Virus genome (UHGV): UHGV-0234394
Length of the DNA stretch: 36,353 nt
Reading direction: 5' to 3' (one strand)
Origin: a virus
Shown here: positions 1 through 36,353 of the stretch, piece after piece
Position numbering within the stretch: position 1 is the stretch's first letter
Layout of the letters: the number at the start of each line of letters is the position of its first letter
Notes under the pieces: model-generated
Seen by the model: the letters and a program-made list of their open reading frames with translations, nothing else
Told to the model about the DNA's origin: nothing
Database searches by the model: none
Made by a program: the position numbers and the translations under genes

Positions 1-158
1 TCTAAGGCTCCTTTATCAACAAACGCCCATTTGCAAACTGCTGTTTAATCTGAAAAAACATTAATAATCATACAGATAACAACATAACCATTTAGACGGG
101 CAATACTGAAAAATTGTTATTCAGTATCGCCCTTTAAGCCGTTTCAGGCTATATAAAA

Positions 159-1163
159 TTAATCCCCCGTGGACACTGCGTGGACACTTACGCCACCTTT
201 CAGCGGATTAAGGGCCACCGCATCCTGCAGGTAATCCGGTGCAAAATGCGCATATGCCATTGTTTGCTGAATGGTTGCGTGACCAAGAATCTTCTGAAGC
301 GCAATAATGTTTCCTCCGTTCATCACAAAATGGCTGGCGAACGTATGCCGCAGCACATGTGCAGCCTGGCCTTTTGGTAAATCGGGCTTAACTCTTTTCA
401 GCGCCAGGCAGAATTCCCGGTACTTCACCTCAAACAAACCGCCTGTTTCTCTGGTTTTGATCGCCTCACAAACTGCCTGCGAAATTGGCACTGTTCTCTT
501 CCGGCCATTTTTGGTTTCAAGAAACGTTACACGGTTATGAACTATCTGTTCACCACGAAGCTTACAAGCTTCACTCCAGCGCGCCCCTGTGCTTAAACAC
601 AAAAGCGCAACACGCCAGTAGTCGCCCTCCAGTGTATCGAGCAATAGCGCCACTTCCTTCTGTGACAGGAACGCCATTTCTCGTGGAGATACATAAAGAA
701 TAGAAATTCCCCTTACTGGATGTTCTGCATCCCAAAGACCTATTTTTTTCAGCACGGTAAACATTCCGGATAACCGATTCATGTACCTGTTAGCAGATGA
801 CGGTTTCAATCCTTCAGCTATCTTTTGAGAACGCCACGCGATAATTTTCAGCTTATCAAGATCCACAGCCTGCATATCAGCGCCAAGCTCATTGATTATG
901 TTGCGCAGTTGTTTTCGGTCTTCTTCCGCCTTACGCCTGTGCTGGCCGTGATACATCCACCACAACTCAAGCAAATCATTTAGCGTTCGACGATCACGGT
1001 AGCCCTGTATATATTCCCGCTTTTCAGCGTTCGCCATGATGTAGCGTTCAGTGGCCACCGCTACCGATTTTTTGTCAAATACCTTACGCACGCGCTTTCC
1101 CTTGCGTCCGTTCGGCCTGATGTCCAGCAAATAACGACCATCTTCGAGCTTCTTAATCGACAT
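159..1163 (-). CDS. int: tyrosine integrase (P2 Int family)
   Basis: Track ORF 159..1178; C-terminal region has the tyrosine-recombinase signature (HVLRHTFASH ... LGH ... Y); start moved to the ATG preceded by GGAGG (protein begins MSIKKLEDG). Confidence 0.9.
   Translation of the reverse strand: MSIKKLEDGRYLLDIRPNGRKGKRVRKVFDKKSVAVATERYIMANAEKREYIQGYRDRRTLNDLLELWWMYHGQHRRKAEEDRKQLRNIINELGADMQAVDLDKLKIIAWRSQKIAEGLKPSSANRYMNRLSGMFTVLKKIGLWDAEHPVRGISILYVSPREMAFLSQKEVALLLDTLEGDYWRVALLCLSTGARWSEACKLRGEQIVHNRVTFLETKNGRKRTVPISQAVCEAIKTRETGGLFEVKYREFCLALKRVKPDLPKGQAAHVLRHTFASHFVMNGGNIIALQKILGHATIQQTMAYAHFAPDYLQDAVALNPLKGGVSVHAVSTGD
169..193. repeat. candidate attL core (gtggacactgcgtggacacttacgc), overlapping the last codons of int
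   Basis: About 22 of 25 positions shared (one 2-nt gap) with 35173-35195; contains an internal tandem GTGGACAC motif. Confidence 0.5.
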
Positions 1164-1259
1164 TACGAAGCCCTCCAATGAACCGCTCTACAATTTCTCC
1201 AGCCTCTTTCCAGCAATAATCAGACCAGACAAAAAGCAGGTCTAACCAGTTTTCTGGCC

Positions 1260-1580
1260 TCAGCGGGATAATTTTTGGATTGTTTCGGTTGAAACGCGAT
1301 CTCCCTCCGAATTGCAGGAACCATCAAGAGAGAGAGCCGGAGAAATTTGCCCGACCTCCGGCATCGTTTCATCTGTTGATAACCAATAAGCATACTTCTT
1401 AAATTTAGGGTGTTTCGTAACCTTAAGTAAGGCACCCTCTGTTACTTGCTTCCCCCTCACCTCATAGTTAGTTACCGTCCCATAAGGCAGCCCAACACAA
1501 TCCGCAAACTCCTGGCGGGTCATACCTTCTGCTTCACGAATCAGGCGAAATTTTTCACCCATGCTTGACAAAGATGCCAT
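1260..1580 (-). CDS. C: immunity repressor, P2 C-like
   Basis: Product resembles P2 C (GLPYGTVTNYE, KFKKYAYWLSTDE, GQISPALS); same strand as int and divergent from cox as in P2; start at the internal ATG giving MASLSSMGEK is my choice and is uncertain. Confidence 0.8.
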   Translation of the reverse strand: MASLSSMGEKFRLIREAEGMTRQEFADCVGLPYGTVTNYEVRGKQVTEGALLKVTKHPKFKKYAYWLSTDETMPEVGQISPALSLDGSCNSEGDRVSTETIQKLSR

Positions 1581-1693
1581 ATCGGGCATATCCTCCATCG
1601 CAACATGCCACATCGGGCACAAACATAAAAGCACTCAAATAAGCCGATATAAGCCATTTTGAGCCATTCGAACGAATTAGGGAGATTACCACA
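1581..1693. promoter_or_regulatory. C/cox divergent switch region with direct repeats (candidate operators)
   Basis: ATCGGGCA direct repeat at 1581-1588 and 1611-1618; three 10-bp phased repeats AAGCCGATAT/AAGCCATTTT/GAGCCATTCG at 1641-1670 just upstream of cox. Confidence 0.4.
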
Positions 1694-1981
1694 ATGAGCG
1701 AATCAGAGCTTGGGGGGTTCATTCAGGTAGCACCATATCCACTTGAAGCGGTGCCATATCAACTATTCGCCAAGATGATCGGCCGCAAGGAATCCACAGT
1801 CAGAACCATGATTGACGCAGCAAAGCTACCGACAATTGATTTTGTGAAACCAGGTTCAGTAAAGACGCGTGCATCAGAAAACTGGGTATATCTGCCAGCA
1901 TTTAACGAAGGCATGCGCAAAGCGTTTTTTGAGCAACCGAAAGAACGCCGCGACGCATGGTTGTTGTGGCTGGGACTTTAG
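1694..1981 (+). CDS. cox: Cox-like excisionase / early-promoter regulator
   Basis: 95 aa; strong resemblance to P2 Cox (WVYLPAFNEG, DAWLLWLGL at the C-terminus); SD GGGAGA upstream. Confidence 0.85.
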   Translation: MSESELGGFIQVAPYPLEAVPYQLFAKMIGRKESTVRTMIDAAKLPTIDFVKPGSVKTRASENWVYLPAFNEGMRKAFFEQPKERRDAWLLWLGL

Positions 1982-1987
1982 TCATAA

Positions 1988-2194
1988 ATGACCAGCCATA
2001 TCATCAGCGCCATTCTGACCCTTGTTTTTATTGAGATAGGCGTAATAGAGATCTATTTGTTTCGCAAGTTAACGGGACATGAAGAACGCTTTATTGAACT
2101 CAGCATTGAATATATCGCCGCTTATACCAAAGGACTTTTCCCGGCAGCTATTGGGGCGATGTTTATAGCGTTTGTTATCTGGTTTATCGGGTGA
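1988..2194 (+). CDS. small hydrophobic early protein (68 aa), unknown function
   Basis: Track ORF; two hydrophobic stretches; tightly packed after cox. Confidence 0.45.
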   Translation: MTSHIISAILTLVFIEIGVIEIYLFRKLTGHEERFIELSIEYIAAYTKGLFPAAIGAMFIAFVIWFIG

Positions 2195-2233
2195 GAAACC
2201 TGACAACCCACAACTACTGCAATGAGGGTAATT

Positions 2234-2341
2234 ATGTGTGGCATGGACAAATTGGACCTTATGTTAATTGTAATACTATCAATTAACTTCGGTTACCTCT
2301 TAAGCGGCGCAATTCTCATGTGCGGAGGCAAACGAAAATGA
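2234..2341 (+). CDS. small hydrophobic peptide (35 aa, MCGMDKLDLMLIVILSINFGYLLSGAILMCGGKRK)
   Basis: ATG at 2234 preceded by GAGGGT; single TM-like stretch with basic C-terminus; stop overlaps next ATG (ATGA). Confidence 0.3.
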   Translation: MCGMDKLDLMLIVILSINFGYLLSGAILMCGGKRK

Positions 2342-2445
2342 ACCAGCAGTCCGCAAAACGTGAAAACAATGCGATGCGATTTAATCGCAAATATTTTGAG
2401 TTCGGCCTCTATGCCGGAATAATTAAATCTGTACAGAGTCTTTAA
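2338..2445 (+). CDS. small ORF (35 aa), translationally coupled
   Basis: ATG at 2338 overlaps the preceding stop; ends 1 nt before the ATG at 2447. Confidence 0.25.
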   Translation: MNQQSAKRENNAMRFNRKYFEFGLYAGIIKSVQSL

Positions 2446-2446
2446 C

Positions 2447-2788
2447 ATGAAACAGCAACGTAATTCACGCTTTCGCAATGGTGCAGAACGCCACGCTAAC
2501 CGTTTTGCTACCAGTGCATCACGCAGCAACATCCGCTACAGCCTGAGTGATACACACGCAACGCCGGATGGCTACCCAGTAAAACAAATCGGCGAGCATG
2601 CCTGGCTGATTGAGAAAGCTGGAATCGTGATCCACAAATGCCCACGCAATCCGTTTACCGGAAACCGCATTTTTGCTCTAAGCAGTGGCGACAATCAGTT
2701 CGGGCAGGATTTCACATTATACGAAGCACTTCGCACGGTTGATCGTCTGCTTCGCGGGCAAAGTTTTATTAAACAGGCTGATTTATAA
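2447..2788 (+). CDS. hypothetical early protein (113 aa)
   Basis: Track ORF; in series with the early operon. Confidence 0.5.
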   Translation: MKQQRNSRFRNGAERHANRFATSASRSNIRYSLSDTHATPDGYPVKQIGEHAWLIEKAGIVIHKCPRNPFTGNRIFALSSGDNQFGQDFTLYEALRTVDRLLRGQSFIKQADL

Positions 2789-2798
2789 CAGGTGCTTT

Positions 2799-3086
2799 AT
2801 GACCAAAGACCATGCACAAGGTGTATTTATCCGTTTTATTGATTTTCGCGGTGAACTGTTATTACGTGCATCCGCTATTGACGGAGTAACTCCGGCGGGT
2901 AAAAACGGAGCCGACGAAGCCACTTACGTTTATCTGAACGGCACGCGACTGCTTGTGGAACTTCCGTACCAGACCGTACGAGAAATCATTAGCGAAGCTG
3001 AAAAGGCACGCCAGGTTAATGGCGATGAACCCTATATCGAAATTATTTGTATGGATTCAGAAGCTGAAATACAGAAAGCAGATTAA
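2799..3086 (+). CDS. hypothetical early protein (95 aa, MTKDHAQGVF...)
   Basis: In-frame ATG at 2799 within track ORF 2685..3086, chosen to avoid overlap with the upstream gene. Confidence 0.5.
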   Translation: MTKDHAQGVFIRFIDFRGELLLRASAIDGVTPAGKNGADEATYVYLNGTRLLVELPYQTVREIISEAEKARQVNGDEPYIEIICMDSEAEIQKAD

Positions 3087-3097
3087 AGGGCGTTGTG

Positions 3098-3340
3098 ATG
3101 GGCAAAGAATATAAAACTCTCATTAACAAAGCACTTGAGCGTTTTTATTTTCGCTTAAGTGCATCAGGCGCTCATGCTGAACGTGCGGCCCGTGACTCAT
3201 TGACCAGAGCAATCCGAAGTCTGTATGACGTGGCTTTTTACGCTGATGATCTGGATGCACTTAACGAACTTTCCGAGCTGATCTGTGCCGCAGAGTGCGG
3301 GGAACATATTGAACCGTATAAGCTGGGGAATATCGCATGA
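3098..3340 (+). CDS. hypothetical early protein (80 aa)
   Basis: Track ORF 3095..3340; ATG at 3098 preferred. Confidence 0.5.
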   Translation: MGKEYKTLINKALERFYFRLSASGAHAERAARDSLTRAIRSLYDVAFYADDLDALNELSELICAAECGEHIEPYKLGNIA

Positions 3341-3450
3341 GTATATTTATCTCATGGCTTGTTCTGATTATTTCGGTGGCCTGCGCTATTGGGATTATGC
3401 GAATTATTCATTCAATAAAAAAGATTGAACGCTTTTTCACTGGCGAATAA
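3337..3450 (+). CDS. small hydrophobic peptide (37 aa, MSIFISWLVLIISVACAIGIMRIIHSIKKIERFFTGE)
   Basis: ATG overlaps the preceding stop (ATGA); single TM-like segment followed by a basic tail. Confidence 0.3.
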   Translation: MSIFISWLVLIISVACAIGIMRIIHSIKKIERFFTGE

Positions 3451-3535
3451 CAGAGCAAATAAAACCACAAATTAAATAAGAAAATGTAAAACAATCCGCA
3501 TTCGCGGAGGTATTCGCACACGCCAAGGAGGCGTA

Positions 3536-3739
3536 ATGGCAATTAAGCATTTTCCTGTCGTTCGTTTTACCTCCAGAGGGCGTGAATACGAAGTCGACGA
3601 ACGCCTGATTACCACAATCGACAAACACCGTTCAGAAAAGGATGCACATCACATCTATCTCACTGACGGCACTTACTTCTGCGCCACGAATGTGGTGCGG
3701 GTGAACCTTATCCGACAGGTACAGGAGTCACGCAGATGA
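3536..3739 (+). CDS. hypothetical protein (67 aa)
   Basis: Track ORF with GGAGG 7 nt upstream of the ATG. Confidence 0.55.
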   Translation: MAIKHFPVVRFTSRGREYEVDERLITTIDKHRSEKDAHHIYLTDGTYFCATNVVRVNLIRQVQESRR

Positions 3740-3981
3740 CCATTCTGGACTATATCGCCGCCAATCCGGGGTGTAGCGGTGGAGAAATCGCCGCAGCACT
3801 GAATACCCCAACCACAGCCATTAATGCGGAGTTACGCCGACTCTGGCGCAGCGGTTCAGTCATAAGAAAAGAGCGCAAAACAGGCGGTCGCTTTTCTTAC
3901 CAGATAAACCCGATGCCGTTCGGGTGCGGCAATCCACTTACCAACATGTTTAACCAGCTACTGAAGGAAGCCAGAGCATGA
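3736..3981 (+). CDS. hypothetical protein (81 aa), possibly DNA-binding
   Basis: Track ORF; start overlaps upstream stop; helix-turn-helix-like impression only. Confidence 0.5.
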   Translation: MTILDYIAANPGCSGGEIAAALNTPTTAINAELRRLWRSGSVIRKERKTGGRFSYQINPMPFGCGNPLTNMFNQLLKEARA

Positions 3982-4277
3982 GCGCCATCAACCACCAGGA
4001 ATTACGCGAACTGGCGACTGACCTGCAACGAATGGCAACGCCTCAAAAATTACTGGCGTTTCGCGCAATGCTCTCGCCGTCTGCTGTGCTGGCGCTGCTG
4101 GATGAGCTGGAGCACGCCAGAACCACACCTCTCGCCATTCGCCTGACGCTCCGTCATGAAATCGAGGATTTCTGCGCGACGTTGGAGGCGCCAGGCGAAC
4201 CGGAAACGCCAGAAGCAATACAGCAAGAGCTGCTGCAACGCATTGACAAGGTTTTTGATTTTTTTCTGAACCACTAA
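3978..4277 (+). CDS. hypothetical acidic protein (99 aa)
   Basis: Track ORF; ATGA start/stop overlap with the upstream gene. Confidence 0.5.
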   Translation: MSAINHQELRELATDLQRMATPQKLLAFRAMLSPSAVLALLDELEHARTTPLAIRLTLRHEIEDFCATLEAPGEPETPEAIQQELLQRIDKVFDFFLNH

Positions 4278-4289
4278 GAAACCAGAACA

Positions 4290-4600
4290 TGCACACACAA
4301 AAAAACCGCTTGCCATGCCGCAATCAGTCAGGTTACATTTCCGCTGCACCTCACAAAACGGGTGCCGGGTTTCGCAGCCTGCTGACTACACAAGCGCACA
4401 ACCGCGCCAGCGGTTTTTTTGTGCGTACTGTATTGCCACGTTTTTTTCGCGTCAGAATTATGGCGGGGCGTACGGGGCCGACTTCGGTCGGGCCGGGTTC
4501 TTGTGTAGCCGGTACTGCGAACCTCGTACGTCTCGCCACCCACAGTTTCGCAGCTCTGGATGGTGAGTTTTCACAACTTACTACACAAGGGGCCACACCA
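4290..4600 (+). other. structured non-coding region (candidate regulatory RNA or terminator cluster)
   Basis: No credible ORF; perfect 15-bp inverted repeat cacaaaaaaaccgct (4296-4310) / agcggtttttttgtg (4409-4423); T7 runs; GC hairpin with a TTCG loop at about 4476-4496. Confidence 0.35.
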
Positions 4601-4830
4601 TGGCAAACCGCAAACCACACCGCGCTATCGCGGAGCGTCGTCACATCCAGACTGAAATCAACCGCAGACTTTCCCGCGCATCACGCGTCGCGCAAATCAT
4701 GCACATCAATATGCTGCATGAGCGCAGCCACGCACTATCAAACATTTATTCCGCCTCTGTTTTCAGCTATCTGGCGGATGATCTGCACGAGCTTCAACAG
4801 CTCATCCAGCAGCAAAACAAACTCCATTAA
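4600..4830 (+). CDS. hypothetical basic protein (76 aa)
   Basis: Track ORF. Confidence 0.45.
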   Translation: MANRKPHRAIAERRHIQTEINRRLSRASRVAQIMHINMLHERSHALSNIYSASVFSYLADDLHELQQLIQQQNKLH

Positions 4831-4902
4831 CTCCTGTTCCGGGCCTTTCCTGCACCTTGCGGCGGGAGGCCTTCGCACATCTGTAACAAGAGGATTGCCG
4901 CA

Positions 4903-5268
4903 ATGATTCTCGCCAACGACTTTCTTGAATACCTGCTCAACACAGAACGTGATCTTGCCGCTCGCGTGCGTGATCGTTATGACATGTACCTGAAATCCCT
5001 GCCTGTACCGCAGCTCGCTGACGGAAAGATTGTTATTGATGGTCGCTACATGATTGACAGCCACGAGGGAAATTACAGGCTTTACCGCATTGAAGGTGGC
5101 ACCCCGTCCGTTATTGGCATTTACCAGCGCCCATCCTCTGCAATCGTCGATGTGATTGCCGACAGCATCCGCATCACACATCGCCATGCCGACACAGAAG
5201 ACACCATGCTGGAAATTCAGCGGCTGGCTACAGTCTGCCGCGACACCCTGAATGGCATGACGAAGTAA
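4903..5268 (+). CDS. hypothetical protein (121 aa)
   Basis: Track ORF with AAGAGGA upstream; immediately precedes gene A. Confidence 0.5.
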   Translation: MILANDFLEYLLNTERDLAARVRDRYDMYLKSLPVPQLADGKIVIDGRYMIDSHEGNYRLYRIEGGTPSVIGIYQRPSSAIVDVIADSIRITHRHADTEDTMLEIQRLATVCRDTLNGMTK

Positions 5269-5274
5269 ATCACT

Positions 5275-8097
5275 ATGACGGCAGAGTACATCAGGGACTG
5301 GCAACAACCGCGCCACGCAGTGGGGCGTGAAGGAACGGGGATCCCCGCTCCTGAATCCGCGCTTTCCTCCTGGCTGGATGCCTACCGGGTAGAGAACGAG
5401 CACCGCCAGGAAATGGCTGATGCGGCGTTCTCCGCAACGCCGCTGGGCAACCTGATTAATAAAAGCCTGGACGCACAGGAAAAACAGGACAAAACCATCA
5501 CACTGGCAGGAGATGCCAGAAAACAGGCACGCGGCGCGGTGGATGAAGCCATGGCCTCGCTGCGCCTGCTGCCGTCCTATCTGCGCGATCCGCTTATTCG
5601 CCACCTCTCCTTCCTGTGCAAAAAACAGGAAGCCGATCGTCAGAAAGGCAAAAAGAGCTGGCAGGCTGAACGCTACGCGCGCGGAAACCTGCGCAAAATA
5701 TTCGAACGTCTGGAGCGCACCGATCACCGCTGGCTGACACAGGGTTATCGCTCCCTTGCCGGACGCGAACGCCTGGACGATTTGCTTTACCTGCCGCAGC
5801 TCAACAAACACCAGATACAGACACTGGCCACCATGACGGCGGCGATGTTCAGCAGCACCTTCGAAAAACTCTGCGATGGCTTTGGCGCGACCGATGGCGA
5901 ACTGACCATGGATGTAACACTGAAGGCGTATCAGATGCTGGCCCGCATGGCGTTACACCTGCACGCCATGCCTCCACATTATGACGCACTGACAACAGAC
6001 AAAGACCGGAGGAACGAACCGGACACGGAGCTGCTGCCGGGCGCAATCCTTCGCCTGACCTGTGCAGAATGGTGGAAACGCAAACTGTGGCTGTTACGTT
6101 GCGAGTGGAGAGAAGAACAACTCCGCGCCGCCTGTCTGGTTTCCAGAAAAACATCGCCCTATCTGAGCCAGGACGCGTTAAGCGAGTTTCGCGCACAGCG
6201 CGAGAAAACACGCGATTTCCTGAAAAGTTTCATGCTGGAAAATGAAGACGGGTTCACGATTGATCTCGAGACGGTGTATTACGCGGGAGTAAGTAACCCG
6301 GTTCACCGTAAGGCAGAAATGATGGCCACCATGAAGGGGCTGGAACTTCTGGCCGAAGCCCGTGGCGACAAAGCGGTGTTTCTGACTGTCACCTGCCCGT
6401 CAAAATACCACGCCACAACAGAGAACGGTCATCCGAATCCCAAATGGAACGGGGCCACCATGCGCGACTCCAGCGATTACCTGGTTAACACGTTTTTTGC
6501 GGCGGTCCGCAAAAAACTGAACCGCGACGGTCTTCGCTGGTATGGCATCCGCACGGTGGAGCCTCACCATGACGGCACCGTGCACTGGCATATGATGGTC
6601 TTTGCTCATCCGGAAGAAATCGACAGCATCGTGGCCATCACCCGCGATATTGCCATTCAGGAAGACCGCCACGAGCTGGGCAATGATATTACTCCGCGCT
6701 TTAAGGCGGAGTATGTCGACGGCTCAAAAGGCACACCAACCAGCTATATCGCGACCTACATCGGAAAGAACCTGGACAGCCGCGCCGTGGATGGCATCGA
6801 CCCGAAAACGGGCAAGCCACGCGTTGACCACGAAACCGGAAAATCAATGGCCGAGAGTGTGGAGCGCGCCATCGGCTGGGCGCGCCTTCATCGGGTCCGC
6901 CAGTTCCAGTTCTTTGGCATCCCCTCCCGTCAGGTGTGGCGTGAACTGCGCCGCCTTGCCAGCCAGATGGCACGCAACCCGGAAGGCCCGCAACGACTGA
7001 AAGATGACGCAATGGATGCGGTACTCGCTGCCGCCGATGCCGGGTGTTTTGCCACCTACATTGAAAAACAGGGCGGCGTACTTGTTCCACGCAAAGACTA
7101 CCTGATTCGCACCGCCTACGACCTCGCAGATGAGCTGAATGATTACGGCGAACAGAGCGTACAGATTTACGGGATCTGGTCACCACTCATCGGGGAATCC
7201 TCCCGTGTGTGCACGCATCCGGATAACTGGAAACTGGTAAGACGTAAACCGGAAACGGAAGACAGCGCCCGCGAAAATGGTTTTGACCTTCAGGGCGGCC
7301 CTGCCGCCCCTTGGACTCGTGGCAATAACTGTCCCCGTGTACAGGAAACGGACAACAACGGGACAGAACAGCCGGAAGAACGGCCAGCACCGTGGCCGCA
7401 GCTCCCTGACGGCGTTGATGTGGATGAATGGATGCGCTCACTGAAACGGCACGAACGCCGGGCGCTGATGCGTTCGCTTCGTGACAAACAGGCAAAAAAC
7501 AGCAGTGATGAAATGCAGAGCTGGACACAGAGCCGCAAACAGCAGCGGCCTTTGCCTGATAACCACGAATTACTCGCTAAAGAATGGCGGGAGTCTGCTG
7601 AATCTCTCGGCCTGCATATCGGTGAACAACAGATGCAGCACCTGTTACGGGGCGGCAGTCTGTACGTTGACGGCAGCATCATTGCACCGCAGGGATTTGA
7701 AATTGTACGCAAACCGGATACTCGCCCGGACAGCCGAATCACGCAGCTCTGGCAGCGCCTGAGCCGTAATCACGGCGTAAGTAGCACGGAGATCCGCCAT
7801 AACCCGGTCGCCAGCTATCTGGAACAGCTGGAGGCATCAGACCCCGAAGCCGCCGCACGCCTGGCATCCACACTTCAGCAGGACCAGAACACCATGAAAA
7901 CACCCGTTACCGTGCTTTCTGACATGCTGCGCGCCATCCGCGACGCAGAGCACGCACAGAGAATCAGTGAAACCACTGAACGCGCCCGCCGCAAAGCAGA
8001 CCTGCTGCGGGGTGGCCTGACCAGTGGAAACAAAAAACAGACAGAAACGGGACTCACGAATCCCGTAAATGAGCAAAAAACGCGCAGCGATATATGA
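5275..8097 (+). CDS. A: rolling-circle replication initiator endonuclease (P2 gpA family), long form of 940 aa
   Basis: HUH-type motif in TVHWHMMVFAH and paired tyrosines in YIATYIGK; position after the early genes as in P2. Confidence 0.85.
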   Translation: MTAEYIRDWQQPRHAVGREGTGIPAPESALSSWLDAYRVENEHRQEMADAAFSATPLGNLINKSLDAQEKQDKTITLAGDARKQARGAVDEAMASLRLLPSYLRDPLIRHLSFLCKKQEADRQKGKKSWQAERYARGNLRKIFERLERTDHRWLTQGYRSLAGRERLDDLLYLPQLNKHQIQTLATMTAAMFSSTFEKLCDGFGATDGELTMDVTLKAYQMLARMALHLHAMPPHYDALTTDKDRRNEPDTELLPGAILRLTCAEWWKRKLWLLRCEWREEQLRAACLVSRKTSPYLSQDALSEFRAQREKTRDFLKSFMLENEDGFTIDLETVYYAGVSNPVHRKAEMMATMKGLELLAEARGDKAVFLTVTCPSKYHATTENGHPNPKWNGATMRDSSDYLVNTFFAAVRKKLNRDGLRWYGIRTVEPHHDGTVHWHMMVFAHPEEIDSIVAITRDIAIQEDRHELGNDITPRFKAEYVDGSKGTPTSYIATYIGKNLDSRAVDGIDPKTGKPRVDHETGKSMAESVERAIGWARLHRVRQFQFFGIPSRQVWRELRRLASQMARNPEGPQRLKDDAMDAVLAAADAGCFATYIEKQGGVLVPRKDYLIRTAYDLADELNDYGEQSVQIYGIWSPLIGESSRVCTHPDNWKLVRRKPETEDSARENGFDLQGGPAAPWTRGNNCPRVQETDNNGTEQPEERPAPWPQLPDGVDVDEWMRSLKRHERRALMRSLRDKQAKNSSDEMQSWTQSRKQQRPLPDNHELLAKEWRESAESLGLHIGEQQMQHLLRGGSLYVDGSIIAPQGFEIVRKPDTRPDSRITQLWQRLSRNHGVSSTEIRHNPVASYLEQLEASDPEAAARLASTLQQDQNTMKTPVTVLSDMLRAIRDAEHAQRISETTERARRKADLLRGGLTSGNKKQTETGLTNPVNEQKTRSDI

Positions 8098-8173
8098 AGC
8101 GCGCACAAAACAGGCAAAAGCGGGATTTAAAAATCCTGTAACCGATTAATTAATCAACATAAGGAAAAGCGAC

Positions 8174-8338
8174 ATGAAAATTTGTATCGACGACGGCTCC
8201 ACCAACATCAAGCTGGCATGGACGCACTGTCGCCCTGCATGGAGAAAAACAATAAAAAAGATGAATAACTGCTCATGTCAGACGCGCTGCGGGCAAGTCT
8301 GGCACCCTGCCCTGTTTCCGCAAAGGCTGTTGTCTTAA
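8174..8338 (+). pseudogene. remnant of a ParM/StbA-like actin-type ATPase gene (N-terminal 16 codons only)
   Basis: 54-codon ORF begins MKICIDDGSTNIKLAW, matching the ParM N-terminus (MLVFIDDGSTNIKLQW) as I recall it, then diverges. Confidence 0.35.
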
Positions 8339-8358
8339 CACGACAGAGTATGCCAGCA

Positions 8359-8766
8359 TTAAATATAATCTTCTTCGTAGTCGCTGATTAATTCATTGCC
8401 ATAATCAGACAGCAATTTCAAAGCAAAGGTAACTTCCTCAAGGGTAGCTATCCCCATTGCTGAAAACACCGTTAATTTAACCAGCAGCAGGGAGTTTGAA
8501 AGTTCGGAAGAGTTCATCATTAAAAATATTGATGCAGCCTGAAAAGCTGTGCGTTTATTCCCATCATGAAAGGCATGAGCCTTGGCTATACCAATCAAAT
8601 ACATAGCAGCCAGAGCATGAATATCATCAACCCCTTCATAGTAGTGTAGTGTCCTGACGCGATTTAAAGCACCTTCAAGTAGCCCGTCATTGGCATTTCC
8701 GCTCTGGGGTAAAGTTTCAGCATGGATACGTTCTACTTGTTCTTTTGACAAAAACACTATGTCCAT
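8359..8766 (-). CDS. Doc/Fic-family toxin (death-on-curing type)
   Basis: 135 aa with Doc-type motif HAFHDGNKRTA; start overlaps the stop of the upstream antitoxin gene; AT-rich. Confidence 0.8.
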   Translation of the reverse strand: MDIVFLSKEQVERIHAETLPQSGNANDGLLEGALNRVRTLHYYEGVDDIHALAAMYLIGIAKAHAFHDGNKRTAFQAASIFLMMNSSELSNSLLLVKLTVFSAMGIATLEEVTFALKLLSDYGNELISDYEEDYI

Positions 8767-9122
8767 CAGTTATCCTCAAGCTTTTTAATGATATCCGCAT
8801 GTTTTTCTCTTGTACGCTTCATTGCATCTTCAAAAGACAATCCTTTTTTTCTCTGTGCGACAAGAGCTGGATGACGTTTTTCCAGATCTCTCACTGCATT
8901 TATTAAGAGTGGTTGCTTCATTTTGTTTATTTGATCCCGCAGTTTTTTGGTTTTGCCAAGGACAGCCCGTATTTCAGGACTAAGATCAGAACCAGCAAGA
9001 ACAACATCCTTCCCTCCCTGCGCAGTGATAACGACACTGCCACCGGAAGAAAGGTAATCCAGAATTTCACTCAGGTTCTCACGAAATTCATCATCAGTTA
9101 CAGTTTTCATATTCATTTCCAT
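8766..9122 (-). CDS. Phd/YefM-like antitoxin
   Basis: 118 aa; N-terminal region (FRENLSEILDYLSSGGSVVITAQGGKDVVL) has the Phd/YefM pattern; first gene of the two-gene operon. Confidence 0.65.
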   Translation of the reverse strand: MEMNMKTVTDDEFRENLSEILDYLSSGGSVVITAQGGKDVVLAGSDLSPEIRAVLGKTKKLRDQINKMKQPLLINAVRDLEKRHPALVAQRKKGLSFEDAMKRTREKHADIIKKLEDN

Positions 9123-9197
9123 TATGCACGCCCATAACGTAAGTATAACGGCTTGTTGGGCAGTAATAACACCGCCATATTTTCATTTTATACACCG

Positions 9198-9223
9198 CAC
9201 AATAGTGCACAAATTTGCACAAT
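9198..9223. promoter_or_regulatory. three 10-bp phased GCACAA repeats, candidate operator over the TA promoter
   Basis: GCACAA at 9198-9203, 9208-9213, 9218-9223; on the minus strand these overlap a -35-like TTGTGC followed by TATAAAAT. Confidence 0.45.
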
Positions 9224-9239
9224 TTTTTTGAACAACTTT

Positions 9240-9350
9240 TTACCCTTCCGGCCCGCGTGGCGACTGGATCCGTCAGGGATCCGTGCGTGCACAAAAAAAC
9301 GCGTTTTTTCTGCGCGCAGGTGACGGGGGAACAGCCCGCGTTTCAGGGGG
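9240..9350. other. candidate cos region
   Basis: GC-rich segment between the A-side accessory genes and the packaging genes; ggtgacgggggaacagc (9319-9335) and gcgtggcg (about 9250) resemble the P2/186 cohesive-end sequences as recalled; A7CGCGT6 palindrome at about 9292-9308. Confidence 0.3.
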
Positions 9351-9721
9351 TAAATAGCATTCCCTGAACGATGTCGCAGAGACACAACAGAATGGCCATA
9401 TTTCTCACGCTGAGCATGAAAAAGGCGTGAGGGCTTTTGATTTGATGGGGTGAAAGGTAAGGCCGTCAAAATCGCACTGAGGCAGCGAGAACATACAGTC
9501 AACGCGGTGGAATTGCGTAAGAGTCTGACCGTCGATGGTGGCGATAAACTGGAAGGCGTCGTGAAATTATCTGATTGATACAGGAGCTGGAGAGCCGGGG
9601 CATAAATTTTTTATGCCCCGGCGAAGCAGCAGACAAGCGAAGCGCGTCAGCGATACGGCACCTTGCCGACCATACTTCATAAGTGCAAAATACGAGCAAA
9701 GAAATCAATGGAGGCTGTCTT

Positions 9722-10246
9722 ATGGTCATTAATTACAAGCAGTTAAGAGAAAAACGGGAGCAGGTAAAGGAGAGCTTTCGCCGCAATGAAGATCTGACCC
9801 CGCTTGTACGCCTTGCCCAGGGCATTGTTGATGCTTATGAAATCTCGCTGGAGCTGCCATCACAGACCTGGACAGATAGCGACGGTAATCGCCAGCATTA
9901 CGTTTCATGCGGACTGGAAGCAGCCGAAGGATTTCGCAGAATGCCTTTATCCCAGATCCCTGCCGCTACCCCCAAAGCATGGGGCAGCAATGATGAGCGA
10001 AAACTGACTTTTAGTATTGAAACGGTGGTTGACGACACACCTGGCGAAGTCGCGTTCGTACACACTCCTGTTTCGATCGCAATGTATAACGATGAAATAC
10101 AGGTTCGCGTTAATAATAATATCGTGCCACTTAAAGAAGGTAATTCACCCTACACCACCGTTTGTGAAGCCATTCAATATTACGTTCTCTCTGAAATTGA
10201 TAATCTCAAGCCTGACGGCACCCAGAAAATGGTTCAACTCTGGTAA
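9722..10246 (+). CDS. hypothetical protein (174 aa), accessory gene of unknown function
   Basis: Track ORF 9683..10246; ATG at 9722 has GGAGG 7 nt upstream; no recognisable motif; ends at a bidirectional terminator. Confidence 0.6.
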   Translation: MVINYKQLREKREQVKESFRRNEDLTPLVRLAQGIVDAYEISLELPSQTWTDSDGNRQHYVSCGLEAAEGFRRMPLSQIPAATPKAWGSNDERKLTFSIETVVDDTPGEVAFVHTPVSIAMYNDEIQVRVNNNIVPLKEGNSPYTTVCEAIQYYVLSEIDNLKPDGTQKMVQLW

Positions 10247-10277
10247 AAAGGACAGCCCCATCACGGGGCTGTTTTTT
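10245..10277. terminator. bidirectional intrinsic terminator
   Basis: A5, stem acagcccc/ggggctgt, then T6; sits between convergent ORFs. Confidence 0.7.
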
Positions 10278-11307
10278 CATCAAGAAGAGCATAAGAGTTA
10301 AAACGGATCACCTCTTCGCCAAGCCAGTCATTGATGTGCTTCATAGCCTCCATGACGGGCATCAGCTCGTTAATTGCGTAAACCCGCGCTGCCTTCTCCA
10401 CATCGCCAAACGCACTTTTTTCGCCCGGCATCGCCCCCATCAGTTGCGGCGGAACGCGGTGCGCAGCCAGCACATCATCACGGGATGCCGCCTTAACATT
10501 CATGAATTCATCTTTTGCGGTGATCTGCTGGAACGGCAAAATTTGCACCCCCTCTTTGCCCCCGTTGGGCGCATGAATGAGCACGTTTTTAAACGCACCA
10601 CCACCACGTGCCCCCTGTAGCGTTTCTTTCAGGGAGTCCATGCTTTCGCGGTTTACCTGCGCTGCACCGATGTAGATGATGCACCCGGCGTGGGATCCGT
10701 TGTCGTAGTACAGTTTTCTGAACATGTCCGCCGAATGAGAAAGGCTGGCCGAGAGTAATGCGCCAAGATATTCCGGCATGCCGTAGATTTCCTGGTTAAT
10801 ATCCGGATTCATCAGGTGGCACACTTTGCCAGGACGAAACTGAAACGCGTCCTTGCCATCCTGCACATACCACCATGATTCAAGATCGCTTCCGCGTCGC
10901 ATGTATTTCGCCAGGGCGTGCCGTAATTTAAGCGGTTCGCCGAGCATATTGCTTCGAAGCTCAAGGAATGCGTTACCGAACACAAACCAGTCCAGCGCCA
11001 GCGCCGAGAAATCCTGCCGGGAAAGCAGCGGGTGCGGGATGTAGCAACCGAGTAATACATTGCGCTTAAAGTAAAGCGCAGACTGATGCCAGGACGTTTG
11101 CCGGGCAGCTCTTGCCAGACCGTACCAGTCCACCGGGGTTTCATACCACCGCCCGTTATCAGCACAGTACATATTGTCCAGCAGGTCATGCCCGGTCAGG
11201 CGATAAGGACCATCAAATGTGAATGCACTGAGCGATGATTCTTTCCTGAGCGCATCAGCGAGATCAATGCGTGAACTCATGCGCACTTTTTTATTTTTTC
11301 TGCTCAT
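10261..11307 (-). CDS. Q: portal protein (P2 Q-like)
   Basis: 348 aa; position and orientation as P2 Q, adjacent to terminase; start codon not refined. Confidence 0.8.
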   Translation of the reverse strand: MSRKNKKVRMSSRIDLADALRKESSLSAFTFDGPYRLTGHDLLDNMYCADNGRWYETPVDWYGLARAARQTSWHQSALYFKRNVLLGCYIPHPLLSRQDFSALALDWFVFGNAFLELRSNMLGEPLKLRHALAKYMRRGSDLESWWYVQDGKDAFQFRPGKVCHLMNPDINQEIYGMPEYLGALLSASLSHSADMFRKLYYDNGSHAGCIIYIGAAQVNRESMDSLKETLQGARGGGAFKNVLIHAPNGGKEGVQILPFQQITAKDEFMNVKAASRDDVLAAHRVPPQLMGAMPGEKSAFGDVEKAARVYAINELMPVMEAMKHINDWLGEEVIRFNSYALLDEKTAP

Positions 11308-13058
11308 CAGAACTCCATAACTGTGAAACGCTCGTTTTCTCCTTCGCCGCCAATTGGTTCGTTAATGACAGCAAGCATGGTTGCCCACGCAAGGTCGCCG
11401 TGGCTGATCCCCCTCGCGCGGTCCGTTTCGTAAGTGATAAAGCCGCCCGGTGTTTTCACCTTACGCACGGCGTTAAAGGCTGCGACCAGCTCGCGTTCGG
11501 CGCGATCGTATTCCCACCGCCCGGCACGCATTATTTGCAGCATTTTCAGTACCAGCGACCGTTTTGATGACAGCGTGAAGGTGTACGGAATAGCAGCAGG
11601 GAAAAACCGTTTCACTATCTGATAAACAGCCTCCCCGTTCCCGCCCGTCACATCAATGCCGATGTGTTCCACGTTGTAGCGACACGTGAACTCTTCAATG
11701 ACTCTGGCCTGTTCTTCAAACTCCAGCCCCTGAACGCGTCGCGTCTCCACCGTTCGAAAACGGCCACCAGGAACAGACGGAGGAACCACCACGGACACAG
11801 CGCCGCTGTCGCCGTTGCCACTGCTGCCGTTTGCGTCATACCCAATCCATACCGGACGATTCCCCATCGGGCGGGGAGCAAAAGGTTTCCAGTCTTTCCA
11901 GTCGTCGTATCCGTCAACACCACAGCCAATCAGGATATTCAGGTTAAATGCCGATTCCCCTTCGCGGACAAACTCACACATATAGAGATTGAGGAACTCG
12001 TCTTCGGTGTTTTCATCACGAATTTCATCAATATCGGTGTGTTTCCAGCCGTGATTAACCACATCTTCCAGCGTGACAATTTGCCGCCACGTCCGGTCAG
12101 GGCAGATAAGCCCGTTATGCAGCGTTTTCCAGTCCACAGAAAAACGCTGGCGTTTATGCGTGGCCTTTTTCTCGTTCCAGCGGTCGCCGTTCCAGTAGGC
12201 GTATGCCTCGTGCGTTTCGGTGGATGGCGTGGAGAAGTAGGTGCGCCGCAGTCCGCTGAGGGTTGCCATAGCGCCAGCCACCTTGCGCAGTTCAGCAAAG
12301 CGACTGACCCAGAAAAATTCATCAAAATAAAAATTGCCCGTATAGGACTGCGCCGACGCAGCAGAAGTGCCGAGAAAATGCAGCTCTGCGCCGTTGGAGA
12401 GGATGATTTTATCGCCCCCTTTCAGCTCCACATCAACTTCAGCCGCGGCCTTCTGAATAATGCTTTTAAACTGGAACGCCTGACGACGCGACGCAGACAA
12501 AAAAATCTGGTTACGCTGGTAAGGTTGCGCCACATCGTCACGCAGCGCCATCAGCAGTGCTTCCTGTGCAAAATACCAGGTCGCGCCAATCTGTCGGGAT
12601 TTCAGGATCATCCTGTTACGTATCCCGGCTTCCCTGCAAAGGGTCAGGGAGTCAAACCAGCCCCGCTGATGCCACTCCAGCCTGCTGATGATTTTTTCCC
12701 GCAGTGCGGCAATCTGTTCCGGCGTGAAATGATTTTTGAGTTTTTTCGCCCGGCCTTTCTTTCCTGTGGCCGTCGCATCCGGCTGGCCATCATGCATTTT
12801 TTTAAGCTGCCGGGTCAGCAGGTCTATTTCCTTAAAGTCACCGCCTGTTTTATTCTGTTTTTCAGTAAGCTGGATGAGGCGCGCATCGATGGACTGCGTG
12901 ACACGCTGCACGGGTGGCGTTTCATCCCACTGGTCGCGTTTTTTCCACGCATAAATCGTGTTCGGGTTTATTCCCATCAGACGTGATATTTCTGCGGGCG
13001 GATAACCCTGCCAGTAAAGTTGCCGCGCACGCTGGCGCACAAAAGCGTCCTGAATCAT
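11307..13058 (-). CDS. P: terminase large (ATPase) subunit (P2 P-like)
   Basis: 583 aa; same size class and position as P2 P, divergent from O. Confidence 0.85.
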   Translation of the reverse strand: MIQDAFVRQRARQLYWQGYPPAEISRLMGINPNTIYAWKKRDQWDETPPVQRVTQSIDARLIQLTEKQNKTGGDFKEIDLLTRQLKKMHDGQPDATATGKKGRAKKLKNHFTPEQIAALREKIISRLEWHQRGWFDSLTLCREAGIRNRMILKSRQIGATWYFAQEALLMALRDDVAQPYQRNQIFLSASRRQAFQFKSIIQKAAAEVDVELKGGDKIILSNGAELHFLGTSAASAQSYTGNFYFDEFFWVSRFAELRKVAGAMATLSGLRRTYFSTPSTETHEAYAYWNGDRWNEKKATHKRQRFSVDWKTLHNGLICPDRTWRQIVTLEDVVNHGWKHTDIDEIRDENTEDEFLNLYMCEFVREGESAFNLNILIGCGVDGYDDWKDWKPFAPRPMGNRPVWIGYDANGSSGNGDSGAVSVVVPPSVPGGRFRTVETRRVQGLEFEEQARVIEEFTCRYNVEHIGIDVTGGNGEAVYQIVKRFFPAAIPYTFTLSSKRSLVLKMLQIMRAGRWEYDRAERELVAAFNAVRKVKTPGGFITYETDRARGISHGDLAWATMLAVINEPIGGEGENERFTVMEF

Positions 13059-13212
13059 TGCTCCCCCTGAGTAATTACAGGAAGATTACCCGCGCGCGAA
13101 ACCGTTCTCCTTACCCCCCTGTTCTGGCCGTTTTCTTACAACAAAAGCCCTTTGTATCAGCCTGTTACGCTTTGCCATCATGACTGAAGAACCAGTCAGA
13201 GGGGCAAAAACT

Positions 13213-14049
13213 ATGGCTAATGAAAAAAAGACATCCCGCAAAAAGTTTCGCGTGGCTGTCTCCGGTGTAACGGCAGACGGGCGCGAAATCAACGGCGACA
13301 TGCTGAAAGCTGCCGCCACCAGTTATAACCCGTCCGTTTATGGTGCACGTGTGAATATTGAGCACATCCTGTCACCACTCCCCGGTAGCGAGTTTTCCGC
13401 TATGGGCGATGTTGTGGGGTTGAGCACCGAAGACATAACCGATGGCCCGCTGGCAGGCCGCACGGCACTGTATGCCGAAATTGAGCCGACCGCTCGCATG
13501 ATGTCCCTGCTTAACGATGGTAAAAAAATTTACTCCAGTATTGAGCTGGAACCACAGTCAACCATCACGGGAGGCCCTTACCTGCGCGGGCTGGCAATGA
13601 CCGACACCCCTGCCAGCCTGGGCACGGAACGTCTGGCCTTTGCGGCACAACAACGTATGCAACTGATGACATTCAACTGTCAGCAGGGAGACGTGGCGAT
13701 GTTTACCGCCGCTATGGAGTCAGAACTTATCGAACTCACCGAACAACGTCAGGAAGAAGGCACCCAGTGGTTTAACCGCGTTATGGGGATTATTGGCCGT
13801 GGCCGCAAAGCGGATGACGCCAGTTTCTCCCGTATTCAGGAAGCGGTGGAAGGTGTCGCAACGTCACAGGCCGACATTATCGACCGTTTTAATGTGCTGG
13901 AAACCCGCCATCAGCAGGACAGCCAGAAAATCACTTTACTGACCACAGAGCTGGCAGCACTGAAGGAAAAACTGCGCACGCAGGACGGCGATCCGCAGAA
14001 CCGGTTCACCGCAACAGGTGCAGCCTCCGACCAGCTGGCTGACTTCTGA
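13213..14049 (+). CDS. O: capsid scaffolding protein (P2 O-like)
   Basis: Track ORF 13180..14049; ATG at 13213 with GAGGGG upstream; position before the major capsid gene. Confidence 0.8.
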   Translation: MANEKKTSRKKFRVAVSGVTADGREINGDMLKAAATSYNPSVYGARVNIEHILSPLPGSEFSAMGDVVGLSTEDITDGPLAGRTALYAEIEPTARMMSLLNDGKKIYSSIELEPQSTITGGPYLRGLAMTDTPASLGTERLAFAAQQRMQLMTFNCQQGDVAMFTAAMESELIELTEQRQEEGTQWFNRVMGIIGRGRKADDASFSRIQEAVEGVATSQADIIDRFNVLETRHQQDSQKITLLTTELAALKEKLRTQDGDPQNRFTATGAASDQLADF

Positions 14050-14072
14050 TAAGACAAAGGAGCAAATTTTTT

Positions 14073-15125
14073 ATGAATCTGGTGATGTCAGATATTACCC
14101 GCAACAAGCTGGGTTGCTATATGGCGCAGCAGGCGTCGCTTAACAATATCCCGGTTTCTGCACTGGTATCGCGATTTACCGTGGAACCCGCGGTGCAGCA
14201 GCGTTTTGAAAACGCCTCAAAGGAAAGTACCGAATTTACGAAAAGAATTAACGTGATCGGCGTGACCGACCAGAAAGGCGAAAAAATCCTCCTGGATACC
14301 ACAGGACCGATTGCGCGCACGAATACCAGTTATGACGGCACAAAACGCCGTAACCCGAATAACGTGGTTGATCTGAAAAACCGCAAATACCAGTGCGAAC
14401 AGGTGAACTACGACACGTTTATTTCGTATCCGCAGCTTGATGCCTGGTCGGCACACCCTGATTTTCAGTCCCGCATCAGCGCACAGATTGCCCGACAGGT
14501 GGCACTTGACCGCATCATGATCGGTTTCAACGGCACGTCTCACGCGGATGAGTCCAACTTCAGCACCAACAAGTTGCTTCAGGACGTTAACGTGGGGTGG
14601 CTGGAGCACATCAGAACCGACGCCAGCGAACGCGTTATGAATGACGTGACGCTGACCTCCCGTAACATGGACAACACCGTGGCGCACGCGGGTAAGTATG
14701 CGAACGCTGATGCACTGGTACAGGACGCGCGCTCATCCCTGCTGGATGAATGGCACAAGGAAGCTGACGACCTCGTGGTGATTATGGGGCGCAACCTGTT
14801 TAACTCGCTGCGTCTGCCCGTGCTAAACAGCATCAGCGGCCAGAATCCCAATGCGGAATTACTTGCCGGGCAGCTCATTCTGTCATCGCGCACCATTGGC
14901 GGGCTGGGCGTGTTCCTTGCGCCGTTCTTCCCGGATTCAACGATGCTGATCACCTCGTTCAACAACCTGTCGATTTACTGGCAGAAAGGTTCAATGCGTC
15001 GTCTGATGAAAGATGAACCGGAATACAACCGCATCGCCACCTACCAGTCCATCAATGACGCTTATGTCGTTGAAGACTATGGCAAGTGCGCGATGGTCAC
15101 TGGCCTGAAGTTCGCCGACAGCTAA
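14073..15125 (+). CDS. N: major capsid protein (P2 N-like)
   Basis: 350 aa; clear resemblance to P2 N along its length (GFNGTS, LSIYW, YVVEDY regions). Confidence 0.9.
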   Translation: MNLVMSDITRNKLGCYMAQQASLNNIPVSALVSRFTVEPAVQQRFENASKESTEFTKRINVIGVTDQKGEKILLDTTGPIARTNTSYDGTKRRNPNNVVDLKNRKYQCEQVNYDTFISYPQLDAWSAHPDFQSRISAQIARQVALDRIMIGFNGTSHADESNFSTNKLLQDVNVGWLEHIRTDASERVMNDVTLTSRNMDNTVAHAGKYANADALVQDARSSLLDEWHKEADDLVVIMGRNLFNSLRLPVLNSISGQNPNAELLAGQLILSSRTIGGLGVFLAPFFPDSTMLITSFNNLSIYWQKGSMRRLMKDEPEYNRIATYQSINDAYVVEDYGKCAMVTGLKFADS

Positions 15126-15170
15126 TCAACTCACGGCGGGCATCATGCCCGCCTGTAACGGAGAGAAAAA

Positions 15171-15971
15171 ATGATTACTCCTGCACAGCAACACTGGCAG
15201 AACGTGATGGCACAGCGCGCAGGCCGGGCGAATGAAGGCGTGGACCACGCCGCGCGTACCGCGCATGAAGAGGTGCTGTATCGTCTGCGTCTGGCACAGG
15301 CCCGGCTTAAGGGCGTACAGGCCAGAAGTGCCAAAGCCGCCATCAAAAAAGAGTTGTTGCCGGACTTTTCCGGCTGGATTGAGGGAACGCTGGAGGCTGA
15401 CGGCGGGCAGCAGGATGAAGTGATTGCCACGCTGATGGTGTGGGCGATTGACTGCGGCGATCTTCCGCTGGCGCTGCGTATTGGTGCGTATGTGGTCCGT
15501 CACAACCTCATCATGCCGGATAACTTTGGCCGTACTGCTGCCACGGTACTGACCGAAGAAATCTGCAACCCGGTACTGACGCAGGCCGGGGCGGATGCCG
15601 ACGCGGATTTGTCCACCTTTATCGAACCACTGGACACACTTTGGGAAATTGTCGCCAACCAGGATATGCCGGACGAAGTGCGCGCCAAATTATGCAAGGC
15701 GTGCGCCTTTGCCCGCCGTGGCCTGAGCGATGCGGACAGCATGGCCTCATCACTGAAGCTGCTGCGCGAAGCGATGCACCTGAACCCGAACGCAGGTGTG
15801 AAACGCGAGATTGCAACCCTTTCCCGCGCCCTGAAAAAAGCTGATTCCGCAGCCGCACCAGAAGATGCCAGCACACCGCAGACGCAGGACGAAAGCAGCA
15901 AAAGTAAAAAGACAACGCGGAAGCCTGCAACACGAAAAACCACCGCGACGCAGAAGGCGAAGCGCGGTTAA
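15171..15971 (+). CDS. M: terminase small / endonuclease subunit (P2 M-like)
   Basis: 266 aa; position after N; basic Lys/Thr-rich C-terminus. Confidence 0.8.
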   Translation: MITPAQQHWQNVMAQRAGRANEGVDHAARTAHEEVLYRLRLAQARLKGVQARSAKAAIKKELLPDFSGWIEGTLEADGGQQDEVIATLMVWAIDCGDLPLALRIGAYVVRHNLIMPDNFGRTAATVLTEEICNPVLTQAGADADADLSTFIEPLDTLWEIVANQDMPDEVRAKLCKACAFARRGLSDADSMASSLKLLREAMHLNPNAGVKREIATLSRALKKADSAAAPEDASTPQTQDESSKSKKTTRKPATRKTTATQKAKRG

Positions 15972-16072
15972 CGACTGACCCCGTCAGCGGGCGGCGTGCG
16001 CGGTGTTCCGGTTTGACTCCGTGACCGTTTACACCGCGCACCCACCGCCCGATTTTTTCAGGAGTGAACCCC

Positions 16073-16567
16073 ATGAGTATGGTTGCCAGAACTGAACCCG
16101 GACCCGCAGAGGACGACATCACCGATACCGATGATGGTGATACCCGTATTTCAGCGGGCGCATTCTGGCCGGATATTGTGCTGCGTGAGCTGCGTCTGGC
16201 GATACGACTGCCGGGCCGTGTGACCACCTCCCGCCTGCTGCATACCGCCACCGGGGCCGTGGCACACGTTACCCGCGAACTGGAAGCGTGGCAGCAGGAA
16301 CAGCAGGCGGCTGGCCATCAGACGCTGGCCGATGTTCCGGCACCCGTAATTAACGGAGAAAGCGTCAATCTCTGGCACTGGCGCAATGCCGTTTATACCG
16401 CCACACGCGCCCTGATTCTGGAGCGTTACCGCGATGCGGACACAACGGACAAGGGCGACCGCCGGGCGGACGCACTGGATATACAGACATCGGATTTGTG
16501 GCGCGATGTGAGCTGGGCCATCTCTGACATTCTGCGCCGCCCGCGAATTTTTGCGGAGCTGTGCTGA
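16073..16567 (+). CDS. L: head completion/stabilisation protein (P2 L-like)
   Basis: Track ORF 16064..16567; ATG at 16073 with AGGAG upstream. Confidence 0.75.
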   Translation: MSMVARTEPGPAEDDITDTDDGDTRISAGAFWPDIVLRELRLAIRLPGRVTTSRLLHTATGAVAHVTRELEAWQQEQQAAGHQTLADVPAPVINGESVNLWHWRNAVYTATRALILERYRDADTTDKGDRRADALDIQTSDLWRDVSWAISDILRRPRIFAELC

Positions 16568-16767
16568 TGAAAGTGAAGGCACTGGAAGGCGACACCGTGG
16601 ATTCGCTCTGTTTCCGGTACTACGGCACGACGCAGGGCGTCACCGAAAAGGTGCTGGATGCCAACCCCGGACTCTGTCAGCAGGTATTTCTGGACGCCGG
16701 GCAGGACGTGGAGATGCCGGAGCCGGAGAAGAAGAAACGAGAAATGATTCAGTTGTGGGGGGAGTAG
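16567..16767 (+). CDS. X: tail protein X
   Basis: 67 aa; ATG overlaps L stop (TGATG); small protein preceding the lysis genes as in P2. Confidence 0.75.
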   Translation: MKVKALEGDTVDSLCFRYYGTTQGVTEKVLDANPGLCQQVFLDAGQDVEMPEPEKKKREMIQLWGE

Positions 16768-16769
16768 CA

Positions 16770-17093
16770 GTGAACACCATTCAAACAGGGATCACAGAGC
16801 AGGTTATTGCATGGCTCTTTGACCACCTGCCAACGGTGTATGCAGTAGGCGCGGCGGTCAGCATTTCCGCGCTGATGAGTCTTTATGACGGACGAACACT
16901 GGTTCAGACCGTAACGGGATCGCTGGCGTGCGGCGTTCTTGCCATGGCCGTGGCCGGGTCGTTGCGCTTCTTCGGTTTTCCTGAAGATGCCGTGACGTTT
17001 ATCGGCGCATCAATCGGTTTTATGGGGGCAGAGAAAGCACGCGACAAGGTTATTGCGGCCTTTAATCGCAGGGTGAAGGAGAAGGACGAATGA
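16770..17093 (+). CDS. holin (putative)
   Basis: In-frame GTG with a G-rich SD; about 107 aa with two hydrophobic segments and charged C-terminus; immediately upstream of the endolysin. Confidence 0.55.
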   Translation: MNTIQTGITEQVIAWLFDHLPTVYAVGAAVSISALMSLYDGRTLVQTVTGSLACGVLAMAVAGSLRFFGFPEDAVTFIGASIGFMGAEKARDKVIAAFNRRVKEKDE

Positions 17094-17482
17094 GCAACAC
17101 ATTTAAATTCAGCAGCCGGAGCGAAAAGAATTTGCAGGGCGTAAATCCTGATCTGGTGAAAGTGACCCGACGGGCACTGGAAATCTCGGAAGTGGATTTT
17201 GGTATCACCGAAGGGTTGCGCAGCCGTTACCGCCAGAAGCAACTGGTGGCCACGGGTAAGAGCCAGACCATGAACAGCCGCCACCTTACGGGTCATGCCG
17301 TGGATGTTGTGGCTTATATCGGCAGCCAGGTGTCATGGGAATGGCCGCTGTACGAAAAAATCGCAACCGCATTCAGACAGGCCAGCCGGGAACTGAATAT
17401 TCCGGTGGAATGGGGCGGCGACTGGAAGACCCTGAAAGACGGACCGCATTTTCAGTTACCACACGGAGCCTATCCGGCATGA
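17090..17482 (+). CDS. endolysin, peptidase M15-type rather than P2 K-type lysozyme
   Basis: 130 aa; SRHLTGHAVDV-type zinc-peptidase signature as I recognise it; located in the lysis cassette. Confidence 0.7.
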   Translation: MSNTFKFSSRSEKNLQGVNPDLVKVTRRALEISEVDFGITEGLRSRYRQKQLVATGKSQTMNSRHLTGHAVDVVAYIGSQVSWEWPLYEKIATAFRQASRELNIPVEWGGDWKTLKDGPHFQLPHGAYPA

Positions 17483-17886
17483 AGCTCTGGCCCACGCTTG
17501 GCGTCGCTTTCCTTCTGATTGCCGGATGGGGAACATCCATGCGTCTGTCGTGGTCGCTGGGCCGGGAGAACGCCAGAAACGAAGCGCAGGCCAGCACCCT
17601 GAAAAGTACCGCCGACACCCTGAATATCATCAGCGCCGGGGTACAGGATATGCAGCAGGTGCTGGCGCAACTCCGCGTGGAAAATCAGCAACGCAATCAG
17701 GACGGAGAGGTAAGACGTGAACAGCTACGCAACGATATTGCAAAAGATGAATGCGCCCACGCTTTGCCTGACGCTCGTTTTACTGACAGGCTGCGCAGGC
17801 ACGCAGAACGCGCCACTGCCAGCGCCGTCAGTCCGGCTTATACCGCAGACGCTGACCATACCGGTAACGCCTCCCCCCTTCCCTGA
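17479..17886 (+). CDS. i-spanin (Rz / LysB-like)
   Basis: ATG overlaps endolysin stop; N-terminal TM segment then a charged, helix-prone periplasmic domain. Confidence 0.65.
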   Translation: MKLWPTLGVAFLLIAGWGTSMRLSWSLGRENARNEAQASTLKSTADTLNIISAGVQDMQQVLAQLRVENQQRNQDGEVRREQLRNDIAKDECAHALPDARFTDRLRRHAERATASAVSPAYTADADHTGNASPLP

Positions 17887-18037
17887 CACTCCCACATGGG
17901 GAAATCTCGGTATATGGGGCGACCGCCTTCTGGATGCACTGGAAACCTGTAACGCGGATAAACGGGCCATTGAATTACTGGAACAGCGCAGGCTGCAACG
18001 ACTGAACAACGAGGACAACAACCATGCTGAAAACTGA
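17717..18037 (+). CDS. o-spanin lipoprotein (Rz1 / LysC-like), overlapping the i-spanin 3' end
   Basis: Alternate frame overlapping the i-spanin; lipobox LLTGC; proline-rich; start is GTG 17717 or ATG 17747. Confidence 0.6.
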   Translation: MNSYATILQKMNAPTLCLTLVLLTGCAGTQNAPLPAPSVRLIPQTLTIPVTPPPFPDTPTWGNLGIWGDRLLDALETCNADKRAIELLEQRRLQRLNNEDNNHAEN

Positions 18038-18491
18038 TTCCCTGCGTGAAGCCATGACCCGTTCATGCCGATGGTGTCAGGCTAACCCGGAAAAATTCAC
18101 CATTTTCGTGGAGAGCGGCAACATTGAAACGACCGGAGAAACGCCCTCGTTTGTTTACCGCTATCAGATGGTGATGTTTGTCATGGATTACGCCGGAGAG
18201 CTGGACGACCTCACGCTGCCGCTGCTGGCGTGGTTATCCGAAAATCAGCCACAGTTGTTGCTCAATCCGGAGCGTAATCAGGACATCAAATTCTCCGCCG
18301 TTATCAATGACGATGACAGCGCCGATCTCCTGTTTACGCTCCCCCTGCGGGAACGCGTTCGCATCACGCGCAGCAGTCAGGGCACACCGCAGGCAGAACA
18401 CCTGCCGGAGCCAAAACCCCGCCTGCCATCTTCCGAAGGCGACTGGTCGCATGTATTCCAGGATGTGACGTGGGGTGAAAGCGATGGATAA
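18024..18491 (+). CDS. R: tail completion protein (P2 R-like)
   Basis: 155 aa, same length and position as P2 R. Confidence 0.75.
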   Translation: MLKTDSLREAMTRSCRWCQANPEKFTIFVESGNIETTGETPSFVYRYQMVMFVMDYAGELDDLTLPLLAWLSENQPQLLLNPERNQDIKFSAVINDDDSADLLFTLPLRERVRITRSSQGTPQAEHLPEPKPRLPSSEGDWSHVFQDVTWGESDG

Positions 18492-19119
18492 GGCATTCAC
18501 CCGCGTGGATGAAACCTTTGAGGCCATCCGCGACAGCCTGAATCAGCAGGCCATCAATAACATCGCCAGAAAGCTGGCACAGGATTTACGCCGCGCCCAG
18601 CAGGCACGTATCCGGTCACAGAAAGCGCCGGACGGGACCGCATGGACACCACGCAGACGCCGCGTAACCCGGATACAGGAGCGCATTCGCTTTATCTGGA
18701 ATAACGAAGCACGCACGCTGAAAAACTGGCATCACGACACGGGGAAATACGGGCGAACCATTACCGGGTGGGATGAGGATAAAAACAATATCCGCACGTT
18801 TTACCGGGATGACATCGACCGTTTTCTGGAAATACGCACCCGGCGCATCAACCAGGACAGCACAAAGCGCGTCCCCATGTTCGTAAAACTGCGCACCACC
18901 CGCTACCTGAAAGCACGAGCGGATGCTTCCGGTGTGACGGTGGGTTACAGCGGTGTGGCTGCACGTATTGCACGCGTTCATCAGTTCGGTGAGCGCGATC
19001 AGGTTGCGCCAGGCATTTTCACCGATTACCCGGTACGTGAGCTGTTGGGCATCAGTCAGGCAGATGAACGCCTGATTTATAACACGGTGCTGGGCCGGAT
19101 TGCGGAGGCTGTACGGTGA
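18484..19119 (+). CDS. S: tail completion / virion morphogenesis protein (P2 S-like)
   Basis: Track ORF 18475..19119; ATG at 18484; position between R and V. Confidence 0.7.
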   Translation: MDKAFTRVDETFEAIRDSLNQQAINNIARKLAQDLRRAQQARIRSQKAPDGTAWTPRRRRVTRIQERIRFIWNNEARTLKNWHHDTGKYGRTITGWDEDKNNIRTFYRDDIDRFLEIRTRRINQDSTKRVPMFVKLRTTRYLKARADASGVTVGYSGVAARIARVHQFGERDQVAPGIFTDYPVRELLGISQADERLIYNTVLGRIAEAVR

Positions 19120-19697
19120 GCGCAGAACTCATGCGACTGCTGAGCAACATCATCCGCACCGGGATCATCTCTGAAGTTGATGAGAAGTCCTGGCGCGTGC
19201 GCGTTCGCAGCGGCGAACTGGAAACAGGCTGGTTGCGATGGAACACCACGCGCGCGGGAGCCTTCAATGTGTGGCTGCCGCCATCACCCGGCGAACAGGT
19301 GGTAATTGCCTGCATTGGCGGCAACCCGGAAACCGCCATGATAATTGGCAGCCTGTGGAGTGATGCCAATCCGGCCCCCGGCAAAAGCCTGAAAGAAATC
19401 GTGGTCACAGCGCCTGACGGCGCGGTGTTCCGCTACGATGCGGACGCAGGTGCACTGAGCGCCACCGGAATCAGAACCGCCACCATTCAGGCCGGAACGG
19501 GCGTGACGCTGGACACCCCCACCGTCACCTGCACAAATCATCTGAAGACGGCAACGTTTGAGGTGACAGAAGGCGGAACCCTGAGCGGCAATATCTCGCA
19601 CAGCGGCGGTGATTTCACCTCCAACGGTGTGACGCTGCACACGCACAAACACAGTGGCGTGAAGAGCGGCGGCGACACCACAGGAGGCCCGCAGTGA
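19116..19697 (+). CDS. V: baseplate assembly protein V (central spike)
   Basis: 193 aa; position and Gly/Thr-rich C-terminal region typical of gpV. Confidence 0.8.
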   Translation: MSAELMRLLSNIIRTGIISEVDEKSWRVRVRSGELETGWLRWNTTRAGAFNVWLPPSPGEQVVIACIGGNPETAMIIGSLWSDANPAPGKSLKEIVVTAPDGAVFRYDADAGALSATGIRTATIQAGTGVTLDTPTVTCTNHLKTATFEVTEGGTLSGNISHSGGDFTSNGVTLHTHKHSGVKSGGDTTGGPQ

Positions 19698-20059
19698 GTG
19701 CACGTTTTCTGGGGATGAACCCCGAAGCCACCGGCACGCTCAGCGACACGGACCATCTGTGGAACAGCGTGAGGGATATTCTGCTGACACCGCTCGCCAG
19801 CCGGGTGATGCGCCGGGAATACGGCAGCCTGCTGCCGGATTTGCTGGATGCACCGATGAATGCCACCACCCGCCTTCAGTGCATGAGTGCCGTGGTAATT
19901 GCCCTGACGCAGTGGGAGCCGCGCATCGCCCTGAATGCCGTTGATATTCAGTGGGAGGCGGGCGGAAAAGCCGTTATCACTCTCACCGGCACGCTGACAG
20001 AAAGCCTGGAAACCGTACAGAACACACTGACACTCAGGAGCGACAATGCCAGCCGTTGA
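19694..20059 (+). CDS. W: baseplate wedge protein W
   Basis: 121 aa; overlapping start/stop with V and J as in P2. Confidence 0.8.
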   Translation: MSARFLGMNPEATGTLSDTDHLWNSVRDILLTPLASRVMRREYGSLLPDLLDAPMNATTRLQCMSAVVIALTQWEPRIALNAVDIQWEAGGKAVITLTGTLTESLETVQNTLTLRSDNASR

Positions 20060-20942
20060 CCTGTCGGAACTGCCGACACCACAGATTATTGAAACGCCGG
20101 ATTTTGAAGTCATCCTGGCGGAGGTGAAAGAAAGCATGATTACGGCATTCCCGCAGACACAACAGGCTGCCGTCCGGTCAGCCATGGCGCTGGAGTCCGA
20201 ACCGCTCACGGTCATCGCTCAGGCATTTGCACTGCGTGAGTTGCTACTTCGCCAGCGAATTAATGAAGGGGCAGCGGCCTGTATGCTGAGCCATTCCACA
20301 GGTGACGACCTGGATAACCTCGCCGCCAACATGAACACCGCGCGACTGGTCATCACACCGGCCACGGACACCGCGGAGGCCGTCATGGAAAGCGACACAG
20401 CCCTGCGGCTGCGTGCACAGTCTGCGTTTGATGGCCTCAGCGTGGCCGGTCCCACCGGGGCGTATGAATATTTTGCCCGCAGTGCCAGCGGTCAGGTGGC
20501 GGACGCACGCGCTACCAGCCCCGCACCGGCGGAAGTGGTGGTGGCGGTGCTGTCCACGGAAGGCGACGGTACGGCGACCGAAGCACTCCTGACGACGGTC
20601 AGAAATGCGCTGAATGCCGAAGACGTTCGCCCGGTCGGTGACCGTCTGACGGTGCAGAGCGCAGAAATCATCCGGTATCAGATTGATGCCCGGCTTTACT
20701 TTTATCCGGGGCCGGAGTCGGAACCTATCCTGAATGCCGCCAGAAACAATCTGGAAACCTGGCTTGCCGAACAGGGCAAAATCGGTCGCGATGTGGCGCT
20801 TTCCGCCATCATGGCCGCGCTGCATGTTCAGGGCGTTCAGCGCGTGGAACTGACCAGCCCCGCACAGAATATTGTTATCAGTGATGTGCAGTCAGCGTAC
20901 TGCACATCGTTTTCGGTCAGCGCAGGGGGAACCAATGAGTGA
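20046..20942 (+). CDS. J: baseplate protein J
   Basis: 298 aa, close to P2 J length; position. Confidence 0.8.
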   Translation: MPAVDLSELPTPQIIETPDFEVILAEVKESMITAFPQTQQAAVRSAMALESEPLTVIAQAFALRELLLRQRINEGAAACMLSHSTGDDLDNLAANMNTARLVITPATDTAEAVMESDTALRLRAQSAFDGLSVAGPTGAYEYFARSASGQVADARATSPAPAEVVVAVLSTEGDGTATEALLTTVRNALNAEDVRPVGDRLTVQSAEIIRYQIDARLYFYPGPESEPILNAARNNLETWLAEQGKIGRDVALSAIMAALHVQGVQRVELTSPAQNIVISDVQSAYCTSFSVSAGGTNE

Positions 20943-21474
20943 ACCGTCACTTCTCCCCCCTTCAGCCAGCGATTTCATGCGCTGCGTGGAGCGGGGGGCT
21001 ACCCGGTTGTCAGCATTACCTGTCAGCCTTAATCAGCTCTGGGATCCTGACACCTGCCCGGTGGCCCTGCTGCCTTATCTGGCGTGGGCGCTGTCCGTGG
21101 ACAGGTGGGATCGTGACTGGACGGAAGAAACAAAGCGCCAGGTGATCCGTGATGCCTGGGCAATCCACCGCCATAAGGGAACCATCAGCGCCATCAGGCG
21201 TGTGGTTGAACCCTTTGGCTATGTCATTAACGTGACGGAATGGTGGGAAACCGGCGATCCGCGAGGGACTTTCCGGCTGGACATCGGTGTACTGGATACC
21301 GGTATCTCCGCTGCGACCTATACCGAGCTGGAGCGCCTCATCGATGATGCCCGCCCGGTGAGTCGCCATCTTACCGGATTAAATATTGTGCAGGACATTT
21401 ACGGGGATGTGTACGCCGGCGGGGCGGTATTTTGCGGCGACACTATTGAGGTTTATCCGGGAGAGGTTGTCTGA
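20935..21474 (+). CDS. I: tail protein I
   Basis: Track ORF 20872..21474; ATG at 20935 overlaps J stop; about 179 aa as P2 I. Confidence 0.75.
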   Translation: MSEPSLLPPSASDFMRCVERGATRLSALPVSLNQLWDPDTCPVALLPYLAWALSVDRWDRDWTEETKRQVIRDAWAIHRHKGTISAIRRVVEPFGYVINVTEWWETGDPRGTFRLDIGVLDTGISAATYTELERLIDDARPVSRHLTGLNIVQDIYGDVYAGGAVFCGDTIEVYPGEVV

Positions 21475-21476
21475 AT

Positions 21477-24323
21477 ATGAAATATGGTGCCATTATCACA
21501 GCGGCTGGCGCTGCCAGGCTTGCTGCAGCCACAACAGCAACAGGCCAGAAGCTGAACATCACTCACATGGCCGTGGGAGATGGTAATGGAAATCTCCCGG
21601 AACCATCGGCCTCACAGACCGCCCTGAACAATGAAGTCTGGCGCGGGACGCTGAATAAAATTACACAGAACAGCAAAGCGCCAAATCAGGTGATTGCGGA
21701 ACTGGTTATTCCTCCGGAAGTTGGCGGCTTCTGGATGCGGGAGCTGGGGTTGTATGACGACAGCGGAACCCTGATTGCCGTCGCCAATATGGCAGAAAGC
21801 TACAAGCCGTTACTCGCCGAAGGTTCGGGGCGCTCAATGGTCTGCCGCATGTTCATCATCATCAGCGATATGAACGCGGTGAATCTGTCAGTGGACAGCA
21901 GCGTCATTGCCGCAACACAGGAATATGTTAACGAAGCCATCTCCGGCCTGCACCGCGCCATCATTGATGATGTGGTTCTTCAGCATAAAGTTGTCCACGA
22001 TATTGACTACACCGGGATTTTTGACGGCGCGGATAAGATGAGCCAGGGGTTCTGTATCTGTGATACGCCGCAGGGAACCCGAATGTTTCTGCATCAGCCT
22101 GTATCGGGTGGCGTAAGGATTGTTGAAACGATATTTAACCCTGACGGAGAAAACGAAAACCCGACGGTCATTTCGTTTTCTCCCGTTTTCGCTGATATTG
22201 GTCACCAGAGTATCGGGGCTGTATGTGAAGACGATCGCGTGATGCTGTATACCCCGACCGCTGACGGCAAGGGTGTGAATATCATCAACTGGAATGGGGC
22301 TGACACCAGTCTGACAGATGTCACCCGTACGGAGATTTTCACCTCTGACTTTTTTACCGGGGATGAAATTATAACGGTGGCATTGTCGGCAGACGGAAGC
22401 CTGTTAATTGTTCAGTCAGGTGATGAGGCCGTCCATCTTCATTACAACAGGGATGATCGCCGCACAGTTTATGTTTTCGATCGCGCCTCTCTGACGTTTA
22501 AACACCGGATTTATCTGTCCACCCAGCCAATGGTGTCGCAGGCATTTCAGGGGATGGCCAGCGATGGTCATTATCTTTTTGCTTATTACGGTTATACAGG
22601 CGTATTTCTGACTCACCGCATTGTTGTATATAACCTGTCAACGGGCGAAGTTGTCAGACAGTTCAATGTGGATGGCGTTCGTGCCAGGTATGGTCGCCAG
22701 AAAATGCTGGGGAATGCAGAGCTGGGGTATCCCGTTTTGCAGGAAGCCGAAGGGCTGGCTCTCCATAACGGAAAACTGTATCTGCTCGATATGGATTTCT
22801 GGTGTCAGACAGCCGATGTGGTTTCTTTTGAGGGGGCATACTTTGCAGCACGTGCAACAAATTTTTCTGGCCGTTCCCCGGTGAATCCATCTTACTGGAC
22901 GCCTACAGCATATGGAACGGCGGCTGCAACGAAATATGATGCCACGAAGTCTTATACGTGTGGTGTGGCGACAAAACGCAGCAAAGCTGTGGTTTCCGTG
23001 GAGGCTTACGACGGCACAGGCTATCTGGTGGACTCCGGCGTGGCGTTTCCTGATAGCCATGCCAGCCTTTTTCTGAGTCCCAATGCTGTAAATATAGCCC
23101 TGTCACCCAATGAAGACTTCCAGGTGGCAGCCTATGAGCAGAATCTGCGCTCGCATCGCCCGTTATTTGAGGTCAGAAAGGAGGCTCCGGATACAGACAC
23201 TTCTGCTGCTGTTTTTCGTTTGTTCGGGGATGCGTTCCGAACCGGAGAATACACAGGCCGCTTCGTTCAGTGGAAACACCGCCTGAACGACGTGCACGAT
23301 TGTCTGGAAATACGCGCTGACGTGGATTTGTTGAGCGGTGGCGGGATTAACCTTTACTCAATGAACGATACTCAGTCGGCGGGACGCACAAGGCTTTATT
23401 GCACCGATGGCAGTGAAACCTGGTCTGTATTATTGAGTCCGGTCTCGCCGTCATTTCATCCCGACCAGGACAAGGCAATGAATCTGGGGTCATCGCCAAA
23501 TCGCTGGAATGTGGCATACCTGCAGGGCGTGAATATTAAATCGGATGACGAAACCCAGAAGCGCATGGCCATCAGCACCACGCTGAAGGCGGGAGCTTTC
23601 CAGGTATCAACAGCCGGGAATCTGGGTATTTATGACGATTCTGCTGACGCTTATGTAATTGCAGCCCGTAGTGACGGCACTGCATTCATGCAGATGGATA
23701 CAGATATTAACGGTGCATTCCGGCCATCGGTTAACAATACCAGCGACCTGGGTGCGCCCAACAAAGCATTCCGGAGCGTGTATCTCTGCAACTCGCCGAC
23801 CATTGTGTCGGATGCGACGTTAAAGGATACACCGCGCGATGCGACGGCAGCCGAAAACGCGGCATTTGCAGAAATAGCACGGCTTCCGGGCGTGTGGCGC
23901 TGGTTACAGAGAATTGAGGAGGAGGGCGAGGACGCGCGTCTGCACGCCGGGCCGACAGTCCAGGCCGCGATAGCCGTGATGGAGAAACACGGTCTGGACT
24001 GGCGGAAATACAGCGCATTTTGTCTGGATTCGTGGGAAGCGGAGGAGGCACAGTACGAAGATATACCGGAAGAGTATGAAGATATTCCGGTTCAGCCAGC
24101 GATTTATTCGGATGAAGGGGAGCTGTTGAGCGGGACAACCCGTGTGCTTACCCGACAGGCGGAAAGGGTTCTTGTTCGTCCTGCAACCGAAGCAGGAAGC
24201 CGTTATCGCTTCCGGAAAGAGGAGCTTCTCTGGTGGTGTCTGCGTGCTGTTGTCAGCCAGGTGGATGCGCTGACAGAGAGTATCAGCGCACTTACCCGCC
24301 GTGTTGATTTACTGGAGGAATAA
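21477..24323 (+). CDS. H: tail fibre protein (P2 H-like N-terminus) with divergent C-terminal region and apparent intramolecular chaperone domain
   Basis: N-terminal about 150 aa closely resemble P2 H (ELVIPPEVGGFWMRELGLYDDSGTLIAVANMAESYKP); C-terminal part contains SDATLK at codon 778 (nt 23808). Confidence 0.85.
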   Translation: MKYGAIITAAGAARLAAATTATGQKLNITHMAVGDGNGNLPEPSASQTALNNEVWRGTLNKITQNSKAPNQVIAELVIPPEVGGFWMRELGLYDDSGTLIAVANMAESYKPLLAEGSGRSMVCRMFIIISDMNAVNLSVDSSVIAATQEYVNEAISGLHRAIIDDVVLQHKVVHDIDYTGIFDGADKMSQGFCICDTPQGTRMFLHQPVSGGVRIVETIFNPDGENENPTVISFSPVFADIGHQSIGAVCEDDRVMLYTPTADGKGVNIINWNGADTSLTDVTRTEIFTSDFFTGDEIITVALSADGSLLIVQSGDEAVHLHYNRDDRRTVYVFDRASLTFKHRIYLSTQPMVSQAFQGMASDGHYLFAYYGYTGVFLTHRIVVYNLSTGEVVRQFNVDGVRARYGRQKMLGNAELGYPVLQEAEGLALHNGKLYLLDMDFWCQTADVVSFEGAYFAARATNFSGRSPVNPSYWTPTAYGTAAATKYDATKSYTCGVATKRSKAVVSVEAYDGTGYLVDSGVAFPDSHASLFLSPNAVNIALSPNEDFQVAAYEQNLRSHRPLFEVRKEAPDTDTSAAVFRLFGDAFRTGEYTGRFVQWKHRLNDVHDCLEIRADVDLLSGGGINLYSMNDTQSAGRTRLYCTDGSETWSVLLSPVSPSFHPDQDKAMNLGSSPNRWNVAYLQGVNIKSDDETQKRMAISTTLKAGAFQVSTAGNLGIYDDSADAYVIAARSDGTAFMQMDTDINGAFRPSVNNTSDLGAPNKAFRSVYLCNSPTIVSDATLKDTPRDATAAENAAFAEIARLPGVWRWLQRIEEEGEDARLHAGPTVQAAIAVMEKHGLDWRKYSAFCLDSWEAEEAQYEDIPEEYEDIPVQPAIYSDEGELLSGTTRVLTRQAERVLVRPATEAGSRYRFRKEELLWWCLRAVVSQVDALTESISALTRRVDLLEE

Positions 24324-24325
24324 TT

Positions 24326-24610
24326 ATGGACTTAACACCGGTGTTCCATGCACTTTGTGCGGTGGCCACTCAGTTTCTGGTGGGTCTTTTTACCGGAAAC
24401 TGGGCTTACGGAGCGATAGCCGGTTGCACGTTCTTCATTGCGCGTGAACACACCCAGGCAGAATATCGCTGGATTGAAATGTTCGGGCATGGCAGGCGTA
24501 TGAATATGCCGTGGTGGGGCGGTTTTGACCCACGAGCGTGGGATATGGCAAGTCTGATGGATTTTGCAGTGCCGGTGGTGGCATGTCTGCTGGTCTGGCT
24601 GGTCGTATGA
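24326..24610 (+). CDS. small membrane protein (94 aa) at the position of P2 Z/fun
   Basis: Track ORF starting 2 nt after H stop; two or three hydrophobic segments; followed by an intrinsic terminator. Confidence 0.55.
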   Translation: MDLTPVFHALCAVATQFLVGLFTGNWAYGAIAGCTFFIAREHTQAEYRWIEMFGHGRRMNMPWWGGFDPRAWDMASLMDFAVPVVACLLVWLVV

Positions 24611-24622
24611 CGTAGCAGGAAA

Positions 24623-24647
24623 CAGGGGGATTTGCCCCTGTTTTTTT
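24623..24647 (+). terminator. intrinsic terminator
   Basis: Stem cagggg/cccctg followed by T7. Confidence 0.6.
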
Positions 24648-24778
24648 GTTCAGAATGCAGCCTTCACCATTCGTCTCTAATCGTATTCAGTAATTCGCCC
24701 GCAGAAACAAACTAAAATTCATCCCCCACATCACGCCACTGAAAGCAGACGGTAAACTCCAGATTTTCAAACCAGCGT
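24648..24778 (-). pseudogene. degraded duplicate of the 3' end of tail gene U
   Basis: About 130 bp, roughly 75-80% identical by eye to 25429-25560 (3' end of intact U) in direct orientation, including an identical 21-mer ttcagtaattcgcccgcagaa; in-frame stops in the copy. Confidence 0.6.
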
Positions 24779-25093
24779 CAGAAGTATTTAAATGGCACCA
24801 GATGTAATATGCAGGCGATTAATATGGTGTGCTTAAAGATCATAAAAGCGGGCAACATTAAAACTCTGGGCTGTGTAAATTACCGCCACTCATAATCAGA
24901 GATGAAAACAGAATTAAACTGGCGGCGTGGATTGTATACATAAAATAAGTTCAGTTGTTGACTTTCACTTCCGTGAGTTGATGAGGGTTATTACAATACA
25001 CCGGTATGATCTCTCCTCCTTAAAAGGGAGGACTTTTCAGAACGCAGAAATTATTTATAATCCCGTAGTGTTCTACACATGCCAACATTCTTT

Positions 25094-25118
25094 GCCCGCC
25101 CCGTGCGGGCTTTTTTTT
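25094..25118 (+). terminator. intrinsic terminator in a non-coding island
   Basis: gcccgc-cccgt-gcgggc followed by T8. Confidence 0.6.
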
Positions 25119-25208
25119 GCCATAAAGACACAGTAACAAACAGAATTGTAATCAGAGCAATAAAATCATGAAAAACATTTTCATTGATGACGATAACAAT
25201 TAAAAATA

Positions 25209-25238
25209 TTGCATTAAATGATTCCCGTTCAATATAAT
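25209..25238 (+). promoter_or_regulatory. sigma70-like promoter (TTGCAT-18-TATAAT)
   Basis: -35 at 25209-25214, -10 at 25233-25238. Confidence 0.45.
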
Positions 25239-25244
25239 CCCCCT

Positions 25245-25305
25245 GCAACCAGAAAAATTAAATCTTCACACAATGCATGTTGCCCTCTTTATGAGGGCTT
25301 TTTTA
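25245..25305 (+). ncRNA. candidate small RNA (about 60 nt) between promoter and terminator
   Basis: Promoter above followed about 45 nt later by hairpin gccctc/gagggc (25282-25298) and T-run; no credible ORF with SD. Confidence 0.3.
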
Positions 25306-25397
25306 TTTCCCGAATATCACCATTGCCATCATCGGGCGATTTATATATAGTCAGAATGTATTGACAACATTTTGCTTCTTTTCCATGAAGGCCATAA

Positions 25398-25427
25398 GGG
25401 AGTGCTTTTTACACTCCCTCTTTTTTT
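25398..25427 (+). terminator. intrinsic terminator abutting the 3' end of U
   Basis: gggagtg-loop-cactccc followed by TCTTTTTTT. Confidence 0.5.
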
Positions 25428-25429
25428 AT

Positions 25430-25894
25430 TCAGAATGCCGCTGTCGCCATTTTGTCTTTAAGCGTGTTCAGTAATTCGCCCGCAGAAGCAGACTGAAACC
25501 TCTCCCTCATATCCTCATCACACCGCTGAAAGCTGATGGAGAACTCAATCTTTTTTGCCTTTCCGTAACGATCCAGTTCGGAGCGGGTGGTCTGTAATCC
25601 CGTAATCACGTACATTCCGTAAATCTGCCCCGTGCCATCAATCAGCGGCCAGGGACATCCTGTGTAGGCCTGGGTGTTCAGTAGTGTCAGCGACACCTCA
25701 CCGCCGGTAATTTCCGGGTACAGCAAACCGGACAGCGTGATCTGGTCATCACCTGCACCGATATACTGCCAGGCTGCAGAGCGGTTAATGCGCTCATTTT
25801 TCACATGTCGCCATGTTTTGCTCTGCTGGATCTGCTGATGCGGCAGCGTGCGCAGCTCAAAAACAAACATGCCGTAGATCATCATCATGGTCAT
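25430..25894 (-). CDS. U: tail protein U
   Basis: 154 aa; size and position next to the tape measure as in P2. Confidence 0.75.
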   Translation of the reverse strand: MTMMMIYGMFVFELRTLPHQQIQQSKTWRHVKNERINRSAAWQYIGAGDDQITLSGLLYPEITGGEVSLTLLNTQAYTGCPWPLIDGTGQIYGMYVITGLQTTRSELDRYGKAKKIEFSISFQRCDEDMRERFQSASAGELLNTLKDKMATAAF

Positions 25895-25900
25895 GACTCC

Positions 25901-28741
25901 TCAATCTTTATCGTAAAAACTGCCACGCCCGGCACGGGCGCGCCGTTCCATTTCTGCCCTGACCATTTCACCGACCAGTTTCGCCAGTTCGCGGGGATTC
26001 TGCGTAACAACGTTATGCAGATGAACATGAATTTCACCACCAAATCCGGAGGCAACAGGCTCCCGGTTACGGGAAGTTACAGGAACTGATGCCACTGGAG
26101 ATCGTATGGCCTCCGCCACCGGGCGGGAGCTGGCCGCAACAACAGGGACCAGCGCCGGAGGCAGCGGAGCCGGGACCGCGGGTGTGATATTAATTGCGGG
26201 GGGCTTACTGACCTGCGCAATCTTCCGCTCCTGCCACTCCCCACGAACAGCAAGTGCGCGGGGCAGGTTCTTAAAGACAATATCGCCGGGGCCAATGCGT
26301 TTTTTCGTCTCATCAACCAGCTTACCTGTGTTATCAGCAATTTTGCTGAGTCTGCGCAGCGTACCGGTATTGCTGTCTGTGAGCGGTTTATTGTCTTTGG
26401 GGTTATCACCTCCGGTGCCATTGCCATTTTCCACAGGCTTCGGCGGATTGATTTTCGCCAGGTCCCCCTGAAGCAAGGCAACCTTGTCCTGAAGAATGGC
26501 CGCACGCTGTGCGTCTTCGATTTTCTTGCGCGCCCTTTCCGCTTCATCCGGAAGGACGCCAAGTTTTTCAAGTATCCACGCCAGCGTATCCAGCAGCATT
26601 TTTGCAGGTGTCAGAACAAGCTGTAACGCACCGCCAAGAACGTTACCGAATATCTCGCCAGCACTGGTACATTTATCCAGCGTTTCCTTGCTGGACTCCA
26701 TCGGTGACAGCAGCGATTTAAACCAGTTAAACACCTGGCTGATCCCGCTCCCGATTGCGTCAAAAACAGGACCAAACCGTTCAAAGGTTTCGCGCAACGG
26801 GGTCAGCCTTTCCATAATCCCGCTGAACACCCCGGCAAAAAATGCCCTGATGGGATCCCAGTATTTCCAGATAAGAACGGCAGCTCCGGCAAGCGCAGCC
26901 ACGATAAGACCAACCGGACTGAACAACGCCCCGATAGCGCCTCCCAGCAAAGAAACAGAACCCGTCACCATTCCCCACAGCGCAGGCAACACCCTGATGA
27001 CATTCATTGACCGGGTAAGAATGTCGAAACCAAGACGCAGGGTGGCCAGCTTCCCGTAAAGCCCCCCAATAACCAGCGACAACGAGCCAATCGTTGCTGT
27101 CATTGCCAGCAACGCACCGCCTGCTATCAGTAGCTGGCGCGTCAGTACCGGATGGGCCTGCGCCAGCGAGGTGATTTTTTCAAGCACCCGCGTGAGCCAC
27201 TGCGTGACAGAACGCAGCGGACCGTCAACCAGATCACTGATGCGAATACGAAGACCTTCCCATGCGCTGTCGAGATTTTTCAGGTCCCCATCAAGATTAT
27301 CGGCCATTACTTTTGCAACGCGATCGGCCTCTCCCCTTGCCCCCTGCAATTCTCTGGTCAGTTTTTGCAGTTCTCCTGAACCAGCCGCCGCAACAAGCGT
27401 CTGCAAACCAACGAACGCCTCTTCTCCGGCGATGTCCTTAAAGAAGGAGACCTGGTCCACCTGTCCGTATTTTTGTGTCGCCTTATAGAGATCAAGCAGC
27501 ACATCCTCCATCGGGCGCATTTTGCCTCTGGCGTCAGCAACTGACACCCCCAGCTCTTTCAGTGCATCAGCCGCAGCTTTTGGCGGTGATGCAAGGCGGG
27601 ACAGACTTGCGCGCATGGCCGTACCAGCATCGCTTCCGCGAAGACCATTATTGGCAAGCATCCCGGCCATGGCCGCCGCTTCTTCAAGACTGATACCAAG
27701 TTTTGCAGCAACCGGACCGGTATACTTCATGGTTTCGCCCAGCGCGCGTAAATCAGTATTGGTCCGGGTAAATGCTGCTGTCAGCGTATCACCCACCCGG
27801 TCCATTTGATCGGCTGTCAGGTTGAACTGTGTGAGGATATTGGAGCCTATATCAGCCGTCTCGCCGAGTTCGACGCCACCTGCCAGCGCCATATTAAGAA
27901 CACCGGGCAATGCGGCCTGAATGGCCTGCGGAGTAAAACCAGCCATTGCCAGAAAGCTCTGCCCACTGGCGGCATCACTCGCAGTAAACTGTGTTTCAGA
28001 GCCAAGTTTTAACGCCTGCTCACGCAGCGCCTTAAACTGCGGGCTGTTTTTGTCGATTCGCGTCAGTGCCTGAACGCGGGACATCTCTTTGCCGAACCCG
28101 ATCGCAGGCTGCAAAAAACGCCCGACAGCATAGCCGCCCGCCGCTGCCGCACCAATTGCCAGCGCACCACCTGTTTTCAGTTTTCCCGCGGTTTCCTGCG
28201 CGCGCGAATACCGCTCACGCGCCCGCGTTACACGCGCAAGCGCCTGCCGTTCGCGTTCAAGCTGGTTGTTGTACTGTTCGGTGCGTCTGATGGCCTGCTG
28301 GATGGTGTTATCGCTGCCTGTCAGGGAAATGCCGTGGCGTTTCAGCTCTCCGCCAAGTTCCCGCATTTTCTGAATTTCCCGTGTGCGCGATTCATTCAGG
28401 CGTTCAAGCCGGGTGCTTAACTGCTGCATCAGCTTTTGTTGTTTTTCGCTGAGCACTGTACCCGTGCGTTGTAACTGATTAAGGGCGTTAAGCTGGCGTC
28501 GTGCTTTCACGATACCCGCATCCGCTTTACTGACAGCGTCGCGGGCGCGCTCAAATGAACGCGCCTGACGCTCGAGATTTTTGATCGCCCCCTGCGTTCG
28601 CTGGATGGAGTCACCAAACTGCCCCATCAGGCGGCGGGCGTTTTCGGCAGGCCGGGTCAGCCTGTCAACGGCGCTGAAAGCGACCCGGATATCAAGAGTC
28701 TTCATTGTCTGCATTCCCGCTGCGAAGTGCCGCCCGCTCAC
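25901..28741 (-). CDS. T: tail tape measure protein (P2 T-like)
   Basis: 946 aa, Ala/Gly/Leu-rich with helical heptad-like regions and a hydrophobic central segment; start not refined. Confidence 0.85.
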   Translation of the reverse strand: MSGRHFAAGMQTMKTLDIRVAFSAVDRLTRPAENARRLMGQFGDSIQRTQGAIKNLERQARSFERARDAVSKADAGIVKARRQLNALNQLQRTGTVLSEKQQKLMQQLSTRLERLNESRTREIQKMRELGGELKRHGISLTGSDNTIQQAIRRTEQYNNQLERERQALARVTRARERYSRAQETAGKLKTGGALAIGAAAAGGYAVGRFLQPAIGFGKEMSRVQALTRIDKNSPQFKALREQALKLGSETQFTASDAASGQSFLAMAGFTPQAIQAALPGVLNMALAGGVELGETADIGSNILTQFNLTADQMDRVGDTLTAAFTRTNTDLRALGETMKYTGPVAAKLGISLEEAAAMAGMLANNGLRGSDAGTAMRASLSRLASPPKAAADALKELGVSVADARGKMRPMEDVLLDLYKATQKYGQVDQVSFFKDIAGEEAFVGLQTLVAAAGSGELQKLTRELQGARGEADRVAKVMADNLDGDLKNLDSAWEGLRIRISDLVDGPLRSVTQWLTRVLEKITSLAQAHPVLTRQLLIAGGALLAMTATIGSLSLVIGGLYGKLATLRLGFDILTRSMNVIRVLPALWGMVTGSVSLLGGAIGALFSPVGLIVAALAGAAVLIWKYWDPIRAFFAGVFSGIMERLTPLRETFERFGPVFDAIGSGISQVFNWFKSLLSPMESSKETLDKCTSAGEIFGNVLGGALQLVLTPAKMLLDTLAWILEKLGVLPDEAERARKKIEDAQRAAILQDKVALLQGDLAKINPPKPVENGNGTGGDNPKDNKPLTDSNTGTLRRLSKIADNTGKLVDETKKRIGPGDIVFKNLPRALAVRGEWQERKIAQVSKPPAINITPAVPAPLPPALVPVVAASSRPVAEAIRSPVASVPVTSRNREPVASGFGGEIHVHLHNVVTQNPRELAKLVGEMVRAEMERRARAGRGSFYDKD

Positions 28742-28958
28742 GCCAGCTAACCACTTCGCCGGGCGTCATCATGAAGATTTCGGCGGGCGACCAGTTAAAA
28801 ATGGCGGCGATATCTGCCACCAGATCTTCGATGTGCTCAAAGCACACCAGGGTGATTACGCTGCCGTCTCCTGCACGCTCTTCGCGCCAGAGTCTGGCTC
28901 GCTCATAAAATTTACAGCCACAGCGCACAACTGAATAAAATCGCGTGACGACATTTTT
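28692..28958 (-). CDS. E' frameshift extension of the tail assembly chaperone (E+E')
   Basis: Open in the -1 frame relative to E from 28958 downward; only entry point is the A7 run at 28954-28960 inside E. Confidence 0.5.
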   Translation of the reverse strand, partial: KNVVTRFYSVVRCGCKFYERARLWREERAGDGSVITLVCFEHIEDLVADIAAIFNWSPAEIFMMTPGEVVSWRERAALRSGNADNEDS

Positions 28959-29230
28959 TTAATCATCACTTCATCCAGTCGTGGCGAGGTCACGCGAGGC
29001 AACAGCGTGAACATGGTATCCGCTTTCAGATTCAGCACATCAGACAGCGACAGACCACGCAGGGATCCAGCCTGTTCAATAGCCCCGGTGATCTCCACAT
29101 ACGTGATTTTTTCGCCACCACGCTCAATTGGTCGGGTCAGTTTTACGCCACGTTCGACAGCCATAACCTCACCTGCCGTCACATCATCCGCCACGGTGTT
29201 ATTCCGGGTTTCAGTATCGATGTCTTTCAT
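28856..29230 (-). CDS. E: tail assembly chaperone (P2 E-like)
   Basis: 124 aa between tail tube and tape measure genes; contains the A7 slippery run near its 3' end. Confidence 0.7.
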   Translation of the reverse strand: MKDIDTETRNNTVADDVTAGEVMAVERGVKLTRPIERGGEKITYVEITGAIEQAGSLRGLSLSDVLNLKADTMFTLLPRVTSPRLDEVMIKKMSSRDFIQLCAVAVNFMSEPDSGAKSVQETAA

Positions 29231-29285
29231 CAGTTGTCTCCTTTTCAGTCAGAGGCGACGCACTGCGCCGCCTGCATATTACTTA

Positions 29286-29798
29286 TCAGCCAAGCCCAAG
29301 CGCGGAACGGATGCGGTCAGGCACAATGTCCTTGCCGTCCTTCCGGTAGATGTGGTTCAACAGGTCGATTTCCCACAGCGGGCGATCGTTAACGCTCAGC
29401 TTGTAGTAGGTGTTTTTGACAGCGTAAGTGTGTGATGTGGCTTCGCCCTGTTTGGCTTCCCCCATATCAATTTCCGTCACACGCCCGCGCATCTCGATTT
29501 CATACAGATCGCTTTCTGCATCGGTGTAGTATTCACCCGCAAAACGCAGCAGCGTGCCGTCAATCGTGCCGCCATATTTAAGGAACAGCGCACGAACAGC
29601 TCCCCCCATGACAAAACTCGCATCAAGTGCGGAGTCGTCCAGACCGAGATCAATACTTACTGCCCCCATCATGCCACCACCACGATAGCTGTCGGTTTTG
29701 CGCGTCAGTTTGGGCGGCGTGACGGATGTCACTTTACCCACTTCGTTTTCACCATCCACAAACAACGTAAAAAAGCGAAGATGTTTTGGTACAGCCAT
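29286..29798 (-). CDS. FII: tail tube protein (P2 FII-like)
   Basis: 170 aa; position after sheath gene. Confidence 0.8.
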   Translation of the reverse strand: MAVPKHLRFFTLFVDGENEVGKVTSVTPPKLTRKTDSYRGGGMMGAVSIDLGLDDSALDASFVMGGAVRALFLKYGGTIDGTLLRFAGEYYTDAESDLYEIEMRGRVTEIDMGEAKQGEATSHTYAVKNTYYKLSVNDRPLWEIDLLNHIYRKDGKDIVPDRIRSALGLG

Positions 29799-30982
29799 CA
29801 GGCACCTCCCAGCACCGCAAATGCGGGACCAAAGAATTCATCAGTAAACGACTGGTAAAGCTCCATGTCTTCCAGTGGCGGAACGGGCGTATATTTGTAG
29901 CGAATACGCACACGTCCCTGACGTAAATTCGTGGTGCCGTTATCCACCACGTCATACCAGCACTCCGCGCCAATCAGTTTCCCGGCAGTAACCAGCGAAT
30001 CCAGTTTTGCCCTGATGGCGCTGATAACATCCTTCACGTTCGCAGGTGTCAGTGGACTGTCGATGGTTTCAAACTGCGCTTCCGCAATTGAATCAGCCAG
30101 CACCTGTGCGGTTCGGGTATACACCTCAAAGATGTAGGCGTTCGTTTCCGGTGTGCGGTTGCCCCAGAAGCGGAACCCGTTGCGACGAATAATGGTCGTG
30201 ATTTCTTTGTTGTTGAGGCTGTTGGCATCGCTGTCTTCGGCCTGCAACGACCAGAACACATGCCTGGACATTCCCAGCACATTTTTAACCGGAACGTTGG
30301 ACAGCGATTTGTGCCAGCCCTGCTCATGGTCAATGTACGCACGAAGGCCGCACGCATAAGCAGGCGCGGGGAACGTTTCGTTTTTGCCACTTTTCGGGTT
30401 GTAGGCGATGAAGTCCGGCCATAAGAGCATCACCTCACGTTCGTTGAATTTCTGGCGGTAGGTAATCGCCTCAGCCATCGTGTTACAGCCGTGACATGAG
30501 GCATACACAAACGCGCGCAGTTTACCTGCAATCACGCACAGGGATTTTGTTACAGCCTCCGTGTCCAGCTCCGGCGCGGCCAGAATACGCGGACGGTATC
30601 CGATGCTTTCATCCTGCTCTGCAACAAGCAGCGCATACATCCCCGTATAGCTGCCGTCATCCTCAGAACCACCGATAACCAGTTGATCCTGCGTCTTTCC
30701 GTCTTCTTCTTTGTGTTCAGCCACGCGAACGACGATCACCTTTGTGCTCACCTGGTCTGCGATGGCCTTAAGCGCACGATAAAGCGTCCCCGTTGTCCCG
30801 CATTTTCCCAGCACGTCATTGACGCGGGTCAGCAGTGTGGGCTTATTCAGCGGGAACAGCTTCGCGTCCGCATCATCCGCCGTTGCCACGATACCGATAA
30901 CGCTGGAATCAACATCGTTAATCGCTGTTACCAGGTCGGTATTTTCCGTAACACGGGCACCATGAAAACGAGTTTCACTCAT
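29798..30982 (-). CDS. FI: contractile tail sheath protein (P2 FI-like)
   Basis: 394 aa; extensive resemblance to P2 FI (KLRAF, WPDF, EQGWHK, LIRR-GFRFWGNRT, YTPVPPLE motifs). Confidence 0.9.
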   Translation of the reverse strand: MSETRFHGARVTENTDLVTAINDVDSSVIGIVATADDADAKLFPLNKPTLLTRVNDVLGKCGTTGTLYRALKAIADQVSTKVIVVRVAEHKEEDGKTQDQLVIGGSEDDGSYTGMYALLVAEQDESIGYRPRILAAPELDTEAVTKSLCVIAGKLRAFVYASCHGCNTMAEAITYRQKFNEREVMLLWPDFIAYNPKSGKNETFPAPAYACGLRAYIDHEQGWHKSLSNVPVKNVLGMSRHVFWSLQAEDSDANSLNNKEITTIIRRNGFRFWGNRTPETNAYIFEVYTRTAQVLADSIAEAQFETIDSPLTPANVKDVISAIRAKLDSLVTAGKLIGAECWYDVVDNGTTNLRQGRVRIRYKYTPVPPLEDMELYQSFTDEFFGPAFAVLGGA

Positions 30983-31139
30983 AGCTTCAGCCCCTTGTAT
31001 CCGTTAAATGATTCGGCAACAATCATCACCCACCACGCGCGTAATCTCACCCCTGCGCCGTTCTTCCGACCCAGAGACAACAAAAAGCAGTAACCCCCTC
31101 CGCACGCACATGCGACCATGCCGCACAGGGAGGGAACAG

Positions 31140-32249
31140 ATGACCGACACCACCATGCAATTGCTCAGTCAGAGCACAGACCCCGTGAAAATGCCGGATT
31201 TTGATATTCTCGCGGAGGGTAAAACGCTGTCAGGCGTGGCAGAGCGCCTGATGAGCCTGTCACTGACCGACAACCGGGGATTTGAGGCGGACCAGCTCAC
31301 CATCACGCTGGATGATGCGGATGGTCAGTTGCAGCTACCGCCACGGGGCGCGCGCCTGACGGTTCTCATTGGCTGGAAAGGAGAACCGCTGACAGAAAAA
31401 GGCACTTACATTGTTGATGAAATCGCTCACGAAGGACCGCCGGACAGGCTGACTGTTTCAGCCAGAAGCGCAGATTTTCGGGATGAATTTAACGTTAAAC
31501 GTGAGGTGTCCTGGCATGATGTGACCGTTGAGCGTGTGGTATCCGCCATCGCTCATCGGTATGGTCTGAAACCGCAAATCAGCGAAATGCTGATGGATAT
31601 CGAAATCGACCACGCCGACCAGACCGAAGAAAGCGACATGTCCTTCCTTACGCGCATGGCGGAAATGCTGGGCGCAATCACCACGGTAAAAAGCGGTAAT
31701 CTGTTATTCATCATGCCCGGCGGTGGCGTGAACGCGCAGGGCCAGCCGTTGCCATCGTTTGCCATCACACGCAGCAGCGGCGATCGCCATCAGTTCCGCA
31801 TTGCTGACCGCGAAGCGTATACGGGGGTACGCGCTTACTGGCTTGATCTTAATTACGGGAAAAAGAAAAAAGTCAGCGTGAAACGCCGCAAACCGCCAAA
31901 ACCCAAAAAGGAGAAAAGCAGCAGCCGTGAAGGTGATTATATGGAAGGCGCGGAAGGCAATGTGTTTGTGTTACGCAAGACCTATCAGAACGAACAGGCA
32001 GCAAGACGCGCAGCGGCGGCAAAGTGGCAGCAGCTACAACGCGGAGCCGCATCATTTTCCATCACGCTGGCGCGTGGACGTGCAGAACTCTACCCCGAAA
32101 TGCATGGCACGGTAACAGGATTTAAAAGCGAGATTGATAATCAGGACTGGATTATTGCGAAAGCCGAGCACACCATTGATAACAGTGGCTTTACCACGCA
32201 GCTTGAGCTTGAAGCAAAAATTCCGGAATGGATCGTAGAAACAGAATGA
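31140..32249 (+). CDS. D: tail/late-control protein D
   Basis: Track ORF 31008..32249; ATG at 31140 with GGAGGG upstream; about 369 aa; position before ogr as in P2. Confidence 0.8.
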   Translation: MTDTTMQLLSQSTDPVKMPDFDILAEGKTLSGVAERLMSLSLTDNRGFEADQLTITLDDADGQLQLPPRGARLTVLIGWKGEPLTEKGTYIVDEIAHEGPPDRLTVSARSADFRDEFNVKREVSWHDVTVERVVSAIAHRYGLKPQISEMLMDIEIDHADQTEESDMSFLTRMAEMLGAITTVKSGNLLFIMPGGGVNAQGQPLPSFAITRSSGDRHQFRIADREAYTGVRAYWLDLNYGKKKKVSVKRRKPPKPKKEKSSSREGDYMEGAEGNVFVLRKTYQNEQAARRAAAAKWQQLQRGAASFSITLARGRAELYPEMHGTVTGFKSEIDNQDWIIAKAEHTIDNSGFTTQLELEAKIPEWIVETE

Positions 32250-32371
32250 GTAAATTAGATGCATTAGCTCAGTCATGAGTTTACTGATTACGTACGGCAC
32301 AGAAGCAGACCTGATAGTTTGCTCTGTGCCAGAAACGGACATTGCCGACATCATAATCGACACAAATTACA

Positions 32372-33157
32372 TCAATCACCTATGTGATTACGTTCTATAT
32401 ATCTTACAATCTTCTCTAAAGATTCAAATCCCCACCTCTGCATAGCATGTGGGAATTCTGTATATTCATAATCTTCTATGGTGAGATCCCATGTACTTTT
32501 CTTGAATTCACACTGATATAATCGCACAGTCTTGTTTAAAACCAACCCTTCTAACACACTGCTTTTCTTAATGATTTTGTCAATGTCTTTATTGTTAATC
32601 CCAATGTAGATAGCTGTTACCGAACTTAAATCAGTTATCTTGTCAATTAAAATATTTTCTTGCTTTTGTAATAGCCCCACTCGCTTTATTATTCTAACTT
32701 CTTCTTCATATTTCCAATGCAATGATTTAGTAAGCAATAATTTACTAATTACATCAGCGCTATAAATGTTTTCTTGACTGATTTTTAGTTTACTTTTTAT
32801 TCGACTCTCTAAATAATTAATGTCACCTTTCTGTGCCGTAATTAGGCATTTTTCTTCATCATCAAACCCTGCCCTTTCTGTGTCAATTGCTACAACAAAC
32901 CCCTGATGTTTATCAGCATAATGTGACCACATCAGTACATTGAGAGGATTTTTAGAAAGGCATAAGCAGGCAACATTTTGATTGATCTCCCCCCTCATAG
33001 CTAATGGTTCAAGCGATTCACCATCTAATGAAAGTTCATAGCCATAGCTTTCAAAAGGATCATTAAACTCACTATATGGAGTGAATTTTATAGAGATGTA
33101 ACCATCTTTAAAAAATCGTTCCAATGATGTCTTATCTATATATTTATACAGAATCAT
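32372..33157 (-). CDS. AT-rich accessory protein of unknown function (about 261 aa), N-terminal LYKY motif
   Basis: Track ORF 32372..33208 begins with TTG; first ATG gives MILYKYIDKTSLERFF; strongly AT-rich versus flanking D and ogr; convergent with D. Confidence 0.6.
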   Translation of the reverse strand: MILYKYIDKTSLERFFKDGYISIKFTPYSEFNDPFESYGYELSLDGESLEPLAMRGEINQNVACLCLSKNPLNVLMWSHYADKHQGFVVAIDTERAGFDDEEKCLITAQKGDINYLESRIKSKLKISQENIYSADVISKLLLTKSLHWKYEEEVRIIKRVGLLQKQENILIDKITDLSSVTAIYIGINNKDIDKIIKKSSVLEGLVLNKTVRLYQCEFKKSTWDLTIEDYEYTEFPHAMQRWGFESLEKIVRYIERNHIGD

Positions 33158-33352
33158 AATATATTCAGAATTAATTATAGGTGTTATCAGTATACAGTAC
33201 TTCAACAAGTAGATGTAAAGATCCCATTTAAACGTTCCTCCTCAATACGCGGATTAAACAAATTAAAGCATCTTACTCAAAATGGACCATCAGTTGGATT
33301 TAGAGCCAACACAACCTAGAATAGCGGCAGCACCACGTTAAGGGAGGTCGCT

Positions 33353-33613
33353 ATGTTCCGTTGTCCGCTTTGTGGCGCATCTGCCCGTATCCGCACCAGT
33401 CGTCCGGAAAATGATTCAAACACCGTGCGACAAAAGTATTACCAGTGCAACAACCTGGAATGCGGCGTATGCTTCTCAACACTGGAAGCTTTCCATAAAT
33501 TCACATCGAAACACGCCTCCGGCGTTCACTCTTCAGAAGGTATCCCGTGGCATGAGCTGCCAGCTTCACACAGGGGAAACAATCAGATGAGTTTGCCTTT
33601 ACCTCAGAATTAA
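33353..33613 (+). CDS. ogr: late transcription activator, Ogr/Delta zinc-finger family
   Basis: MFRCPLCG...YYQCNNLECG four-Cys pattern as in P2 Ogr; GGGAGG SD. Confidence 0.85.
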   Translation: MFRCPLCGASARIRTSRPENDSNTVRQKYYQCNNLECGVCFSTLEAFHKFTSKHASGVHSSEGIPWHELPASHRGNNQMSLPLPQN

Positions 33614-33701
33614 CAGGCAGAATTGCCGGAGTAACAAAAAAGCGATAGATTACGCGCGGGTGCCTTTCGGCTGATGGTCGGAGGGAATACCCGAAGGCCA
33701 G

Positions 33702-33938
33702 ATGTGGAAAGGCCCCGGAAAACATTTCTGTTTAACCGAGGCCCTAACACTTCTTACCTTCGCAAGTAGAAGGTTAGCGCCTCTCCTCTCAGGAGACAAG
33801 CGTTATGACGCAAATTCCGTTAAAAACCCTGTTACTTTGCATAACTGCGGTAGCGATAATCTGGATCCTCCACACATCACCGTGCGAGTTACGATTCAGG
33901 TTTGCTGGCACGGAAATTGCGGCATTCTTACTATGTAA
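33702..33938 (+). CDS. mok: mok-like leader ORF overlapping hok
   Basis: 78-codon ORF in a different frame spanning nearly all of the hok-like gene, the arrangement seen in hok/sok loci. Confidence 0.45.
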   Translation: MWKGPGKHFCLTEALTLLTFASRRLAPLLSGDKRYDANSVKNPVTLHNCGSDNLDPPHITVRVTIQVCWHGNCGILTM

Positions 33939-33945
33939 TAAGTAA
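33805..33945 (+). CDS. hok: Hok/Gef-family type I toxin (46 aa)
   Basis: MTQIPLKTLLLCITAVAIIWILHTSPCELRFRFAGTEIAAFLLCNK: TM helix plus the conserved C-E-(I/L)-R...E-(V/I)-A-A-F core of Hok/Gef; AGGAGA SD 8 nt upstream. Confidence 0.8.
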   Translation: MTQIPLKTLLLCITAVAIIWILHTSPCELRFRFAGTEIAAFLLCNK

Positions 33946-34033
33946 GATAACCGCGACGGGGGAGTAATCCCCCGTCAATCGGTTGCTAAGGTTGGTCGAA
34001 ACGGCACCCTATCTCACAGACATGAACAACAAA

Positions 34034-34065
34034 CCCGCAGCGTAAAAACTGCGGGTTTTCTTTTT
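34034..34065. terminator. intrinsic terminator (functional on both strands) followed by a second perfect hairpin at 34066-34089
   Basis: cccgcag-loop-ctgcggg with T-rich runs on both strands; adjacent 10-bp stem ggtgccctca/tgagggcacc. Confidence 0.65.
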
Positions 34066-34112
34066 GGTGCCCTCACAAATGAGGGCACCATACATAAGCA
34101 ATAGGCATAACA

Positions 34113-34147
34113 GATCAATGCAATAAATCCGATCGATAAAAACGATC
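34113..34147. promoter_or_regulatory. cluster of three GATC sites upstream of com (two inside a GATCGAT direct repeat)
   Basis: GATC at 34113-34116, 34131-34134, 34144-34147; 50-80 bp upstream of the com start. Confidence 0.5.
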
Positions 34148-34194
34148 GATTTGTTATCATATCGGCAGCAGTAACCACACAAGAGGTGCCGCAA

Positions 34195-34392
34195 ATGACG
34201 CAAAATGTACGATGCAAAAATTGCAACAAACTACTTGCCCGCGCCTCATTTCACTACATTGAAATAAAATGTCCGCGCTGCAAAACACTTAACCAGATAA
34301 CGAGAGCCATCGAGCACCCCACACACATGAGGAGTTATGACCGTGGGGATCGCAATCCAGCACCAACCAGCACATACACCGGAACACACTAA
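34195..34392 (+). CDS. com: Com-like zinc-finger translational regulator
   Basis: MTQNVRCKNCNKLLARASFHYIEIKCPRCK...EHPT closely parallels Mu Com (RCKNCNKLL, IEIRCPRCK, EHPT); AAGAGG SD; 3' end overlaps the methyltransferase start. Confidence 0.8.
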   Translation: MTQNVRCKNCNKLLARASFHYIEIKCPRCKTLNQITRAIEHPTHMRSYDRGDRNPAPTSTYTGTH

Positions 34393-35128
34393 GGTTTATC
34401 AGACTGACAATGCCACGCTCTGTCGTGGGAATGCGCTGGAAATATTGCCGCTGATTGAGCCAGAAAGCATTGATGCCTTAATCACTGACCCGCCTTACAG
34501 TTCGGGTGCGACACACAAGGCCGGACGCACCAACCAGGGCAGCCATGCAAAATATCTGAACGGCGAGAACCTTCACCGCTTTGATGGGTTCGCGGGTGAA
34601 AACATGGACGCCCGTTCGTGGGCTTACTGGACACAATTATGGATGGCACAGGCACACCGCGCAGTCAGGCCGGGCGGTTATGCCCTGGTATTTACTGACT
34701 GGCGACAACTACCAGCTTTAACCGATGCGTTTCAGGCCAGTGGCTTTACATGGCGCGGCATCATTGCGTGGAACAAAGGGAGGGGGTCACGAACACCACA
34801 TACCGGGTATTTCCGGCATCAGTGCGAATACATCGTCTGGGGCAGCAAAGGCCATTTAGATAAATCGCCTTCGGGACCGTTCGACGGCTGCATGACGTTC
34901 CCGGTTATCTCGTCAAAGAAAATGCACCCGACCGGAAAACCAGAAGAACTAATGGCGGAACTGGTCAGGACTGTGAATAGTGGCGGAACAGTCCTTGATC
35001 CTTTTATGGGGTCAGGGACAACGGGTGTGGCTGCACTGAAAGCAGGACGCAAATTTATTGGTATAGAAACCAGTGATCATTATTTTGATGTAGCAACACA
35101 ACGGCTCAAAACGGCGATCGAACCATAA
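34337..35128 (+). CDS. DNA methyltransferase, beta-class (DPPY before FxGSGT), N6-adenine or N4-cytosine
   Basis: ITDPPYSS near the N-terminus and LDPFMGSGTTGVAAL near the C-terminus; alternative GTG start at 34343 has better SD spacing. Confidence 0.8.
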   Translation: MTVGIAIQHQPAHTPEHTKVYQTDNATLCRGNALEILPLIEPESIDALITDPPYSSGATHKAGRTNQGSHAKYLNGENLHRFDGFAGENMDARSWAYWTQLWMAQAHRAVRPGGYALVFTDWRQLPALTDAFQASGFTWRGIIAWNKGRGSRTPHTGYFRHQCEYIVWGSKGHLDKSPSGPFDGCMTFPVISSKKMHPTGKPEELMAELVRTVNSGGTVLDPFMGSGTTGVAALKAGRKFIGIETSDHYFDVATQRLKTAIEP

Positions 35129-35172
35129 GACAAAGCCCGCAATGTTGCGGGCTTACTCTACCTCTCGAAAAT

Positions 35173-35195
35173 GTGGTCACTGCGTGGACATACGC
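35173..35195. repeat. candidate attR core (gtggtcactgcgtggacatacgc)
   Basis: Matches 169-193; lies between the methyltransferase terminator and the flk promoter region. Confidence 0.5.
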
Positions 35196-35357
35196 TGATA
35201 CAAATCCTTTTATATCAATAAATTAAATCTTTGTTTTTTTCATCAACAAGGATTTTCACGTTTGTGTTACCTGTATGAGACGAGAGTTAACCAGACAAGT
35301 GTGCCATAATCTCGCGGCCAGGCATACTTGCGAAGATTTCAGGTATAAGGATACGTA

Positions 35358-36353
35358 ATGATACAACCTATTTCCGGCCCTCCTCCTGGGCAACCACCAG
35401 GTCAGGGAGATAACCTGCCGTCTGGCGCGGGCAATCAGCCTTTATCCAGTCAGCAACGTACTTCGCTGGAAAGCTTAATGACGAAAGTGACCTCACTGAC
35501 GCAACAACAAAGAGCAGAACTGTGGGCGGGTATCAGGCACGATATTGGTCTGTCGGGAGATTCACCGCTGCTTTCGCGTCACTTCCCTGCCGCTGAGCAT
35601 AATCTGGCGCAACGTCTGTTGGCCGCGCAGAAAAGCCATTCTGCCCGCCAGCTTTTAGCGCAATTAGGGGAGTATTTACGTCTGGGGAATAATCGTCAGG
35701 CGGTCACGGATTATATCCGTCATAACTTTGGTCAGACGCCGCTGAATCAGCTCTCACCGGAGCAATTAAAAACCATTCTCACCCTGTTGCAGGAAGGGAA
35801 GATGGTTATTCCGCAACCACAGCAGCGCGAGGCGACCGACCGTCCTTTATTACCGGCGGAGCACAATGCGCTCAAACAGCTGGTGACCAAACTTGCGGCA
35901 GCAACGGGGGAACCCAGCAAACAGATCTGGCAATCGATGCTGGAACTTTCCGGGGTGAAAGATGGCGAGTTAATTCCAGCGAAACTGTTTAACCATCTGG
36001 TGACCTGGCTACAGGCGCGTCAGACGCTAAGCCAGCAAAATACGCCGACGCTTGAATCACTACAGATGGCGCTGAAACAACCTTTAGATGCCAGTGAACT
36101 GGCGGCGTTATCGGCATATATCCAGCAAAAATATGGCCTTTCTGCGCAATCATCGCTTTCTTCTGCCCAGGCCGAGGATATTCTTAACCAGCTTTATCAA
36201 CGGCGGGTTAAAGGGATTGAGCCGCGTGATATGCAACCGCTGCTTAATCCTTTTCCACCGATGATGGACACGTTGCAAAATATGGCAACGCGTCCCGCGC
36301 TGTGGATACTGTTAGTCGCGATTATCCTGATGCTGGTCTGGCTGGTTCGTTAA
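35358..36353 (+). CDS. flk: flagellar regulator Flk-like protein with C-terminal membrane anchor (chromosomal flank)
   Basis: 331 aa, Pro/Gln-rich N-terminus (MIQPISGPPPGQPPGQ) and hydrophobic C-terminal tail (ALWILLVAIILMLVWLVR), as I recall for enterobacterial Flk. Confidence 0.65.
   Translation: MIQPISGPPPGQPPGQGDNLPSGAGNQPLSSQQRTSLESLMTKVTSLTQQQRAELWAGIRHDIGLSGDSPLLSRHFPAAEHNLAQRLLAAQKSHSARQLLAQLGEYLRLGNNRQAVTDYIRHNFGQTPLNQLSPEQLKTILTLLQEGKMVIPQPQQREATDRPLLPAEHNALKQLVTKLAAATGEPSKQIWQSMLELSGVKDGELIPAKLFNHLVTWLQARQTLSQQNTPTLESLQMALKQPLDASELAALSAYIQQKYGLSAQSSLSSAQAEDILNQLYQRRVKGIEPRDMQPLLNPFPPMMDTLQNMATRPALWILLVAIILMLVWLVR

Follow-up and report, generated by a model that had tools for sequence, protein, structure and literature searches.

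Where does this prophage end? The window analyzed here, i.e., the whole 36,353-nt stretch of DNA, carries a P2-like prophage of ~35.3 kb that adjoins the host gene flk and has int at its left end. A sequence-only reading of the window had recognized this arrangement, including the hok and com-methyltransferase cargo inside the prophage, and our comparisons bear it out. That reading also set the prophage boundaries at an imperfect 23-bp repeat located in the 3' end of int and upstream of flk, and considered that a second, 11-bp repeat could mark an older junction. Both copies of the longer repeat are present as described and do belong to the prophage's attachment sites; however, they are not its junctions. 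Comparison of empty-site Escherichia coli, lysogens, and two phage genomes with intact attP sites places the crossover in a different, 20-bp core, TTTTCATCAACAAGGATTTT, and sequence comparisons indicate that the 23-bp repeat very probably represents two sets of P2-type Int arm sites flanking that core. Coordinates of the relevant features are collected in Table 1.

Table 1. Features of the window bearing on integration of the prophage, in order of position
Feature	Position	Strand	Basis or remark
P' arm spacer, from off-window attL core to P' arm sites	1..158	.	only in 304 lysogens; contiguous with core in phage attP
int, P2-type tyrosine integrase, 334 aa	159..1163	-	Pfam Int_N + Phage_integrase
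P'-arm putative Int sites, two direct GTGGACA heptamers 11 bp apart	169..186	+	P2 alignment, consensus
hok 3' hairpin, GACGGGGGA-GTAA-TCCCCCGTC	33955..33976	+	fold
Variable cargo slot, between hok module and P arm	34020..35163	+	BLAST breakpoints versus relatives with other cargo, 34017-34065 and 35164
com	34186-34392		in cargo slot
N6/N4 DNA methyltransferase	34337-35128		in cargo slot
Terminal hairpin	35128-35159		in cargo slot
P-arm putative Int sites, GTGGTCA-ctgc-GTGGACA	35173..35190	+	P2 alignment
Putative IHF site TATCAATAAATTA, matching WATCAANNNNTTR	35213..35225	+	read from sequence; between P arm and core
Orphaned native pdxB start (GTG, 35259-35257)	35215..35259	-	reads 14 codons into P arm, then stop
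attR core TTTTCATCAACAAGGATTTT	35237..35256	+	20 bp common to attB, attL, attR, attP
flk	35358..36353	+	host gene right of insertion

The attachment core and the true junctions

The left copy of the long repeat, gtggacactgcgtggacacttacgc, spans window positions 169-193 and the right copy, gtggtcactgcgtggacatacgc, 35173-35195. They share an exact 13-mer (174-186 and 35178-35190) and overall differ by one mismatch and a 2-nt indel. Their length alone is unremarkable, since direct repeats matching exactly over 13 bp or more number 25 in the window (maximal matches). As had been read from the sequence, the left copy encodes C-terminal residues of Int, which ends in GVSVHAVSTGD followed by a stop codon at 159-161. 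Because the trailing "tacgc" of the long repeat varies in relatives, what matters is the 18-mer at 169-186 and 35173-35190.

We compared the window with the empty sites of E. coli K-12 DH10B and a spread sample drawn from the ~5,100 non-lysogens. Results showed that empty-site homology on the flk side begins at 35237, i.e., 41 bp to the right of the right-hand repeat, while on the pdxB side the empty-site match runs only to the end of the same 20-mer core, so that the junctions coincide with neither repeat. The core, which is the complement of pdxB codons 2-8, occurs in attB, attL, attR, and attP, and host homology from either side stops at its far edge. It is found once in the window (attR); the attL core lies off-window, 24-43 bp to the left of window base 1. 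Window 1-193 in its entirety was confined to the lysogens (304 of 5,426 genomes, or ~5.6% of complete E. coli genomes). It is phage DNA, because it and the P arm are part of one unbroken sequence in the virions of phages Chuche (PP925824) and Xuanwuvirus P884B11 (NC_049391), whose genomes carry the intact attP of the same prophage type. Indeed, attP of Chuche, P884B11, and Citrobacter rodentium phage ΦSM (Shae_phiSM, OR565851) reads P arm, core, 24 nt, and window base 1 onward, unbroken, with the two repeat copies 276-277 bp apart.

These observations bear directly on the proposal that the 23-bp repeats are the attL and attR cores, with crossover inside the repeat and a prophage running from 169 to 35195. 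Their direct orientation near both ends and their 13-nt exact match fit that proposal, but the repeat is absent from attB (K-12), occurs twice in attP (277 bp apart), and lies away from the points at which host homology breaks. Moreover, window 1-168 and 35196-35236 are phage DNA missing from empty sites, and it is a different 20-mer that is common to all four attachment sites. The proposal is thus left with virtually no probability. The presence of both copies in attP and of none in attB is what characterizes arm sites rather than a core. With boundaries drawn at the repeats, the right junction would be off by 41 bp and the left by ~190 bp, and both the interruption and rebuilding of pdxB and the off-window attL junction would be missed. 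In prophage-boundary calling, terminal direct repeats may pick out the arm-type sites of the integrase over its core.

Within the 20-bp core, position 35242 is polymorphic (P884B11 has C for A). In attP, and in 4 of 4 lysogens examined, the SNP travels with the P arm, from which we infer that strand exchange is confined to 35243-35256; the exact cleavage points would lie in this interval. A pair of inverted core-type half-sites, AAATCTTTGTT (35225-35235) and AACAAGGATTT (35245-35255), was considered and rejected: the left one varies among phages of the same specificity, and a crossover between the two conflicts with segregation of the SNP at 35242. No convincing inverted core-type half-sites could be defined around the inferred crossover.

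Probable integrase arm-type sites on both sides of the core

Lambda Int recognizes core-distant arm sites through its N-terminal domain, DNA bending is supplied by IHF, and integration distributes the arm sites between attL and attR. The present system probably shares this arm/core logic, whereas the consensus, number, and spacing of the arm sites differ, and its directionality factor would be a Cox-type protein rather than Xis.

The attP of phage P2 (NC_001895) is annotated with Int P arm, IHF, core, Cox, and Int P' arm, and the same order of elements is found here. As in P2, GTGGWCA-type direct repeats occur in pairs, one pair per arm, with an 11-bp period; the P' site falls inside the final int codons, the IHF block is situated between P arm and core, and a terminator hairpin immediately precedes the P arm. 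The P'-arm site aligns with the P2 protein_bind feature "Int P' arm" (TGTGGACActgTGTGGACA), which likewise overlaps the 3' end of int, and the P-arm site aligns with the feature "Int P arm" (TGTGGTCAatgTGTGGACG); BLAST also returned a P2 match over the P arm, at 35171-35219. The consensus of P2-type Int arm sites is tgTGGaCa (PMC3448106), and it is matched by cGTGGACActgcGTGGACA (169-186) and tGTGGTCActgcGTGGACA (35173-35190). Similarly, the putative IHF site sits within a block, GATAYAAATCCTTTTATATCAA, that aligns with the annotated IHF footprint of P2. The published description of ΦSM leaves arm sites unmentioned (PMC6456863), and the present comparison adds an explicit, sequence-based assignment of the probable arm and IHF sites of a ΦSM-type attP.

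The 18-mer in the P' arm encodes S-V-H-A-V-S-T on the minus strand, and its conservation consequently cannot be separated from selection acting on the C-terminus of Int; the P-arm copy, being non-coding, is free of that constraint. In the P arm, Chuche, P884B11, PhiR44_2, ΦSM, and 500465-2 all keep the heptamers, whereas spacer and flanking sequence differ. The tandems of Chuche and P884B11 attP lie 64 bp before and 212 bp after the start of the core, both on the plus strand, and in phage WΦ a core of another sequence is likewise flanked by this tandem on either side. A functionless chance match of the 18-mers, for which the abundance of direct repeats of at least 13 nt in the window might speak, has a negligible probability: the tandem GTGGWCA-N4-GTGGWCA occurs exactly twice in 36 kb, both times on the plus strand, versus 0.06 expected, it is conserved in 8 phages with three core specificities and varying flanks, and it coincides with the annotated P2 Int sites.

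The integrase itself, annotated as a phage integrase in lysogens, is 50% identical to P2 Int overall (BLASTP). Residues 1-42, i.e., the N-terminal, arm-binding part, are highly similar to P2 and far more conserved than the core-binding segment. Y11, D14, and R16 are the same as in P2 Int; we equate them with the Y/D/R discriminators of PMC3448106 (positions 16, 19, and 21 of the alignment there). Cox, Ogr, and the remainder of the prophage are P2-like as well.

The tandem heptamers might be bound not by Int but by some other product of the phage, for instance Cox or the immunity repressor. Int binding is predicted here from homology to P2, and in P2 it is in the P' arm that Cox acts, both of which leave some room for this reading. 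However, the homologous P2 sequences are annotated as Int sites, with a separate Cox footprint, and the motif is missing from the C-cox switch region (1560-1700), the stretch on which both the repressor and Cox have to operate. It is also common to heteroimmune phages that differ in Cox and C. We therefore consider a binder other than Int improbable. Cox boxes were sought in the P' arm with the P2 consensus (TTAAAG/CNCA) and with k-mers that also occur in the C-cox switch region; none was identified, so that Cox boxes, unlike those of P2, are unrecognizable here. The switch region contains TAAGCC, TAAGCC, and TGAGCC at a 10-bp period (1640-1665); the only element that it shares with the P' arm is one TAAGCCG at window 135, which is unconvincing as a Cox box.

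Taken as arm sites of Int, the tandem heptamers would give an attP with a pair one helical turn apart on each side of the core, the P-arm set ~64 bp upstream of it and the P'-arm set ~212 bp downstream, in the last int codons. On the P2 model, Int would use its N-terminal domain for the arm sites and its core-binding and catalytic domains for the core, and IHF would bend the P arm at 35213-35225, giving the intasome that carries out integration. Each prophage end would then retain one arm set, and both sets would be needed, together with Cox, for excision.

Interruption and rebuilding of pdxB

The true junctions fall within the first codons of pdxB, and the core/attB accordingly consists of pdxB 5' codons here versus locI in P2. 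The P' arm also differs from that of P2: its sites are ~212 bp from the core compared to 116 bp, nearly double, and the arm, longer by ~100 bp, contains a replacement ribosome-binding site and start for the host gene. The phage-borne TTG is in frame with pdxB and yields a hybrid reading frame, (M)SETEKGL-KILVDENMPY, preceded by an AAGGAG ribosome-binding site at window 13-8 on the minus strand, in the P' arm spacer; this TTG and AAGGAG would replace the start severed from pdxB by integration. The spacer also contains an inverted repeat at 98-132.

Both the attB and the proposed restart had been described before, in the near-identical phage ΦSM, and the finding is in this respect ordinary. ΦSM was shown experimentally to integrate at ATCCTTGTTGATGAAAA in K-12 pdxB, its lysogens are prototrophic, and a TTG/AAGGAG restart of pdxB was proposed (Magaziner et al., 2019; PMC6456863). 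We found the same core, arms, and P' arm in ΦSM, with 96.5% identity over the int region and P' arm, and on its sequence the present prophage can be classed as a ΦSM-type, pdxB-integrating Xuanwuvirus. The 17-bp site reported for ΦSM is included in the core, where identity with E. coli attB extends over 20 bp; beyond correct annotation, the significance of these additions is small.

Since int is transcribed towards pdxB and no intrinsic terminator was recognized between the two, pdxB in lysogens could be driven in part by read-through of the lysogenic Pc-C-int transcript of the prophage, bringing vitamin B6 synthesis under phage control, although we regard this as unlikely. Int binding at the P' site, in the 3' end of its own gene, might modulate both, and the enlarged P' arm may possibly be more than a repair patch. 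A promoter scan for the rebuilt pdxB gave one weak consensus match, which is downstream of the TTG start and hence uninformative.

The 11-mer, the hok hairpin, and the cargo slot

The 11-bp repeat TAATCCCCCGT is present at 160-170, where it comprises the int stop codon and last codons; its second copy is at 33965-33975, one base off from the 33964-33974 originally given. The suggestion that this copy is an older, attR-like junction, to the right of which the com-methyltransferase cargo was added later, draws on a real feature, namely a variable cargo slot to the right of hok in which relatives carry genes annotated as TagO-like or hypothetical. In ΦSM, for example, a TagO-like and a hypothetical gene, rather than com-methyltransferase, lie between hok and the P arm. 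A cargo slot with hok plus com-methyltransferase, between ogr and the P arm, is a further difference from P2. Nevertheless, the 11-mer is at chance level: direct repeats matching exactly over 11 bp or more number 289 in the window (maximal matches), and 199 of these are no longer than 11 bp. Its second copy is the loop and 3' arm of the hok 3' hairpin, which is conserved in six relatives, including P88, and GCAA takes the place of GTAA in the loop of the Chuche, P884B11, and P88 hairpins, breaking the 11-mer; thus Chuche, with the same attP and the same hok, com, and methyltransferase cargo, retains a match of only 10 nt. Furthermore, BLAST against relatives with other cargo placed the breakpoints at 34018-34065 on the left, 43-90 bp further right than the 11-mer, and at 35164 on the right, and neither an arm heptamer nor a core-like sequence occurs near 33965. 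An older junction at the 11-mer is consequently very improbable.

A search of Rfam returned C4 and isrK only, elsewhere in the window, and nothing at the hok region or att sites. Outside the shared attP, Chuche and P884B11 are mosaic with respect to the prophage, with 64-78% coverage and ~94% identity over the window. TUM2820, a close relative, is 100% identical over 33950-35260; the prophage it carries exceeds this one by ~1.95 kb, and there is one additional A in its P' arm.

Prophage junctions and the pdxB core

The sequence-only reading had placed the prophage boundaries at an imperfect 23-bp repeat (169-193 and 35173-35195); however, comparison with the empty host site (attB) showed that the junctions lie elsewhere. 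Of 5426 complete E. coli genomes, just 304 contain window 1-193, and in each of them it adjoins a phage integrase. The flk side was present in all genomes, with homology in non-lysogens starting at window position 35237 and overlapping the start of pdxB. When searched from the pdxB side, 5,122 genomes matched only as far as the last T of a shared core, and 303 ran on into phage DNA. A three-site comparison of attB from K-12 DH10B (...ggcatATTTTCATCAACAAGGATTTTcacgtttg...), the left prophage end (attL) of lysogen 67-1 (...ggcatATTTTCATCAACAAGGATTTTtaaccctttttcagtctctgacaa, then window base 1) and the right end (attR) in the window (...ctttgttTTTTTCATCAACAAGGATTTTcacgtttg...) therefore identified the common core as the 20-mer TTTTCATCAACAAGGATTTT. 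The core was found only once within the window, and the prophage measures about 35.28 kb from core to core. In TUM2820, a close relative among the lysogens, the right end was 100% identical to the window and attL was likewise the same as in 67-1.

The excised form (attP) is represented in Escherichia phage Chuche (PP925824) and Xuanwuvirus P884B11 (NC_049391), where sequence ending at window 35256, 24 nt and window 1 onward form a single unbroken stretch; the same stretch is likewise continuous in Citrobacter phage ΦSM (OR565851). Since the repeated element occurs twice in attP and is absent from attB, it is an arm element and no crossover site. The circular ΦSM record, OR565851.1, also repeats 8 bp (ACAAGGAT) at both ends, within the att core, probably an artefact of how the deposited sequence was linearised.

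Position 35242, within the att core, is polymorphic, being C in attP of P884B11-type phages and A in the window. The C was present in attR of 66 genomes, but attL kept the host A in all four C-type lysogens checked, which argues that 35242 stays with the P arm and that strand exchange occurs to its right, with a predicted exchange point within 35243-35256. By analogy with P2 and lambda-type heterobivalent integrases, Int would bridge arm and core sites, the P arm would be bent by IHF, and core-by-core recombination would split attP, leaving one arm set at each prophage end; this would explain why "terminal repeats" had been seen.

The core is complementary to codons 2-8 of pdxB, whose native start (GTG, 35259-35257) is stranded at attR and reads just 14 codons, VKILVDEKNKDLIY and a stop, into the P arm. 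The pdxB promoter region is also left at attR, and the orphan frame (35215-35259, minus strand) is antisense to the methyltransferase end. At attL, a phage-borne AAGGAG (window 13-8, minus strand) and an in-frame TTG just off-window give a reading frame for a hybrid product, (M)SETEKGL-KILVDENMPY..., versus the native (M)KILVDENMPY.... The int gene and P' arm of ΦSM are 96.5% identical to the window. The ΦSM site was published as the 17-bp ATCCTTGTTGATGAAAA, 6 bp inside pdxB, with the TTG and AAGGAG already noted and lysogens that grow on minimal medium; arm sites were not discussed (PMC6456863). E. coli AVS0068 carries a SNP at the position equivalent to window 7, adjoining the phage-borne pdxB ribosome-binding site (ctaagTctcc versus ctaagGctcc), and AAGGAG is kept.

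The long repeat and probable P2-type arm sites

Both copies of the long repeat were confirmed as reported (gtggacactgcgtggacacttacgc at 169-193 and gtggtcactgcgtggacatacgc at 35173-35195), and 169-193 does code for the end of Int (int CDS 159-1163, minus strand, terminating in ...GVSVHAVSTGD and a stop). The copies have an exact 13-mer in common. Repeat length alone is no proof, given that the window has 289 maximal exact direct repeats of 11 bp or longer, including 25 that reach 13 bp or more. GTGGWCA-N4-GTGGWCA, however, occurred exactly twice in the window, both times on the plus strand, versus 0.06 occurrences expected by chance; it is this internal tandem structure, not length, that marks out the long repeat. 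The P arm is non-coding, and its heptamers were invariant in Chuche, P884B11, PhiR44_2, ΦSM and 500465-2, whereas the 4-nt spacer and flanks varied. The trailing "tacgc" falls among these variable positions.

Coordinates of attachment-site features in the window and in the P2 RefSeq annotation
Feature	Source	Coordinates	Sequence
Core in attR	Window	35237-35256	TTTTCATCAACAAGGATTTT
Core in attL	Window coordinates, off-window	-43 to -24	TTTTCATCAACAAGGATTTT
P-side arm sequence	Window	35173-35190	tGTGGTCActgcGTGGACA
P'-side arm sequence	Window	169-186	cGTGGACActgcGTGGACA
Putative IHF site	Window	35213-35225	TATCAATAAATTA
Int P arm	P2	24293-24320	TGTGGTCAatgTGTGGACG
IHF	P2	24324-24357	
attP core	P2	24356-24383	
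Cox	P2	24399-24472	
Int P' arm	P2	24470-24496	TGTGGACActgTGTGGACA

In P2, too, the Int P' arm extends into the 3'-terminal part of int. A multiple alignment of the attP sites of P2, WΦ, Chuche and P884B11 with the window attR and one lysogen's attL placed the tandems in register on both arms and showed that the block GATAYAAATCCTTTTATATCAA is kept beneath the P2 IHF footprint, whereas the cores were unrelated. The P2 P arm gave a BLAST match to window 35171-35219, and the putative IHF site of the window fits WATCAANNNNTTR, the IHF consensus. The window Int is 50% identical to P2 Int. Its N-terminal arm-binding segment is strongly conserved and its core-binding segment, the determinant of site specificity, has diverged, a pattern to be expected of integrases that share arm recognition but differ in attB. 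Taken together, these comparisons indicate that the long repeat represents predicted P2-type Int arm sites on either side of a core in pdxB. Such an arrangement is standard knowledge for phages of this family and has already been published for a near-identical phage.

The 11-mer and the cargo slot

An 11-mer, TAATCCCCCGT, had been suggested either to be a chance match or to mark an older junction, with cargo added later. Its first copy is at 160-170 as described, but the second lies at 33965-33975, one base from where it had been placed. The former consists of the last three codons of int plus its stop and directly adjoins the first heptamer. The latter falls in a 9-bp hairpin immediately after hok, where it is formed by the GTAA loop plus the 3' arm. 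Relatives, P88 among them, retain this hairpin. Its loop reads GCAA in Chuche, P884B11 and P88, which shortens the match to 10 nt, even though Chuche agrees with the window in both cargo and attP. The stretch from the hok module to the P arm (~34020-35163) is a slot with variable cargo: in the window it carries com and an N6/N4 DNA methyltransferase, and in ΦSM, PhiR44_2, 500465-2 and P884B11 different genes, annotated TagO-like or hypothetical. Every cargo comes with a terminator hairpin of its own. The left breakpoint of the slot falls at 34018-34065 and the right one at 35164, which leaves 9 bp to the P-arm heptamers; the 11-mer coincides with neither, and the surroundings of 33965 contain no arm or core motif. 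Since its length is common among repeats in the window, one copy belongs to the hok hairpin and the breakpoints are elsewhere, the 11-mer was rejected as a junction and is regarded as a chance match.

Prophage identity and additional elements

The prophage in the window is a P88/ΦSM-like mosaic of the Peduoviridae. Compared with known phages, the window showed 64-85% coverage at 91-95% identity, and Int, Cox, Ogr, Hok, Com and the methyltransferase were confirmed by Pfam. In the early region, adjacent matches at Rfam gathering level to isrK (4346-4420, plus strand; 64 bits) and C4 antisense RNA (4456-4543, plus strand; 83 bits) form a predicted P1/P7-type antisense immunity element. A 16-nt inverted repeat with 88% complementarity (GGGCAATACTGAAAAA / TTATTCAGTATCGCCC) occupies 98-132, within the P' arm and just beyond the stop codon of int. 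On the strand of int it is not followed by a run of T. It may act as a stem-loop at the 3' end of int or as a site for protein binding. Candidate operators for Cox and the repressor are three direct repeats with a 10-bp period (TAAGCC / TAAGCC / TGAGCC, 1640-1665) just upstream of cox and two ATCGGGCA repeats (1582-1619). In the P' arm, TAAGCCG is present once, at 135-141.

Follow-up and report, generated by a model that had tools for sequence, protein, structure and literature searches.

The window (the whole stretch of 36,353 nt that was analyzed) belongs to a P88-like temperate prophage of E. coli in the P2 family (Peduoviridae). Over 1.8 kb it shares 99.8% identity with Xuanwuvirus P884B11, and coliphage P88 is about 94% identical. 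The region described here lies inside the early lytic operon, 5' of the replication gene, and is bounded by two early ORFs on the plus strand (3978-4277 and 4600-4830), as an earlier note on the sequence had stated. The main genes on either side of it are as follows.

159-1178, minus strand: integrase
1260-1634, minus strand: HTH C-type repressor
1694-1981, plus strand: Cox
3978-4277, plus strand: Ead/Ea22-like ORF (below threshold), directly 5' of the non-coding region
4600-4830, plus strand: epsilon-like gene, 76 aa (Pfam PF25738 'Derepression', 32.5 bits, cut-off 27)
4903-5268: orf121, which matches only a PHROG of unknown function
5275-8097, plus strand: gene A, coding for the gpA replication endonuclease, which ends the rightward run of small ORFs

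From the region onward, the order is RNA cassette, epsilon-like gene, orf121 and gpA. A scan of the window for tRNA and tmRNA genes returned none, NCBIfam gave no name to any of the ORFs in or adjoining the region, and orf121 showed no homology with orf151 of P4.

When the whole window was scanned with Rfam at curated thresholds, isrK and C4 were the sole two matches, both of them in this region, full length and on the plus strand. The features of the region are listed below in order of position.

4293-4313, plus strand: left arm of an inverted repeat, perfect core 4296-4310, CACAAAAAAACCGCT; overlaps the promoter-like -35 by 4 nt
4310-4339, plus strand: sigma-70 promoter-like site TTGCCA-18 nt-TACATT, from a consensus scan only
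4346-4420, plus strand: isrK (RF01394, equivalent to P4 seqA), 64.1 bits, cut-off 50, model positions 1-77; comprises hairpin 1, hairpin 2, a single-stranded segment and a terminator
4369-4378, plus strand: target a1, carried by hairpin 2 of IsrK
4386-4394, plus strand: target b1, in the single-stranded segment of IsrK
4400-4420, plus strand: intrinsic terminator of IsrK, AACCGC-GCCA-GCGGTT (hairpin 4400-4415) plus a run of seven Ts
4406-4426, plus strand: right arm of the inverted repeat, perfect core 4409-4423, AGCGGTTTTTTTGTG; spans the loop and the 3' stem strand of the terminator, then the U7 tract and GUGCGU
4427-4455, plus strand: U-rich spacer that separates IsrK from C4; the second T7 run lies in it
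4433-4461, plus strand: second promoter-like site, with the second T7 run in its spacer; it would start inside the 5' stem of C4
4456-4543, plus strand: C4 antisense RNA (RF01695, equivalent to P4 CI), 83.2 bits, cut-off 45, model positions 1-87 of 87, with a 3' CCCA tail
4461-4477 / 4522-4538, plus strand: closing stem of C4
4478-4491, plus strand: UUCG hairpin, the first internal hairpin of C4
4492-4513, plus strand: second hairpin of C4, with b' in its loop
4500-4508, plus strand: C4 patch b', CUUGUGUAG, in the hairpin loop
4515-4521, plus strand: C4 patch a', CUGCGAA, in the adjoining single strand
4545-4554, plus strand: target a2, GTTTCGCAGC, complementary to a' of C4
4581-4589 (to 4593 with GG by G-U pairs), plus strand: target b2, CTACACAAG, complementary to b' of C4

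The earlier note had proposed a cis-acting RNA element, an internal terminator or antiterminator, or a small RNA, and all three proposals were partly right: there are two small RNA genes recognized by curated Rfam models, an intrinsic terminator at 4400-4420, and target sites in cis on the mRNA. The individual structures that it had picked out could also be located. The GC-rich hairpin with a TTCG loop is the sequence CCGAC-TTCG-GTCGG at 4478-4491, within C4; the two T7 runs are found at 4414-4420, in the IsrK terminator, and at 4441-4447; and the perfect 15-bp inverted repeat, described as being separated by about 100 bp, is present with its arms 98 nt apart. Of the checks that it suggested, RNA folding showed that positions 4285-4610 (326 nt) fold better than 100 of 100 shuffles (z = -4.6), the covariance-model search placed isrK and C4 above their Rfam curated cut-offs, and the inverted repeats were found to be kept in all P88-like relatives. 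The second T7 run was considered as a second terminator and rejected, with no adequate hairpin before the run and a CTTTTT sequence at this position in most relatives. The loops of C4 with their covarying targets had gone unseen in the earlier note, as had the identity of the region as a known type of immunity cassette that would control the gene downstream.

Patches a' and b' of C4 are each complementary to two direct-repeat copies, one pair of targets (a1/b1) lying inside IsrK and the other (a2/b2) downstream of C4. Predicted energies of the C4 duplexes are -32.3 kcal/mol with the upstream targets and -31.5 kcal/mol with the downstream targets. With the help of two G-U pairs, the duplex at b2 also takes in the Shine-Dalgarno sequence AAGGGG, which lies 7 nt ahead of the ATG at 4600. 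For a read-through RNA that starts at 4346, cis pairing of a1/b1 with a'/b' is predicted (MFE -107.1 kcal/mol). The promoter-like site 5' of IsrK matches the consensus at 9 of 12 positions, and promoter-like sites are no commoner in the region than in shuffles; it ends 7 nt before 4346, the predicted start (around 4346) coincides with the first base of the isrK match, and its -35 and -10 are invariant in 46 versions of the locus.

The gene that begins at 4600 encodes a 76-aa protein that is 29% identical to P4 epsilon across 66 aa (E 4e-9), and close relatives of this protein are named 'derepression protein' by NCBI. Given the position of b2 on its Shine-Dalgarno sequence, translation of this epsilon-like gene is most likely controlled by the C4-IsrK cassette.

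To see how the region varies, homologous loci were gathered with the epsilon-like protein (80 IMG/VR loci and three genomes) and with a C4 sequence pattern (120 more); a search of genome contigs with the epsilon-like protein gave only three loci, and the diversity therefore comes from IMG/VR. The homologous 336-nt region was aligned as 50 distinct versions (alignment A2). Variation among the relatives is concentrated in exactly six short sites, which are the a and b patches and their targets. Pairing between a1/b1 and a'/b' is standard in 100% of 800 cells, with 11 of 16 pairs changed on both sides (188 cells), and the covariation score of 0.662 compares with 0.12 in shuffles (0 of 500 reach it) and with 0.05-0.16 in slid controls. 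Between a'/b' and a2/b2, 98.3% of cells are paired and again 11 of 16 pairs are compensatory (180 cells, score 0.630, 50 versions), while b2 overlaps the Shine-Dalgarno sequence in every version. The helices internal to C4 and IsrK are paired in 96.5% of cells and include eight compensatory pairs (50 versions); seven of these eight two-sided changes lie in C4, where the three helices are 99.9-100% paired and where four of the five pairs of the UUCG hairpin covary. The most informative structure of the region is formed by the C4 loops and their two covarying target sets, and not by the 15-bp repeat.

Twenty distinct C4 recognition regions were seen, with a-types and b-types occurring in differing combinations, and the predicted duplex energies average about -31 kcal/mol for cognate and about -19 kcal/mol for non-cognate partners. 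The three-way co-evolution of the sites is strong evidence that the predicted pairings are functional and that the hypervariable a/b sites would set specificity. The specificity in question would be that of immunity, such that each phage may silence only its own type, and the localized three-way covariation provides a ready-made table of specificity types for heteroimmunity.

The earlier note saw no credible coding capacity in this region. This needs qualifying, in that a mechanical ORF of 205 aa (4289-4906) spans the region, but the variation is of RNA type and the frame is broken in some relatives. It is very improbable that the 205-aa ORF is a real gene ('ash family protein') and the RNA features incidental. 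Among 56 relatives the frame is open in 52, and any open frame arises in just 8 of 5000 shuffles. The ORF overlaps the following one in an ATGA at its end, its translation scores 26.5 bits with Pfam PF10554 (Phage_ASH), marginally above the cut-off of 26, and RefSeq applies the name 'ash family protein' to this ORF in a relative. The stretch matched by PF10554 is, however, the one that holds isrK, C4 and a2/b2, and the old 'cI' ORF of P4 matches the same family at 59.7 bits. The P4 immunity factor is an RNA according to two papers (PMC4825925; PMC3632133). The changes in the region are compensatory as expected of RNA, a 2-nt insertion (in locus L028) and stop codons break the frame in 4 of 56 relatives, and the ORF would start upstream of the promoter-like site of the cassette. 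Where the ORF overlaps the epsilon-like gene, the variable positions show a third-codon-position excess in the epsilon-like frame (71 versus 40 and 39), and the most variable positions are the second codon positions of the 205-aa ORF. The 'Ash' ORF was rejected as a gene and is regarded as a translated RNA region.

Phage P4 gives both of these Rfam matches as well, in the same order and orientation (isrK 8692-8615, C4 8507-8420, epsilon 8175-7888). A promoter-like site (TTGCCT-18-TATAGT) lies directly 5' of the P4 isrK match with the same geometry as in the window, and its position is presumably that of the PLE promoter. The a1/b1, a'/b' and a2/b2 layout agrees too, b2 falling on the AGGAGG of the ORF that follows, and the overall order in P4 is isrK/seqA, C4/CI, target sites (seqC), epsilon and then the replication gene alpha. 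The two elements differ in that P4 is a satellite with an alpha primase, whereas the window is a complete P2-like phage of the helper type with gpA. The gap between IsrK and C4 is 35 nt in the window and about 107 nt in P4, and the epsilon-like gene of the window directly follows b2, whereas the P4 sequence can be read to have another ORF between b2 and epsilon, which we take to be the kil/eta genes. P4 is without the left arm of the inverted repeat, and its recognition sequences differ from those of the window.

Based on these features, the region is most likely an IsrK-C4 RNA immunity cassette of the P1 c4/P4 CI type, homologous to seqA-CI-seqC of P4 and gating an anti-repressor and probably the replication gene as well, with the inverted repeat as an extra of the P2-like versions that is predicted to allow terminator bypass. 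Elements of this kind are known and curated (the Rfam families C4, isrK and c4-a1b1, and the literature on P4, P1 and Gifsy-1), and a literature search found no description of the cassette for P88-like phages of the P2 family. In the proposed scheme, C4 would be excised from transcripts of the operon or from read-through RNA, and the enzyme would probably be RNase P, as it is for c4 of P1 and CI of P4. RNase P maturation is known for c4 and CI, and the closing stem of C4 followed by its CCCA tail, which resembles a tRNA acceptor end, is in line with such processing. Acting in trans, C4 would pair with a2/b2 and block translation of the epsilon-like gene, and this block could in turn limit the expression of gene A by polarity or termination. 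When transcription stops at the IsrK terminator, IsrK would be made, and its decoy sites a1/b1 would titrate C4 and relieve the block. We infer the RNA ends, the RNase P processing and the effect on translation from the homologues. A LexA box, sought as an input for induction, was not found near the cassette, the sole weak match in the window being within gene A.

The output of C4 may be translational repression (the P1 model), premature termination (the P4 model) or both. A P4-style mechanism, in which the chief role of C4, by pairing with a1/b1 and a2/b2 in the nascent RNA, is to cause premature termination and not to mask a ribosome-binding site, leaving gene A silent in immune cells, is given somewhat less than an even chance; it overlaps with the scheme above and does not exclude it. 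The gene order is that of P4, in which epsilon and the alpha replication gene likewise follow the cassette, and in the window the cassette, which includes a strong intrinsic terminator, separates the early promoter region from gene A. The CI RNA itself is said, in secondary citations of the P4 work, to cause termination via seqA and seqC (PMC4825925; PMC3632133). On the other hand, the position of b2 on the Shine-Dalgarno sequence in every version and in P4 indicates at least a translational step, and no intrinsic terminator is predicted between b2 and gene A, the one upstream in IsrK being the only one.

The equivalence with P4 is stated outright in the literature, and systems similar to that of P4 have been noted in P1, P7, N15 and some lambdoid prophages (PMC3632133; PMC4825925). 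The immI regions of P1 and P7 resemble the window in having an antisense RNA (processed in P1 and P7) with two exposed patches and in having two sets of targets, of which one lies at the ribosome-binding site of the anti-repressor operon. The c4 RNA blocks translation of ant at the ribosome-binding site and, through differences in the sequence of its patches, underlies the heteroimmunity of P1 and P7 (PMC12197685). The anti-repressor is epsilon-like in the window and Ant in P1 and P7 (icd-ant), P1 having been compared from the literature and Rfam families. Unlike in the immI regions of P1 and P7, the upstream targets of the window lie in a terminated small RNA of the IsrK type.

A terminated small RNA of this type has been studied in the Salmonella prophage Gifsy-1 (isrK-orf45/STnc1160-anrP), where IsrK acts in trans to raise translation of the anti-repressor more than 100-fold and is needed for prophage induction, and where IsrK is followed by STnc1160, a stable RNA that arises by processing (PMC4825925). 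Lysogens express these homologues, IsrK and the C4-like STnc1160, at high levels in every condition tested. The IsrK terminator of Gifsy-1 is leaky, giving a read-through transcript that carries the stable RNA complementary to IsrK; translation of the anti-repressor depends on the interplay of these RNAs, with alternative structures in cis, and the read-through RNA of the window is likewise predicted to pair in cis. Gifsy-1 is a lambdoid prophage whose anti-repressor belongs to a different family from that of the window. The authors of the Gifsy-1 work read the same anatomy differently, taking the C4 region for orf45, a translated frame with coupling to the anti-repressor. In the window there is no short orf45 ending before the anti-repressor gene, and the corresponding frame stays open as far as 4906.

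The inverted repeat is a lineage-specific addition to the cassette. It extends to 21 nt with two mismatches (4293-4313 / 4406-4426), and its perfect core of 15 nt exceeds the longest perfect inverted repeat (12 nt) found in 1000 dinucleotide-preserving shuffles of 4290-4600, and thus is not due to chance. The 15-mer was considered as a repeated protein-binding site and rejected, there being no further copy in the window. The left arm forms the 5' border of the cassette, and relatives with different upstream genes can be aligned from about 4296 onward. The repeat is present in all P88-like versions and in diverged lineages with a gpA that is 31-58% identical; the left arm was found in all seven of the gpA-linked modules checked (gpA identity 31-98%) and in none of seven modules without gpA, and it is absent from P4 and from distant cassettes. 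In lambdoid E. coli prophages, DNA similarity to the window starts at 4346 or within about 14 nt of it and excludes the promoter and the left arm.

Folding predictions differ strongly according to whether the left arm is included. In RNA that begins at 4346, the equilibrium probability of the terminator stem is 0.82-0.97, compared with 0.00-0.02 in RNA including the left arm, and in an RNA started upstream the arm-to-arm helix has a probability of 0.97. Over 50 versions, the mean probability of the terminator stem is 0.85 without the arm and 0.00 with it. When the U tract is withheld (RNA to 4415) the means are 0.72 and 0.19, and the terminator is retained in two versions, L113 and L185. When the arm is included, the MFE structure consists of the long helix and a natively folded C4, and cis pairing between IsrK and C4 costs 11.6 kcal/mol more. 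In a transcript started upstream, the left arm could thereby capture the U tract together with the 3' side of the terminator, so that the terminator hairpin would be lost and the IsrK domain, with its decoy sites, locked; transcription from the early promoter would then continue through C4 and the epsilon-like gene to gene A. Transcripts from the promoter of the cassette itself lack the left arm and would terminate, yielding the IsrK small RNA.

That the repeat lets early-promoter transcripts pass the IsrK terminator is put forward only tentatively, from an equilibrium prediction and a confounded correlation. We know of no N- or Q-type antiterminator in P2-type early operons. It is similarly speculative to view the repeat as a start-site-dependent switch, added when the cassette was built into a P2-type operon, which together with the 20+ a/b types might make up a combinatorial immunity code of P2-like helpers and P4-like satellites; if true, an immunity code common to both would give scope for cross-silencing. 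Against a switch, an element capturing the 3' strand of the terminator is at a kinetic disadvantage to the adjacent 5' strand, and P4 and the checked modules without gpA work without the repeat. The long helix could also be read as an RNase III stem.

A comparable and likewise modest chance is given to the repeat having no RNA function, the left arm being an UP element, DNA flanking the -35 or a relic of insertion, and its match to the terminator a by-product. UP elements lie at about positions -47 to -41, which is where an A7 tract is found relative to the predicted start. There is also almost no covariation in the repeat helix, where 14 of 21 pairs never vary and two pairs (6 cells, one lineage) are compensatory; the base of the terminator loop that faces the left arm varies between C, A and T regardless of pairing, and homologous cassettes in P4 and other phages do without the arm. 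A by-product does not readily account for a perfect 15-mer that was reached in 0 of 1000 shuffles, or for the strict co-occurrence of the arm with embedding in a P2-type early operon (7/7 versus 0/7). The arm is also kept in lineages with a gpA that is only about 31-58% identical, one lineage having a two-sided flank change from CAC/GTG to CACGT/ACGTG, and the predicted effect on the terminator is large in all 50 versions once the full arm is available.

Returning to the cassette as a whole, its arrangement is widespread. In 14 of 14 diverse viral contigs C4 scores above the Rfam cut-off, preceded in 11 of them by isrK and/or c4-a1b1 (RF03163), and an ORF starts 46-58 nt after C4. Eight of ten such ORFs that were scanned have a Pfam match, seven of anti-repressor type (P22_AR_C/ORF6N, AntA, KilA-N, Bro-N) and one to RadC. 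The cassette of the window follows this rule of C4 followed by an anti-repressor, with an anti-repressor of the epsilon type. P2-like helpers carry the same unit of RNA immunity and epsilon-type derepression as the satellite P4, which is relevant to mutual sensing and silencing between helpers and satellites and to the induction of prophages that have non-cleavable C-type repressors.

Among 5426 complete E. coli genomes, 1801 carry the cassette, at full length in 1162. In 29 of 40 sampled matches nothing is annotated under the cassette, and the rest fall under protein calls, these being 'ash family protein' or 'hypothetical protein' in close relatives and 'Rha family' in distant lambdoid prophages, where the call extends into the downstream gene. 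Marking the two RNA genes and their targets corrects the annotation, and it suggests as well that the Pfam Ash family is for the most part non-coding RNA in translated form.

What Pfam classes as PF10554 (Phage_ASH) and RefSeq calls 'ash family protein' corresponds to the translated isrK-C4-target region, as in the following ORFs:

Window 4289-4906, plus strand: ORF matching Phage_ASH/'ash family protein', a translation of the isrK-C4-target region
Comparison locus L206, 2502-3119: the corresponding ORF, likewise a translation of this region
Satellite phage P4 (L002), 8168-8584, minus strand: ORF matching Phage_ASH, of the same origin

The Phage_ASH family looks like non-coding RNA in translated form, even though the frame is unusually open, an open frame being obtained in 8 of 5000 shuffles. 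In phage P88 (L001, NC_026014) a hypothetical CDS, SF19_gp13 (5033-5221, minus strand), is annotated inside the isrK-C4 non-coding region (4978-5281), on the opposite strand; this gene prediction is probably spurious.

Two further features were recorded in and downstream of the cassette:

Window 4433-4461: second promoter-like site, TTGCCA-17-AATTAT
Window 4903-5268: orf121, conserved, between the epsilon-like gene and gpA; phrog_3237, a PHROG of unknown function

The spacer of the promoter-like site contains the second T7 run, and transcription from it is predicted to begin at a point that would lie within the 5' half of the stem that closes C4. In P4, the position equivalent to that of orf121 is held by orf151; a comparison of the two showed no similarity.

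Unusual variants of the cassette also occur. The C4 of L076 (238-338) has a 17-nt insertion that forms one additional hairpin, the loop of which carries, beside the b' proper to this variant, a b' of another specificity type with the sequence found in the L051 group, AUUCUUUGCUCU. The variant may be a C4 with dual specificity or an artefact of chimeric assembly. A single viral contig (L189) has two complete isrK-C4-epsilon-like cassettes in tandem (3586-3915 and 4265-4591), which differ in their a/b types.

An E. coli-type P88-like prophage segment with 88% identity to the window occurs in a Gram-positive genome assembly, on a contig titled Vagococcus sp. WN89Y (L005); most likely the assembly is contaminated. 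Viral contig L092 has a strong RT-15 RNA match (Rfam RF03018, 173 bits; 5856-6047, minus strand) besides a distant isrK-C4 cassette.

Follow-up and report, generated by a model that had tools for sequence, protein, structure and literature searches.

A Phd/Doc-type toxin–antitoxin pair in the gpA–cos cargo slot of a P2-family prophage, beside phased repeats that probably belong to the cos-linked phage backbone

The stretch of DNA analysed here (36,353 nucleotides, UHGV virus genome UHGV-0234394; referred to as the window in the following) is a P2-family prophage, which is 100% identical to Escherichia coli UPEC132 over the part encoding a toxin–antitoxin (TA) pair, and which, among named phages, is most closely related to the P88-like Xuanwuvirus group (Peduoviridae). 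Two small genes on its minus strand, an antitoxin gene and a toxin gene, lie between gpA and cos/portal and thereby occupy the slot of old and tin in P2 (Table 1). This agrees with the first-pass annotation, which had placed the pair between replication gene A and the packaging genes; the scaffold and small terminase genes come after the portal and large terminase genes (from 10261). The description of the pair as an AT-rich two-gene operon was likewise borne out, with a GC content of 0.40–0.42 across the two genes vs. 0.50–0.60 in the flanks. Further towards cos, three phased repeats, a fourth copy of the same motif, a perfect palindrome and a predicted cohesive-end sequence follow each other within less than 150 bp.

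Table 1. Features of the gpA–cos region in the window and of the corresponding regions of related elements. Motif positions relative to cos were measured from the predicted cos (P88 type) or from the annotated cos (reference phages).
Feature	Position	Strand	Remark
gpA	5275-8097		Phage_GPA, 437 bits
parM remnant	8174..8338	plus	54 codons; StbA_N Pfam match on residues 1-27
Doc-family toxin gene	8359..8766	minus	135 aa, Fic fold
Antitoxin gene	8766..9110	minus	114 aa, likely start ATG 9110 (MKTV...)
Imperfect palindrome TTATGggCGtgCATAA	9122..9137		between -10 and ribosome-binding site
Candidate operon promoter	9142..9169	minus	-35-like TTATTA 9169-9164, N16, -10-like TATACT 9147-9142
Three phased (T)GCACAA repeats	9197, 9207, 9217 (9197-9222)		distal part of cos-flank array
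GGATCCGT, two copies	9266-9282		between distal and fourth repeats
Fourth TGCACAA copy	9288..9294		72 bp after third repeat, 31 bp before predicted cos
Perfect palindrome AAAAAACGCGTTTTTT	9294..9309		between fourth repeat and predicted cos
Predicted cohesive-end sequence GGTGACGGGGGAACAGCCC	9319..9337	plus	sequence match to P2 cos
187-aa ORF	9683-10246	plus	between cos and portal
Portal gene	10261-11307		flanks TA on cos side
Large terminase gene gpP	11307-13058	minus	
gpM	15171-15971		
TGCA-core motifs, P88 type	-123 / -113 / -103 / -31		array span in window 9197-9337
TGCA-core motifs, P2	-123 / -111 / -101 / -29		array span L006 4453-4594
TGCA-core motifs, satellite P4	-124 / -111 / -101 / -29		array span L010 1102-1225
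TGCA-core motifs, 186	-124 / -111 / -101 / -29		array span L012 1502-1625
TGCA-core motifs, PSP3	-120 / -111 / -101 / -29		
TGCA-core motifs, Serratia prophage	-121 / (degenerate) / -101 / -29		
TGCA-core motifs, Ralstonia phage RSA1	-129 / -110 / -100 / -29		array span L024 133-261
(T/C)GCAG motifs, Pseudomonas phiCTX	-109 / -99 / -28		approximate register; array span L023 152-281
ClpX-type zinc-finger gene	L004 3138-3473; L005 3138-3473; L019 3895-4230		adjoins doc
Further cargo beside Doc TA, other hosts	L016 3875-4515; L015 4334-5038; L017 3839-4522; L018 4265-4948		

The toxin was readily assigned to the Doc family. Its score lies above both curated cut-offs, as found with the Pfam profile Fic/DOC PF02661 (E=3.5e-11; 44.2 bits, cut-off 24) and with TIGR01550 DOC_P1 (53.6 bits, cut-off 38.65), and the gene is annotated by PGAP as a death-on-curing family toxin. 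A match to the P1 Doc structure 3k33 (E=6e-13) extends over residues 23-119 and includes the catalytic motif: HAFHDGNKR of the toxin (residues 64-72; H64, D68, N70, K71, R72) aligns with HIFNDANKR of P1 Doc, and the motif HxFx(D/N)(A/G)NKR is intact.

The antitoxin is encoded directly upstream of the toxin, with a one-base stop/start overlap of the two ORFs (TGATG at 8764-8768), and the same layout is found in six homologous loci. Its longest ORF, 8766..9122 on the minus strand, comprises 118 aa. In an alignment of 16 database relatives (53–98% identity), the MKTV start is conserved, and by this comparison translation almost certainly begins at ATG 9110. Two parts of the protein are near-invariant in the 16-member alignment, namely some 45 residues at the N-terminus and the final 24 (LSFEDAMKRTREKHAEIIKRLEDN), the latter forming a C-terminal helix kept in 16/16 family members. 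With profile searches, the expected Phd/YefM assignment was obtained in part: the N-terminal half matches PF02604 with 29.2 bits, slightly below the cut-off of 29.8, and TIGR01552 likewise matches at the N-terminus only (16.6 bits, cut-off 20.8).

Structure prediction was more telling in this respect. An AlphaFold (AF2) model built from the alignment of the 16 relatives (mean pLDDT 73.8) shows the order strand-helix-helix-strand-strand, followed by long helices, and the best PDB matches of this model found by Foldseek are the N-terminal DNA-binding domain of P1 Phd and YefM. Model residues 5-43 superimpose on the P1 Phd N-domain (4zlx_A) with an rmsd of 0.7 A over 39 columns at 33% identity, and hhalign gives 39% identity to P1 Phd over 31 columns, while it found no alignment of the antitoxin C-terminal half with the C-terminus of P1 Phd. 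The N-terminus is hence of the Phd/YefM fold as judged from the model, a relationship that is borderline by sequence and clear by fold. Taken together, the fold and sequence matches indicate that the partner of the Doc toxin is a Phd/YefM-fold antitoxin of more than the usual length. The order of antitoxin and toxin and their overlapping stop/start, both named in the first-pass annotation, therefore hold, and judged by its sequence the pair is a genuine, functional-looking and ordinary type II TA operon of the Phd/Doc type that forms part of the cargo of the P2-family hotspot.

Comparison with phd/doc of P1 reveals several parallels. In both modules the antitoxin gene comes first and overlaps the toxin gene by one base (TGATG in the window; TAATG in P1), the antitoxin N-domain has the Phd fold (33–39% identity over 31–39 positions), and the module is carried by a temperate phage. 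However, P1 Phd comprises 73 aa, whereas the antitoxin of the window has 114 aa and two extra predicted helices, and the host element of the former is a plasmid prophage, whereas the latter resides in an integrating P2-family prophage.

Doc has been described as a Fic-fold kinase that phosphorylates EF-Tu and halts translation (Castro-Roa 2013, cited in PMC10440598), and as being neutralised by the C-terminus of its antitoxin (Garcia-Pino 2008, cited in PMC10440598). As expected from the family, the Doc protein of the window would phosphorylate EF-Tu and thus stop translation, the conserved C-terminal helix of the antitoxin would neutralise it, and dimers formed through the N-terminal Phd/YefM domain would repress the operon. 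Transcription would proceed from a promoter of the cassette itself, TTATTA-N16-TATACT, and any operator would be located between its -10 element and the ribosome-binding site.

The placement of this promoter was derived from an alignment of the leaders of six TA loci, whose antitoxins are 53–98% identical. Both hexamers are conserved in 6/6 leaders, with TTGTTA (-35) in the closest relative, L019, and TTATGA (-35) and TATAAT (-10) in L018 as variants, and the 16-nt spacer varies. A GGAAA ahead of the antitoxin start codon is conserved as well. The hexamers lie at least 27 nt downstream of the proximal repeat, and the ~25 nt right after this repeat vary among the six leaders. Going by the conservation of the hexamers in six loci, the operon promoter probably lies inside the cassette, and transcription would start near 9135. 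TTATTA is a poor -35 element (3/6 consensus matches), and a consensus promoter scan reported no minus-strand promoter. The promoter-like sequence overlapping the repeats, to which the first-pass annotation had pointed, does exist in the form of TTGTGC-N16-TAAAAT; it is, however, weak (3/6 matches in the -35 hexamer), went unreported in the same scan and is kept in 2/6 loci only, i.e., in the window and in L019.

A search of the six leaders for a dyad-symmetric operator yielded one that is shared by the two closest loci and absent from the four more distant ones. This imperfect palindrome, TTATGggCGtgCATAA, is found in the window and, with symmetric changes (TCATG..CATGA), in L019, and relative to the promoter it is placed like the operator palindromes of P1 phd; it may be considered a weak candidate for the antitoxin operator. 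Unlike the P1 operators, which consist of a pair of GTAC-core palindromes downstream of the -10 element, the leader of the window holds no such pair.

The region between gpA and cos has been defined as a hotspot for anti-phage genes and further cargo (Rousset et al., 2022, PMC9122126), and its content differs between P88, vB_EcoM-569R5, Citrobacter phage Shae_phiSM, Enterobacter phage phiT5282H and P2. As for old and tin in P2, the TA genes are transcribed away from cos. The TA cassette (8340-9196) was detected in 20 of the 5426 complete E. coli genomes searched, with all copies being chromosomal and at least 99.7% identical. The antitoxin family is small, comprising 16 clusters that all belong to Enterobacterales, and five more distant relatives examined (from Enterobacter, Serratia, Edwardsiella and two other assemblies) all reside in the gpA–cos slot of P2-like prophages, in the same orientation and with the antitoxin start facing cos. 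Searches elsewhere returned little: among plasmids a single match of 168 nt at 73% identity (Arsenophonus plasmid), in a phage collection no entry with the cassette, and among genomes representing one species each a single Enterobacter locus, again inside a P2-like prophage.

In the loci examined, the arrangement reads gpA-parM-parR-ClpX-type zinc-finger gene-[doc<-antitoxin]-repeats-cos-(optional ORF)-portal. It is contained in a supplementary table of Rousset et al. (2022, PMC9122126), not among the systems cloned or tested there, and according to the same study a partition system is present in this hotspot in about one P2-like phage out of four (PMC9122126). Compared with that listing, a deletion of 1652 bp has cost the copy in the window its parM, parR and zinc-finger genes. 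By blastn against strain 1190 (L004 1849-3500), the missing sequence comprises the rest of parM, parR and the ClpX-type zinc-finger gene; the first ~16 codons of the parM remnant are genuine, and the deletion junction lies at 8220-8223. Of the 20 genomes with the TA cassette, at least UPEC132 and 300444 share the deletion.

Several neighbours of the pair deserve mention in their own right. A small gene with a ClpX C4 zinc finger adjoins doc in most copies (Table 1); it is also found in the TA-less phage P88 (gp19) and is absent from the Serratia, Edwardsiella and Enterobacter TA loci. P1 Phd is a ClpXP substrate, and a link of this gene to the TA pair via ClpXP is conceivable. The Serratia TA locus (L016) carries a HicAB TA pair as neighbouring cargo, and a D12-class methyltransferase-like gene stands beside the Doc TA pair in four loci.

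With regard to the function of the pair, the combination of a partition module and a TA system is typical of maintenance functions, e.g., in P1. The ParMR pairing in most E. coli copies recalls such P1-like maintenance sets and, by analogy, suggests a role in prophage stabilisation (death on curing). A different option would be that the pair acts mainly in abortive infection, in which shut-off of the host by an incoming phage leads to decay of the labile antitoxin and Doc then arrests translation. We rate this as a serious possibility that falls short of an even chance: the pair sits in a validated defence hotspot (PMC9122126), its family was seen only in the gpA–cos slot and PADLOC gave weak matches to the candidate defence models PDC-S23 (E=7e-6) and PDC-M59B, but none to an established defence system model; moreover, the usual neighbour is the ParMR partition module, and Rousset et al. 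list the pair but report no defence test of it. In itself the pair adds little, being annotated by PGAP and already catalogued among P2 hotspot cargo. It represents, however, a reasonable candidate for testing in phage defence or prophage stabilisation.

The repeats in front of the antitoxin gene are a different matter. As described in the first-pass annotation, three GCACAA copies follow each other at an exact spacing of 10 bp (Table 1), a phased pattern that was matched once in the window and did not turn up in any of 100 shuffles. They lie 75–112 bp upstream of the antitoxin start codon, phased on one helical face, and the homology of the window with phages bearing other cargo starts exactly at the first repeat. 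Three TGCAC(A/G)A copies in the same phase are also present in the TA-less phages P88, vB_EcoM-569R5, Shae_phiSM and phiT5282H, the last of which belongs to another genus (Novemvirus). Within E. coli, a block of 152 bp that reaches from the repeats to cos (9194-9345) occurs, essentially at full length, at 1236 places in 1092 of the 5426 complete genomes, compared with 20 genomes for the TA cassette. The repeat block is thus not tied to the TA pair and is present where the latter is absent.

What the repeats follow instead is cos. The predicted cohesive-end sequence GGTGACGGGGGAACAGCCC matches the P2 cos (GGCGAGGCGGGGAAAGCAC) at 13/19 positions, differing at the remaining 6/19, shares its place and orientation relative to Q, and is identical in P88, 569R5, Shae_phiSM and phiT5282H. 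A cos site at 9241-9260, as implied by the start of record LR595891, was considered and rejected, since 9319-9337 fits the P2 cos and the flanking layout. A fourth TGCACAA copy precedes the predicted cos, and the 72-bp gap between the third and the fourth repeat recurs in P2, P4, 186 and phiT5282H. The perfect palindrome AAAAAACGCGTTTTTT follows this copy in the window; P2 and P4 have a different, GC-rich dyad at its site.

Measured from cos, the arrangement of three motifs plus one, at about -123/-112/-102 and -30, is found in at least five Peduoviridae genera and in satellite P4 (Table 1). The motif itself reads TGCACAA in phages of the P88 type; in P2, 186, P4 and RSA1 it reads TGCAT. In the window as well as in P2, 186, PSP3, P4 and RSA1, one TGCA core is located at about -29/-31, on the edge of the conserved core, and two or three further motifs are present at about -101 to -124. 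The 61-nt spacer between the two repeat groups is at chance identity between P2 and other phages (0.16–0.30), so the positions of the array are conserved without the intervening sequence. The TA-less carriers and the fixed register to cos together identify the repeats as a cos-flank element of the phage backbone. All in all, we consider it probable that the pair is Phd/Doc-type TA cargo with a promoter of its own, and that the GCACAA repeats are a cos-linked backbone array lying outside the TA cassette. As the array would have to be kept, it forms the right-hand edge of the cargo slot, which would explain why the TA pair abuts it, and thereby provides a precise, sequence-defined boundary for the gpA–cos hotspot.

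Such a register to cos points to DNA packaging. P4 shares little with P2 beyond the packaging signal (PMC9122126; PMC9594776) and carries the whole array, and comparison of these elements suggests that the array is probably part of the packaging signal, where terminase would recognise it. For P2, 186 and P4, a cos core of 55 bp has been reported (Ziermann and Calendar, 1990, cited in PMC9594776 and PMC5694545). This core would take in the copy at -29, but not the distal three repeats, for which a packaging role is putative; reviews citing that work mention only the 55-bp core. In the GenBank record of phiCTX, repeats R3-R6 are annotated across cos.

The large terminase gpP features an N-terminal helix-turn-helix (Terminase_5/HTH_23, residues 6-63), which makes it a candidate reader of the cos-flank repeats, besides gpM. 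Between the distal and the fourth repeats, GGATCCGT is found twice in the window, 11 bp apart (two BamHI-type palindromes), and P4, 186, PSP3, phiT5282H as well as Serratia and Edwardsiella prophages have GGCGCGG(T/C)(C/T) at its site.

Alternatively, the array could be mainly a transcriptional element of the backbone, i.e., a binding site through which a regulator of host or phage origin drives or gates the leftward expression of any cargo in the hotspot. The mapped starts of the P2 old-tin mRNA (L006 4425/4427) have their -35 element, TTGAAT, over the proximal TGCAT repeat; the array can therefore overlap a cargo promoter, and a promoter role is possible in some phages. In TA-bearing phages the cargo is likewise transcribed away from cos. 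On the other hand, the array is also kept in P88, 186 and phiT5282H, where the adjacent cargo faces the opposite way or ends in a terminator, and in P4, where it comes after psu and cos separates it from the hotspot. Its conservation despite the direction of the cargo or a terminator argues against transcription as its main role, and the constancy of its distance to cos from genus to genus, in spite of a spacer that is not conserved, favours a cos-linked one. We therefore consider a mainly transcriptional array unlikely.

A more far-reaching proposal would be that the array is a cosB-like signal for terminase recognition that exists in at least two types (TGCAT and TGCACAA) and fixes both the edge of the hotspot and the set of satellites that a helper phage can package. 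In this complete form, the proposal appears distinctly improbable to us. As a covariation test of the packaging idea, the 5426 E. coli genomes were searched for P4-like satellites whose cos flank is of the P88 type, and none turned up. Among the E. coli satellites, 1051/1080 have the P4-type cos flank, and the single outlier checked is due to an IS insertion. P4-like satellites (psu plus P4-type flank) occur in ~1050 of the 5426 genomes and are thus about as common as the P88-type flank (1092). In P4 itself, a hairpin (GCCATGCA...TGCATGGC; L010 1095-1135) whose arms are the first two TGCAT copies is found just after psu and is followed by a T-rich tract, and the P4 array may double as a terminator.

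The original reading of the three repeats as an autoregulatory operator, used by the Phd-like antitoxin to control the TA promoter, is very hard to uphold: they do lie close to the antitoxin start on one helical face, overlap the weak TTGTGC-N16-TAAAAT in the window and L019, adjoin every TA-family member examined and contain TGTGCA, one base off the TGTACA-like core of Phd/YefM operators (e.g., P1 TGTGTACACA), but more than 98% of the occurrences of the repeat block are without a TA pair, identical repeats are found in TA-less phages, their positions track cos and not the TA start, they are direct, unlike the dyad-symmetric P1 operator, and the -10 element TAAAAT beside them is missing in 4/6 homologues, whereas the downstream promoter is conserved in 6/6. 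Where phased repeats adjoin a cargo gene of a P2-like prophage, they should accordingly not be taken for the operator of that gene. Since the TA family was seen only beside the array, some functional coupling of the two is nevertheless possible. The antitoxin might also bind the repeats, the array might act as an upstream element, and expression of the Doc TA pair could possibly be coupled to occupancy of the array during packaging.

Beyond cos, the window encodes an ORF of 187 aa in front of the portal gene, which gave no match in Pfam or PADLOC. It is present in UPEC132, strain 1190 and 569R5 and absent from P88 and RM10740, and this variable presence points to a second small variable slot on the far side of cos.

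What the first reader, a model, noticed from the sequence alone, without database searches (positions are those of the whole stretch)
9683..10246. Unknown 174-aa gene wedged between the putative cos region and the portal gene
A well-formed ORF (ATG 9722, GGAGG SD, bidirectional terminator at its end) encodes a protein with no motif I can recognise. If the cos region is where I propose (9240-9350), this gene lies between cos and Q, where P2 has no gene. That makes it a likely recently acquired accessory gene at a variable locus.
Basis: inference. Interest (0 to 1): 0.6.

Follow-up and report, generated by a model that had tools for sequence, protein, structure and literature searches.

The report
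Uncharacterised accessory gene between cos and portal
A real, conserved 174-aa gene of unknown function sits as a self-contained accessory cassette between the DNA-packaging site and the portal gene of a P2-family prophage; it is an untested passenger of an already known anti-phage hotspot, and is old rather than recently acquired.

Summary
The ORF is real. It starts at ATG 9722, has a GGAGG Shine-Dalgarno and ends at a bidirectional terminator. It matches PHROG 5091 ("unknown function", E=1e-67) and evolves under purifying selection (dN/dS 0.12-0.19).

The window is a P88-like (Xuanwuvirus, P2-family) E. coli prophage. Compared with phage P88, window 9651-10278 is a 628-bp cassette that replaces about 16 bp. 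The likely cos cleavage site is GGTGACGGGGGAACAGCCC at 9319-9337, so the gene does lie between cos and Q, where P2 has no gene.

About 31% of P88-type cos regions in complete E. coli genomes carry the cassette (397 of 5426 genomes). Its presence is independent of the cargo on the gpA side of cos.

"Recently acquired" is not supported. Orthologues occupy the same slot in Salmonella and Morganella P2-like prophages, and their divergence tracks the portal's. One E. coli prophage carries two diverged paralogues there. Distant relatives sit at accessory sites in lambdoid and other phages, each followed by a terminator-like hairpin.

A high-confidence structure model (pLDDT 90) has no convincing structural relative and no defence-family match. 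Rousset et al. 2022 list the protein as "hypothetical" in the gpA-gpQ hotspot; I found no test of it.

My best guess is a prophage-expressed, binding-type phage-conflict factor. Function remains unproven.

The parts
9195..9650 (.). Conserved non-coding cos block. It is bounded on the left by variable gpA-side cargo and on the right by the cassette.
   Evidence: 92-98% identical in P88-type phages. Present in 1142 of 5426 complete E. coli genomes, at 1307 places.
9197..9229 (+). Three GCACAA repeats at 10-bp spacing followed by a T7 run. This is one of the two islands conserved across genera. It may be a terminase-binding or terminator element.
   Evidence: Invariant in Enterobacter phage phiT5282H. 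Flagged as terminator-like. P2 has TGCA repeats at the same distance left of cos, but that alignment is weak (E=0.31).
9319..9337 (+). Candidate cos cleavage site, GGTGACGGGGGAACAGCCC.
   Evidence: Exact copy in P88, phiT5282H, L020, L022 and L023. Three mismatches to the Trabulsiella variant, which itself has four mismatches to P2 cos. Same orientation relative to Q as in P2. Not mapped experimentally.
9594..9622 (.). Perfect 13-bp palindromic hairpin, conserved in P88. It is probably the ancestral terminator or insulator downstream of Q.
   Evidence: -24.6 kcal/mol on + and -24.2 on -, z -5.2 and -6.6. Conserved in alignment A1.
9651..10278 (+). The 628-bp cassette that is present here and absent from P88. 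It holds the promoter-like site, SD, ORF, terminator and the last five codons of Q.
   Evidence: Alignment with P88 and P88_4B11. Portal C-termini are EKTAP here and TQPTS in P88. Found in 397 E. coli genomes, always beside the portal gene.
9663..9691 (+). Putative sigma-70 promoter: TTGCCG (9663-9668), 17-nt spacer, CAAAAT (9686-9691).
   Evidence: TTG and CAAAAT, and their spacing, are invariant across orthologues with 60-88% protein identity, while the spacer has diverged. It scores only 8 of 12 to consensus and was missed by the scan threshold.
9710..9714 (+). Shine-Dalgarno GGAGG.
   Evidence: Read from the sequence. GGAG is invariant in the orthologues.
9722..10246 (+). CDS for a 174-aa soluble acidic protein (19.8 kDa, pI 4.9) of the PHROG 5091 family.
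10252..10277 (.). Bidirectional rho-independent terminator shared by the ORF and Q.
10261..11307 (-). Portal gene Q. It is convergent with the ORF, and its stop codon lies in the terminator loop.
   Evidence: Pfam Phage_portal, E=8e-18. 98.3% identical to the P88 portal.

Best explanation
**What it is.** The gene is a 'moron': a self-contained accessory cassette with a promoter-like site, SD, one ORF and a terminator. It sits in the short stretch between cos and the 3' end of portal gene Q in a P88-like, P2-family prophage. It is dispensable for the phage, old in this slot, and belongs to a mobile family (PHROG 5091) found at accessory sites of several kinds of temperate phage.

**The product.** It encodes a soluble, mildly acidic 20-kDa alpha/beta protein with no catalytic motif. 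The model shows an N-terminal helical hairpin, an antiparallel sheet and a C-terminal helix.

**Most likely mechanism (inferred, not shown).** The gene is transcribed from its own weak constitutive promoter in the lysogen. The protein binds a protein of an incoming phage or satellite, or of the host, and so interferes with a competitor. The logic resembles P2 Tin, which is unrelated in sequence.

**Shown here:** gene reality, cassette structure, position relative to cos, polymorphism, age and mobility.
**Inferred:** expression in the lysogen, a binding mode of action, and a defensive direction.

**Confidence.** The value given (0.4) is for the whole statement including the defensive mechanism. 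The moron description alone I would put at about 0.85.
For: **Real gene.** PHROG 5091 match at E=1.4e-67. dN/dS is 0.12-0.19.

**Cassette.**
- It is an indel relative to P88 and P88_4B11.
- GC content is 47%, against 53% for Q and P.
- A conserved TTG-N3-17-CAAAAT plus GGAG footprint lies upstream.
- A terminator-like hairpin or GC-rich stem with a T-run follows every homologue I inspected. In L025 this is the conserved cos-block palindrome.

**Dispensable and polymorphic.**
- The cassette occurs at 401 places, against 1307 P88-type cos blocks.
- Phage records exist both with and without it.
- Cargo on the gpA side varies independently: Phd/Doc here, ParM/ParR in strain 266917_2, others in L020-L023.

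**Known hotspot.**
- It lies inside the gpA-gpQ hotspot, where old, tin and newer defence systems have been validated (PMC9122126; PMC9519451).
- The Trabulsiella homologue sits next to HicB and Phd/Doc in that hotspot.

**Diversification.**
- Two paralogues only 25% identical stand in tandem in L023.
- At L023 the ORF is 88% identical to the window while the portal is 99.7% identical.

**No enzyme signature.**
- Most of the top matches are protein-interaction modules: Med17C, the PI31/Fbxo7 FP domain, capping protein, Imm52 and TriTu.
Against: - There is no experimental evidence of any kind.
- No PADLOC, Pfam or NCBIfam match exists for the protein or its relatives.
- The promoter is weak: 8 of 12 to consensus, below the scanner's threshold.
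- In lambdoid prophages the family sits between the late antiterminator Q and the holin. In two other contigs it sits inside tail modules. Both are late-transcribed regions, so a role during lytic growth, such as counter-defence, fits about equally well.
Confidence: 0.4

Rival explanations
1. It is a counter-defence or late-acting inhibitor. The protein is made during lytic growth and binds a host or rival-element immune component, for example a sensor triggered by late phage proteins, or a satellite factor that hijacks packaging. This protects the phage's own development.
For: - Five lambdoid contexts place the gene directly after the late antiterminator and before the lysis genes.
- One context places it between the lysis and terminase genes.
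- Two contexts place it inside tail modules.
- The protein is small, acidic and soluble, with a fold not seen before.
- Tandem diverged paralogues exist.
Against: - In P2-like phages the gene is convergent with the late P-Q operon and has no TGT-N12-ACA late-promoter element upstream (sequence inspection).
- A terminator-like hairpin directly after the gene in every context is typical of autonomously transcribed morons, not of late-operon genes.
- Known anti-defence genes are usually expressed early (general knowledge).
Confidence: 0.25
2. It is a virion-associated accessory protein, packaged into the head or bound near the portal and possibly injected. P1 DarA would be the analogue.
For: - The gene lies beside the portal and terminase genes here.
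- It sits in late-region contexts in other phages.
Against: - The gene is transcribed away from the head operon.
- It is absent from about 69% of otherwise near-identical phages, whose portals are 98% identical.
Confidence: 0.07
3. It is a lysogenic-conversion factor acting on the host (physiology or virulence) and has no role in phage-phage conflict.
For: - The Q-to-holin slot of lambdoid phages, where distant relatives sit, also carries stx and porin genes in other phages (general knowledge).
- Matching records include strains labelled O25b:H4-ST131, O111, O103, O55:H7 and NCCP15648.
Against: - The protein has no signal peptide or transmembrane segment. Its most hydrophobic 19-aa stretch has mean hydropathy of only 0.86.
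- It has no toxin or effector domain.
- It is spread across commensal and environmental isolates as well.
Confidence: 0.12
4. It is a core packaging or structural helper of P88-type phages, for example a cos-binding accessory factor.
For: It lies next to cos, the portal gene and the terminase gene.
Against: - It is absent from P88, P88_4B11, 520873, 500465-2, 503458, Chuche and Shae_phiSM, all of which have the same cos block and portal.
- Relatives occur in phages with unrelated packaging systems.
Confidence: 0.03

Closest known systems
Cargo of the P2 gpA-gpQ ('tin/old', cos-proximal) hotspot (Rousset et al. 2022, PMC9122126; Vassallo et al. 2022, PMC9519451)
   Same: - It lies between gpA and gpQ and is presence/absence polymorphic.
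- It is a single small gene with its own transcription signals.
- It is already listed, as 'hypothetical' WP_000236496 / WP_000236495, in Table S5A of Rousset et al..
   Different: - It sits on the Q side of cos, whereas old and tin sit on the gpA side.
- Its occupancy is independent of the gpA-side cargo.
- Every occupant of this slot that I examined belongs to one protein family.
- No anti-phage activity has been tested.
- It has no sequence similarity to Tin.
Phage 'morons' as defined for lambdoid phages (Juhala et al. 2000 and Hendrix et al. 2000, cited from memory), such as lambda bor and lom, or genes in the Q-to-S slot such as stx
   Same: - It is a single ORF flanked by a promoter-like site and a terminator.
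- It is inserted between two genes that are adjacent in related phages.
- Its GC content is lower than that of its neighbours.
- Distant homologues occupy the classic antiterminator-to-holin slot.
   Different: - The promoter has not been demonstrated.
- Unlike Bor, Lom or Stx, the product is cytoplasmic and has no known target.
PHROG 5091 (unknown function)
   Same: Full-length match at E=1.4e-67. All 42 aligned relatives match the same PHROG.
   Different: The family carries no annotation, so membership says nothing about function.
Helix-backed antiparallel-sheet interaction modules: PI31/Fbxo7 FP domain, Med17 C-terminal domain, actin-capping protein, P1 DarA

Membership tests
PHROG 5091 | Significant full-length match to the family profile. 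| tested here: met
   E=1.4e-67, residues 1-168 on profile positions 1-164 of 164. 42 of 42 relatives also match.
Moron (autonomous accessory cassette) | Present in some genomes and absent from others, between genes that are otherwise adjacent and conserved. | tested here: met
   A 628-bp indel relative to P88 and P88_4B11. 401 places carry it, against 1307 cos blocks.
Moron (autonomous accessory cassette) | Own terminator directly downstream. | tested here: met
   Hairpin at 10252-10272 plus a T-run, -21.5 kcal/mol. A terminator-like hairpin follows every homologue inspected.
Moron (autonomous accessory cassette) | Own promoter, active in the lysogen. | tested here: inconclusive
   TTGCCG-17-CAAAAT is conserved as a footprint, but it scores 8 of 12 and was not called by the scanner. 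No expression data.
Moron (autonomous accessory cassette) | Base composition different from the neighbouring genes. | tested here: met
   GC is 0.47 for the cassette, 0.53 for the portal gene and 0.54 for the terminase gene. The difference is modest.
P2 gpA-gpQ hotspot cargo | Encoded between replication gene A and portal gene Q of a P2-like prophage. | tested here: met
   gpA is at 5275-8097 and Q at 10261-11307. The protein is listed in Table S5A of PMC9122126.
Anti-phage defence system | Lowers the plating or burst of a challenging phage when expressed. | not testable with these tools
   An experiment is needed. I found no literature record for the protein or the PHROG.
Known defence families (PADLOC-DB 2.0) | Profile match to a known or candidate defence protein. 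| tested here: not met
   No hit for the protein. Only 1 of 42 relatives gives a hit, at E=0.009.
P2 Tin | Sequence similarity to Tin. | tested here: not met
   BLASTP best E=0.3.
P1 DarA-like head-internal proteins | Clear structural homology and presence in virions. | tested here: inconclusive

The most novel reading that the evidence does not exclude
The short cos-to-Q interval of P2-family phages is a dedicated slot, distinct from the classic tin/old locus across cos, for one fast-diversifying family of small proteins with a fold not seen before. In this reading the family, PHROG 5091, is a new single-protein phage-conflict system: exclusion, anti-defence or anti-satellite. It would be present in about 7% of complete E. 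coli genomes and would move among lambdoid, P2-like and other temperate phages.
Probability: 0.3. Interest if true: 0.6.

Novelty: new member of a known kind. Interest (0 to 1): 0.36.

Why it matters
**Prevalence.** The cassette is in 397 of 5426 complete E. coli genomes, including strains labelled O25b:H4-ST131 and O111. It lies in the best-known prophage defence hotspot, yet I found no functional data for it.

**A finer picture of the hotspot.** The gpA-gpQ hotspot is really two independently assorting loci separated by the conserved cos block. Every occupant of the Q-side slot that I examined belongs to one protein family, sometimes as tandem diverged paralogues.

**A cheap experiment.** A 628-bp cassette with its own signals is easy to clone and challenge. 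A positive result would add a new small single-protein system with a new fold. A negative result would point to a late-acting or counter-defence role.

**Annotation.** The analysis gives a candidate cos site for Xuanwuvirus-type phages, which is useful for annotation and for finding their satellites.

Tried and rejected
**Sequence and profile searches**
- Pfam, NCBIfam and PADLOC scans of the protein and of 42 relatives found nothing credible.
- A phmmer search of PDB sequences matched designed helical-repeat proteins (E=2.6e-7). These hits disappeared when a family profile was used, so I treat them as compositional artefacts.
- tblastn of two distant relatives against GenBank phages found only the four P88-type records that carry the window's allele, plus one partial match in phage CharmingMan.
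- There is no similarity to P2 Tin.

**Structure searches**
- The afdb50 library was unavailable.

**Locating cos**
- Searching for the P2 cos 19-mer with up to 3 mismatches found nothing.
- BLAST of the P2 cos region against the window found nothing significant.
- The candidate cos came from cross-genus conservation instead.
- The linear record LR595891 starts at window 9241. Its two ends are simply contiguous, so this is not a mapped terminus.

**Other**
- Profile-based locus searches failed for lack of a conserved stretch.
- Rfam found no RNA family in 8000-11500.
- The 13-codon N-terminal extension from GTG 9683 was rejected. L023 has GCG at that position and a frame-breaking indel.
- No Ogr-type late-promoter element (TGT-N12-ACA) is visible upstream of the ORF (sequence inspection).
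- Literature searches for the accessions, the PHROG and P88_4B11 found no papers.

Full report
**Setting.** The window is a P2-family prophage of E. coli of the P88 type (genus Xuanwuvirus, Peduoviridae). Megablast of 9100-10400 finds four phage records at 99% identity over 93% of the query, and P88-type records that match only the flanks. Around the finding the layout is as follows:
- replication endonuclease gpA, 5275-8097 (+);
- a Doc toxin, 8359-8766 (-), and Phd antitoxin, 8766-9122 (-);
- a non-coding stretch, about 9195-9650;
- the ORF in question;
- portal Q, 10261-11307 (-), and terminase P, 11307-13058 (-).

The longest ORF is 9683-10246 from a GTG, but the real start is ATG 9722.
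- Every homologue begins M-[VT]-[IV]-[NT]-Y.
- In the 88%-identical orthologue L023 the GTG position reads GCG, and a 2-nt indel breaks the upstream frame.
- GGAGG lies 7 nt upstream of the ATG.
- After the TAA stop, a hairpin at 10252-10272 is flanked by an A-run and a T-run. It folds at -21.5 kcal/mol on one strand and -18.2 on the other, both far beyond shuffled controls.
- The portal stop codon sits in the hairpin loop.

ORF length alone is not evidence, because this window has 68 ORFs of at least 110 aa. What shows a real gene is:
- a full-length match to PHROG 5091 (E=1.4e-67);
- 89 representative relatives at E<1e-3;
- dN/dS of 0.12-0.19 between orthologues.

**It is a cassette.** Aligned with P88 and P88_4B11, homology is continuous up to 9650 and resumes inside the last codons of Q.
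- At the protein level both portals share ...RFN[SP]YALLD. They then end in EKTAP here and TQPTS in P88.
- The variable segment is therefore 9651-10278: 628 bp here against about 16 bp in P88.
- It contains a promoter-like site, the SD, the ORF, the terminator and a new five-codon end for Q.
- Its GC content is 47%, against 53-54% for Q and P.
- Upstream, TTGCCG-17-CAAAAT (9663-9691) scores only 8 of 12 to consensus and was not called by the scanner.
- However, the TTG, the CAAAAT, their spacing and the GGAG are invariant in orthologues down to 60% protein identity, while the spacer has diverged. This is a phylogenetic footprint that fits a weak sigma-70 promoter.

**Where cos is.** The P2 cos 19-mer is absent, and the P2 cos region does not align significantly.
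- Comparison with a different genus, Enterobacter phage phiT5282H (Novemvirus), leaves only two conserved islands. One is three GCACAA repeats plus a T-run at 9197-9229. The other is GCGCAGGTGACGGGGGAACAGCCC.
- The 19-mer GGTGACGGGGGAACAGCCC (9319-9337) is exact in P88, phiT5282H, two Salmonella loci and another E. coli locus.
- It forms a graded series with the Trabulsiella variant GGCGACGGGGGGACAGCGC, which has 3 mismatches to it and 4 to P2 cos. The Morganella prophage has GGCGTGGCGGGGCTACGAT followed by TGCGCGG, which is 186-like; the 186 sequence is from memory.
- Orientation relative to Q is the same as in P2.
It has not been mapped experimentally.
- P2 has nothing between cosL (1-19) and Q (187-1221) except the terminator tQ. 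The statement that the gene lies between cos and Q, where P2 has no gene, is therefore correct.

**Variable, but not recent.**
- The cos block occurs at 1307 places in 1142 of 5426 complete E. coli genomes. The cassette occurs at 401 places in 397 genomes, always beside the portal gene. Occupancy is about 31%.
- Cargo on the gpA side assorts independently. It is Phd/Doc here, and ParM/ParR plus ClpX-zinc-finger genes in strain 266917_2, whose cassette is 100% identical to the window's. Other cargo is found in L020, L022 and L023.
- The gpA-gpQ hotspot is thus two loci separated by the conserved cos block.
- Orthologues lie in the same slot, convergent with Q and 14-82 bp from it, in two Salmonella lineages, another E. 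coli lineage and a Morganella P2-like prophage. In each case they are downstream of the cos motif.
- Identity to the window falls in step with the backbone. For L023 / L020 / L022 / L010 the ORF is 88 / 63 / 60 / 26% identical and the portal 99.7 / 75 / 74 / 48.5%.
- This is the pattern of an old resident that is often lost and sometimes exchanged. The L023 allele is far more diverged than its portal.
- L023 also carries a second, 25%-identical paralogue of the same PHROG in tandem between cos and the first copy. Strain SCU-115 carries that paralogue alone. This second type is in 31 genomes.
- Every occupant of this slot that I examined belongs to this one family.

**A mobile family.** Profile searches reveal full-length relatives of 155-185 aa at 22-33% identity. 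All match PHROG 5091 and none matches a Pfam family. Their contexts are:
- directly after the late antiterminator and before the holin/lysin genes in five lambdoid prophages;
- between the lysis and terminase genes in Edwardsiella;
- next to gpA, with HicB and Phd/Doc, in a Trabulsiella P2-like prophage;
- inside tail modules in two viral contigs.

In every case the gene stands alone and is followed by a terminator-like hairpin or a GC-rich stem with a T-run. The close clade is narrow: only two of 185,579 species-representative genomes carry it.

**The protein.**
- It is 19.8 kDa with pI 4.9 and no hydrophobic segment.
- With the 42-sequence alignment, AlphaFold2 gives pLDDT 90.1 and pTM 0.80. 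The model has two N-terminal helices, a six- to seven-stranded antiparallel sheet and a C-terminal helix.
- Foldseek against viral models finds nothing.
- Positions conserved across the family are mainly aromatic or hydrophobic, plus a DD[ST]P loop. I recognise no catalytic signature.

**What is known.** Rousset et al. 2022 defined the P2 hotspot operationally as everything between gpA and gpQ.
- Their Table S5A lists this protein (WP_000236496) and its variant (WP_000236495, at least 167 occurrences in the stored part of the file) as 'hypothetical'.
- The text names old-tin and three of the eight further cloned systems that scored positive. None of those is this protein, and I did not check the untested or negative systems in their Table S2A.
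- Vassallo et al. 2022 describe the same hotspot and note that most of its genes are hypothetical.
- I found no paper mentioning the accessions or the PHROG.

**Interpretation.** Firmly supported: this is a non-essential, autonomous accessory cassette (a moron), old in the cos-Q slot and mobile among temperate phages.

The function is inferred. I favour a prophage-expressed protein that acts by binding a component of a competing phage or satellite, with the logic of P2 Tin although unrelated to it. The reasons are the hotspot location, the conserved promoter footprint, the terminator-like hairpin downstream in every context, the independent assortment and the paralogue diversification.

The main rival is a late-acting counter-defence factor. 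It is favoured by the late-region contexts in lambdoid and tail-module loci. Virion-associated, host-directed and core-packaging roles are less likely. The last is nearly excluded by the presence/absence data.

My confidence in the moron description is about 0.85. My confidence in the specific defensive reading is about 0.35-0.4.

**Verdict.** The finding is real and correctly located, but ordinary in kind. It is an uncharacterised passenger of a known hotspot and is already catalogued without function. The modest added value is a finer picture: a separate slot on the Q side of cos, held in every case I examined by one diversifying family. The experiment to test it is straightforward.

Noticed in passing
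L023 4355-4858 and 5001-5519; L025 2746-3456: One E. coli P88-type prophage carries two PHROG 5091 paralogues, 25% identical, in tandem between the cos motif and Q. Strain SCU-115 carries only the second type, which is annotated with a probably spurious 68-aa N-terminal extension. The second type is in 31 of 5426 complete E. coli genomes.
   Followed up: partly
window 9197-9229: Three GCACAA repeats at 10-bp spacing are followed by a T7 run, about 100-120 bp left of the candidate cos. They are invariant in a phage of another genus. P2 has TGCA repeats at a similar distance from its cos. They may be terminase-binding sites or a terminator for the gpA-side cargo.
   Followed up: partly
window 10252-10278: The portal stop codon lies in the loop of the bidirectional terminator. 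The last five portal codons (EKTAP) belong to the cassette and replace the TQPTS found in P88.
   Followed up: yes
window 9594-9622: A perfect 13-bp palindromic hairpin (about -24 kcal/mol on either strand) is conserved in phages that lack the cassette. It is probably the ancestral terminator after Q and now sits upstream of the ORF.
   Followed up: partly
window 8359-9122 (-): A Phd/Doc toxin-antitoxin pair is the cargo on the gpA side of cos in this prophage. Related prophages carry ParM/ParR, HicB, a YafO-family toxin gene, or HTH/M78-peptidase genes there instead.
   Followed up: partly
L010 5090-5740 (Morganella P2-like prophage): The roughly 650 bp between an antirepressor gene and a 186-like cos motif are packed with GTTAC/GTAAC repeats. 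I did not analyse them.
   Followed up: no
L007, L011, L028, L029, L030: about 45 nt upstream of the M-[ST]-[IV]-T-Y start: Many distant family members have a conserved AGGTG Shine-Dalgarno and an in-frame upstream start that adds 12-13 residues, followed by an internal GGAG/GAAGG before the second Met. This may mean dual translation starts. The clade in this window has lost the upstream start.
   Followed up: no
window 5275-8097: The gpA replication endonuclease is 940 aa. This is longer than the gpA homologues in several related loci (834-851 aa) and than P2 A (about 761 aa, from record coordinates 28034-30319).
   Followed up: no

Follow-up and report, generated by a model that had tools for sequence, protein, structure and literature searches.

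The tail fibre gene of UHGV virus genome UHGV-0234394, a P2-type E. coli prophage whose 36,353 nucleotides form the whole stretch analysed here (the window), raises the question of how a P2-type fibre is folded when the tail fibre assembly gene gpG does not follow it. The gene is located at 21477..24323 on the plus strand and, according to the ORF list, is an intact ORF for a tail fibre or receptor-binding protein of 948 amino acids; the codon of residue n begins at 21477+3(n-1) and the stop codon ends at 24323. The product is very probably a chimeric, chaperone-autonomous receptor-binding protein that joins a native gpH anchor to a horizontally acquired cassette. This reading is based on the identity of the domains, the motif, the predicted fold, the mosaic junctions and the loss of gpG. 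No paper on this particular P2-type fusion was found in literature searches.

Anchor and C-terminal chaperone domain

The fibre is matched over residues 2-947 by phrog_19921, a 'tail spike protein', and the RefSeq entry for the identical gene, WP_001546051.1, is named 'phage tail protein'. Neither the fibre nor orf94, the ORF behind it, has an NCBIfam match. The N-terminal baseplate anchor (residues 2-148, positions 21480..21920, plus strand) is of the P2 gpH type, as had been predicted: Pfam places PF12571, Phage_tail_fib, on residues 2-148 with an E-value of 3.6e-54, and the anchor is 65% identical to residues 26-158 of P2 H. The homology to P2 H ends at residue 156. PF03406, the C-terminal repeats and tip usual in H homologues, is carried by nearly all other PF12571 proteins found and has no Pfam match in the fibre.

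The C-terminus consists of an intramolecular chaperone, or Peptidase S74, domain (residues 778-948, positions 23808..24323, plus strand), which is identified by PF13884, PDB matches, conservation and fold. This 171-residue piece opens with SDATLK and runs to the stop codon, with the plus-strand codons of Ser778 and Lys783 at 23808-23810 and 23823-23825; position 23808 coincides with the start named in the original prediction. The PF13884 (Peptidase_S74) match covers residues 778-840 and profile positions 1-58 of 58 with 38.1 bits, against a gathering cutoff of 22 bits, and an E-value of 1.9e-9, and it begins exactly at Ser778. A phmmer search against PDB sequences returned fibre and spike proteins only (4uw8, 7y5s, 6eu4, 9vvr, endoNF 3gw6, and GA-1 3gud), among which T5 pb1, 4uw8, aligns with fibre residues 700-948, spanning the stalk and the chaperone, with an E-value of 4.2e-16. 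Ser778 is opposite T5 position 1264 (crystallised as the S1264A mutant) and Lys783 opposite Lys1269; the two residues also align with the 911 and 916 columns of endoNF. All 58 aligned homologues have D779 and K783, and each of S778, H823, G825, and R913 is kept in at least 90% of them. The homology to T5, Kp7, and AS12 starts 30-70 residues upstream of Ser778. An AlphaFold2 monomer model of residues 700-948 has a pLDDT of 85.7, and its top ten Foldseek matches in the PDB are all 3gw6, 4uw8, and 3gud, with E-values from 1e-12 to 3e-6; the related MyRF ICA domain is the next match. The models are monomers, in contrast to the intertwined trimer that forms the real unit. The original prediction had assigned the C-terminal residues, about 170, to an S74-type Ser/Lys motif and had proposed an HMM search and a structure prediction of residues 700-948; both agree with it, the latter matching only intramolecular chaperone domains in its top ten. 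Judged from sequence statistics, the domain match is far beyond chance, whereas the bare six-residue motif alone would not be. The S-D-x-x-x-K pattern is common, with several unrelated occurrences in the homologue set, however, domain statistics, conservation, and predicted fold independently concur. The proposal that SDATLK is a chance motif on a C-terminus of another kind is already refuted by the PF13884 match, the PDB alignments, and the fold search, and it retains practically no probability.

The L-shaped tail fibre pb1 of T5 (4uw8; PMC4690869) is the best sequence match to the stalk and chaperone, and is the model for trimer-dependent autocleavage that unmasks a receptor-binding tip. [quoted passage not shown] The Ser-Lys dyad occupies the same columns in both proteins and the C-terminal helix region 'AG.(R/H)Y.FR.EEL' is also common to both, however, in the siphovirus T5 the anchor is of another kind and the receptor-binding domain folds as a 'bullet' instead of a propeller. 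The chaperone has 171 amino acids here and 133 in T5, and an acidic stretch of ~40 residues is inserted in the fibre domain but not in T5 pb1. Arg1250 and Asp1239 of T5 have been proposed as accessory residues that complete the active site, and Arg1250, contributed by the neighbouring chain, ties cleavage to trimer formation (PMC4690869). In a pairwise alignment with T5 the Arg1250 column holds Ala764 and the Asp1239 column holds Asn753. Arg766 is located two residues past Ala764, in a register that, on a reading of the pairwise alignments, is that of the AS12 gp42 tailspike, 6eu4. The best structural match of the predicted model is the chaperone of the K1F/K1E endosialidase (3gw6), the type example of S74, with a Foldseek E-value of 1e-12. 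The Ser/Lys positions are the same, as seen with the S911A mutant chain, and there too a beta-propeller-containing spike precedes the chaperone, however, the endosialidase propeller is a six-bladed GH58 domain and the one modelled here is five-bladed.

The receptor-binding region and its transfer between anchors

The receptor-binding region (residues 160-777, positions 21954..23807, plus strand) models as a five-bladed beta-propeller followed by more beta domains and a stalk that leads to the putative cleavage site. The predicted structure is most like the receptor-binding protein of S. aureus phage phi11, and 'propeller receptor-binding protein' is a better term for the module than 'classical fibre tip'. 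Phi11 Gp45 has a five-bladed propeller platform within the receptor-binding protein, as in the fibre model, and binds wall-teichoic-acid GlcNAc on behalf of a Gram-positive siphovirus (5efv; PMC4901313). In contrast to the fibre, Gp45 has no S74 domain, and the two proteins are only ~13% identical. For the propeller, similarity of fold extends to five-bladed glycoside hydrolases (GH43, GH32, and GH62 among them), and Glu423 is invariant and Glu425 near-invariant, in an E-x-E arrangement, across 81 homologues. A regular-expression search found an SD...K motif in 63 of 140 distant propeller homologues, mostly ~110-170 residues from the C-terminus.

It is conceivable, though rather doubtful, that the propeller belongs to an uncharacterised coliphage family of glycan-processing enzymes, rather than being a passive binder, and that the cassette is a 'plug-and-play' host-range unit. 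The cassette could serve as such a unit because it carries its own chaperone on board. This would explain the four tail types that it has reached (P2-like, Mu-like, N4-like, and T7-like) as well as the successive displacement of chaperone-dependent fibres and of the invertase switch in the lineage. An endosialidase (GH58) identity was rejected, and sialidase activity is not supported, since the PF12219 End_tail_spike match is sub-threshold (14.8 bits against a cutoff of 25, E-value 0.031, 26 residues). Searches of the literature found no receptor data for Pollock gp75, a relative described below. O-antigen specificity is not inferable from the hosts, which span records labelled O25b:H4-ST131 and E. 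coli B, a rough strain.

The left recombination junction is located at about residues 158-162 (21948..21961, plus strand) at the motif HRAIIDDVVLQHKV and is marked by identity breakpoints and a drop in GC content from ~0.60 to ~0.50. Near-identity to a prophage with a Mu-like tail begins at 21948 and near-identity to E. coli B at 21961, and at the protein level identity sets in at residue 159 for Pollock and at residue 149 for P0001. The module is found on four different anchors: in the defective P2 prophage of E. coli B, in the Mu-like-tail prophage, in Pollock, and in T7-type fibres. The E. coli B fibre (WP_000104717.1, 952 amino acids) has the same layout of PF12571-type anchor, propeller, and S74 domain, with ~99% identity over residues 161-928 and no gpG. 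It differs in an anchor that is only ~60% identical, in its last ~20 residues, and in its degraded prophage, where the fibre gene is followed not by orf94 but by a GT2 glycosyltransferase gene of opposite orientation. Identity of the module is ~98% for E. coli B and for the Mu-like-tail prophage. The tail spike gp75 of Pollock, an N4-like member of the Schitoviridae, shares the receptor-binding region and the chaperone with 78% amino acid identity over residues 159-947 and has no adjoining chaperone gene. Its anchor, on a podovirus, is of the TSP1/Gp66 type (PF18668), a terminator comes next, and orf94 is absent. Protein identity is ~50% in T7-like podophages. No Tfa is annotated beside the module in the three contexts examined, which are E. 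coli B, the Mu-like-tail prophage, and Pollock. Among 5,426 complete E. coli genomes searched, the prophage was found in 58, including records labelled O25b:H4-ST131, and the module in 87.

The replaced segment and the relic of gpG

The phages P88 (Xuanwuvirus) and 500465-2 (Gemsvirus) are called the closest by their adjacent tail genes, as they are 92-95% identical at the nucleotide level over the U-to-D tail genes. They share the tail-gene backbone with the prophage, including the FI-U block on the opposite strand. A rearrangement of this minus-strand FI-FII-E-T-U block with respect to P2 was considered and rejected, since this arrangement is usual in P88, 500465-2, P884B11, and their relatives. 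The right-side chromosomal flank of 500465-2, with TagO, flk, and fabB, is that of the prophage copy in strain Eco889, which is 99.5% identical to the window over 10286-32259 and 100% identical over 20000-25500. Between gpI and gpU, P88 and 500465-2 have H, G, an inverted G'/H' segment, and a DNA invertase, so that their fibres are Tfa-dependent with an invertible alternative tip, whereas here there is one fixed self-chaperoning module. The right edge of the replaced segment is in the 3' end of the tail gene gpU (25430..25894, minus strand; 47% identical to P2 U), where the nucleotide match with P88 and 500465-2 picks up again at 25502. The gene content of the closest phages, together with the recurrence of residues ~160-928 at ~98-99% identity on other anchors, substantiates the swapped module that had been proposed.

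Searches for gpG in the window gave no intact gene. Six Tfa proteins (P2 G, a second P2 G, and the G and G' proteins of P88 and of 500465-2) produced nothing significant by tblastn against the whole window, and Pfam identified no Tfa family in ten otherwise unassigned or poorly characterised window ORFs. Together these searches, with six Tfa queries and over ten ORFs, gave no sign of a hidden gpG elsewhere in the window. Additionally, the RefSeq annotation of the same prophage in Eco889 lists no Tfa gene. At 24778..24975 on the plus strand, blastn and tblastn located a decayed relic that derives from gpG and the 3' end of the ancestral fibre gene. Its first part (24778-24869, plus strand) holds the end of H and the first ~15-18 codons of G, and its second part (24874-24975, plus strand) is what remains of a Tfa C-terminus and contains an in-frame stop. 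The relic is 80.6% identical to the H/G junction of a P2 record (blastn E-value 1e-13), and a Tfa fragment from strain TUM9803 matches it with 59% identity over 34 amino acids and a stop codon inside (tblastn E-value 2e-8). The predicted absence of gpG is thus functionally right, with the refinement that a pseudogene stub persists. An intramolecular chaperone and a separate Tfa have been described as alternative solutions in sister phages (PMC11990801). A third P2-family fibre, HP1-like and with both PF12571 and PF13884, has no recognisable Tfa downstream either.

The gene that follows the fibre is orf94 (24326..24610, plus strand; phrog_1443), a small predicted membrane protein with hydrophobic N- and C-terminal segments and no Pfam match. 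A terminator-like hairpin and T-run, found by consensus scan only, is located just past it at 24625..24649 on the plus strand and is likely where the V-W-J-I-H late transcript terminates. The stretch 24611-25430 is filled with remnants and AT-rich spacer DNA. The start of orf94 only 2 nucleotides after the fibre stop, its co-transcription up to the terminator-like site, and its travelling with the module in an unrelated Mu-like-tail prophage (21948-24601, 97.6% identical) are what would be expected if the S74 domain were present in a system that is not self-sufficient, with orf94, or an unrecognised prophage or host factor, as the real assembly factor. This is highly improbable: orf94 is hydrophobic and probably a membrane protein, unlike any known fibre chaperone, and the module is found without it in Pollock, where a terminator is next, and in E. 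coli B. A lambdoid side tail fibre that lacks S74 precedes orf94 in 78 of 80 viral loci, and TUM9803 synteny suggests that orf94 is a leftover of an earlier lambdoid-type cassette. On these grounds orf94 was rejected as a substitute chaperone and is probably hitch-hiking cargo.

General decay, in a defective prophage or with a catalytically dead chaperone, is another account of the loss of gpG and would make the gene a fossil. A near-identical module is located in the degraded P2 prophage of E. coli B, where the portal, tube, and D genes are truncated, and because that prophage is defective the presence of the gene is no proof of function. The T5 accessory active-site residues are not matched column for column, and remnants and spacer fill 24611-25430. 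However, the fibre ORF and the P2 structural homologues checked (I, FI, FII, E, T, U, and D) can be aligned along most or the whole of their sequence, intact late genes are annotated in the Eco889 copy, and the fibre gene is 98.7-100% identical at the nucleotide level across dozens of genomes and frameshift-free in the copies examined. The Ser/Lys dyad and the other conserved chaperone residues are intact, and decay is limited to gpG, the sole gene made redundant. The fossil explanation is improbable, and a self-chaperoning fibre remains the preferred reading.

Proposed maturation and its meaning

The proposed mechanism of maturation has residues 1-~158, the native P2-family gpH anchor, plugging the trimer into the baseplate, and residues ~160-928 as the acquired cassette of propeller platform and beta domains, short stalk, and S74 chaperone. 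By analogy to T5 pb1 and the K1F endosialidase, the three chaperone domains would trimerise first and template the stalk and the receptor-binding fold. In a correct trimer Ser778, activated by Lys783, would cut the chain just before Ser778. The mature fibre would then comprise residues 1-777 with an exposed tip, after release of a 171-residue fragment. Because the folding help is built in, gpG would have become dispensable and decayed to a stub, and with the invertible G'/H' segment and the invertase gone, the phage would have a single fixed receptor specificity set by the imported module. Trimer-dependent autocleavage at Ser778, independence from other chaperones, and an altered host range would be expected of such a fibre.

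The locus is an ordinary instance of a well-known phage trick and leaves the current view of S74 domains and phage mosaicism unchanged. It is also a clean natural case in which a self-chaperoning receptor-binding cassette makes a dedicated assembly gene redundant. The gain of the cassette coincides with the loss of the whole invertible host-range switch, and the gpG relic is a molecular record of the replacement. Since the module moves between four tail architectures with no partner chaperone, it may be a convenient donor for host-range engineering of phages and tailocins.

Fibre gene and C-terminal chaperone domain

The fibre gene is an intact ORF (21477-24323, plus strand) that encodes 948 residues, with the final base of its stop codon at 24323; that it is a dead relic is unlikely. 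The GC content falls from ~0.60 in the baseplate genes to ~0.50 inside the fibre gene. Pfam assigns aa 2-148 to PF12571, the phage tail-collar fibre N-terminal family (E 3.6e-54), and over its whole length the protein falls in phrog_19921, labelled "tail spike protein" in PHROGs. The original prediction of a Peptidase_S74 domain starting at 23808 agrees with the Pfam result for aa 778-840, where the entire PF13884 profile ("chaperone of endosialidase") is matched at 38.1 bits (E 1.9e-9) against a curated cutoff of 22 bits. Position 23808 is exactly the start of the Ser778 codon (21477 + 3 × 777), and the C-terminal 171 residues open with SDATLK.

In a sequence search of PDB chains with aa 700-948, every match was to a fibre or spike protein that has an intramolecular chaperone. 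The matches are T5 pb1 (4uw8, E 4.2e-16), the Klebsiella Kp7 fibre (7y5s), the Acinetobacter AS12 tailspike (6eu4), 9vvr, the K1F endosialidase chaperone (3gw6), and the GA-1 neck appendage (3gud). The AlphaFold2 model of the same residues has a pLDDT of 85.7, rising above 90 all through the chaperone, and its fold is that of the expected domain: the ten best PDB matches are all the chaperone domains 3gw6, 4uw8, and 3gud (E 1e-12 to 3e-6), followed by the eukaryotic MyRF ICA domain and nothing significant beyond.

Fibre Ser778 aligns with position 1264 of T5 pb1, which is Ala in the S1264A crystal mutant, and Lys783 aligns with Lys1269. In T5 pb1, the S1264A mutation blocks autoproteolysis, Lys1269 is proposed to activate the serine, residue 1263 is the last of the mature fibre, and fibre that stays uncleaved fails to compete with the phage for the receptor (PMC4690869). 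Arg1250 from the neighbouring chain and Asp1239 have been placed at the T5 pb1 active site as accessory residues (PMC4690869). As a caveat, the pairwise alignment puts these opposite fibre Ala764 and Asn753; on our reading of it fibre Arg766, two residues past Ala764, is in the same register as the arginine in 6eu4. Across 58 aligned homologues D779 and K783 are invariant, and at least 90% share S778, H823, G825, Y845, W853, and R913; the chance that SDATLK is a coincidental motif is negligible.

Receptor-binding region and carriers of the module

The receptor-binding region, aa 160-777, has 144 detectable relatives in a library of 1.8 billion proteins, and a structure model derived from 81 of these is of high confidence (pLDDT 87, pTM 0.78). 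Judged from this model, the region is a propeller-platform receptor-binding protein rather than a P2-type fibre tip. The propeller may bind a glycan alone or cleave it too, as the model fits either. GA-1 gp12, itself S74-bearing, shows weak sequence similarity to the region (23% identity, E 1e-15). Glu423 is invariant in the alignment and Glu425 is present in at least 90% (E264 and E266 in the numbering of the aligned segment). An SD...K motif occurs somewhere in 63 of 140 distant propeller homologues, in many at ~110-170 residues from the C-terminus, which indicates that the pairing of propeller and chaperone is old and common.

Nucleotides 21960-24323 are present in 87 of 5,426 complete E. 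coli genomes; 58 of the 87 have this prophage arrangement, some of them in records labelled O25b:H4-ST131. The module of E. coli B and ATCC 11303 lies within a defective P2 prophage, where the protein is ~60% identical to the fibre in the anchor and ~99% identical over aa 161-928, with the last ~20 residues differing. There the fibre gene is followed by a GT2 glycosyltransferase gene on the opposite strand and no gpG. In E. coli B, this gene and a small hypothetical gene (locus L008, 8581-9977, opposite strand, downstream of the fibre) occupy the Z/fun position of P2, and the glycosyltransferase may modify the receptor, as a lysogenic-conversion function that goes with the receptor-binding module.

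Strain SW070919 has the module joined to the N-terminus of a Mu/SfV-like tail fibre (protein cluster P0001, 609 members), and the block 21948-24601, which includes the small downstream gene orf94, is 97.6% identical. Gp75 of the N4-like phage Pollock has a TSP1/Gp66-type anchor, 78% identity over aa 159-947, and a terminator directly after the gene. T7-like podophages (R4596 and others; cluster P0042) carry a ~50% identical module behind a T7 gp17-type anchor. More distantly, an HP1-like myovirus fibre (cluster P0041) has the same PF12571 and PF13884 architecture, with no recognisable Tfa downstream. No annotated tail-fibre assembly gene stands beside the module in the three neighbourhoods inspected (E. 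coli B, SW070919, and Pollock).

Replaced segment and prophage context

The right-hand tail genes U, T, E, FII, FI, and D have 92-95% DNA identity to P88 (Xuanwuvirus), 500465-2 (Gemsvirus), P884B11, and others. In these phages the gpI-gpU interval holds H, G, inverted G' and H' tip, and a DNA invertase, and is an invertible host-range switch. In contrast, nothing of this set is left in the window, in which tblastn found no invertase, and nucleotide identity to P88 picks up again only at 25502, within the 3' end of U. This replacement, together with the presence of the same module on other anchors, bears out the proposal of a swapped receptor-binding module. The left-hand baseplate genes are a different mosaic block, with ~70% nucleotide identity to P88 and protein identity nearer P2.

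FI, FII, E, T, and U (25430-30983, minus strand) are encoded on the other strand from H and gpD (31008-32249, plus strand), unlike in P2, where all are co-directional. A local rearrangement was rejected and the layout is a clade trait, since P88, 500465-2, P884B11, and ten further phage records share it.

The same prophage in strain Eco889 is 99.5% identical to window 10286-32259. It does not align over 8224-9196, an interval where Eco889 has a parM fragment. In the window (8359-9122, minus strand), the gene for a Phd/YefM-like antitoxin (118 aa) is directly followed by that for a Fic/Doc-family protein (135 aa, PF02661, E 3.5e-11), and the pair looks like toxin-antitoxin cargo between the replication and portal genes. 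The AT-rich right end (GC 0.36-0.44) encodes a DUF2971 protein (32372-33208, minus strand) and an N6/N4 DNA methyltransferase (34337-35128, plus strand), whereas Eco889 has hok/gef, a RES-domain protein, and TagO; the cargo region therefore varies among otherwise near-identical prophages. The gpD ORF is 413 aa in the window and is recorded in Eco889 as a 266-aa product with a small overlapping pseudogene, probably a difference of start site or annotation and not damage.

The gpG relic and fibre assembly

A six-frame tblastn search of the entire window with P2 G, a second P2 G, and the G and G' proteins of P88 and 500465-2 gave no significant Tfa match. Among ten window ORFs that were poorly characterised or had no other assignment, Pfam detected no Tfa family (the matches were Fic/Doc toxin, Phd-like antitoxin, DUF2971, DNA methylase, and others), and the RefSeq annotation of the Eco889 prophage contains no assembly protein. 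The predicted lack of gpG thus holds for an intact gene, and only a relic of ~200 nt is left. Nucleotides 24778-24869 are 80.6% identical (E 1e-13) to the H-end/G-start junction of a P2 record and read as ~15 final H codons, a stop, and then 'MQAINMVCLKIIKAGNIKTL...' versus 'MMHLKNIKAGNAKTL...'. The next stretch (24874-24975) has an in-frame stop and aligns with the C-terminal portion of a Tfa fragment found in strain TUM9803 (59% over 34 aa, E 2e-8). This relic (24778-24975) shows that gpG was once present and has since decayed.

The 94-codon orf94 (24326-24610, plus strand; phrog_1443, "unknown function") starts 2 nt after the fibre stop and has a terminator-like hairpin at its 3' side. Its product is small, with hydrophobic N- and C-terminal segments. 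That orf94 or another hidden helper assists fibre assembly is very improbable: in 78 of 80 viral loci orf94 follows a lambdoid side tail fibre without S74, usually with a second small ORF (~92 aa) between. These lambdoid fibres have no annotated Tfa. A role for the small hydrophobic protein as fibre chaperone was rejected, and cargo is the best reading of orf94. A distant orf94-like sequence (68% nucleotide identity) lies ~2.2 kb downstream of the fibre gene in E. coli B.

In a P2-like prophage of TUM9803, gpU is preceded by the C-terminus of a lambdoid-type fibre, the two small ORFs, a truncated Tfa, and the same spacer; window 24314-25888 is 80.6% identical to this stretch. The simplest history is a two-step replacement, in which a lambdoid-type cassette with the small ORFs would have displaced the ancestral H-G fibre, truncating G, and the propeller-chaperone cassette would later have displaced the lambdoid receptor-binding part. 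The disrupted TUM9803 fibre gene (locus L090, 2351-5153) comprises P2-type N-terminal and lambdoid "head spike fiber" C-terminal fragments, both annotated as pseudogenes, with the two small ORFs and a Tfa fragment of 70 aa behind them. The locus resembles an intermediate step in cassette replacement, or a parallel one.

The fibre is very probably a chimeric, self-chaperoning receptor-binding protein. Its S74 domains would trimerise and then template folding of the stalk and propeller region, after which the Ser778/Lys783 dyad would cut the chain before Ser778, releasing the S74 domain and leaving a mature fibre of 777 residues. The folding autonomy conferred by the built-in chaperone would explain the decay of gpG. 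The domain identity, motif, fold, junctions, and loss of gpG are direct results, and analogy with T5, K1F, and similar systems would predict cleavage, folding that needs no other factor, and an altered host range. S74 chaperones are established, as are their transfer between families of phages and their role in place of a separate Tfa (PMC4690869; PMC11990801), and the exact fibre protein is already present in RefSeq and belongs to a PHROG annotated as tail spike. No specific description of a P2-type fibre/S74 fusion was found in the literature. This case adds two things, the relic of gpG and the displacement of the invertase switch.

Follow-up and report, generated by a model that had tools for sequence, protein, structure and literature searches.

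A probable fibre-cassette exchange scar beside an older non-coding block with three predicted small-RNA genes in a P88-like prophage of Escherichia coli

Results

Genes surrounding the island

The window analysed in this work (the whole 36,353-nucleotide stretch of DNA, UHGV virus genome UHGV-0234394) comes from a P88-like prophage (Xuanwuvirus, Peduoviridae) of E. coli. Over the 1.6 kb around the island described here, the chromosome of AH21B066 is 100% identical to the window, and many further E. coli, ST131 isolates among them, are 99-100% identical over the same 1.6 kb. In the isolated P88-type phages, only the U gene was matched (about 81%). Two operons converge on the island, namely the fibre operon on the plus strand and the sheath, tube, tape-measure and U operon on the minus strand, in which the tape-measure gene lies beyond gpU. 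The features that border the island are the following:

21477-24323, plus strand: tail fibre, 948 aa, with a Peptidase_S74 intramolecular chaperone domain at the C-terminus
24326-24610, plus strand: orf94, an ORF for a small membrane protein, last gene of the presumably imported fibre cassette (PHROG 1443, unknown function, E = 2e-55)
24621-24647, plus strand: intrinsic terminator of orf94 (terminator scan), which aligns to 25397-25428 including the T-run and forms the left end of the duplicated segment
25430-25894, minus strand: intact gpU tail gene (Pfam Phage_P2_GpU, E = 1e-39; 'phage tail protein' in RefSeq)

The Pfam search gave no match for orf94. Its DNA is about 90% identical to an ORF found in lambdoid phages of E. 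coli, and this homology ends at 24601. The same slot in P88 holds an invertible tail-fibre segment and a DNA invertase. None of the matching RefSeq genomes has any annotation in the island. An AT-rich segment with no credible ORF had been described here in a preliminary description made from the sequence alone, and both features were borne out. The GC content is 0.35-0.42 over 24700-25400 vs 0.51-0.57 in the flanks, RefSeq is blank, and no small ORF survives in the relatives, as start codons are lost and 1-nt indels occur inside every candidate among nine variants. No Shine-Dalgarno sequences were seen for the island ORFs.

Remnants of the U, fibre and tfa genes

The left part of the island is made up of gene remnants, in which a U fragment directly abuts an H-like fibre end and a decayed tfa:

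24648-24778, minus strand: pseudogene fragment of the gpU 3' end (copy A, about 40 codons), detected by tblastn, blastn and direct repeats
24779-24823 (codons 24779-24820), plus strand: H-like tail-fibre remnant, last 14 codons, detected by DNA identity and by tblastn against the C-terminus of P2 H
24824-25049, plus strand: tfa pseudogene, detected by tblastn against P2 G and the intact tfa of strain 135

The preliminary description had proposed a degraded copy of the U 3' end at 24648-24778, in direct orientation and about 650 bp away from the intact one, and had named a comparison of the two U-like segments as a check. The two segments are indeed related. Copy B, which is the last ~130 bp of the intact U gene (25430-25560), lies 650 bp from copy A in the same orientation, and the copies share 74.6% identity over 126 nt by blastn (E = 4e-17). 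By repeat finding, the similarity was resolved into three collinear segments, 24636-24671 with 25416-25451 (83%), 24670-24732 with 25451-25513 (79%) and 24726-24767 with 25513-25554 (76%), whose start-to-start spacing is 780-787 bp (direct-repeat families D1, D3 and D4). On the minus strand, copy A matches gpU residues 114-148 by tblastn (43% identity, E = 3e-6). It contains an in-frame stop inside the aligned part, a second stop near its 3' end and a 2-codon deletion, and the upstream two-thirds of the U gene are absent. The segment 24648-24778 is therefore classed as a gpU pseudogene, given its significant similarity, its orientation the same as that of U and its lost coding capacity. The hairpin at 24621-24639 also aligns with 25397-25419, with an A-T to G-C compensatory change on both sides of the stem. 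Since the repeat covers the terminator beyond the U stop codon, its start is placed at about 24621, which is some 27 bp to the left of the 24648 given previously. A transposable element with target-site duplication was considered for these repeats and rejected, because the region has no transposase or integrase ORF and no terminal inverted repeats, and because its direct repeats span about 160 bp with 75-83% similarity instead of being short and identical.

The fibre-end and tfa remnants at 24779-25049 were not mentioned in the preliminary description. A distant DNA search matched 24778-24869, on the plus strand, to the H/G junction of P2 and SfMu with 80% DNA identity. The N-terminal part of the tfa remnant comprises 15 codons (24824-24868) that match P2 G, and the C-terminal part (24895-24978, 28 aa) is 64% identical to the tfa of strain 135 and carries an in-frame stop. 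The residues from about 16 to 137 are deleted in the pseudogene. Both ends of 24824-25049 are thus similar to tfa proteins and collinear with the intact tfa of a relative. About 340 bp more of tfa is kept in SCU-172 (L004), and a tfa fragment of 70 aa is annotated in TUM9803 (L003). The hairpin at 25012-25037, which lies inside the tfa remnant, was examined as a functional element and discarded, being lineage-specific and not conserved.

Comparison with strain 135 and other relatives

In E. coli strain 135 (L066), the fibre gene and a tfa of 187 aa are both intact and are followed by the same non-coding block of ~380 bp and then by U, with no U stub. The stop codon of its tfa corresponds to 25047-25049 of the window. 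Because the block is present in this strain between an intact tfa and U without the U stub, it is ancestral and predates the scar, and it is not inserted cargo. On the other side of the comparison, four relatives that are about 80% identical (L003, L004, L005 and L007) have the same layout as the window, the U stub and the same right-hand junction, which points to a single, old event. The U stubs of two sub-lineages are 70% alike, and each of them is 75-83% like the resident U, as would be expected from the independent decay of one ancestral copy. No match to the stub was found among the U genes of other genera and of P88, and thus the donor was likely a close relative. The comparison of these strains shows the anatomy of the region and the order of events at the scar.

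Predicted transcription units of the non-coding block

By aligning nine distinct variants, three plus-strand units, each with a promoter and a terminator, were predicted in the block at 25034-25430:

25034-25118, plus strand: unit 1, with predicted promoter TTTTCA, 16-nt spacer, TATAAT (25034-25061), from the promoter/terminator scan
~25068-25118, plus strand: predicted RNA1, ~50 nt, with terminator 25094-25118 (hairpin GCCCGC/GCGGGC, then 8 U)
25119-25208, no strand: AT-rich spacer between units 1 and 2, with 30 of 90 sites polymorphic, which is the neutral rate, as at U third-codon positions
25209-25305, plus strand: unit 2, the unit of the preliminary description, with TTGCAT (25209-25214), 18-nt spacer, TATAAT (25233-25238)
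~25245-25305, plus strand: predicted RNA2, ~60 nt, with terminator 25282-25305 (6 U)
25306-25428, plus strand: unit 3, with predicted promoter TTGCCA, 17-nt spacer, TATAGT (25323-25351), from the scan
~25358-25428, plus strand: predicted RNA3, ~70 nt, with an 8-bp hairpin at 25397-25419 followed by C and 7 U; the T-run abuts the U stop codon

In each unit, a sigma-70-type promoter is followed by an intrinsic terminator 33-46 nt later. The -35 of unit 1 lies within the last tfa codons. The -35 hexamer is better in units 1 and 3 than in unit 2, and the promoter of unit 2 was not listed by the scan tool because its weak -35 agrees at only 3/6 positions. That promoter (TTGCAT-18-TATAAT, 25209-25238) is nevertheless in the sequence exactly as first described. 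The three plus-strand terminators of the preliminary description were likewise located by the scan (25094-25118, 25282-25305 and 25397-25428), together with a fourth at 24625-24647. Its promoter-terminator unit is present as well, although not as the single one that it had recognised, since three units are now predicted; the ~60-nt RNA that it had predicted at 25245-25305 fits the comparative data. The 1.6-kb stretch contains 7 terminator-like sites vs 1.4 ± 1.4 in shuffles. In a test for paralogy of the units, only the terminators of units 1 and 2 could be aligned (p = 0.01) and the bodies were not significantly similar, so that no claim is made for the three units as sibling RNAs.

The predicted RNA2 starts with ~14 variable nucleotides, which are followed by the invariant 22-mer TTAAATCTTCACACAATGCATG and by the terminator. 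Structural conservation is limited to the terminator hairpins, and with nine near-identical variants almost no covariation is testable. The fold z is -3.3 for unit 1 and -2.9 for unit 3. Outside the hairpins, the RNA bodies are predicted to be open. Such open bodies would suit seed-type base-pairing RNAs. Conserved single-stranded segments are present in the predicted RNAs, at 25068-25093, 25259-25281 and 25358-25396, and the RNA terminators resemble those of the Hfq type, with a U-tail of ~7 or more after a single-stranded A/U-rich stretch; RNA2, with 6 U, is a borderline case. Duplex energies against 38 prophage translation start regions were no better than those of shuffled RNAs, and no antisense partner of at least 20 nt was found in 5,426 E. 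coli genomes. A covariance-model scan for known sRNA families had been suggested in the preliminary description. A permissive scan of 24200-25700 with Rfam 15 gave nothing at or above the gathering threshold; the best match was SpF51 (22.7 bits vs a threshold of 50), and all matches rest on the terminator hairpins.

Sequence variation and distribution of the block

The fractions of polymorphic sites were obtained from seven variants, with the U third-codon positions as the reference rate for the p values:

U stub: 0.67
tfa remnant: 0.55
spacer between units 1 and 2: 0.33
U third-codon positions: 0.32 (49/154)
RNA1: 0.12 (6/51), p = 0.006
RNA2 conserved part and terminator (25259-25305): 0.06 (3/47), p = 2e-4
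P3 region: 0.08 (4/52), p = 4e-4
RNA3: 0.17 (12/71), p = 0.02

Over 25259-25428 as a whole, 19 of the 170 sites vary vs 49 of the 154 U third-codon positions (p = 5e-6). The -10 hexamer of unit 2 has no variable site (0/6) and its spacer has 12 of 18. An invariant -10 beside a variable spacer is the signature expected of a working promoter. One G-C to C-G compensatory double change, found in L003 and in strain 135, keeps the pairing of the RNA3 terminator stem. Indels are almost absent from the block and numerous in the adjoining pseudogenes. Furthermore, L007, a remnant prophage without anything from terminase to fibre, still has the block. From its -35 to about +15, unit 2 occurs as two haplotypes that are 50-65% alike, and the 47 nt that follow do not change in most of the variants. 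Both 5' haplotypes of RNA2 can pair with the invariant AAUGCAUGUU, which, with two haplotypes only, is a hint and not a test. The pattern of variation shows purifying selection on the block. Because only one E. coli lineage carries it, some of this conservation could instead stem from a recent common ancestor or from recombination.

The block was found in 72 of the 5,426 complete E. coli genomes, ST131 included, and also in IMG/VR (six contigs) and in metagenomes (five contigs), always in the same E. coli lineage. It was found in none of 50,697 phage records and, by blastn and nhmmer, in none of 52 gpU loci of other genera; plasmids gave nothing beyond a terminator-sized match, and P88 is without it. 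In other genera the gap between tfa and U is 30-160 bp, with a terminator and hairpin kept and, in several of them, a different conserved hairpin element. The block is thus absent where its flanking genes adjoin and deviates in base composition, with a GC content of 0.35 vs 0.52-0.57 in the flanks; in both respects it matches what is expected of a moron. For each of its units, a consensus-like promoter and an intrinsic terminator are predicted, with conservation of the key bases.

Discussion

Origin of the scar

We consider it probable that the island consists of two adjoining parts of different age, a scar at 24621-25049 and an older non-coding block at 25034-25430 with three predicted small-RNA genes. 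For the scar, a single unequal crossover between two collinear phages would be the simplest history. The ancestral P88-like lineage would have had the order fibre, tfa, non-coding block and U, and the donor would have been a related phage with a different fibre cassette and the order fibre cassette, orf94, terminator and U. One unequal (illegitimate) crossover may have joined the donor, at a point ~130 bp inside U, to the recipient, ~45 bp short of the fibre-gene end. The product would contain fibre, orf94, terminator and U stub from the donor side, and fibre stub, tfa, block and the whole U from the recipient side. It would mean that the incoming cassette dragged along ~160 bp of donor terminator and U 3' end. 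The homology of orf94 with lambdoid phages, ending at 24601, is in keeping with a cassette exchanged among different types of phage, and because this homology stops before the terminator, the terminator and the U stub likely came from a P88-like donor. A donor with orf94 directly beside a whole U was not found in the complete genomes of E. coli.

After the crossover, tfa and the U stub would have decayed. The new 948-aa fibre carries its own C-terminal chaperone domain (Peptidase_S74), and tfa may therefore have become dispensable or even useless, which may explain its decay. In the relatives that have the same scar and a decayed tfa, however, the fibre is a different one. As a case of phage mosaicism, the scar is of an ordinary kind and easily legible.

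Function of the block

The most likely reading of the block is three RNA-only morons in tandem, from which Hfq-type small RNAs would be made. It would produce three plus-strand small RNAs of ~50, 60 and 70 nt, each with an unstructured body, a GC-rich hairpin and 6-8 U, which is the build of base-pairing regulatory RNAs of the Hfq type. We infer that these RNAs are transcribed, depend on Hfq and act in trans on targets; as with other morons, their expression is probably from the prophage, and their probable targets are mRNAs of the host or of rival phages. The unit terminators would also end the plus-strand fibre operon. The block is a plausible prophage-encoded small-RNA set, unannotated and without an Rfam family. 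We more tentatively propose three undescribed prophage sRNAs in the P88-like lineage of extraintestinal E. coli including ST131, with a modular RNA2, whose invariant 3' half and two very different 5' alleles would suggest a swappable targeting or structural segment, and with a role in host reprogramming or phage interference in lysogeny; for this fuller proposal our doubt somewhat outweighs our confidence.

The main rival to the RNA reading is an insulator, that is, a stack of plus-strand terminators between the convergent late operons, in which the promoters would be chance AT-rich hexamers and no functional discrete sRNAs would be made. The fibre operon (plus) and the sheath-to-U operon (minus) do converge at the block, every hairpin has its T-run on the plus strand, the hairpins are the sole conserved structure, and other genera keep a terminator and hairpin in the tfa-U gap. 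However, a single terminator is enough in those relatives, and the -10 hexamers are invariant beside a variable spacer. The strongest conservation also lies outside the hairpins, in the 22-nt TTAAATCTTCACACAATGCATG and the 52-nt P3 region, which are invariant or nearly so, and an insulator array therefore leaves the conservation pattern unexplained. We regard it as unlikely, while giving it more weight than the view that the whole island is non-functional debris, with the conservation of 25034-25430 due to recent common descent or to a recombination tract. The latter would agree with the restriction of the block to those 72 E. coli genomes and a few metagenome contigs, with the lack of a homologue in the other genera examined, and with the fact that no annotation, Rfam family or target was found. 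It is nonetheless quite improbable, because the same sequences switch between conserved patches of 50-120 nt and patches that are neutral or hypervariable, a pattern that a single recombination tract would not give, because the U stub and tfa are full of indels and the adjoining block has almost none, and because the block is kept in a prophage remnant that has lost its head and fibre genes.

In the preliminary description, the island was seen as a recombination scar around inserted cargo. The scar is upheld by the U, fibre and tfa stubs, whereas the cargo between the repeats is not, since strain 135 identifies this DNA as resident and the import as the cassette on the left. An insertion of foreign AT-rich cargo in or next to U, with the two U ends as an insertion duplication, would account for direct repeats flanking an AT-rich segment, but it is very improbable: strain 135, which lacks the repeat, has the block between an intact tfa and U, the DNA enclosed by the two repeats starts with resident fibre and tfa remnants, and no transposase, integrase or inverted ends are present. 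Even less credible is an island coding for a small protein, or for a toxin-antitoxin pair of type I, instead of regulatory RNAs. Short ORFs do exist on both strands, among them a TTG-started minus-strand ORF of 65 codons with a hydrophobic stretch, yet the lost start codons, the 1-nt indels in every candidate of the nine variants and the lack of Shine-Dalgarno sequences speak against them.

Relation to known systems

The block resembles the morons of P2 (Z/fun, tin and old) and of lambda/HK97 in being AT-rich and in its position between genes that adjoin in related phages, at a module boundary beside the tail-fibre genes, and its predicted promoters and terminators would be a further resemblance. 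The known P2 morons encode proteins, whereas the units of the block lack an ORF and would form a tandem of three RNA-only morons. The predicted RNAs would be similar to the base-pairing prophage sRNAs of E. coli and Salmonella, namely DicF (Qin), AgvB/AsxR of Stx phages (PMC4104026), PasA-D (bioRxiv 10.64898/2026.05.13.724894) and IsrK (PMC4825925), which are likewise short, with a dedicated promoter, GC hairpin and U-tail. Like the block, these sRNAs are prophage-borne and limited to some lineages, although there is no sequence or Rfam match between them and the block. They belong to lambdoid prophages, near Q, lysis or immunity genes. The block, in contrast, is located between tfa and U of a P2/P88-like prophage, and svsR and the Pas sRNAs also differ from it in belonging to lambdoid prophages and other positions. 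The literature search gave no paper on sRNAs in the tfa-U interval of P2-like phages.

The slot in P88 is comparable to the island in lying between the fibre genes and the convergent U, where host-range modules swap. The island differs from it in having no invertase, alternative fibre end or crossover sites, and in holding a scar and a non-coding block instead. As in other tail-fibre exchange scars (mosaic joints of fibre and tfa), a cassette common to unrelated lambdoid phages has apparently been recombined in, with stubs at the joint. Unlike the usual scars, the joint is non-homologous and has duplicated part of a gene of the operon that converges from the opposite side, an outcome documented less often.

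Significance

The U repeat and the non-coding DNA beside it can be read as a record of a swap of the host-range (fibre) cassette, and it also preserves how a chaperone gene subsequently decayed, perhaps because the new fibre needed none. About 400 bp of unannotated prophage DNA evolves two to five times slower than the neighbouring synonymous sites, and it is carried by a prophage of clinically important E. coli clones. Should the predicted RNAs prove real, they would add to the few sRNAs known from prophages of the P2-like and not the lambdoid type, and direct tests of their effects on host physiology or phage exclusion would become possible.

The fibre and orf94 cassette

Two plus-strand genes precede the AT-rich island.

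21477-24323, plus strand: tail fibre of 948 aa, with a P2-type tail-collar N-terminus and a Peptidase_S74 C-terminus
24326-24610, plus strand: orf94, small membrane protein (PHROG 1443)

The Peptidase_S74 region of the fibre is an intramolecular chaperone domain, tailspike-like and assigned to PHROG 19921. Plausibly, the adjoining tail-fibre assembly gene tfa could decay because the fibre carries this chaperone domain of its own. The orf94 gene shares ~90% DNA identity with an ORF that many lambdoid phages of E. coli carry after their side-tail-fibre region, and the homology ends at 24601, shortly ahead of the orf94 stop codon. This likeness in sequence indicates that the fibre and orf94 travel as a cassette between P2-like and lambda-like phages.

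Conservation and variation of the island

In E. coli H1827/12 (L007:4329-6111), a deleted prophage has a terminase fragment fused at the equivalent of position 24608. The head, baseplate and fibre genes were lost by this deletion, and yet the island, the tail gene U and the tape-measure gene are retained. The stretch 25209-25258, which includes the promoter spacer and the first ~15 nt of the predicted RNA2, occurs as two haplotypes with a mutual likeness of only 50-65%, between invariant flanks. Either 5' haplotype of RNA2 could pair with the downstream invariant AAUGCAUGUU. A 14-nt inverted repeat, 93% complementary, has one arm in the tfa remnant (24845-24858) and the other where the RNA2 terminator begins (25277-25290); it is probably due to chance.

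A different conserved non-coding element occupies the tfa-U gap in P88-like prophages of Serratia, Symbiopectobacterium, Enterobacter, Kosakonia, Pantoea, Izhakiella and Mixta, at these positions in the comparison loci.

L014:4483-4595
L017:4483-4592
L021, L023, L027, L029 and L030: ~4489-4650

The element is made up of a terminator on the plus strand, a TAyAGT-like box and a hairpin (CAGCACrG...CTGTGCTG), which in some genera lies directly ahead of the U stop codon and in others ~60 bp from it, preceding an additional GC hairpin.

Host distribution

Matches to the prophage of the whole window occur in extraintestinal E. coli isolates, those of ST131 among them. A conserved P2-like prophage of ST131 with a 'tailocin-like' tail has been discussed (PMC9205054), and the prophage described here may be the same one.

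Follow-up and report, generated by a model that had tools for sequence, protein, structure and literature searches.

The tail genes FI, FII, E/E', T and U of the P2-family prophage described here (UHGV virus genome UHGV-0234394; "the window" denotes the whole stretch of 36,353 nt that was analysed) form a block at 25430-30982 that is inverted relative to phage P2, and this orientation is the normal, fixed layout of a large P2-like group rather than a rearrangement of this prophage. The window belongs among the P88-like (Xuanwuvirus-type) prophages of the P2 family. The explanation that fits it best as a whole, and that we hold with good confidence, is an old inversion that became fixed, after which gene D would have come to be expressed from a new promoter, PD, sharing the activator dyad of PF, the promoter of the FI operon. 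The arrangement is already known in the sense that public annotations show it openly; the full-text literature searched yielded no mention of the inversion. Its value as a discovery is small, as the layout is already present in the viable, annotated phages P88, PhiSM, SEN5 and KSP20 and in roughly one in four complete E. coli genomes. What the shared-dyad reading adds to it is small and testable.

Layout of the late genes

The genes on which the comparison is based are the following.

159-1178, minus strand: integrase
5275-8097, plus strand: replication gene A
10261-13058, minus strand: Q and P, on the same strand as in P2
up to 24323, plus strand: late genes O, N, M, L, R, S, V, W, J, I and H
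21477-24323, plus strand: H (Pfam Phage_tail_fib)
25430-25894, minus strand: U, tail protein, at the end of the inverted block (Pfam Phage_P2_GpU, 9.5e-40)
25901-28741, minus strand: T, tape measure (Pfam PhageMin_Tail, 1.6e-56; AVS0756 and P88 annotation)
28692-29230, minus strand: E and E', tail assembly chaperone pair (weak Pfam match and annotation of relatives)
29286-29798, minus strand: FII, tail tube (Pfam Phage_tube, 2.1e-45)
29798-30982, minus strand: FI, tail sheath, which opens the inverted block (Pfam Phage_sheath_1, Gp18_domIII_N and Phage_sheath_1C)
31140-32249, plus strand: D, baseplate hub / late control D (Pfam Phage_GPD, 3e-17; conserved ATG at 31140)
32372-33208, minus strand: DUF2971 gene between D and ogr
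33353-33613, plus strand: ogr, zinc-finger late activator (Pfam Ogr_Delta, 5.1e-14)

Host flk adjoins beyond ogr. The T open reading frame begins at 28741, and the start annotated in a relative maps to about 28705. The E frame (28856-29230, minus strand) has a weak match to Phage_TAC_7 (4.6e-4), and AVS0756 and P88 have coding sequences annotated as 'GpE family' and 'tail protein' at the positions matching E and E'. The D frame is open from 31008, and its conserved start is the ATG at 31140, the position at which a preliminary description of this DNA had assumed it and the equivalent of the annotated start in P88. An Rfam search of the block and of the AT-rich island beyond U gave no match.

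The late order is thus Q and P (minus), O through S, V, W, J, I and H (plus), U, T, E, FII and FI (minus), and D and ogr (plus), which is the P88-like arrangement. The canonical FETUD arrangement, in which FI-U and D share one strand, D directly follows U and the whole is co-directional with V-G, is absent. The preliminary description had reported the FI-U block as reversed, and the open reading frame listing together with the Pfam matches places U, T, E, FII and FI on the minus strand as it stated. Its premise for P2 is likewise correct, as in NC_001895 the V-G strand also carries FI, FII, E, E', T, U and D. The plus strand it assigned to D, H and the head genes applies to D, H and the genes from O onward, but not to Q and P.

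Distribution of the inverted arrangement

Phage records already contain this layout. In P88, the minus strand carries U, T, E', E, FII and FI and the plus strand D, with 157 bp between FI and D. The inverted layout also occurs in SEN5 (Senquatrovirus), Klebsiella phage Kp4848-1 (Reipivirus) and Serratia phage KSP20, the last with divergent gpD-like and gpFI-like genes. When 24000-33700 was compared by megablast with phage records, the P88 group (P88, 500465-2, P884B11, PhiSM, 520873, PhiR44_2, Chuche and 503458) was collinear from 25502 onward at 91-95% identity. The FI protein of the window is 98% identical to that of P88, 70% to that of Kp4848-1, 55% to that of SEN5 and 45% to that of P2. 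Induction or spontaneous activity is known for P88 and PhiSM (PMC6456863), and the inverted layout is therefore functional.

For a broader sample, an FI alignment was run against a single genome of each bacterial species, and 80 loci were typed by tblastn. Every locus whose FI was at least 55% identical to that of the window was inverted, and every locus at or below 51% was P2-like and collinear. In the inverted loci, D and ogr lie divergently just upstream of FI, and S-V-W-J-I-H are convergent beyond U. Their hosts include Salmonella, Citrobacter, Enterobacter, Kosakonia, Klebsiella, Raoultella, Serratia, Brenneria, Pectobacterium, Erwinia, Pantoea, Providencia, Morganella and Xenorhabdus, among others. 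With the window, P2, P88, SEN5 and Kp4848-1 added to the species-representative loci, FI and D were both detected in 82 loci, 42 of them inverted and 40 canonical. Among 5426 complete E. coli genomes, 1358 have an uninterrupted FI-D junction (30650-31450), out of 1380 with any match to it, and 1571 have the P2-type U-D junction. A scan of IMG/VR with FI gave only relatives of 99-100% identity, which fixes the orientation rather than its breadth; all 78 of these close relatives with D detected were divergent, and none of these near-identical loci was in the canonical orientation.

Because the orientation is found across the whole lineage, it is a lineage trait and not a rearrangement. The preliminary description had presented it as a notable rearrangement unless related P2-like genomes should prove to share it as their common arrangement, and comparison found that they do. 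Enterobacterial P2-like phages fall into two groups of about the same frequency, which the presence or absence of the divergent FI-D junction tells apart cleanly. Neither annotators nor prophage tools that rely on synteny should treat the inverted orientation as a sign of rearrangement or misassembly.

Within the inverted group, the window is closest to the P88 type. P88 (Xuanwuvirus P88, NC_026014), the type species, and 500465-2, P884B11, PhiSM, PhiR44_2 and Chuche have the same late gene order and strands. The window and P88 are collinear over 10286-21422 and 25502-32259 with 91-92% nucleotide identity, and their FI-D spacers are both about 157 bp long. The two differ in the tail-fibre module, where the H of the window has a Peptidase_S74 chaperone domain and is followed by a small membrane ORF, and the window lacks the invertase and alternative fibre cassettes of P88. 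The degenerate U copy and island at the U end and the DUF2971 gene between D and ogr belong to the window and not to P88. P88 covers 72% of the prophage at 92% identity, or about 66% similarity, a one-directional figure based on approximate prophage ends; the ICTV guideline for a genus is about 70% nucleotide similarity over the genome.

The junction beyond U

Between H and U, where the two transcription directions converge, the window has two further features.

24636-24768, minus strand: degenerate duplicate of the U 3' end (the U' scar), found by local alignment, with a broken reading frame
24769-25429, no strand: AT-rich, ORF-poor non-coding island at the convergent H/U junction

The duplicated-U scar had been noted before and is real: at about 80% identity it repeats the 3' end of U (25416-25555), covering roughly the final 40 codons together with the neighbouring hairpin, and indels have broken its frame. 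The two copies form a direct repeat (79-83% identity, 780-781 nt spacing), not an inverted one. The GC fraction is about 0.42 in 24501-25500. The island holds no ORF longer than 69 aa, and both its promoter-like and its terminator-like sites are above shuffle means.

A degenerate U fragment and an AT-rich island placed exactly at the U-side boundary could be taken as the breakpoint of a recent, private event, whether a rearrangement or an assembly error, that flipped FI-U in this prophage. This would have to be reconciled with an identical junction in 1358 complete E. coli genomes, P88, other isolated phages and about 40 other species, and the distribution data refute it. The boundary features themselves also argue against it, since the 819-bp stretch of scar and island is present in only 72 of the 5426 E. 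coli genomes (where it is never annotated), is absent from P88 and SEN5, and contains a direct rather than an inverted repeat of the U end. A private flip or misassembly is hardly credible. For the same reasons, the scar and island are not a trace of the inversion; they are a later, sub-lineage event unrelated to it, in the form of later cargo or of fibre-module exchange at the H/U junction. Of the earlier proposal that the block boundary coincides with the scar and island, what survives is their physical adjacency. Elsewhere the same junction holds other material, namely the invertase and alternative fibre cassettes in P88 and only about 200 bp in SEN5.

The P88 invertase (26977-27564) lies immediately beside the U end, which raises another possibility, that the block is a programmed segment inverted by a Hin/Gin/Cin-type DNA invertase. 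However, the window contains no invertase: the longest ORF between H and U is 94 aa and has no Pfam match. SEN5 is likewise inverted without an invertase, and the one in P88 serves the neighbouring alternative tail-fibre cassettes. No credible inverted repeats flank the block, the best boundary pair (I16, 25920-25934 and 31228-31242) being 15 nt long, 87% identical and located inside T and D. A segment that switches should also be met in both orientations, and the other one was seen in 0 of the 78 IMG/VR loci, with the junction contiguous in 1358 of the 1380 matching E. coli genomes. Programmed inversion is thus extremely improbable.

Origin of the inversion

Neighbour-joining trees of FI, FII, U and D each recovered the inverted loci as monophyletic, and trees of J, I, V and W did not separate the inverted and canonical groups; all were simple midpoint-rooted trees without bootstrap, built on a sample picked by similarity to the FI of the window. 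As the baseplate genes J, I, V and W fail to split the groups, the inverted clade appears to be mosaic outside the block. Mosaicism of this kind is common to P2-like genomes and lends some plausibility to a different origin, in which FI-U was acquired horizontally from an unrelated contractile-tail element and inserted backwards. Protein identities do not point that way. Identity between the window and P2 ranges from 26 to 67% across all modules, and that of FI-U (33-47%, with U the highest at 47%) is comparable to that of Q, P, N, V and D (42-49%). Because FI-U is no more divergent than these genes, there is no sign of a foreign module, and the block is probably not a foreign graft. In addition, D groups the inverted genomes even though it lies outside the block, and the PF dyad has the same orientation as in P2 and a similar distance to FI. 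Replacement by a foreign module is accordingly improbable.

The simplest reading of these comparisons is a single old inversion of PF together with FI to U. The dyad upstream of FI has kept the polarity it has in P2 and a similar distance to FI, so PF probably moved together with the block. In such a scheme, a segment comprising the PF promoter, FI, FII, E/E', T and U would have been flipped once, long ago, and then fixed. PF and its Ogr-binding dyad would have been carried along with FI, and the upstream face of the dyad would thereby have been set back to back with gene D. D would have lost its place as the last gene of the FI operon and would now be expressed from a new rightward promoter, PD, that shares the dyad with the leftward PF, the dyad centre lying about 55 nt upstream of both predicted starts. 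If this is true, the inversion is a simple synapomorphy with which a large part of Peduoviridae could be classified, and the spacer offers a natural example of promoter capture after an inversion.

The FI-D spacer

Since D is no longer last in the FI operon, it needs its own promoter. The FI-D spacer is 156-158 bp long in 77 of 78 close relatives. Its elements, and the comparable dyad between P and O, are as follows.

30983-31139, no strand: divergent FI-D control region, 157 bp (alignment of 45 distinct spacers)
31062-31079, no strand: Ogr-type partial dyad TCT-N12-ACA, core of GTTCT-N12-ACAACAAAAAG, centre 31070.5; proposed activator site shared by PF and PD
31022-31027, minus strand: predicted -10 of PF, GATGAT, 46 nt from the dyad centre; predicted start about 31015
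31114-31119, plus strand: predicted -10 of PD, GACCAT (3/6 matches to TATAAT), 46 nt from the dyad centre; predicted start about 31126
13123-13140, no strand: second dyad, GTTCT-N12-ACAACAAAAG, in the divergent P-O spacer, centre 13131.5; top weight-matrix match, outside the matrix training set

The P2-family late-promoter consensus is TGT-N12-ACA, and four late operons have been described in P2 (PMC3931495). A search of 30983-31139 for Ogr-type motifs, as the preliminary description had suggested, found a single conserved TCT-N12-ACA dyad centred at 31070.5. In the window, the full sequence reads GTTCT-tccgacccagag-ACAACAAAAAG (31060-31087), with TCT rather than TGT as the left half-site. Across 45 distinct FI-D spacers, taken from loci with FI identity of 55% to 100%, T[G/C]T-N12-ACA aligned without gaps in all 45, the half-sites being conserved and the 12 nt between them variable. 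The exact consensus TGT-N12-ACA matched seven times in the window against 8.9 expected, with none at late-gene junctions; the literal form is uninformative here because the sites of this lineage are partial dyads (TCT-N12-ACA). TST-N12-ACAAC matched four times against 2.2 expected, and both junctions were among the matches. Only a weight matrix built from relatives proved discriminating among the motif searches tried. It was made from 33 sites of distant relatives, with the window and P88-like sequences excluded, and on both strands of the whole window it ranked the P-O spacer first (13121-13145, 18.1 bits) and the FI-D spacer second (31060-31084, 16.7 bits). Both scores exceed every value from 20 shuffles (best 15.1 bits, mean 11.9), and the matrix marks one dyad-like site above background within the 157 bp.

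Around the dyad, the spacer alignment shows conserved xAxxAT boxes 46 nt to both sides of its centre, a distance that the tie-break of the tally favours. The A..AT columns are conserved for PF and the columns for PD moderately so, and both predicted -10 boxes are weak (3-4/6 matches to TATAAT). The predicted starts would each lie about 55.5 nt from the dyad centre, and D has a ribosome-binding site of its own, GGGAGGG, after the predicted PD start. A sigma-70 consensus scan of the FI-D spacer found no promoter, which fits activator dependence without being evidence for it.

This symmetry has a counterpart in P2. The pP/pO pair of P2 has one annotated activator site whose dyad is centred on 3071.5, and the two starts, 3016 and 3127, are each 55.5 nt away. 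The geometry of the FI-D spacer matches that of pP/pO, and one activator site therefore probably drives both FI-U and D. The FI-D pair differs from pP/pO in that it would be a secondary creation of the inversion, and in that its starts are predicted where those of P2 are mapped. From conservation and geometry taken together, we lean towards one dyad driving both PF and a secondarily evolved PD. It is slightly more likely than not that a palindromic dyad which served PF only was co-opted for the orphaned D, and that all late genes of the clade are expressed from just two dyads, those of the P-O and FI-D spacers. The late genes would then run from two bidirectional Ogr sites, one serving P,Q and O through H and the other FI through U and D; P2, in comparison, has three activator sites serving four promoters. 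We infer the start sites, Ogr binding, Ogr dependence and bidirectional use of the dyad from the sequence, and the conserved single dyad makes bidirectional activation by Ogr a directly testable prediction. The spacer may also contain a second, more degenerate activator site.

A weaker but serious possibility is that PF and PD are independent promoters with their own activator sites, or that D is constitutive or expressed by read-through, so that the dyad serves FI only. The weak predicted PD -10 (GACCAT) would be explained in this way, and the stretch from the dyad to the D start contains a conserved GC-rich element, CGCGCGCG-CATG. However, the same CGCGCGCG element is also found in the P-O spacer, between the dyad and the predicted pP -10, and the spacer offers a single dyad above background, no sigma-70 consensus promoter and a symmetric spacing, 46 nt to each -10-like box, equal to that of P2 pP/pO. 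Independent control of D is for these reasons rather unlikely. In the case of the preliminary claim that each block must have its own late promoter, the need stands for D, while the spacer holds one activator dyad and two predicted divergent core promoters in place of two independent regions. The common CGCGCGCG element also led us to consider the FI-D spacer as a copy of the P-O spacer, but similarity beyond the dyad and the element is too weak to say.

Comparison with P2 and Smp131

The FETUD operon of P2 (FI, FII, E, E', T, U and D, transcribed from PF) has the same genes in the same internal order as the window, with protein identities of 33-49%. An Ogr-type activator is common to both, as is a dyad that precedes FI and has its TTGT half distal. 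In P2, D is last in the operon, overlaps the U stop and belongs to a unit co-directional with V-G, whereas in the window FI-U is reversed and D is a separate unit that has a ribosome-binding site and a predicted promoter of its own. The canonical features that the window has kept are the Ogr_Delta activator gene and two putative TGT-N12-ACA-type dyads, at 13123-13140 and 31062-31079, which are nearly identical to each other. A different reshuffling of late tail genes is known from the P2-like Stenotrophomonas phage Smp131, in which late-operon tail genes have been redistributed and TGT-N12-ACA promoters kept (PMC3931495). Smp131 differs from the window in that V and W have moved next to the FI group, with all genes still co-directional and no inversion.

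Tail-fibre module

The fibre module at 21477-24610 looks like a swap between phage families. H, the 948-aa tail fibre, combines an N terminus of P2 type with the intramolecular chaperone domain Peptidase_S74 at its C terminus. In P2, H is followed by a G-type fibre assembly gene, whereas in the window that place is taken by a membrane ORF, the DNA of which has 88-93% identity to lambdoid phages.

24326-24610: 94-aa membrane ORF, directly after H

AT-rich island flanked by the fibre module and U

Both promoter-like and terminator-like sites exceed their shuffle means across 24611-25429 (6 versus 2.7 and 6 versus 1.6, respectively), with 4 of the 6 terminator-like sites falling within the AT-rich island itself. 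Two short transcripts and a hydrophobic ORF are predicted here:

25034-25061 to 25094-25110, plus strand: predicted short transcript, promoter-like to terminator-like site, ~50-70 nt
25323-25351 to 25397-25419, plus strand: predicted short transcript, promoter-like to terminator-like site, ~50-70 nt
25051-25248, minus strand: hydrophobic 65-aa ORF

An Rfam search of 24611-25429 returned no match, and in the 72 E. coli genomes where the island was found, ST131 among them, it carries no annotation. The island could be a source of small RNAs, or it could encode a type I toxin-antitoxin pair.

Probable cargo gene and genes around ogr

About 11% of the query 24000-33700 is missing from most close relatives, and the alignment of Escherichia phage P88 to the window is interrupted between 32259 and 33313, a bracket around a low-GC island (GC 0.36-0.39) that holds a DUF2971 gene. 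The gene probably represents cargo, either a moron or of a defence type. Beyond ogr, the annotation of the relative AVS0756 gives a com/mom-like pair and a hok/gef gene, and host sequence is represented by flk:

32372-33208, minus strand: DUF2971 gene, between D and ogr
34186-35128: Com-family regulator ORF and DNA methyltransferase, downstream of ogr
downstream of ogr: hok/gef gene
35358: start of host flk

Late-gene starts and promoters

In gene O, the longest ORF starts at 13180, a position overlapped by the predicted -10 box of pO, the late promoter in the divergent P/O spacer (region 13059-13213). The start annotated in P88 corresponds to a window ATG at 13213, ahead of which lies a ribosome-binding site; the start at 13180 is probably wrong. 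Further along, S and V overlap at 19116-19119 (region 18475-19697), and no Ogr-type dyad-like site scoring above background was found upstream of V. The lineage of the window may be without a separate pV, with V to H transcribed via read-through from pO. Within D, one sigma-70-like match was found, where 0.1 was expected in shuffles:

31206-31233, minus strand: CTGACA-16-GAGAAT, sigma-70-like promoter match within the 5' part of D, directed toward FI

Early region and atypical relatives

The early region carries two Rfam matches at gathering level, both upstream of the replication gene:

4346-4420: isrK, 64 bits
4456-4543: C4 antisense RNA, 83 bits

Among relatives, a P88-like prophage was found on a 226-kb contig (NZ_JBQPOM010000071.1) of a genome labelled as a Firmicute, 'Vagococcus sp. 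WN89Y'. Its FI is 97% identical to that of the window, and the assembly is probably contaminated or mislabelled. Two other loci have unusual layouts, perhaps through additional rearrangement or because prophages lie in tandem: in Trabulsiella odontotermitis, I and H lie downstream of U on the strand of FI-U, and in Rahnella sp. AA, J, I and H are placed after D.

Follow-up and report, generated by a model that had tools for sequence, protein, structure and literature searches.

DUF2971 proteins are found in ~6,000 species (PMC12522546), and Aristaios is the sole member of the family that has been experimentally tested. Encoded on the Lactococcus plasmid pUCCL641_199, this 316-aa protein is a single-gene antiphage system of the abortive infection (Abi) type with a predicted ADP-ribosyltransferase (ART) fold (Grafakou et al. 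2024, PMC11381338). Aristaios blocks the transcription of phage genes, so that structural proteins are not made (PMC13064643, PMC12967558). The resistance it confers is all-or-none, and escape mutants were therefore not sought (PMC12184496). PADLOC lists a computationally defined single-gene candidate system, PDC-S31. We found no mention of PDC-S31 in the accessible literature, nor any published work on enterobacterial DUF2971 proteins.

DarT, the toxin of DarTG, is an ADP-ribosyltransferase of single-stranded DNA that acts in phage defence. CmdT of CmdTAC (PD-T4-9) is an mRNA ADP-ribosyltransferase that is encoded in P2 hotspots and blocks phage gene expression. The T4 proteins Alt, ModA and ModB ADP-ribosylate host RNA polymerase and other targets. 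For P2-like phages, the accessible parts of the literature name defence hotspots that include gpA-Q (old/tin), Z/fun within the tail genes and minor positions near int (Rousset 2022; Egorov 2024; NAR 2026 gkag898). The D-ogr junction was not found named as a hotspot in these parts.

The 36,353-nt stretch of DNA analysed here (UHGV virus genome UHGV-0234394, hereafter the window) is a P88-like (Xuanwuvirus, Peduoviridae; P2-like) prophage of E. coli that carries a DUF2971 gene between tail gene D and the late activator gene ogr (Table 1). Going by its published description, Aristaios resembles the product of this gene in its DUF2971 domain and its predicted ART fold. Unlike the E. coli gene, it comes from a Gram-positive host and is carried on a plasmid, not in a P2-like prophage. 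Its Abi phenotype has been measured, whereas the E. coli protein is known from its sequence and a structural model. Sequence identity between the two proteins is probably low, and a tblastn search of a plasmid collection gave no Lactococcus record among the matches listed. With PDC-S31 the E. coli gene shares the single-gene architecture.

The E. coli protein resembles CmdT in being of ART type, as predicted here, and in being cargo of a P2-like prophage. However, CmdTAC is a three-gene toxin-antitoxin-chaperone system of the gpA-Q or Z/fun hotspots, whereas the E. coli gene stands alone. PADLOC 2.0 includes models for PD-T4-9, and at E ≤ 1 the protein matched no PADLOC family other than PDC-S31. 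It is therefore not a detectable relative of CmdT. Like old/tin and Z/fun of P2, the site occupied here appears to be a fixed slot between core genes that exchanges unrelated, often AT-rich, cassettes of defence type; unlike them, it lies between D and ogr.

Table 1. Positions of the DUF2971 gene, its surroundings in the window, and cargo found in the same slot of other E. coli strains (L numbers denote loci of other genomes).
Feature	Position	Strand	Basis or remark
DUF2971 / PDC-S31 gene	32372..33157	-	261 aa; ATG at 33157, stop codon ends at 32372; predicted ADP-ribosyltransferase fold
Tail gene D	31008..32249	+	Left slot boundary; ORF; annotated in relatives as tail protein / late control D
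ogr/Delta-type zinc-finger late activator	33353..33613	+	Right slot boundary; ORF; same annotation in identical prophages
Inserted AT-rich cassette, ~1.06 kb	32260..33320	.	Pairwise alignment with Chuche (L004); composition
17-codon in-frame extension from TTG	33158..33208	-	Probably not translated
Conserved 5' flank, ~70 bp	33158..33233	-	Accompanies the gene in other genomic contexts; putative own promoter
Stable hairpin GGCACAGAG...CUUCUGUGCC	32295..32331	.	Lies where D and the DUF2971 gene converge, between their stop codons
PIN_4 protein, 500 aa	L021:7826-9328		D-ogr cargo
SEC-C-motif (YecA-family) protein, 379 aa	L022:7991-9130		D-ogr cargo
DUF3800 protein, 389 aa	L007:1692-2861		D-ogr cargo
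HEPN_RiboL-PSP-like protein, 340 aa	L008:1721-2743		D-ogr cargo; weak match, below Pfam cutoff
221-aa protein	L006:1795-2460		D-ogr cargo; no domain match
384-aa protein	L009:1719-2873		D-ogr cargo; no domain match
132-aa protein	L003:2908-3306		D-ogr cargo; no domain match

An AT-rich single-gene insert between D and ogr

The prophage has its integrase at the left end of the window, and to the right of ogr follow hok/sok, a Com-like gene, a DNA methyltransferase gene and then the host gene flk. A prophage of E. coli E110019 is 99.7% identical to the window across the 2.1 kb compared. The preliminary description had singled out an AT-rich minus-strand gene that is convergent with D and divergent from ogr, and we confirmed the ORF, its orientation and its composition. 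GC content across the gene is 0.29-0.37, versus 0.53-0.57 in D and the tail genes. When the 36-kb window is divided into 400-bp bins, the DUF2971 block has the lowest GC (0.31 and 0.34), the next lowest values being 0.38 and 0.41. In phage Chuche the D-ogr junction is empty, with a spacing of 42 bp, and alignment with it delimits an insert whose two edges carry an imperfect short repeat, AAATTAGA at the left and AACCTAGA at the right. P88 is also without the ~1.06 kb and carries no annotated gene between D and ogr. The DUF2971 gene is alone on the insert, with no second gene.

The same description had placed the gene at 32372-33208. An ORF of this extent exists on the minus strand and encodes 278 aa counted from a TTG at 33208. 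Translation most probably begins instead at the ATG at 33157 (MILYKYIDK...), because homologues are ~260 aa long, the MILYKY N-terminus is nearly invariant among them and RefSeq starts at this ATG. Nearly all of the best 120 homologues listed have this length, and the RefSeq copy in E. coli E110019, an identical gene, measures 786 bp. The start of the left-hand neighbour probably also lies inside its longest ORF: P88 and Chuche annotate D as a protein of ~366 aa, which matches an ATG near 31140 (MTDTTMQLL) instead of 31008. At D in one further locus (L005:2747-3600), RefSeq shows only a 266-aa 'VgrG/Pvc8 family' protein and an overlapping pseudogene fragment.

Nucleotide homology between the genomic contexts of the gene is limited to ~70 bp upstream, the gene itself and ~55 bp downstream. 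In blastn searches with the cassette, homology with three other loci (L013, L015 and L017/18) begins 67-77 bp 5' of the ATG. The conserved 5' flank contains a perfect TATAAT at 33179-33174, which appears as TATAA[T/A] across contexts, and may serve as the gene's own promoter. Promoter and terminator scans of the cassette gave nothing beyond shuffled expectation, and an Rfam search of the cassette gave no match. RNA folding of the minus strand at 32255-32375 (121 nt) reached -38.2 kcal/mol (z = -3.6), and none of 200 shuffles was as stable. The hairpin in this segment has no U-tract and was not called by the terminator scan; it is a possible bidirectional terminator or insulator. H-NS silencing has been proposed generally for AT-rich immunity loci in the accessible part of a 2026 preprint, and by analogy the low GC content suggests that the DUF2971 gene may be silenced in this way.

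A strong Shine-Dalgarno sequence, GAGGAGGAA (33243-33235), precedes an 18-codon minus-strand ORF (ATG 33227, stop 33171) that is out of the DUF2971 frame and ends 14 nt before the DUF2971 ATG. This ATG itself has no obvious Shine-Dalgarno sequence. We rejected the 18-codon ORF as a part of the system, as it sits right at the limit of the conserved cassette and other contexts do not preserve it. A 103-aa ORF at 32052-32363 (-) was rejected as a partner gene, being mostly antisense to the conserved D and outside the shared cassette.

Other accessory regions of the window were also inspected. The second most AT-rich region (24800-25430, GC 0.38-0.41) is situated between gpU and the tail-fibre region, and its ORFs are all short and without domain matches; it may be a degenerate or empty accessory slot of the Z/fun type. 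The gpA-Q hotspot carries a Phd/Doc-type toxin-antitoxin pair at 8359-9122 (-). Its Fic/Doc toxin (8359-8766, -) has a Pfam match with E = 3.5e-11 and a weak match to PADLOC PDC-S23, while the Phd/YefM-like antitoxin (8766-9122, -; E = 7.8e-7) falls slightly under the Pfam cutoff. Beyond this pair are unknown ORFs at 9188-9502 (-), 9499-9729 (-) and 9683-10246 (+). Right after ogr is a hok/sok-type module (33658-33945, +) that is present in all related prophages inspected. It includes a Hok/Gef peptide (33805-33945; Pfam E = 2.5e-8) and an Rfam sok match (33658-33816) of 47.4 bits, for which the gathering score is 59. Beside flk, where the prophage ends on the right, a zinc-finger gene resembling Mu Com extends over the start of a gene for an N6/N4 DNA methyltransferase (34186-35128, +; PADLOC MTase_II, E = 2.5e-63). 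This com/methylase pair is found in Chuche and in E110019-type prophages, and is missing from ihfA-integrated relatives with the same DUF2971 cassette.

Family membership and predicted fold

The assignment to DUF2971, previously made from an LYKY-type motif at the N-terminus, is borne out by HMM searches. Pfam DUF2971 (PF11185) matched with 44.4 bits against a cutoff of 22 (E = 4.5e-11), with model positions 1-89 of 89 aligned to residues 76-156, and was present in 120 of the 120 homologues listed. All five PDC-S31 HMMs of PADLOC matched (E = 5.6e-27, 9.2e-22, 3.5e-17, 1.1e-9 and 1.1e-6) and jointly cover residues 1-228. The protein also matched phrog_1762, a phage family of unknown function, with E = 7.8e-57. 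A search of NCBIfam gave no match. At E ≤ 1, Pfam returned DUF2971 and a spurious AfaD match only, with neither DarT nor Tpt1 among the results.

For residue conservation we used an alignment of 64 homologues (A1) with identities down to 27%. Invariant in A1 are Y4 and K5; N32, D33, P34 and F35; M76, W77, H79 and Y80; and K144, W148, Y150, E151, E153 and R155. The DUF2971 signatures are all present, namely an N-terminal LY[HK]Y, FNDPFE, MWSHYA and W.YE.E.R. The LYKY motif (Y4, K5, Y6), invariant across the aligned homologues, falls outside the Pfam model. The N-terminal 160 residues hold every motif and share 67% identity with close relatives and 39% with distant ones. The C-terminal 100 residues are far less conserved, at 44% and 16%, respectively, and the last ~20 residues are present in 38% of members.

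AlphaFold2 with A1 gave a confident model (mean pLDDT 89.4, pTM 0.85). Its fold class is that of a split β-sheet ART core, which the preliminary description had not anticipated. The best structural matches were DarT structures (7yk3, 7omu, 7omv and 8baq), and judged by the model DarT and Tpt1, both of which modify nucleic acid, are the nearest structural relatives. The A1 profile matched no PDB sequence at E ≤ 10, and there is therefore no bridge to DarT or Tpt1 at the sequence level. A structural search of BFVD gave no match to a viral ART. At motif I, where His or Arg is looked for, the protein has an invariant Lys, K5 of LYKY, on the first strand (residues 2-7). Motif II is the invariant Y80, on the helix that follows the second core strand. 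Motif III is the invariant E151-x-E153, in which E153 opens the strand formed by residues 153-159.

Besides providing the best structural matches, DarT may share its presumed logic with the E. coli protein, that is, an NAD+-dependent modification that halts phage macromolecular synthesis. Unlike DarT, the E. coli protein has no DarG macrodomain antitoxin or other partner and no Pfam DarT match, and it differs further in its motif I Lys, its extra helical inserts and its variable C-terminal region of ~100 aa. The locus is not a DarTG system, because it has neither DarG nor sequence membership in DarT.

Transferase-competent ARTs are characterised by an invariant ExE together with a Tyr that is strictly conserved, and ExE is typical of the arginine-specific protein ARTs (R-S-E clade). 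Tpt1 is without the catalytic Glu. These residues bear on whether the ART-like fold might serve some other chemistry, or none: the protein could act on RNA, as a 2'-phosphotransferase of the Tpt1/KptA kind or as another modifier of RNA ends, it could be a glycohydrolase of NAD+, or it could be a pseudo-enzyme for which NAD+ or nucleic acid is only a ligand. A defence role would be compatible with each of these. We consider this alternative unlikely in view of the invariant ExE and Tyr and the lack of a Pfam Tpt1 match at E ≤ 1. The published analysis of the family also argues against it: there, DUF2971 has a poorly conserved motif I His, a strictly conserved Tyr and an ExE motif, with Lys in a related family, and clusters nearest DarT, AbiGi and Tox-ART-HYD1 (PMC12522546).

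Slot occupancy and mobility of the cassette

The DUF2971 gene is present in 16 of 5,426 complete E. coli genomes, whereas the D/ogr backbone occurs in ~1,200. At least one uninterrupted D-ogr junction per genome was found in 720 of the 1,202 backbone genomes. Roughly 40% of backbones show D-ogr only in an occupied or rearranged state, a figure to be read as approximate, since several prophages of this kind are present in some genomes. All copies of the gene that were inspected sit in the D-ogr slot, and the prophages that carry them occupy two integration sites, one by flk with the com/methylase module and one by ihfA without it. It follows that the cassette was transferred between related phages and retained its slot in doing so. 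The view that the gene is a moron and not a core gene is upheld by this distribution, by the empty junction in Chuche and by the unrelated genes found at the junction in other strains. Neither the presence/absence comparison nor the family searches pointed to a conserved core gene or a housekeeping function. The E110019 assembly has a second, unannotated copy of the gene (99.1% identical) at 20632-21412 of NZ_CP035755.1, a 25,421-bp sequence that may represent a phage fragment after excision, a second prophage or an artefact of the assembly.

In other E. coli strains the D-ogr slot holds eight further types of cargo, unrelated to the DUF2971 gene (examples in Table 1). The SEC-C/YecA cargo has a domain in common with Rugutis, a validated lactococcal system. 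PADLOC scans of the eight alternative cargo proteins gave no convincing match. As only the DUF2971 cargo convincingly matches PADLOC, hotspot maps built from recognised systems would under-count D-ogr. By their domain content (PIN, HEPN-like and SEC-C) and by analogy with the known slots, these genes suggest that D-ogr may act as a defence hotspot.

Homologues outside E. coli occur in other types of mobile element. In Serratia sp. PAMC26656, a homologue with 78% identity lies directly after the primase of a P4-like satellite (L013:1-6804) that encodes Delta, AlpA, Ash, DUF5375 and the primase. This post-primase position is a secondary P4 defence hotspot, according to the accessible part of a recent survey (NAR 2026 gkag898). 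The same cassette is therefore common to a helper-type phage and a satellite. Enterobacter homologues (77%) lie in an integrase/AlpA/DUF927 island by smpB, beside an AAA_15/AAA_21 ATPase, and Klebsiella homologues (58%) in a chromosomal island with another ATPase of this type. Further homologues have as neighbours unannotated genes that may derive from phages, or lie in plasmid-like contexts. By translated search of a plasmid collection, the wider DUF2971 family is present on 765 plasmids. More remote homologues, at 29-43% identity, recur frequently on elements of ~103-120 kb from Klebsiella, Enterobacter, Salmonella and E. coli; these elements include phage SSU5 and ~106.7-kb Salmonella plasmids and look like SSU5-type phage-plasmids.

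No partner or antitoxin gene emerged from these contexts. The small ORFs upstream of the Klebsiella, E. cloacae and K. aerogenes homologues are mutually unrelated and absent from the window. Given unrelated neighbours and homology that is limited to the gene and its short flanks, the unit that moves is a small cassette with a single gene, its own 5' region and no partner.

An ART fold in a phage-borne gene might also benefit the phage, by host takeover or counter-defence as with Alt, ModA and ModB of T4, and not the defence of the lysogen. The recurrence of the family in phage genomes, as seen in phrog_1762, is consistent with this, as is the ExE motif of the arginine-specific protein ARTs. 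Nevertheless, such a role appears quite improbable. The gene is oriented against the late genes and sits in its own AT-rich cassette, and most related phages are without it and evidently viable. Near-identical cassettes are found in non-phage islands and in the P4-like satellite hotspot. In a translated search of deposited phages, the homologues were confined to elements of temperate, plasmid-like or satellite-like character, namely phage-plasmids of the SSU5 type, a Pseudomonas phage of 35 kb and Vibrio elements of 13-15 kb, with no recognisable virulent phages among them. The lack of a viral ART among the BFVD matches also argues against a gene of the T4 type.

Just as improbable is a role outside defence, be it as a selfish toxin, as an addiction module or as an effector acting between bacteria or in virulence: ~18% of DUF2971 proteins were predicted to be effectors in a survey of Legionella ARTs, and the window matches a prophage of E. 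coli E110019, but this 261-aa stand-alone protein has no Pfam-detectable Rhs, PAAR or polymorphic-toxin N-terminus, no immunity or antitoxin gene is conserved alongside it in any context, its contexts are cargo slots of mobile elements beside defence-type ATPases and not secretion loci, and the experimentally tested family member, Aristaios, is an antiphage system.

A proposed role in lysogen defence

Taken jointly, the three alternatives carry a real but minor share of the probability. We favour the reading that the DUF2971 gene is a single-gene abortive infection defence of the Aristaios/PDC-S31 type, expressed during lysogeny, and as a whole we consider this reading fairly likely. Its defence phenotype is taken from one distant relative, Aristaios. 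The preliminary description had named the gene a candidate for superinfection exclusion or abortive infection. The PDC-S31 match and the Abi-type activity of Aristaios speak for the latter, while superinfection exclusion in the strict sense of a block to phage entry is less likely.

According to this lysogen-defence proposal, a self-contained accessory cassette would have been acquired horizontally into the variable D-ogr slot of a P88-like prophage. The lysogen would express the DUF2971 protein from the gene's own promoter, possibly at a low level or damped by H-NS (31-34% GC). Infection by a heterologous phage would then activate the enzyme. The predicted activity is an NAD+-dependent ADP-ribosylation, either of nucleic acid, as in DarT, or of a component of the transcription or translation machinery, as in protein ARTs of the ExE type. 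Phage gene expression would stop at the expense of the infected cell, and the clonal population and the resident prophage would be protected. The conserved N-terminal ~160 residues would form the catalytic core, and the fast-diverging C-terminal ~100 residues may be a module for sensing, autoinhibition or specificity. Sensing or autoinhibition by the C-terminal region would account for the absence of an antitoxin.

Much of this is known already: the family, the label of candidate defence system, one validated relative, and a phage group that is famed for such cargo. A bolder combination is possible, though we hold it only tentatively. In it, the D-ogr junction of P88-like (Xuanwuvirus/Gemsvirus) prophages would be a substantial hotspot of defence genes, as yet without an explicit description, whose cargo is mostly invisible to current finders, and the DUF2971 protein would be a self-restrained, antitoxin-free ART with an unusual motif I Lys that modifies nucleic acid when its fast-evolving C-terminal module senses infection.

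The findings would extend what is known of P2 hotspots, ART-based immunity and the exchange of cargo between P2 and P4, and current understanding would not be overturned. They raise the questions of how an antitoxin-free ART stays harmless until infection and what it modifies. For the large and mechanistically opaque DUF2971 family, the 261-aa stand-alone version would offer a tractable E. coli model, and isogenic phages with an empty slot, such as Chuche, together with standard coliphage panels and simple genetics would make its study convenient. The D-ogr slot, with its many unannotated genes, offers a place to search for new defence systems.
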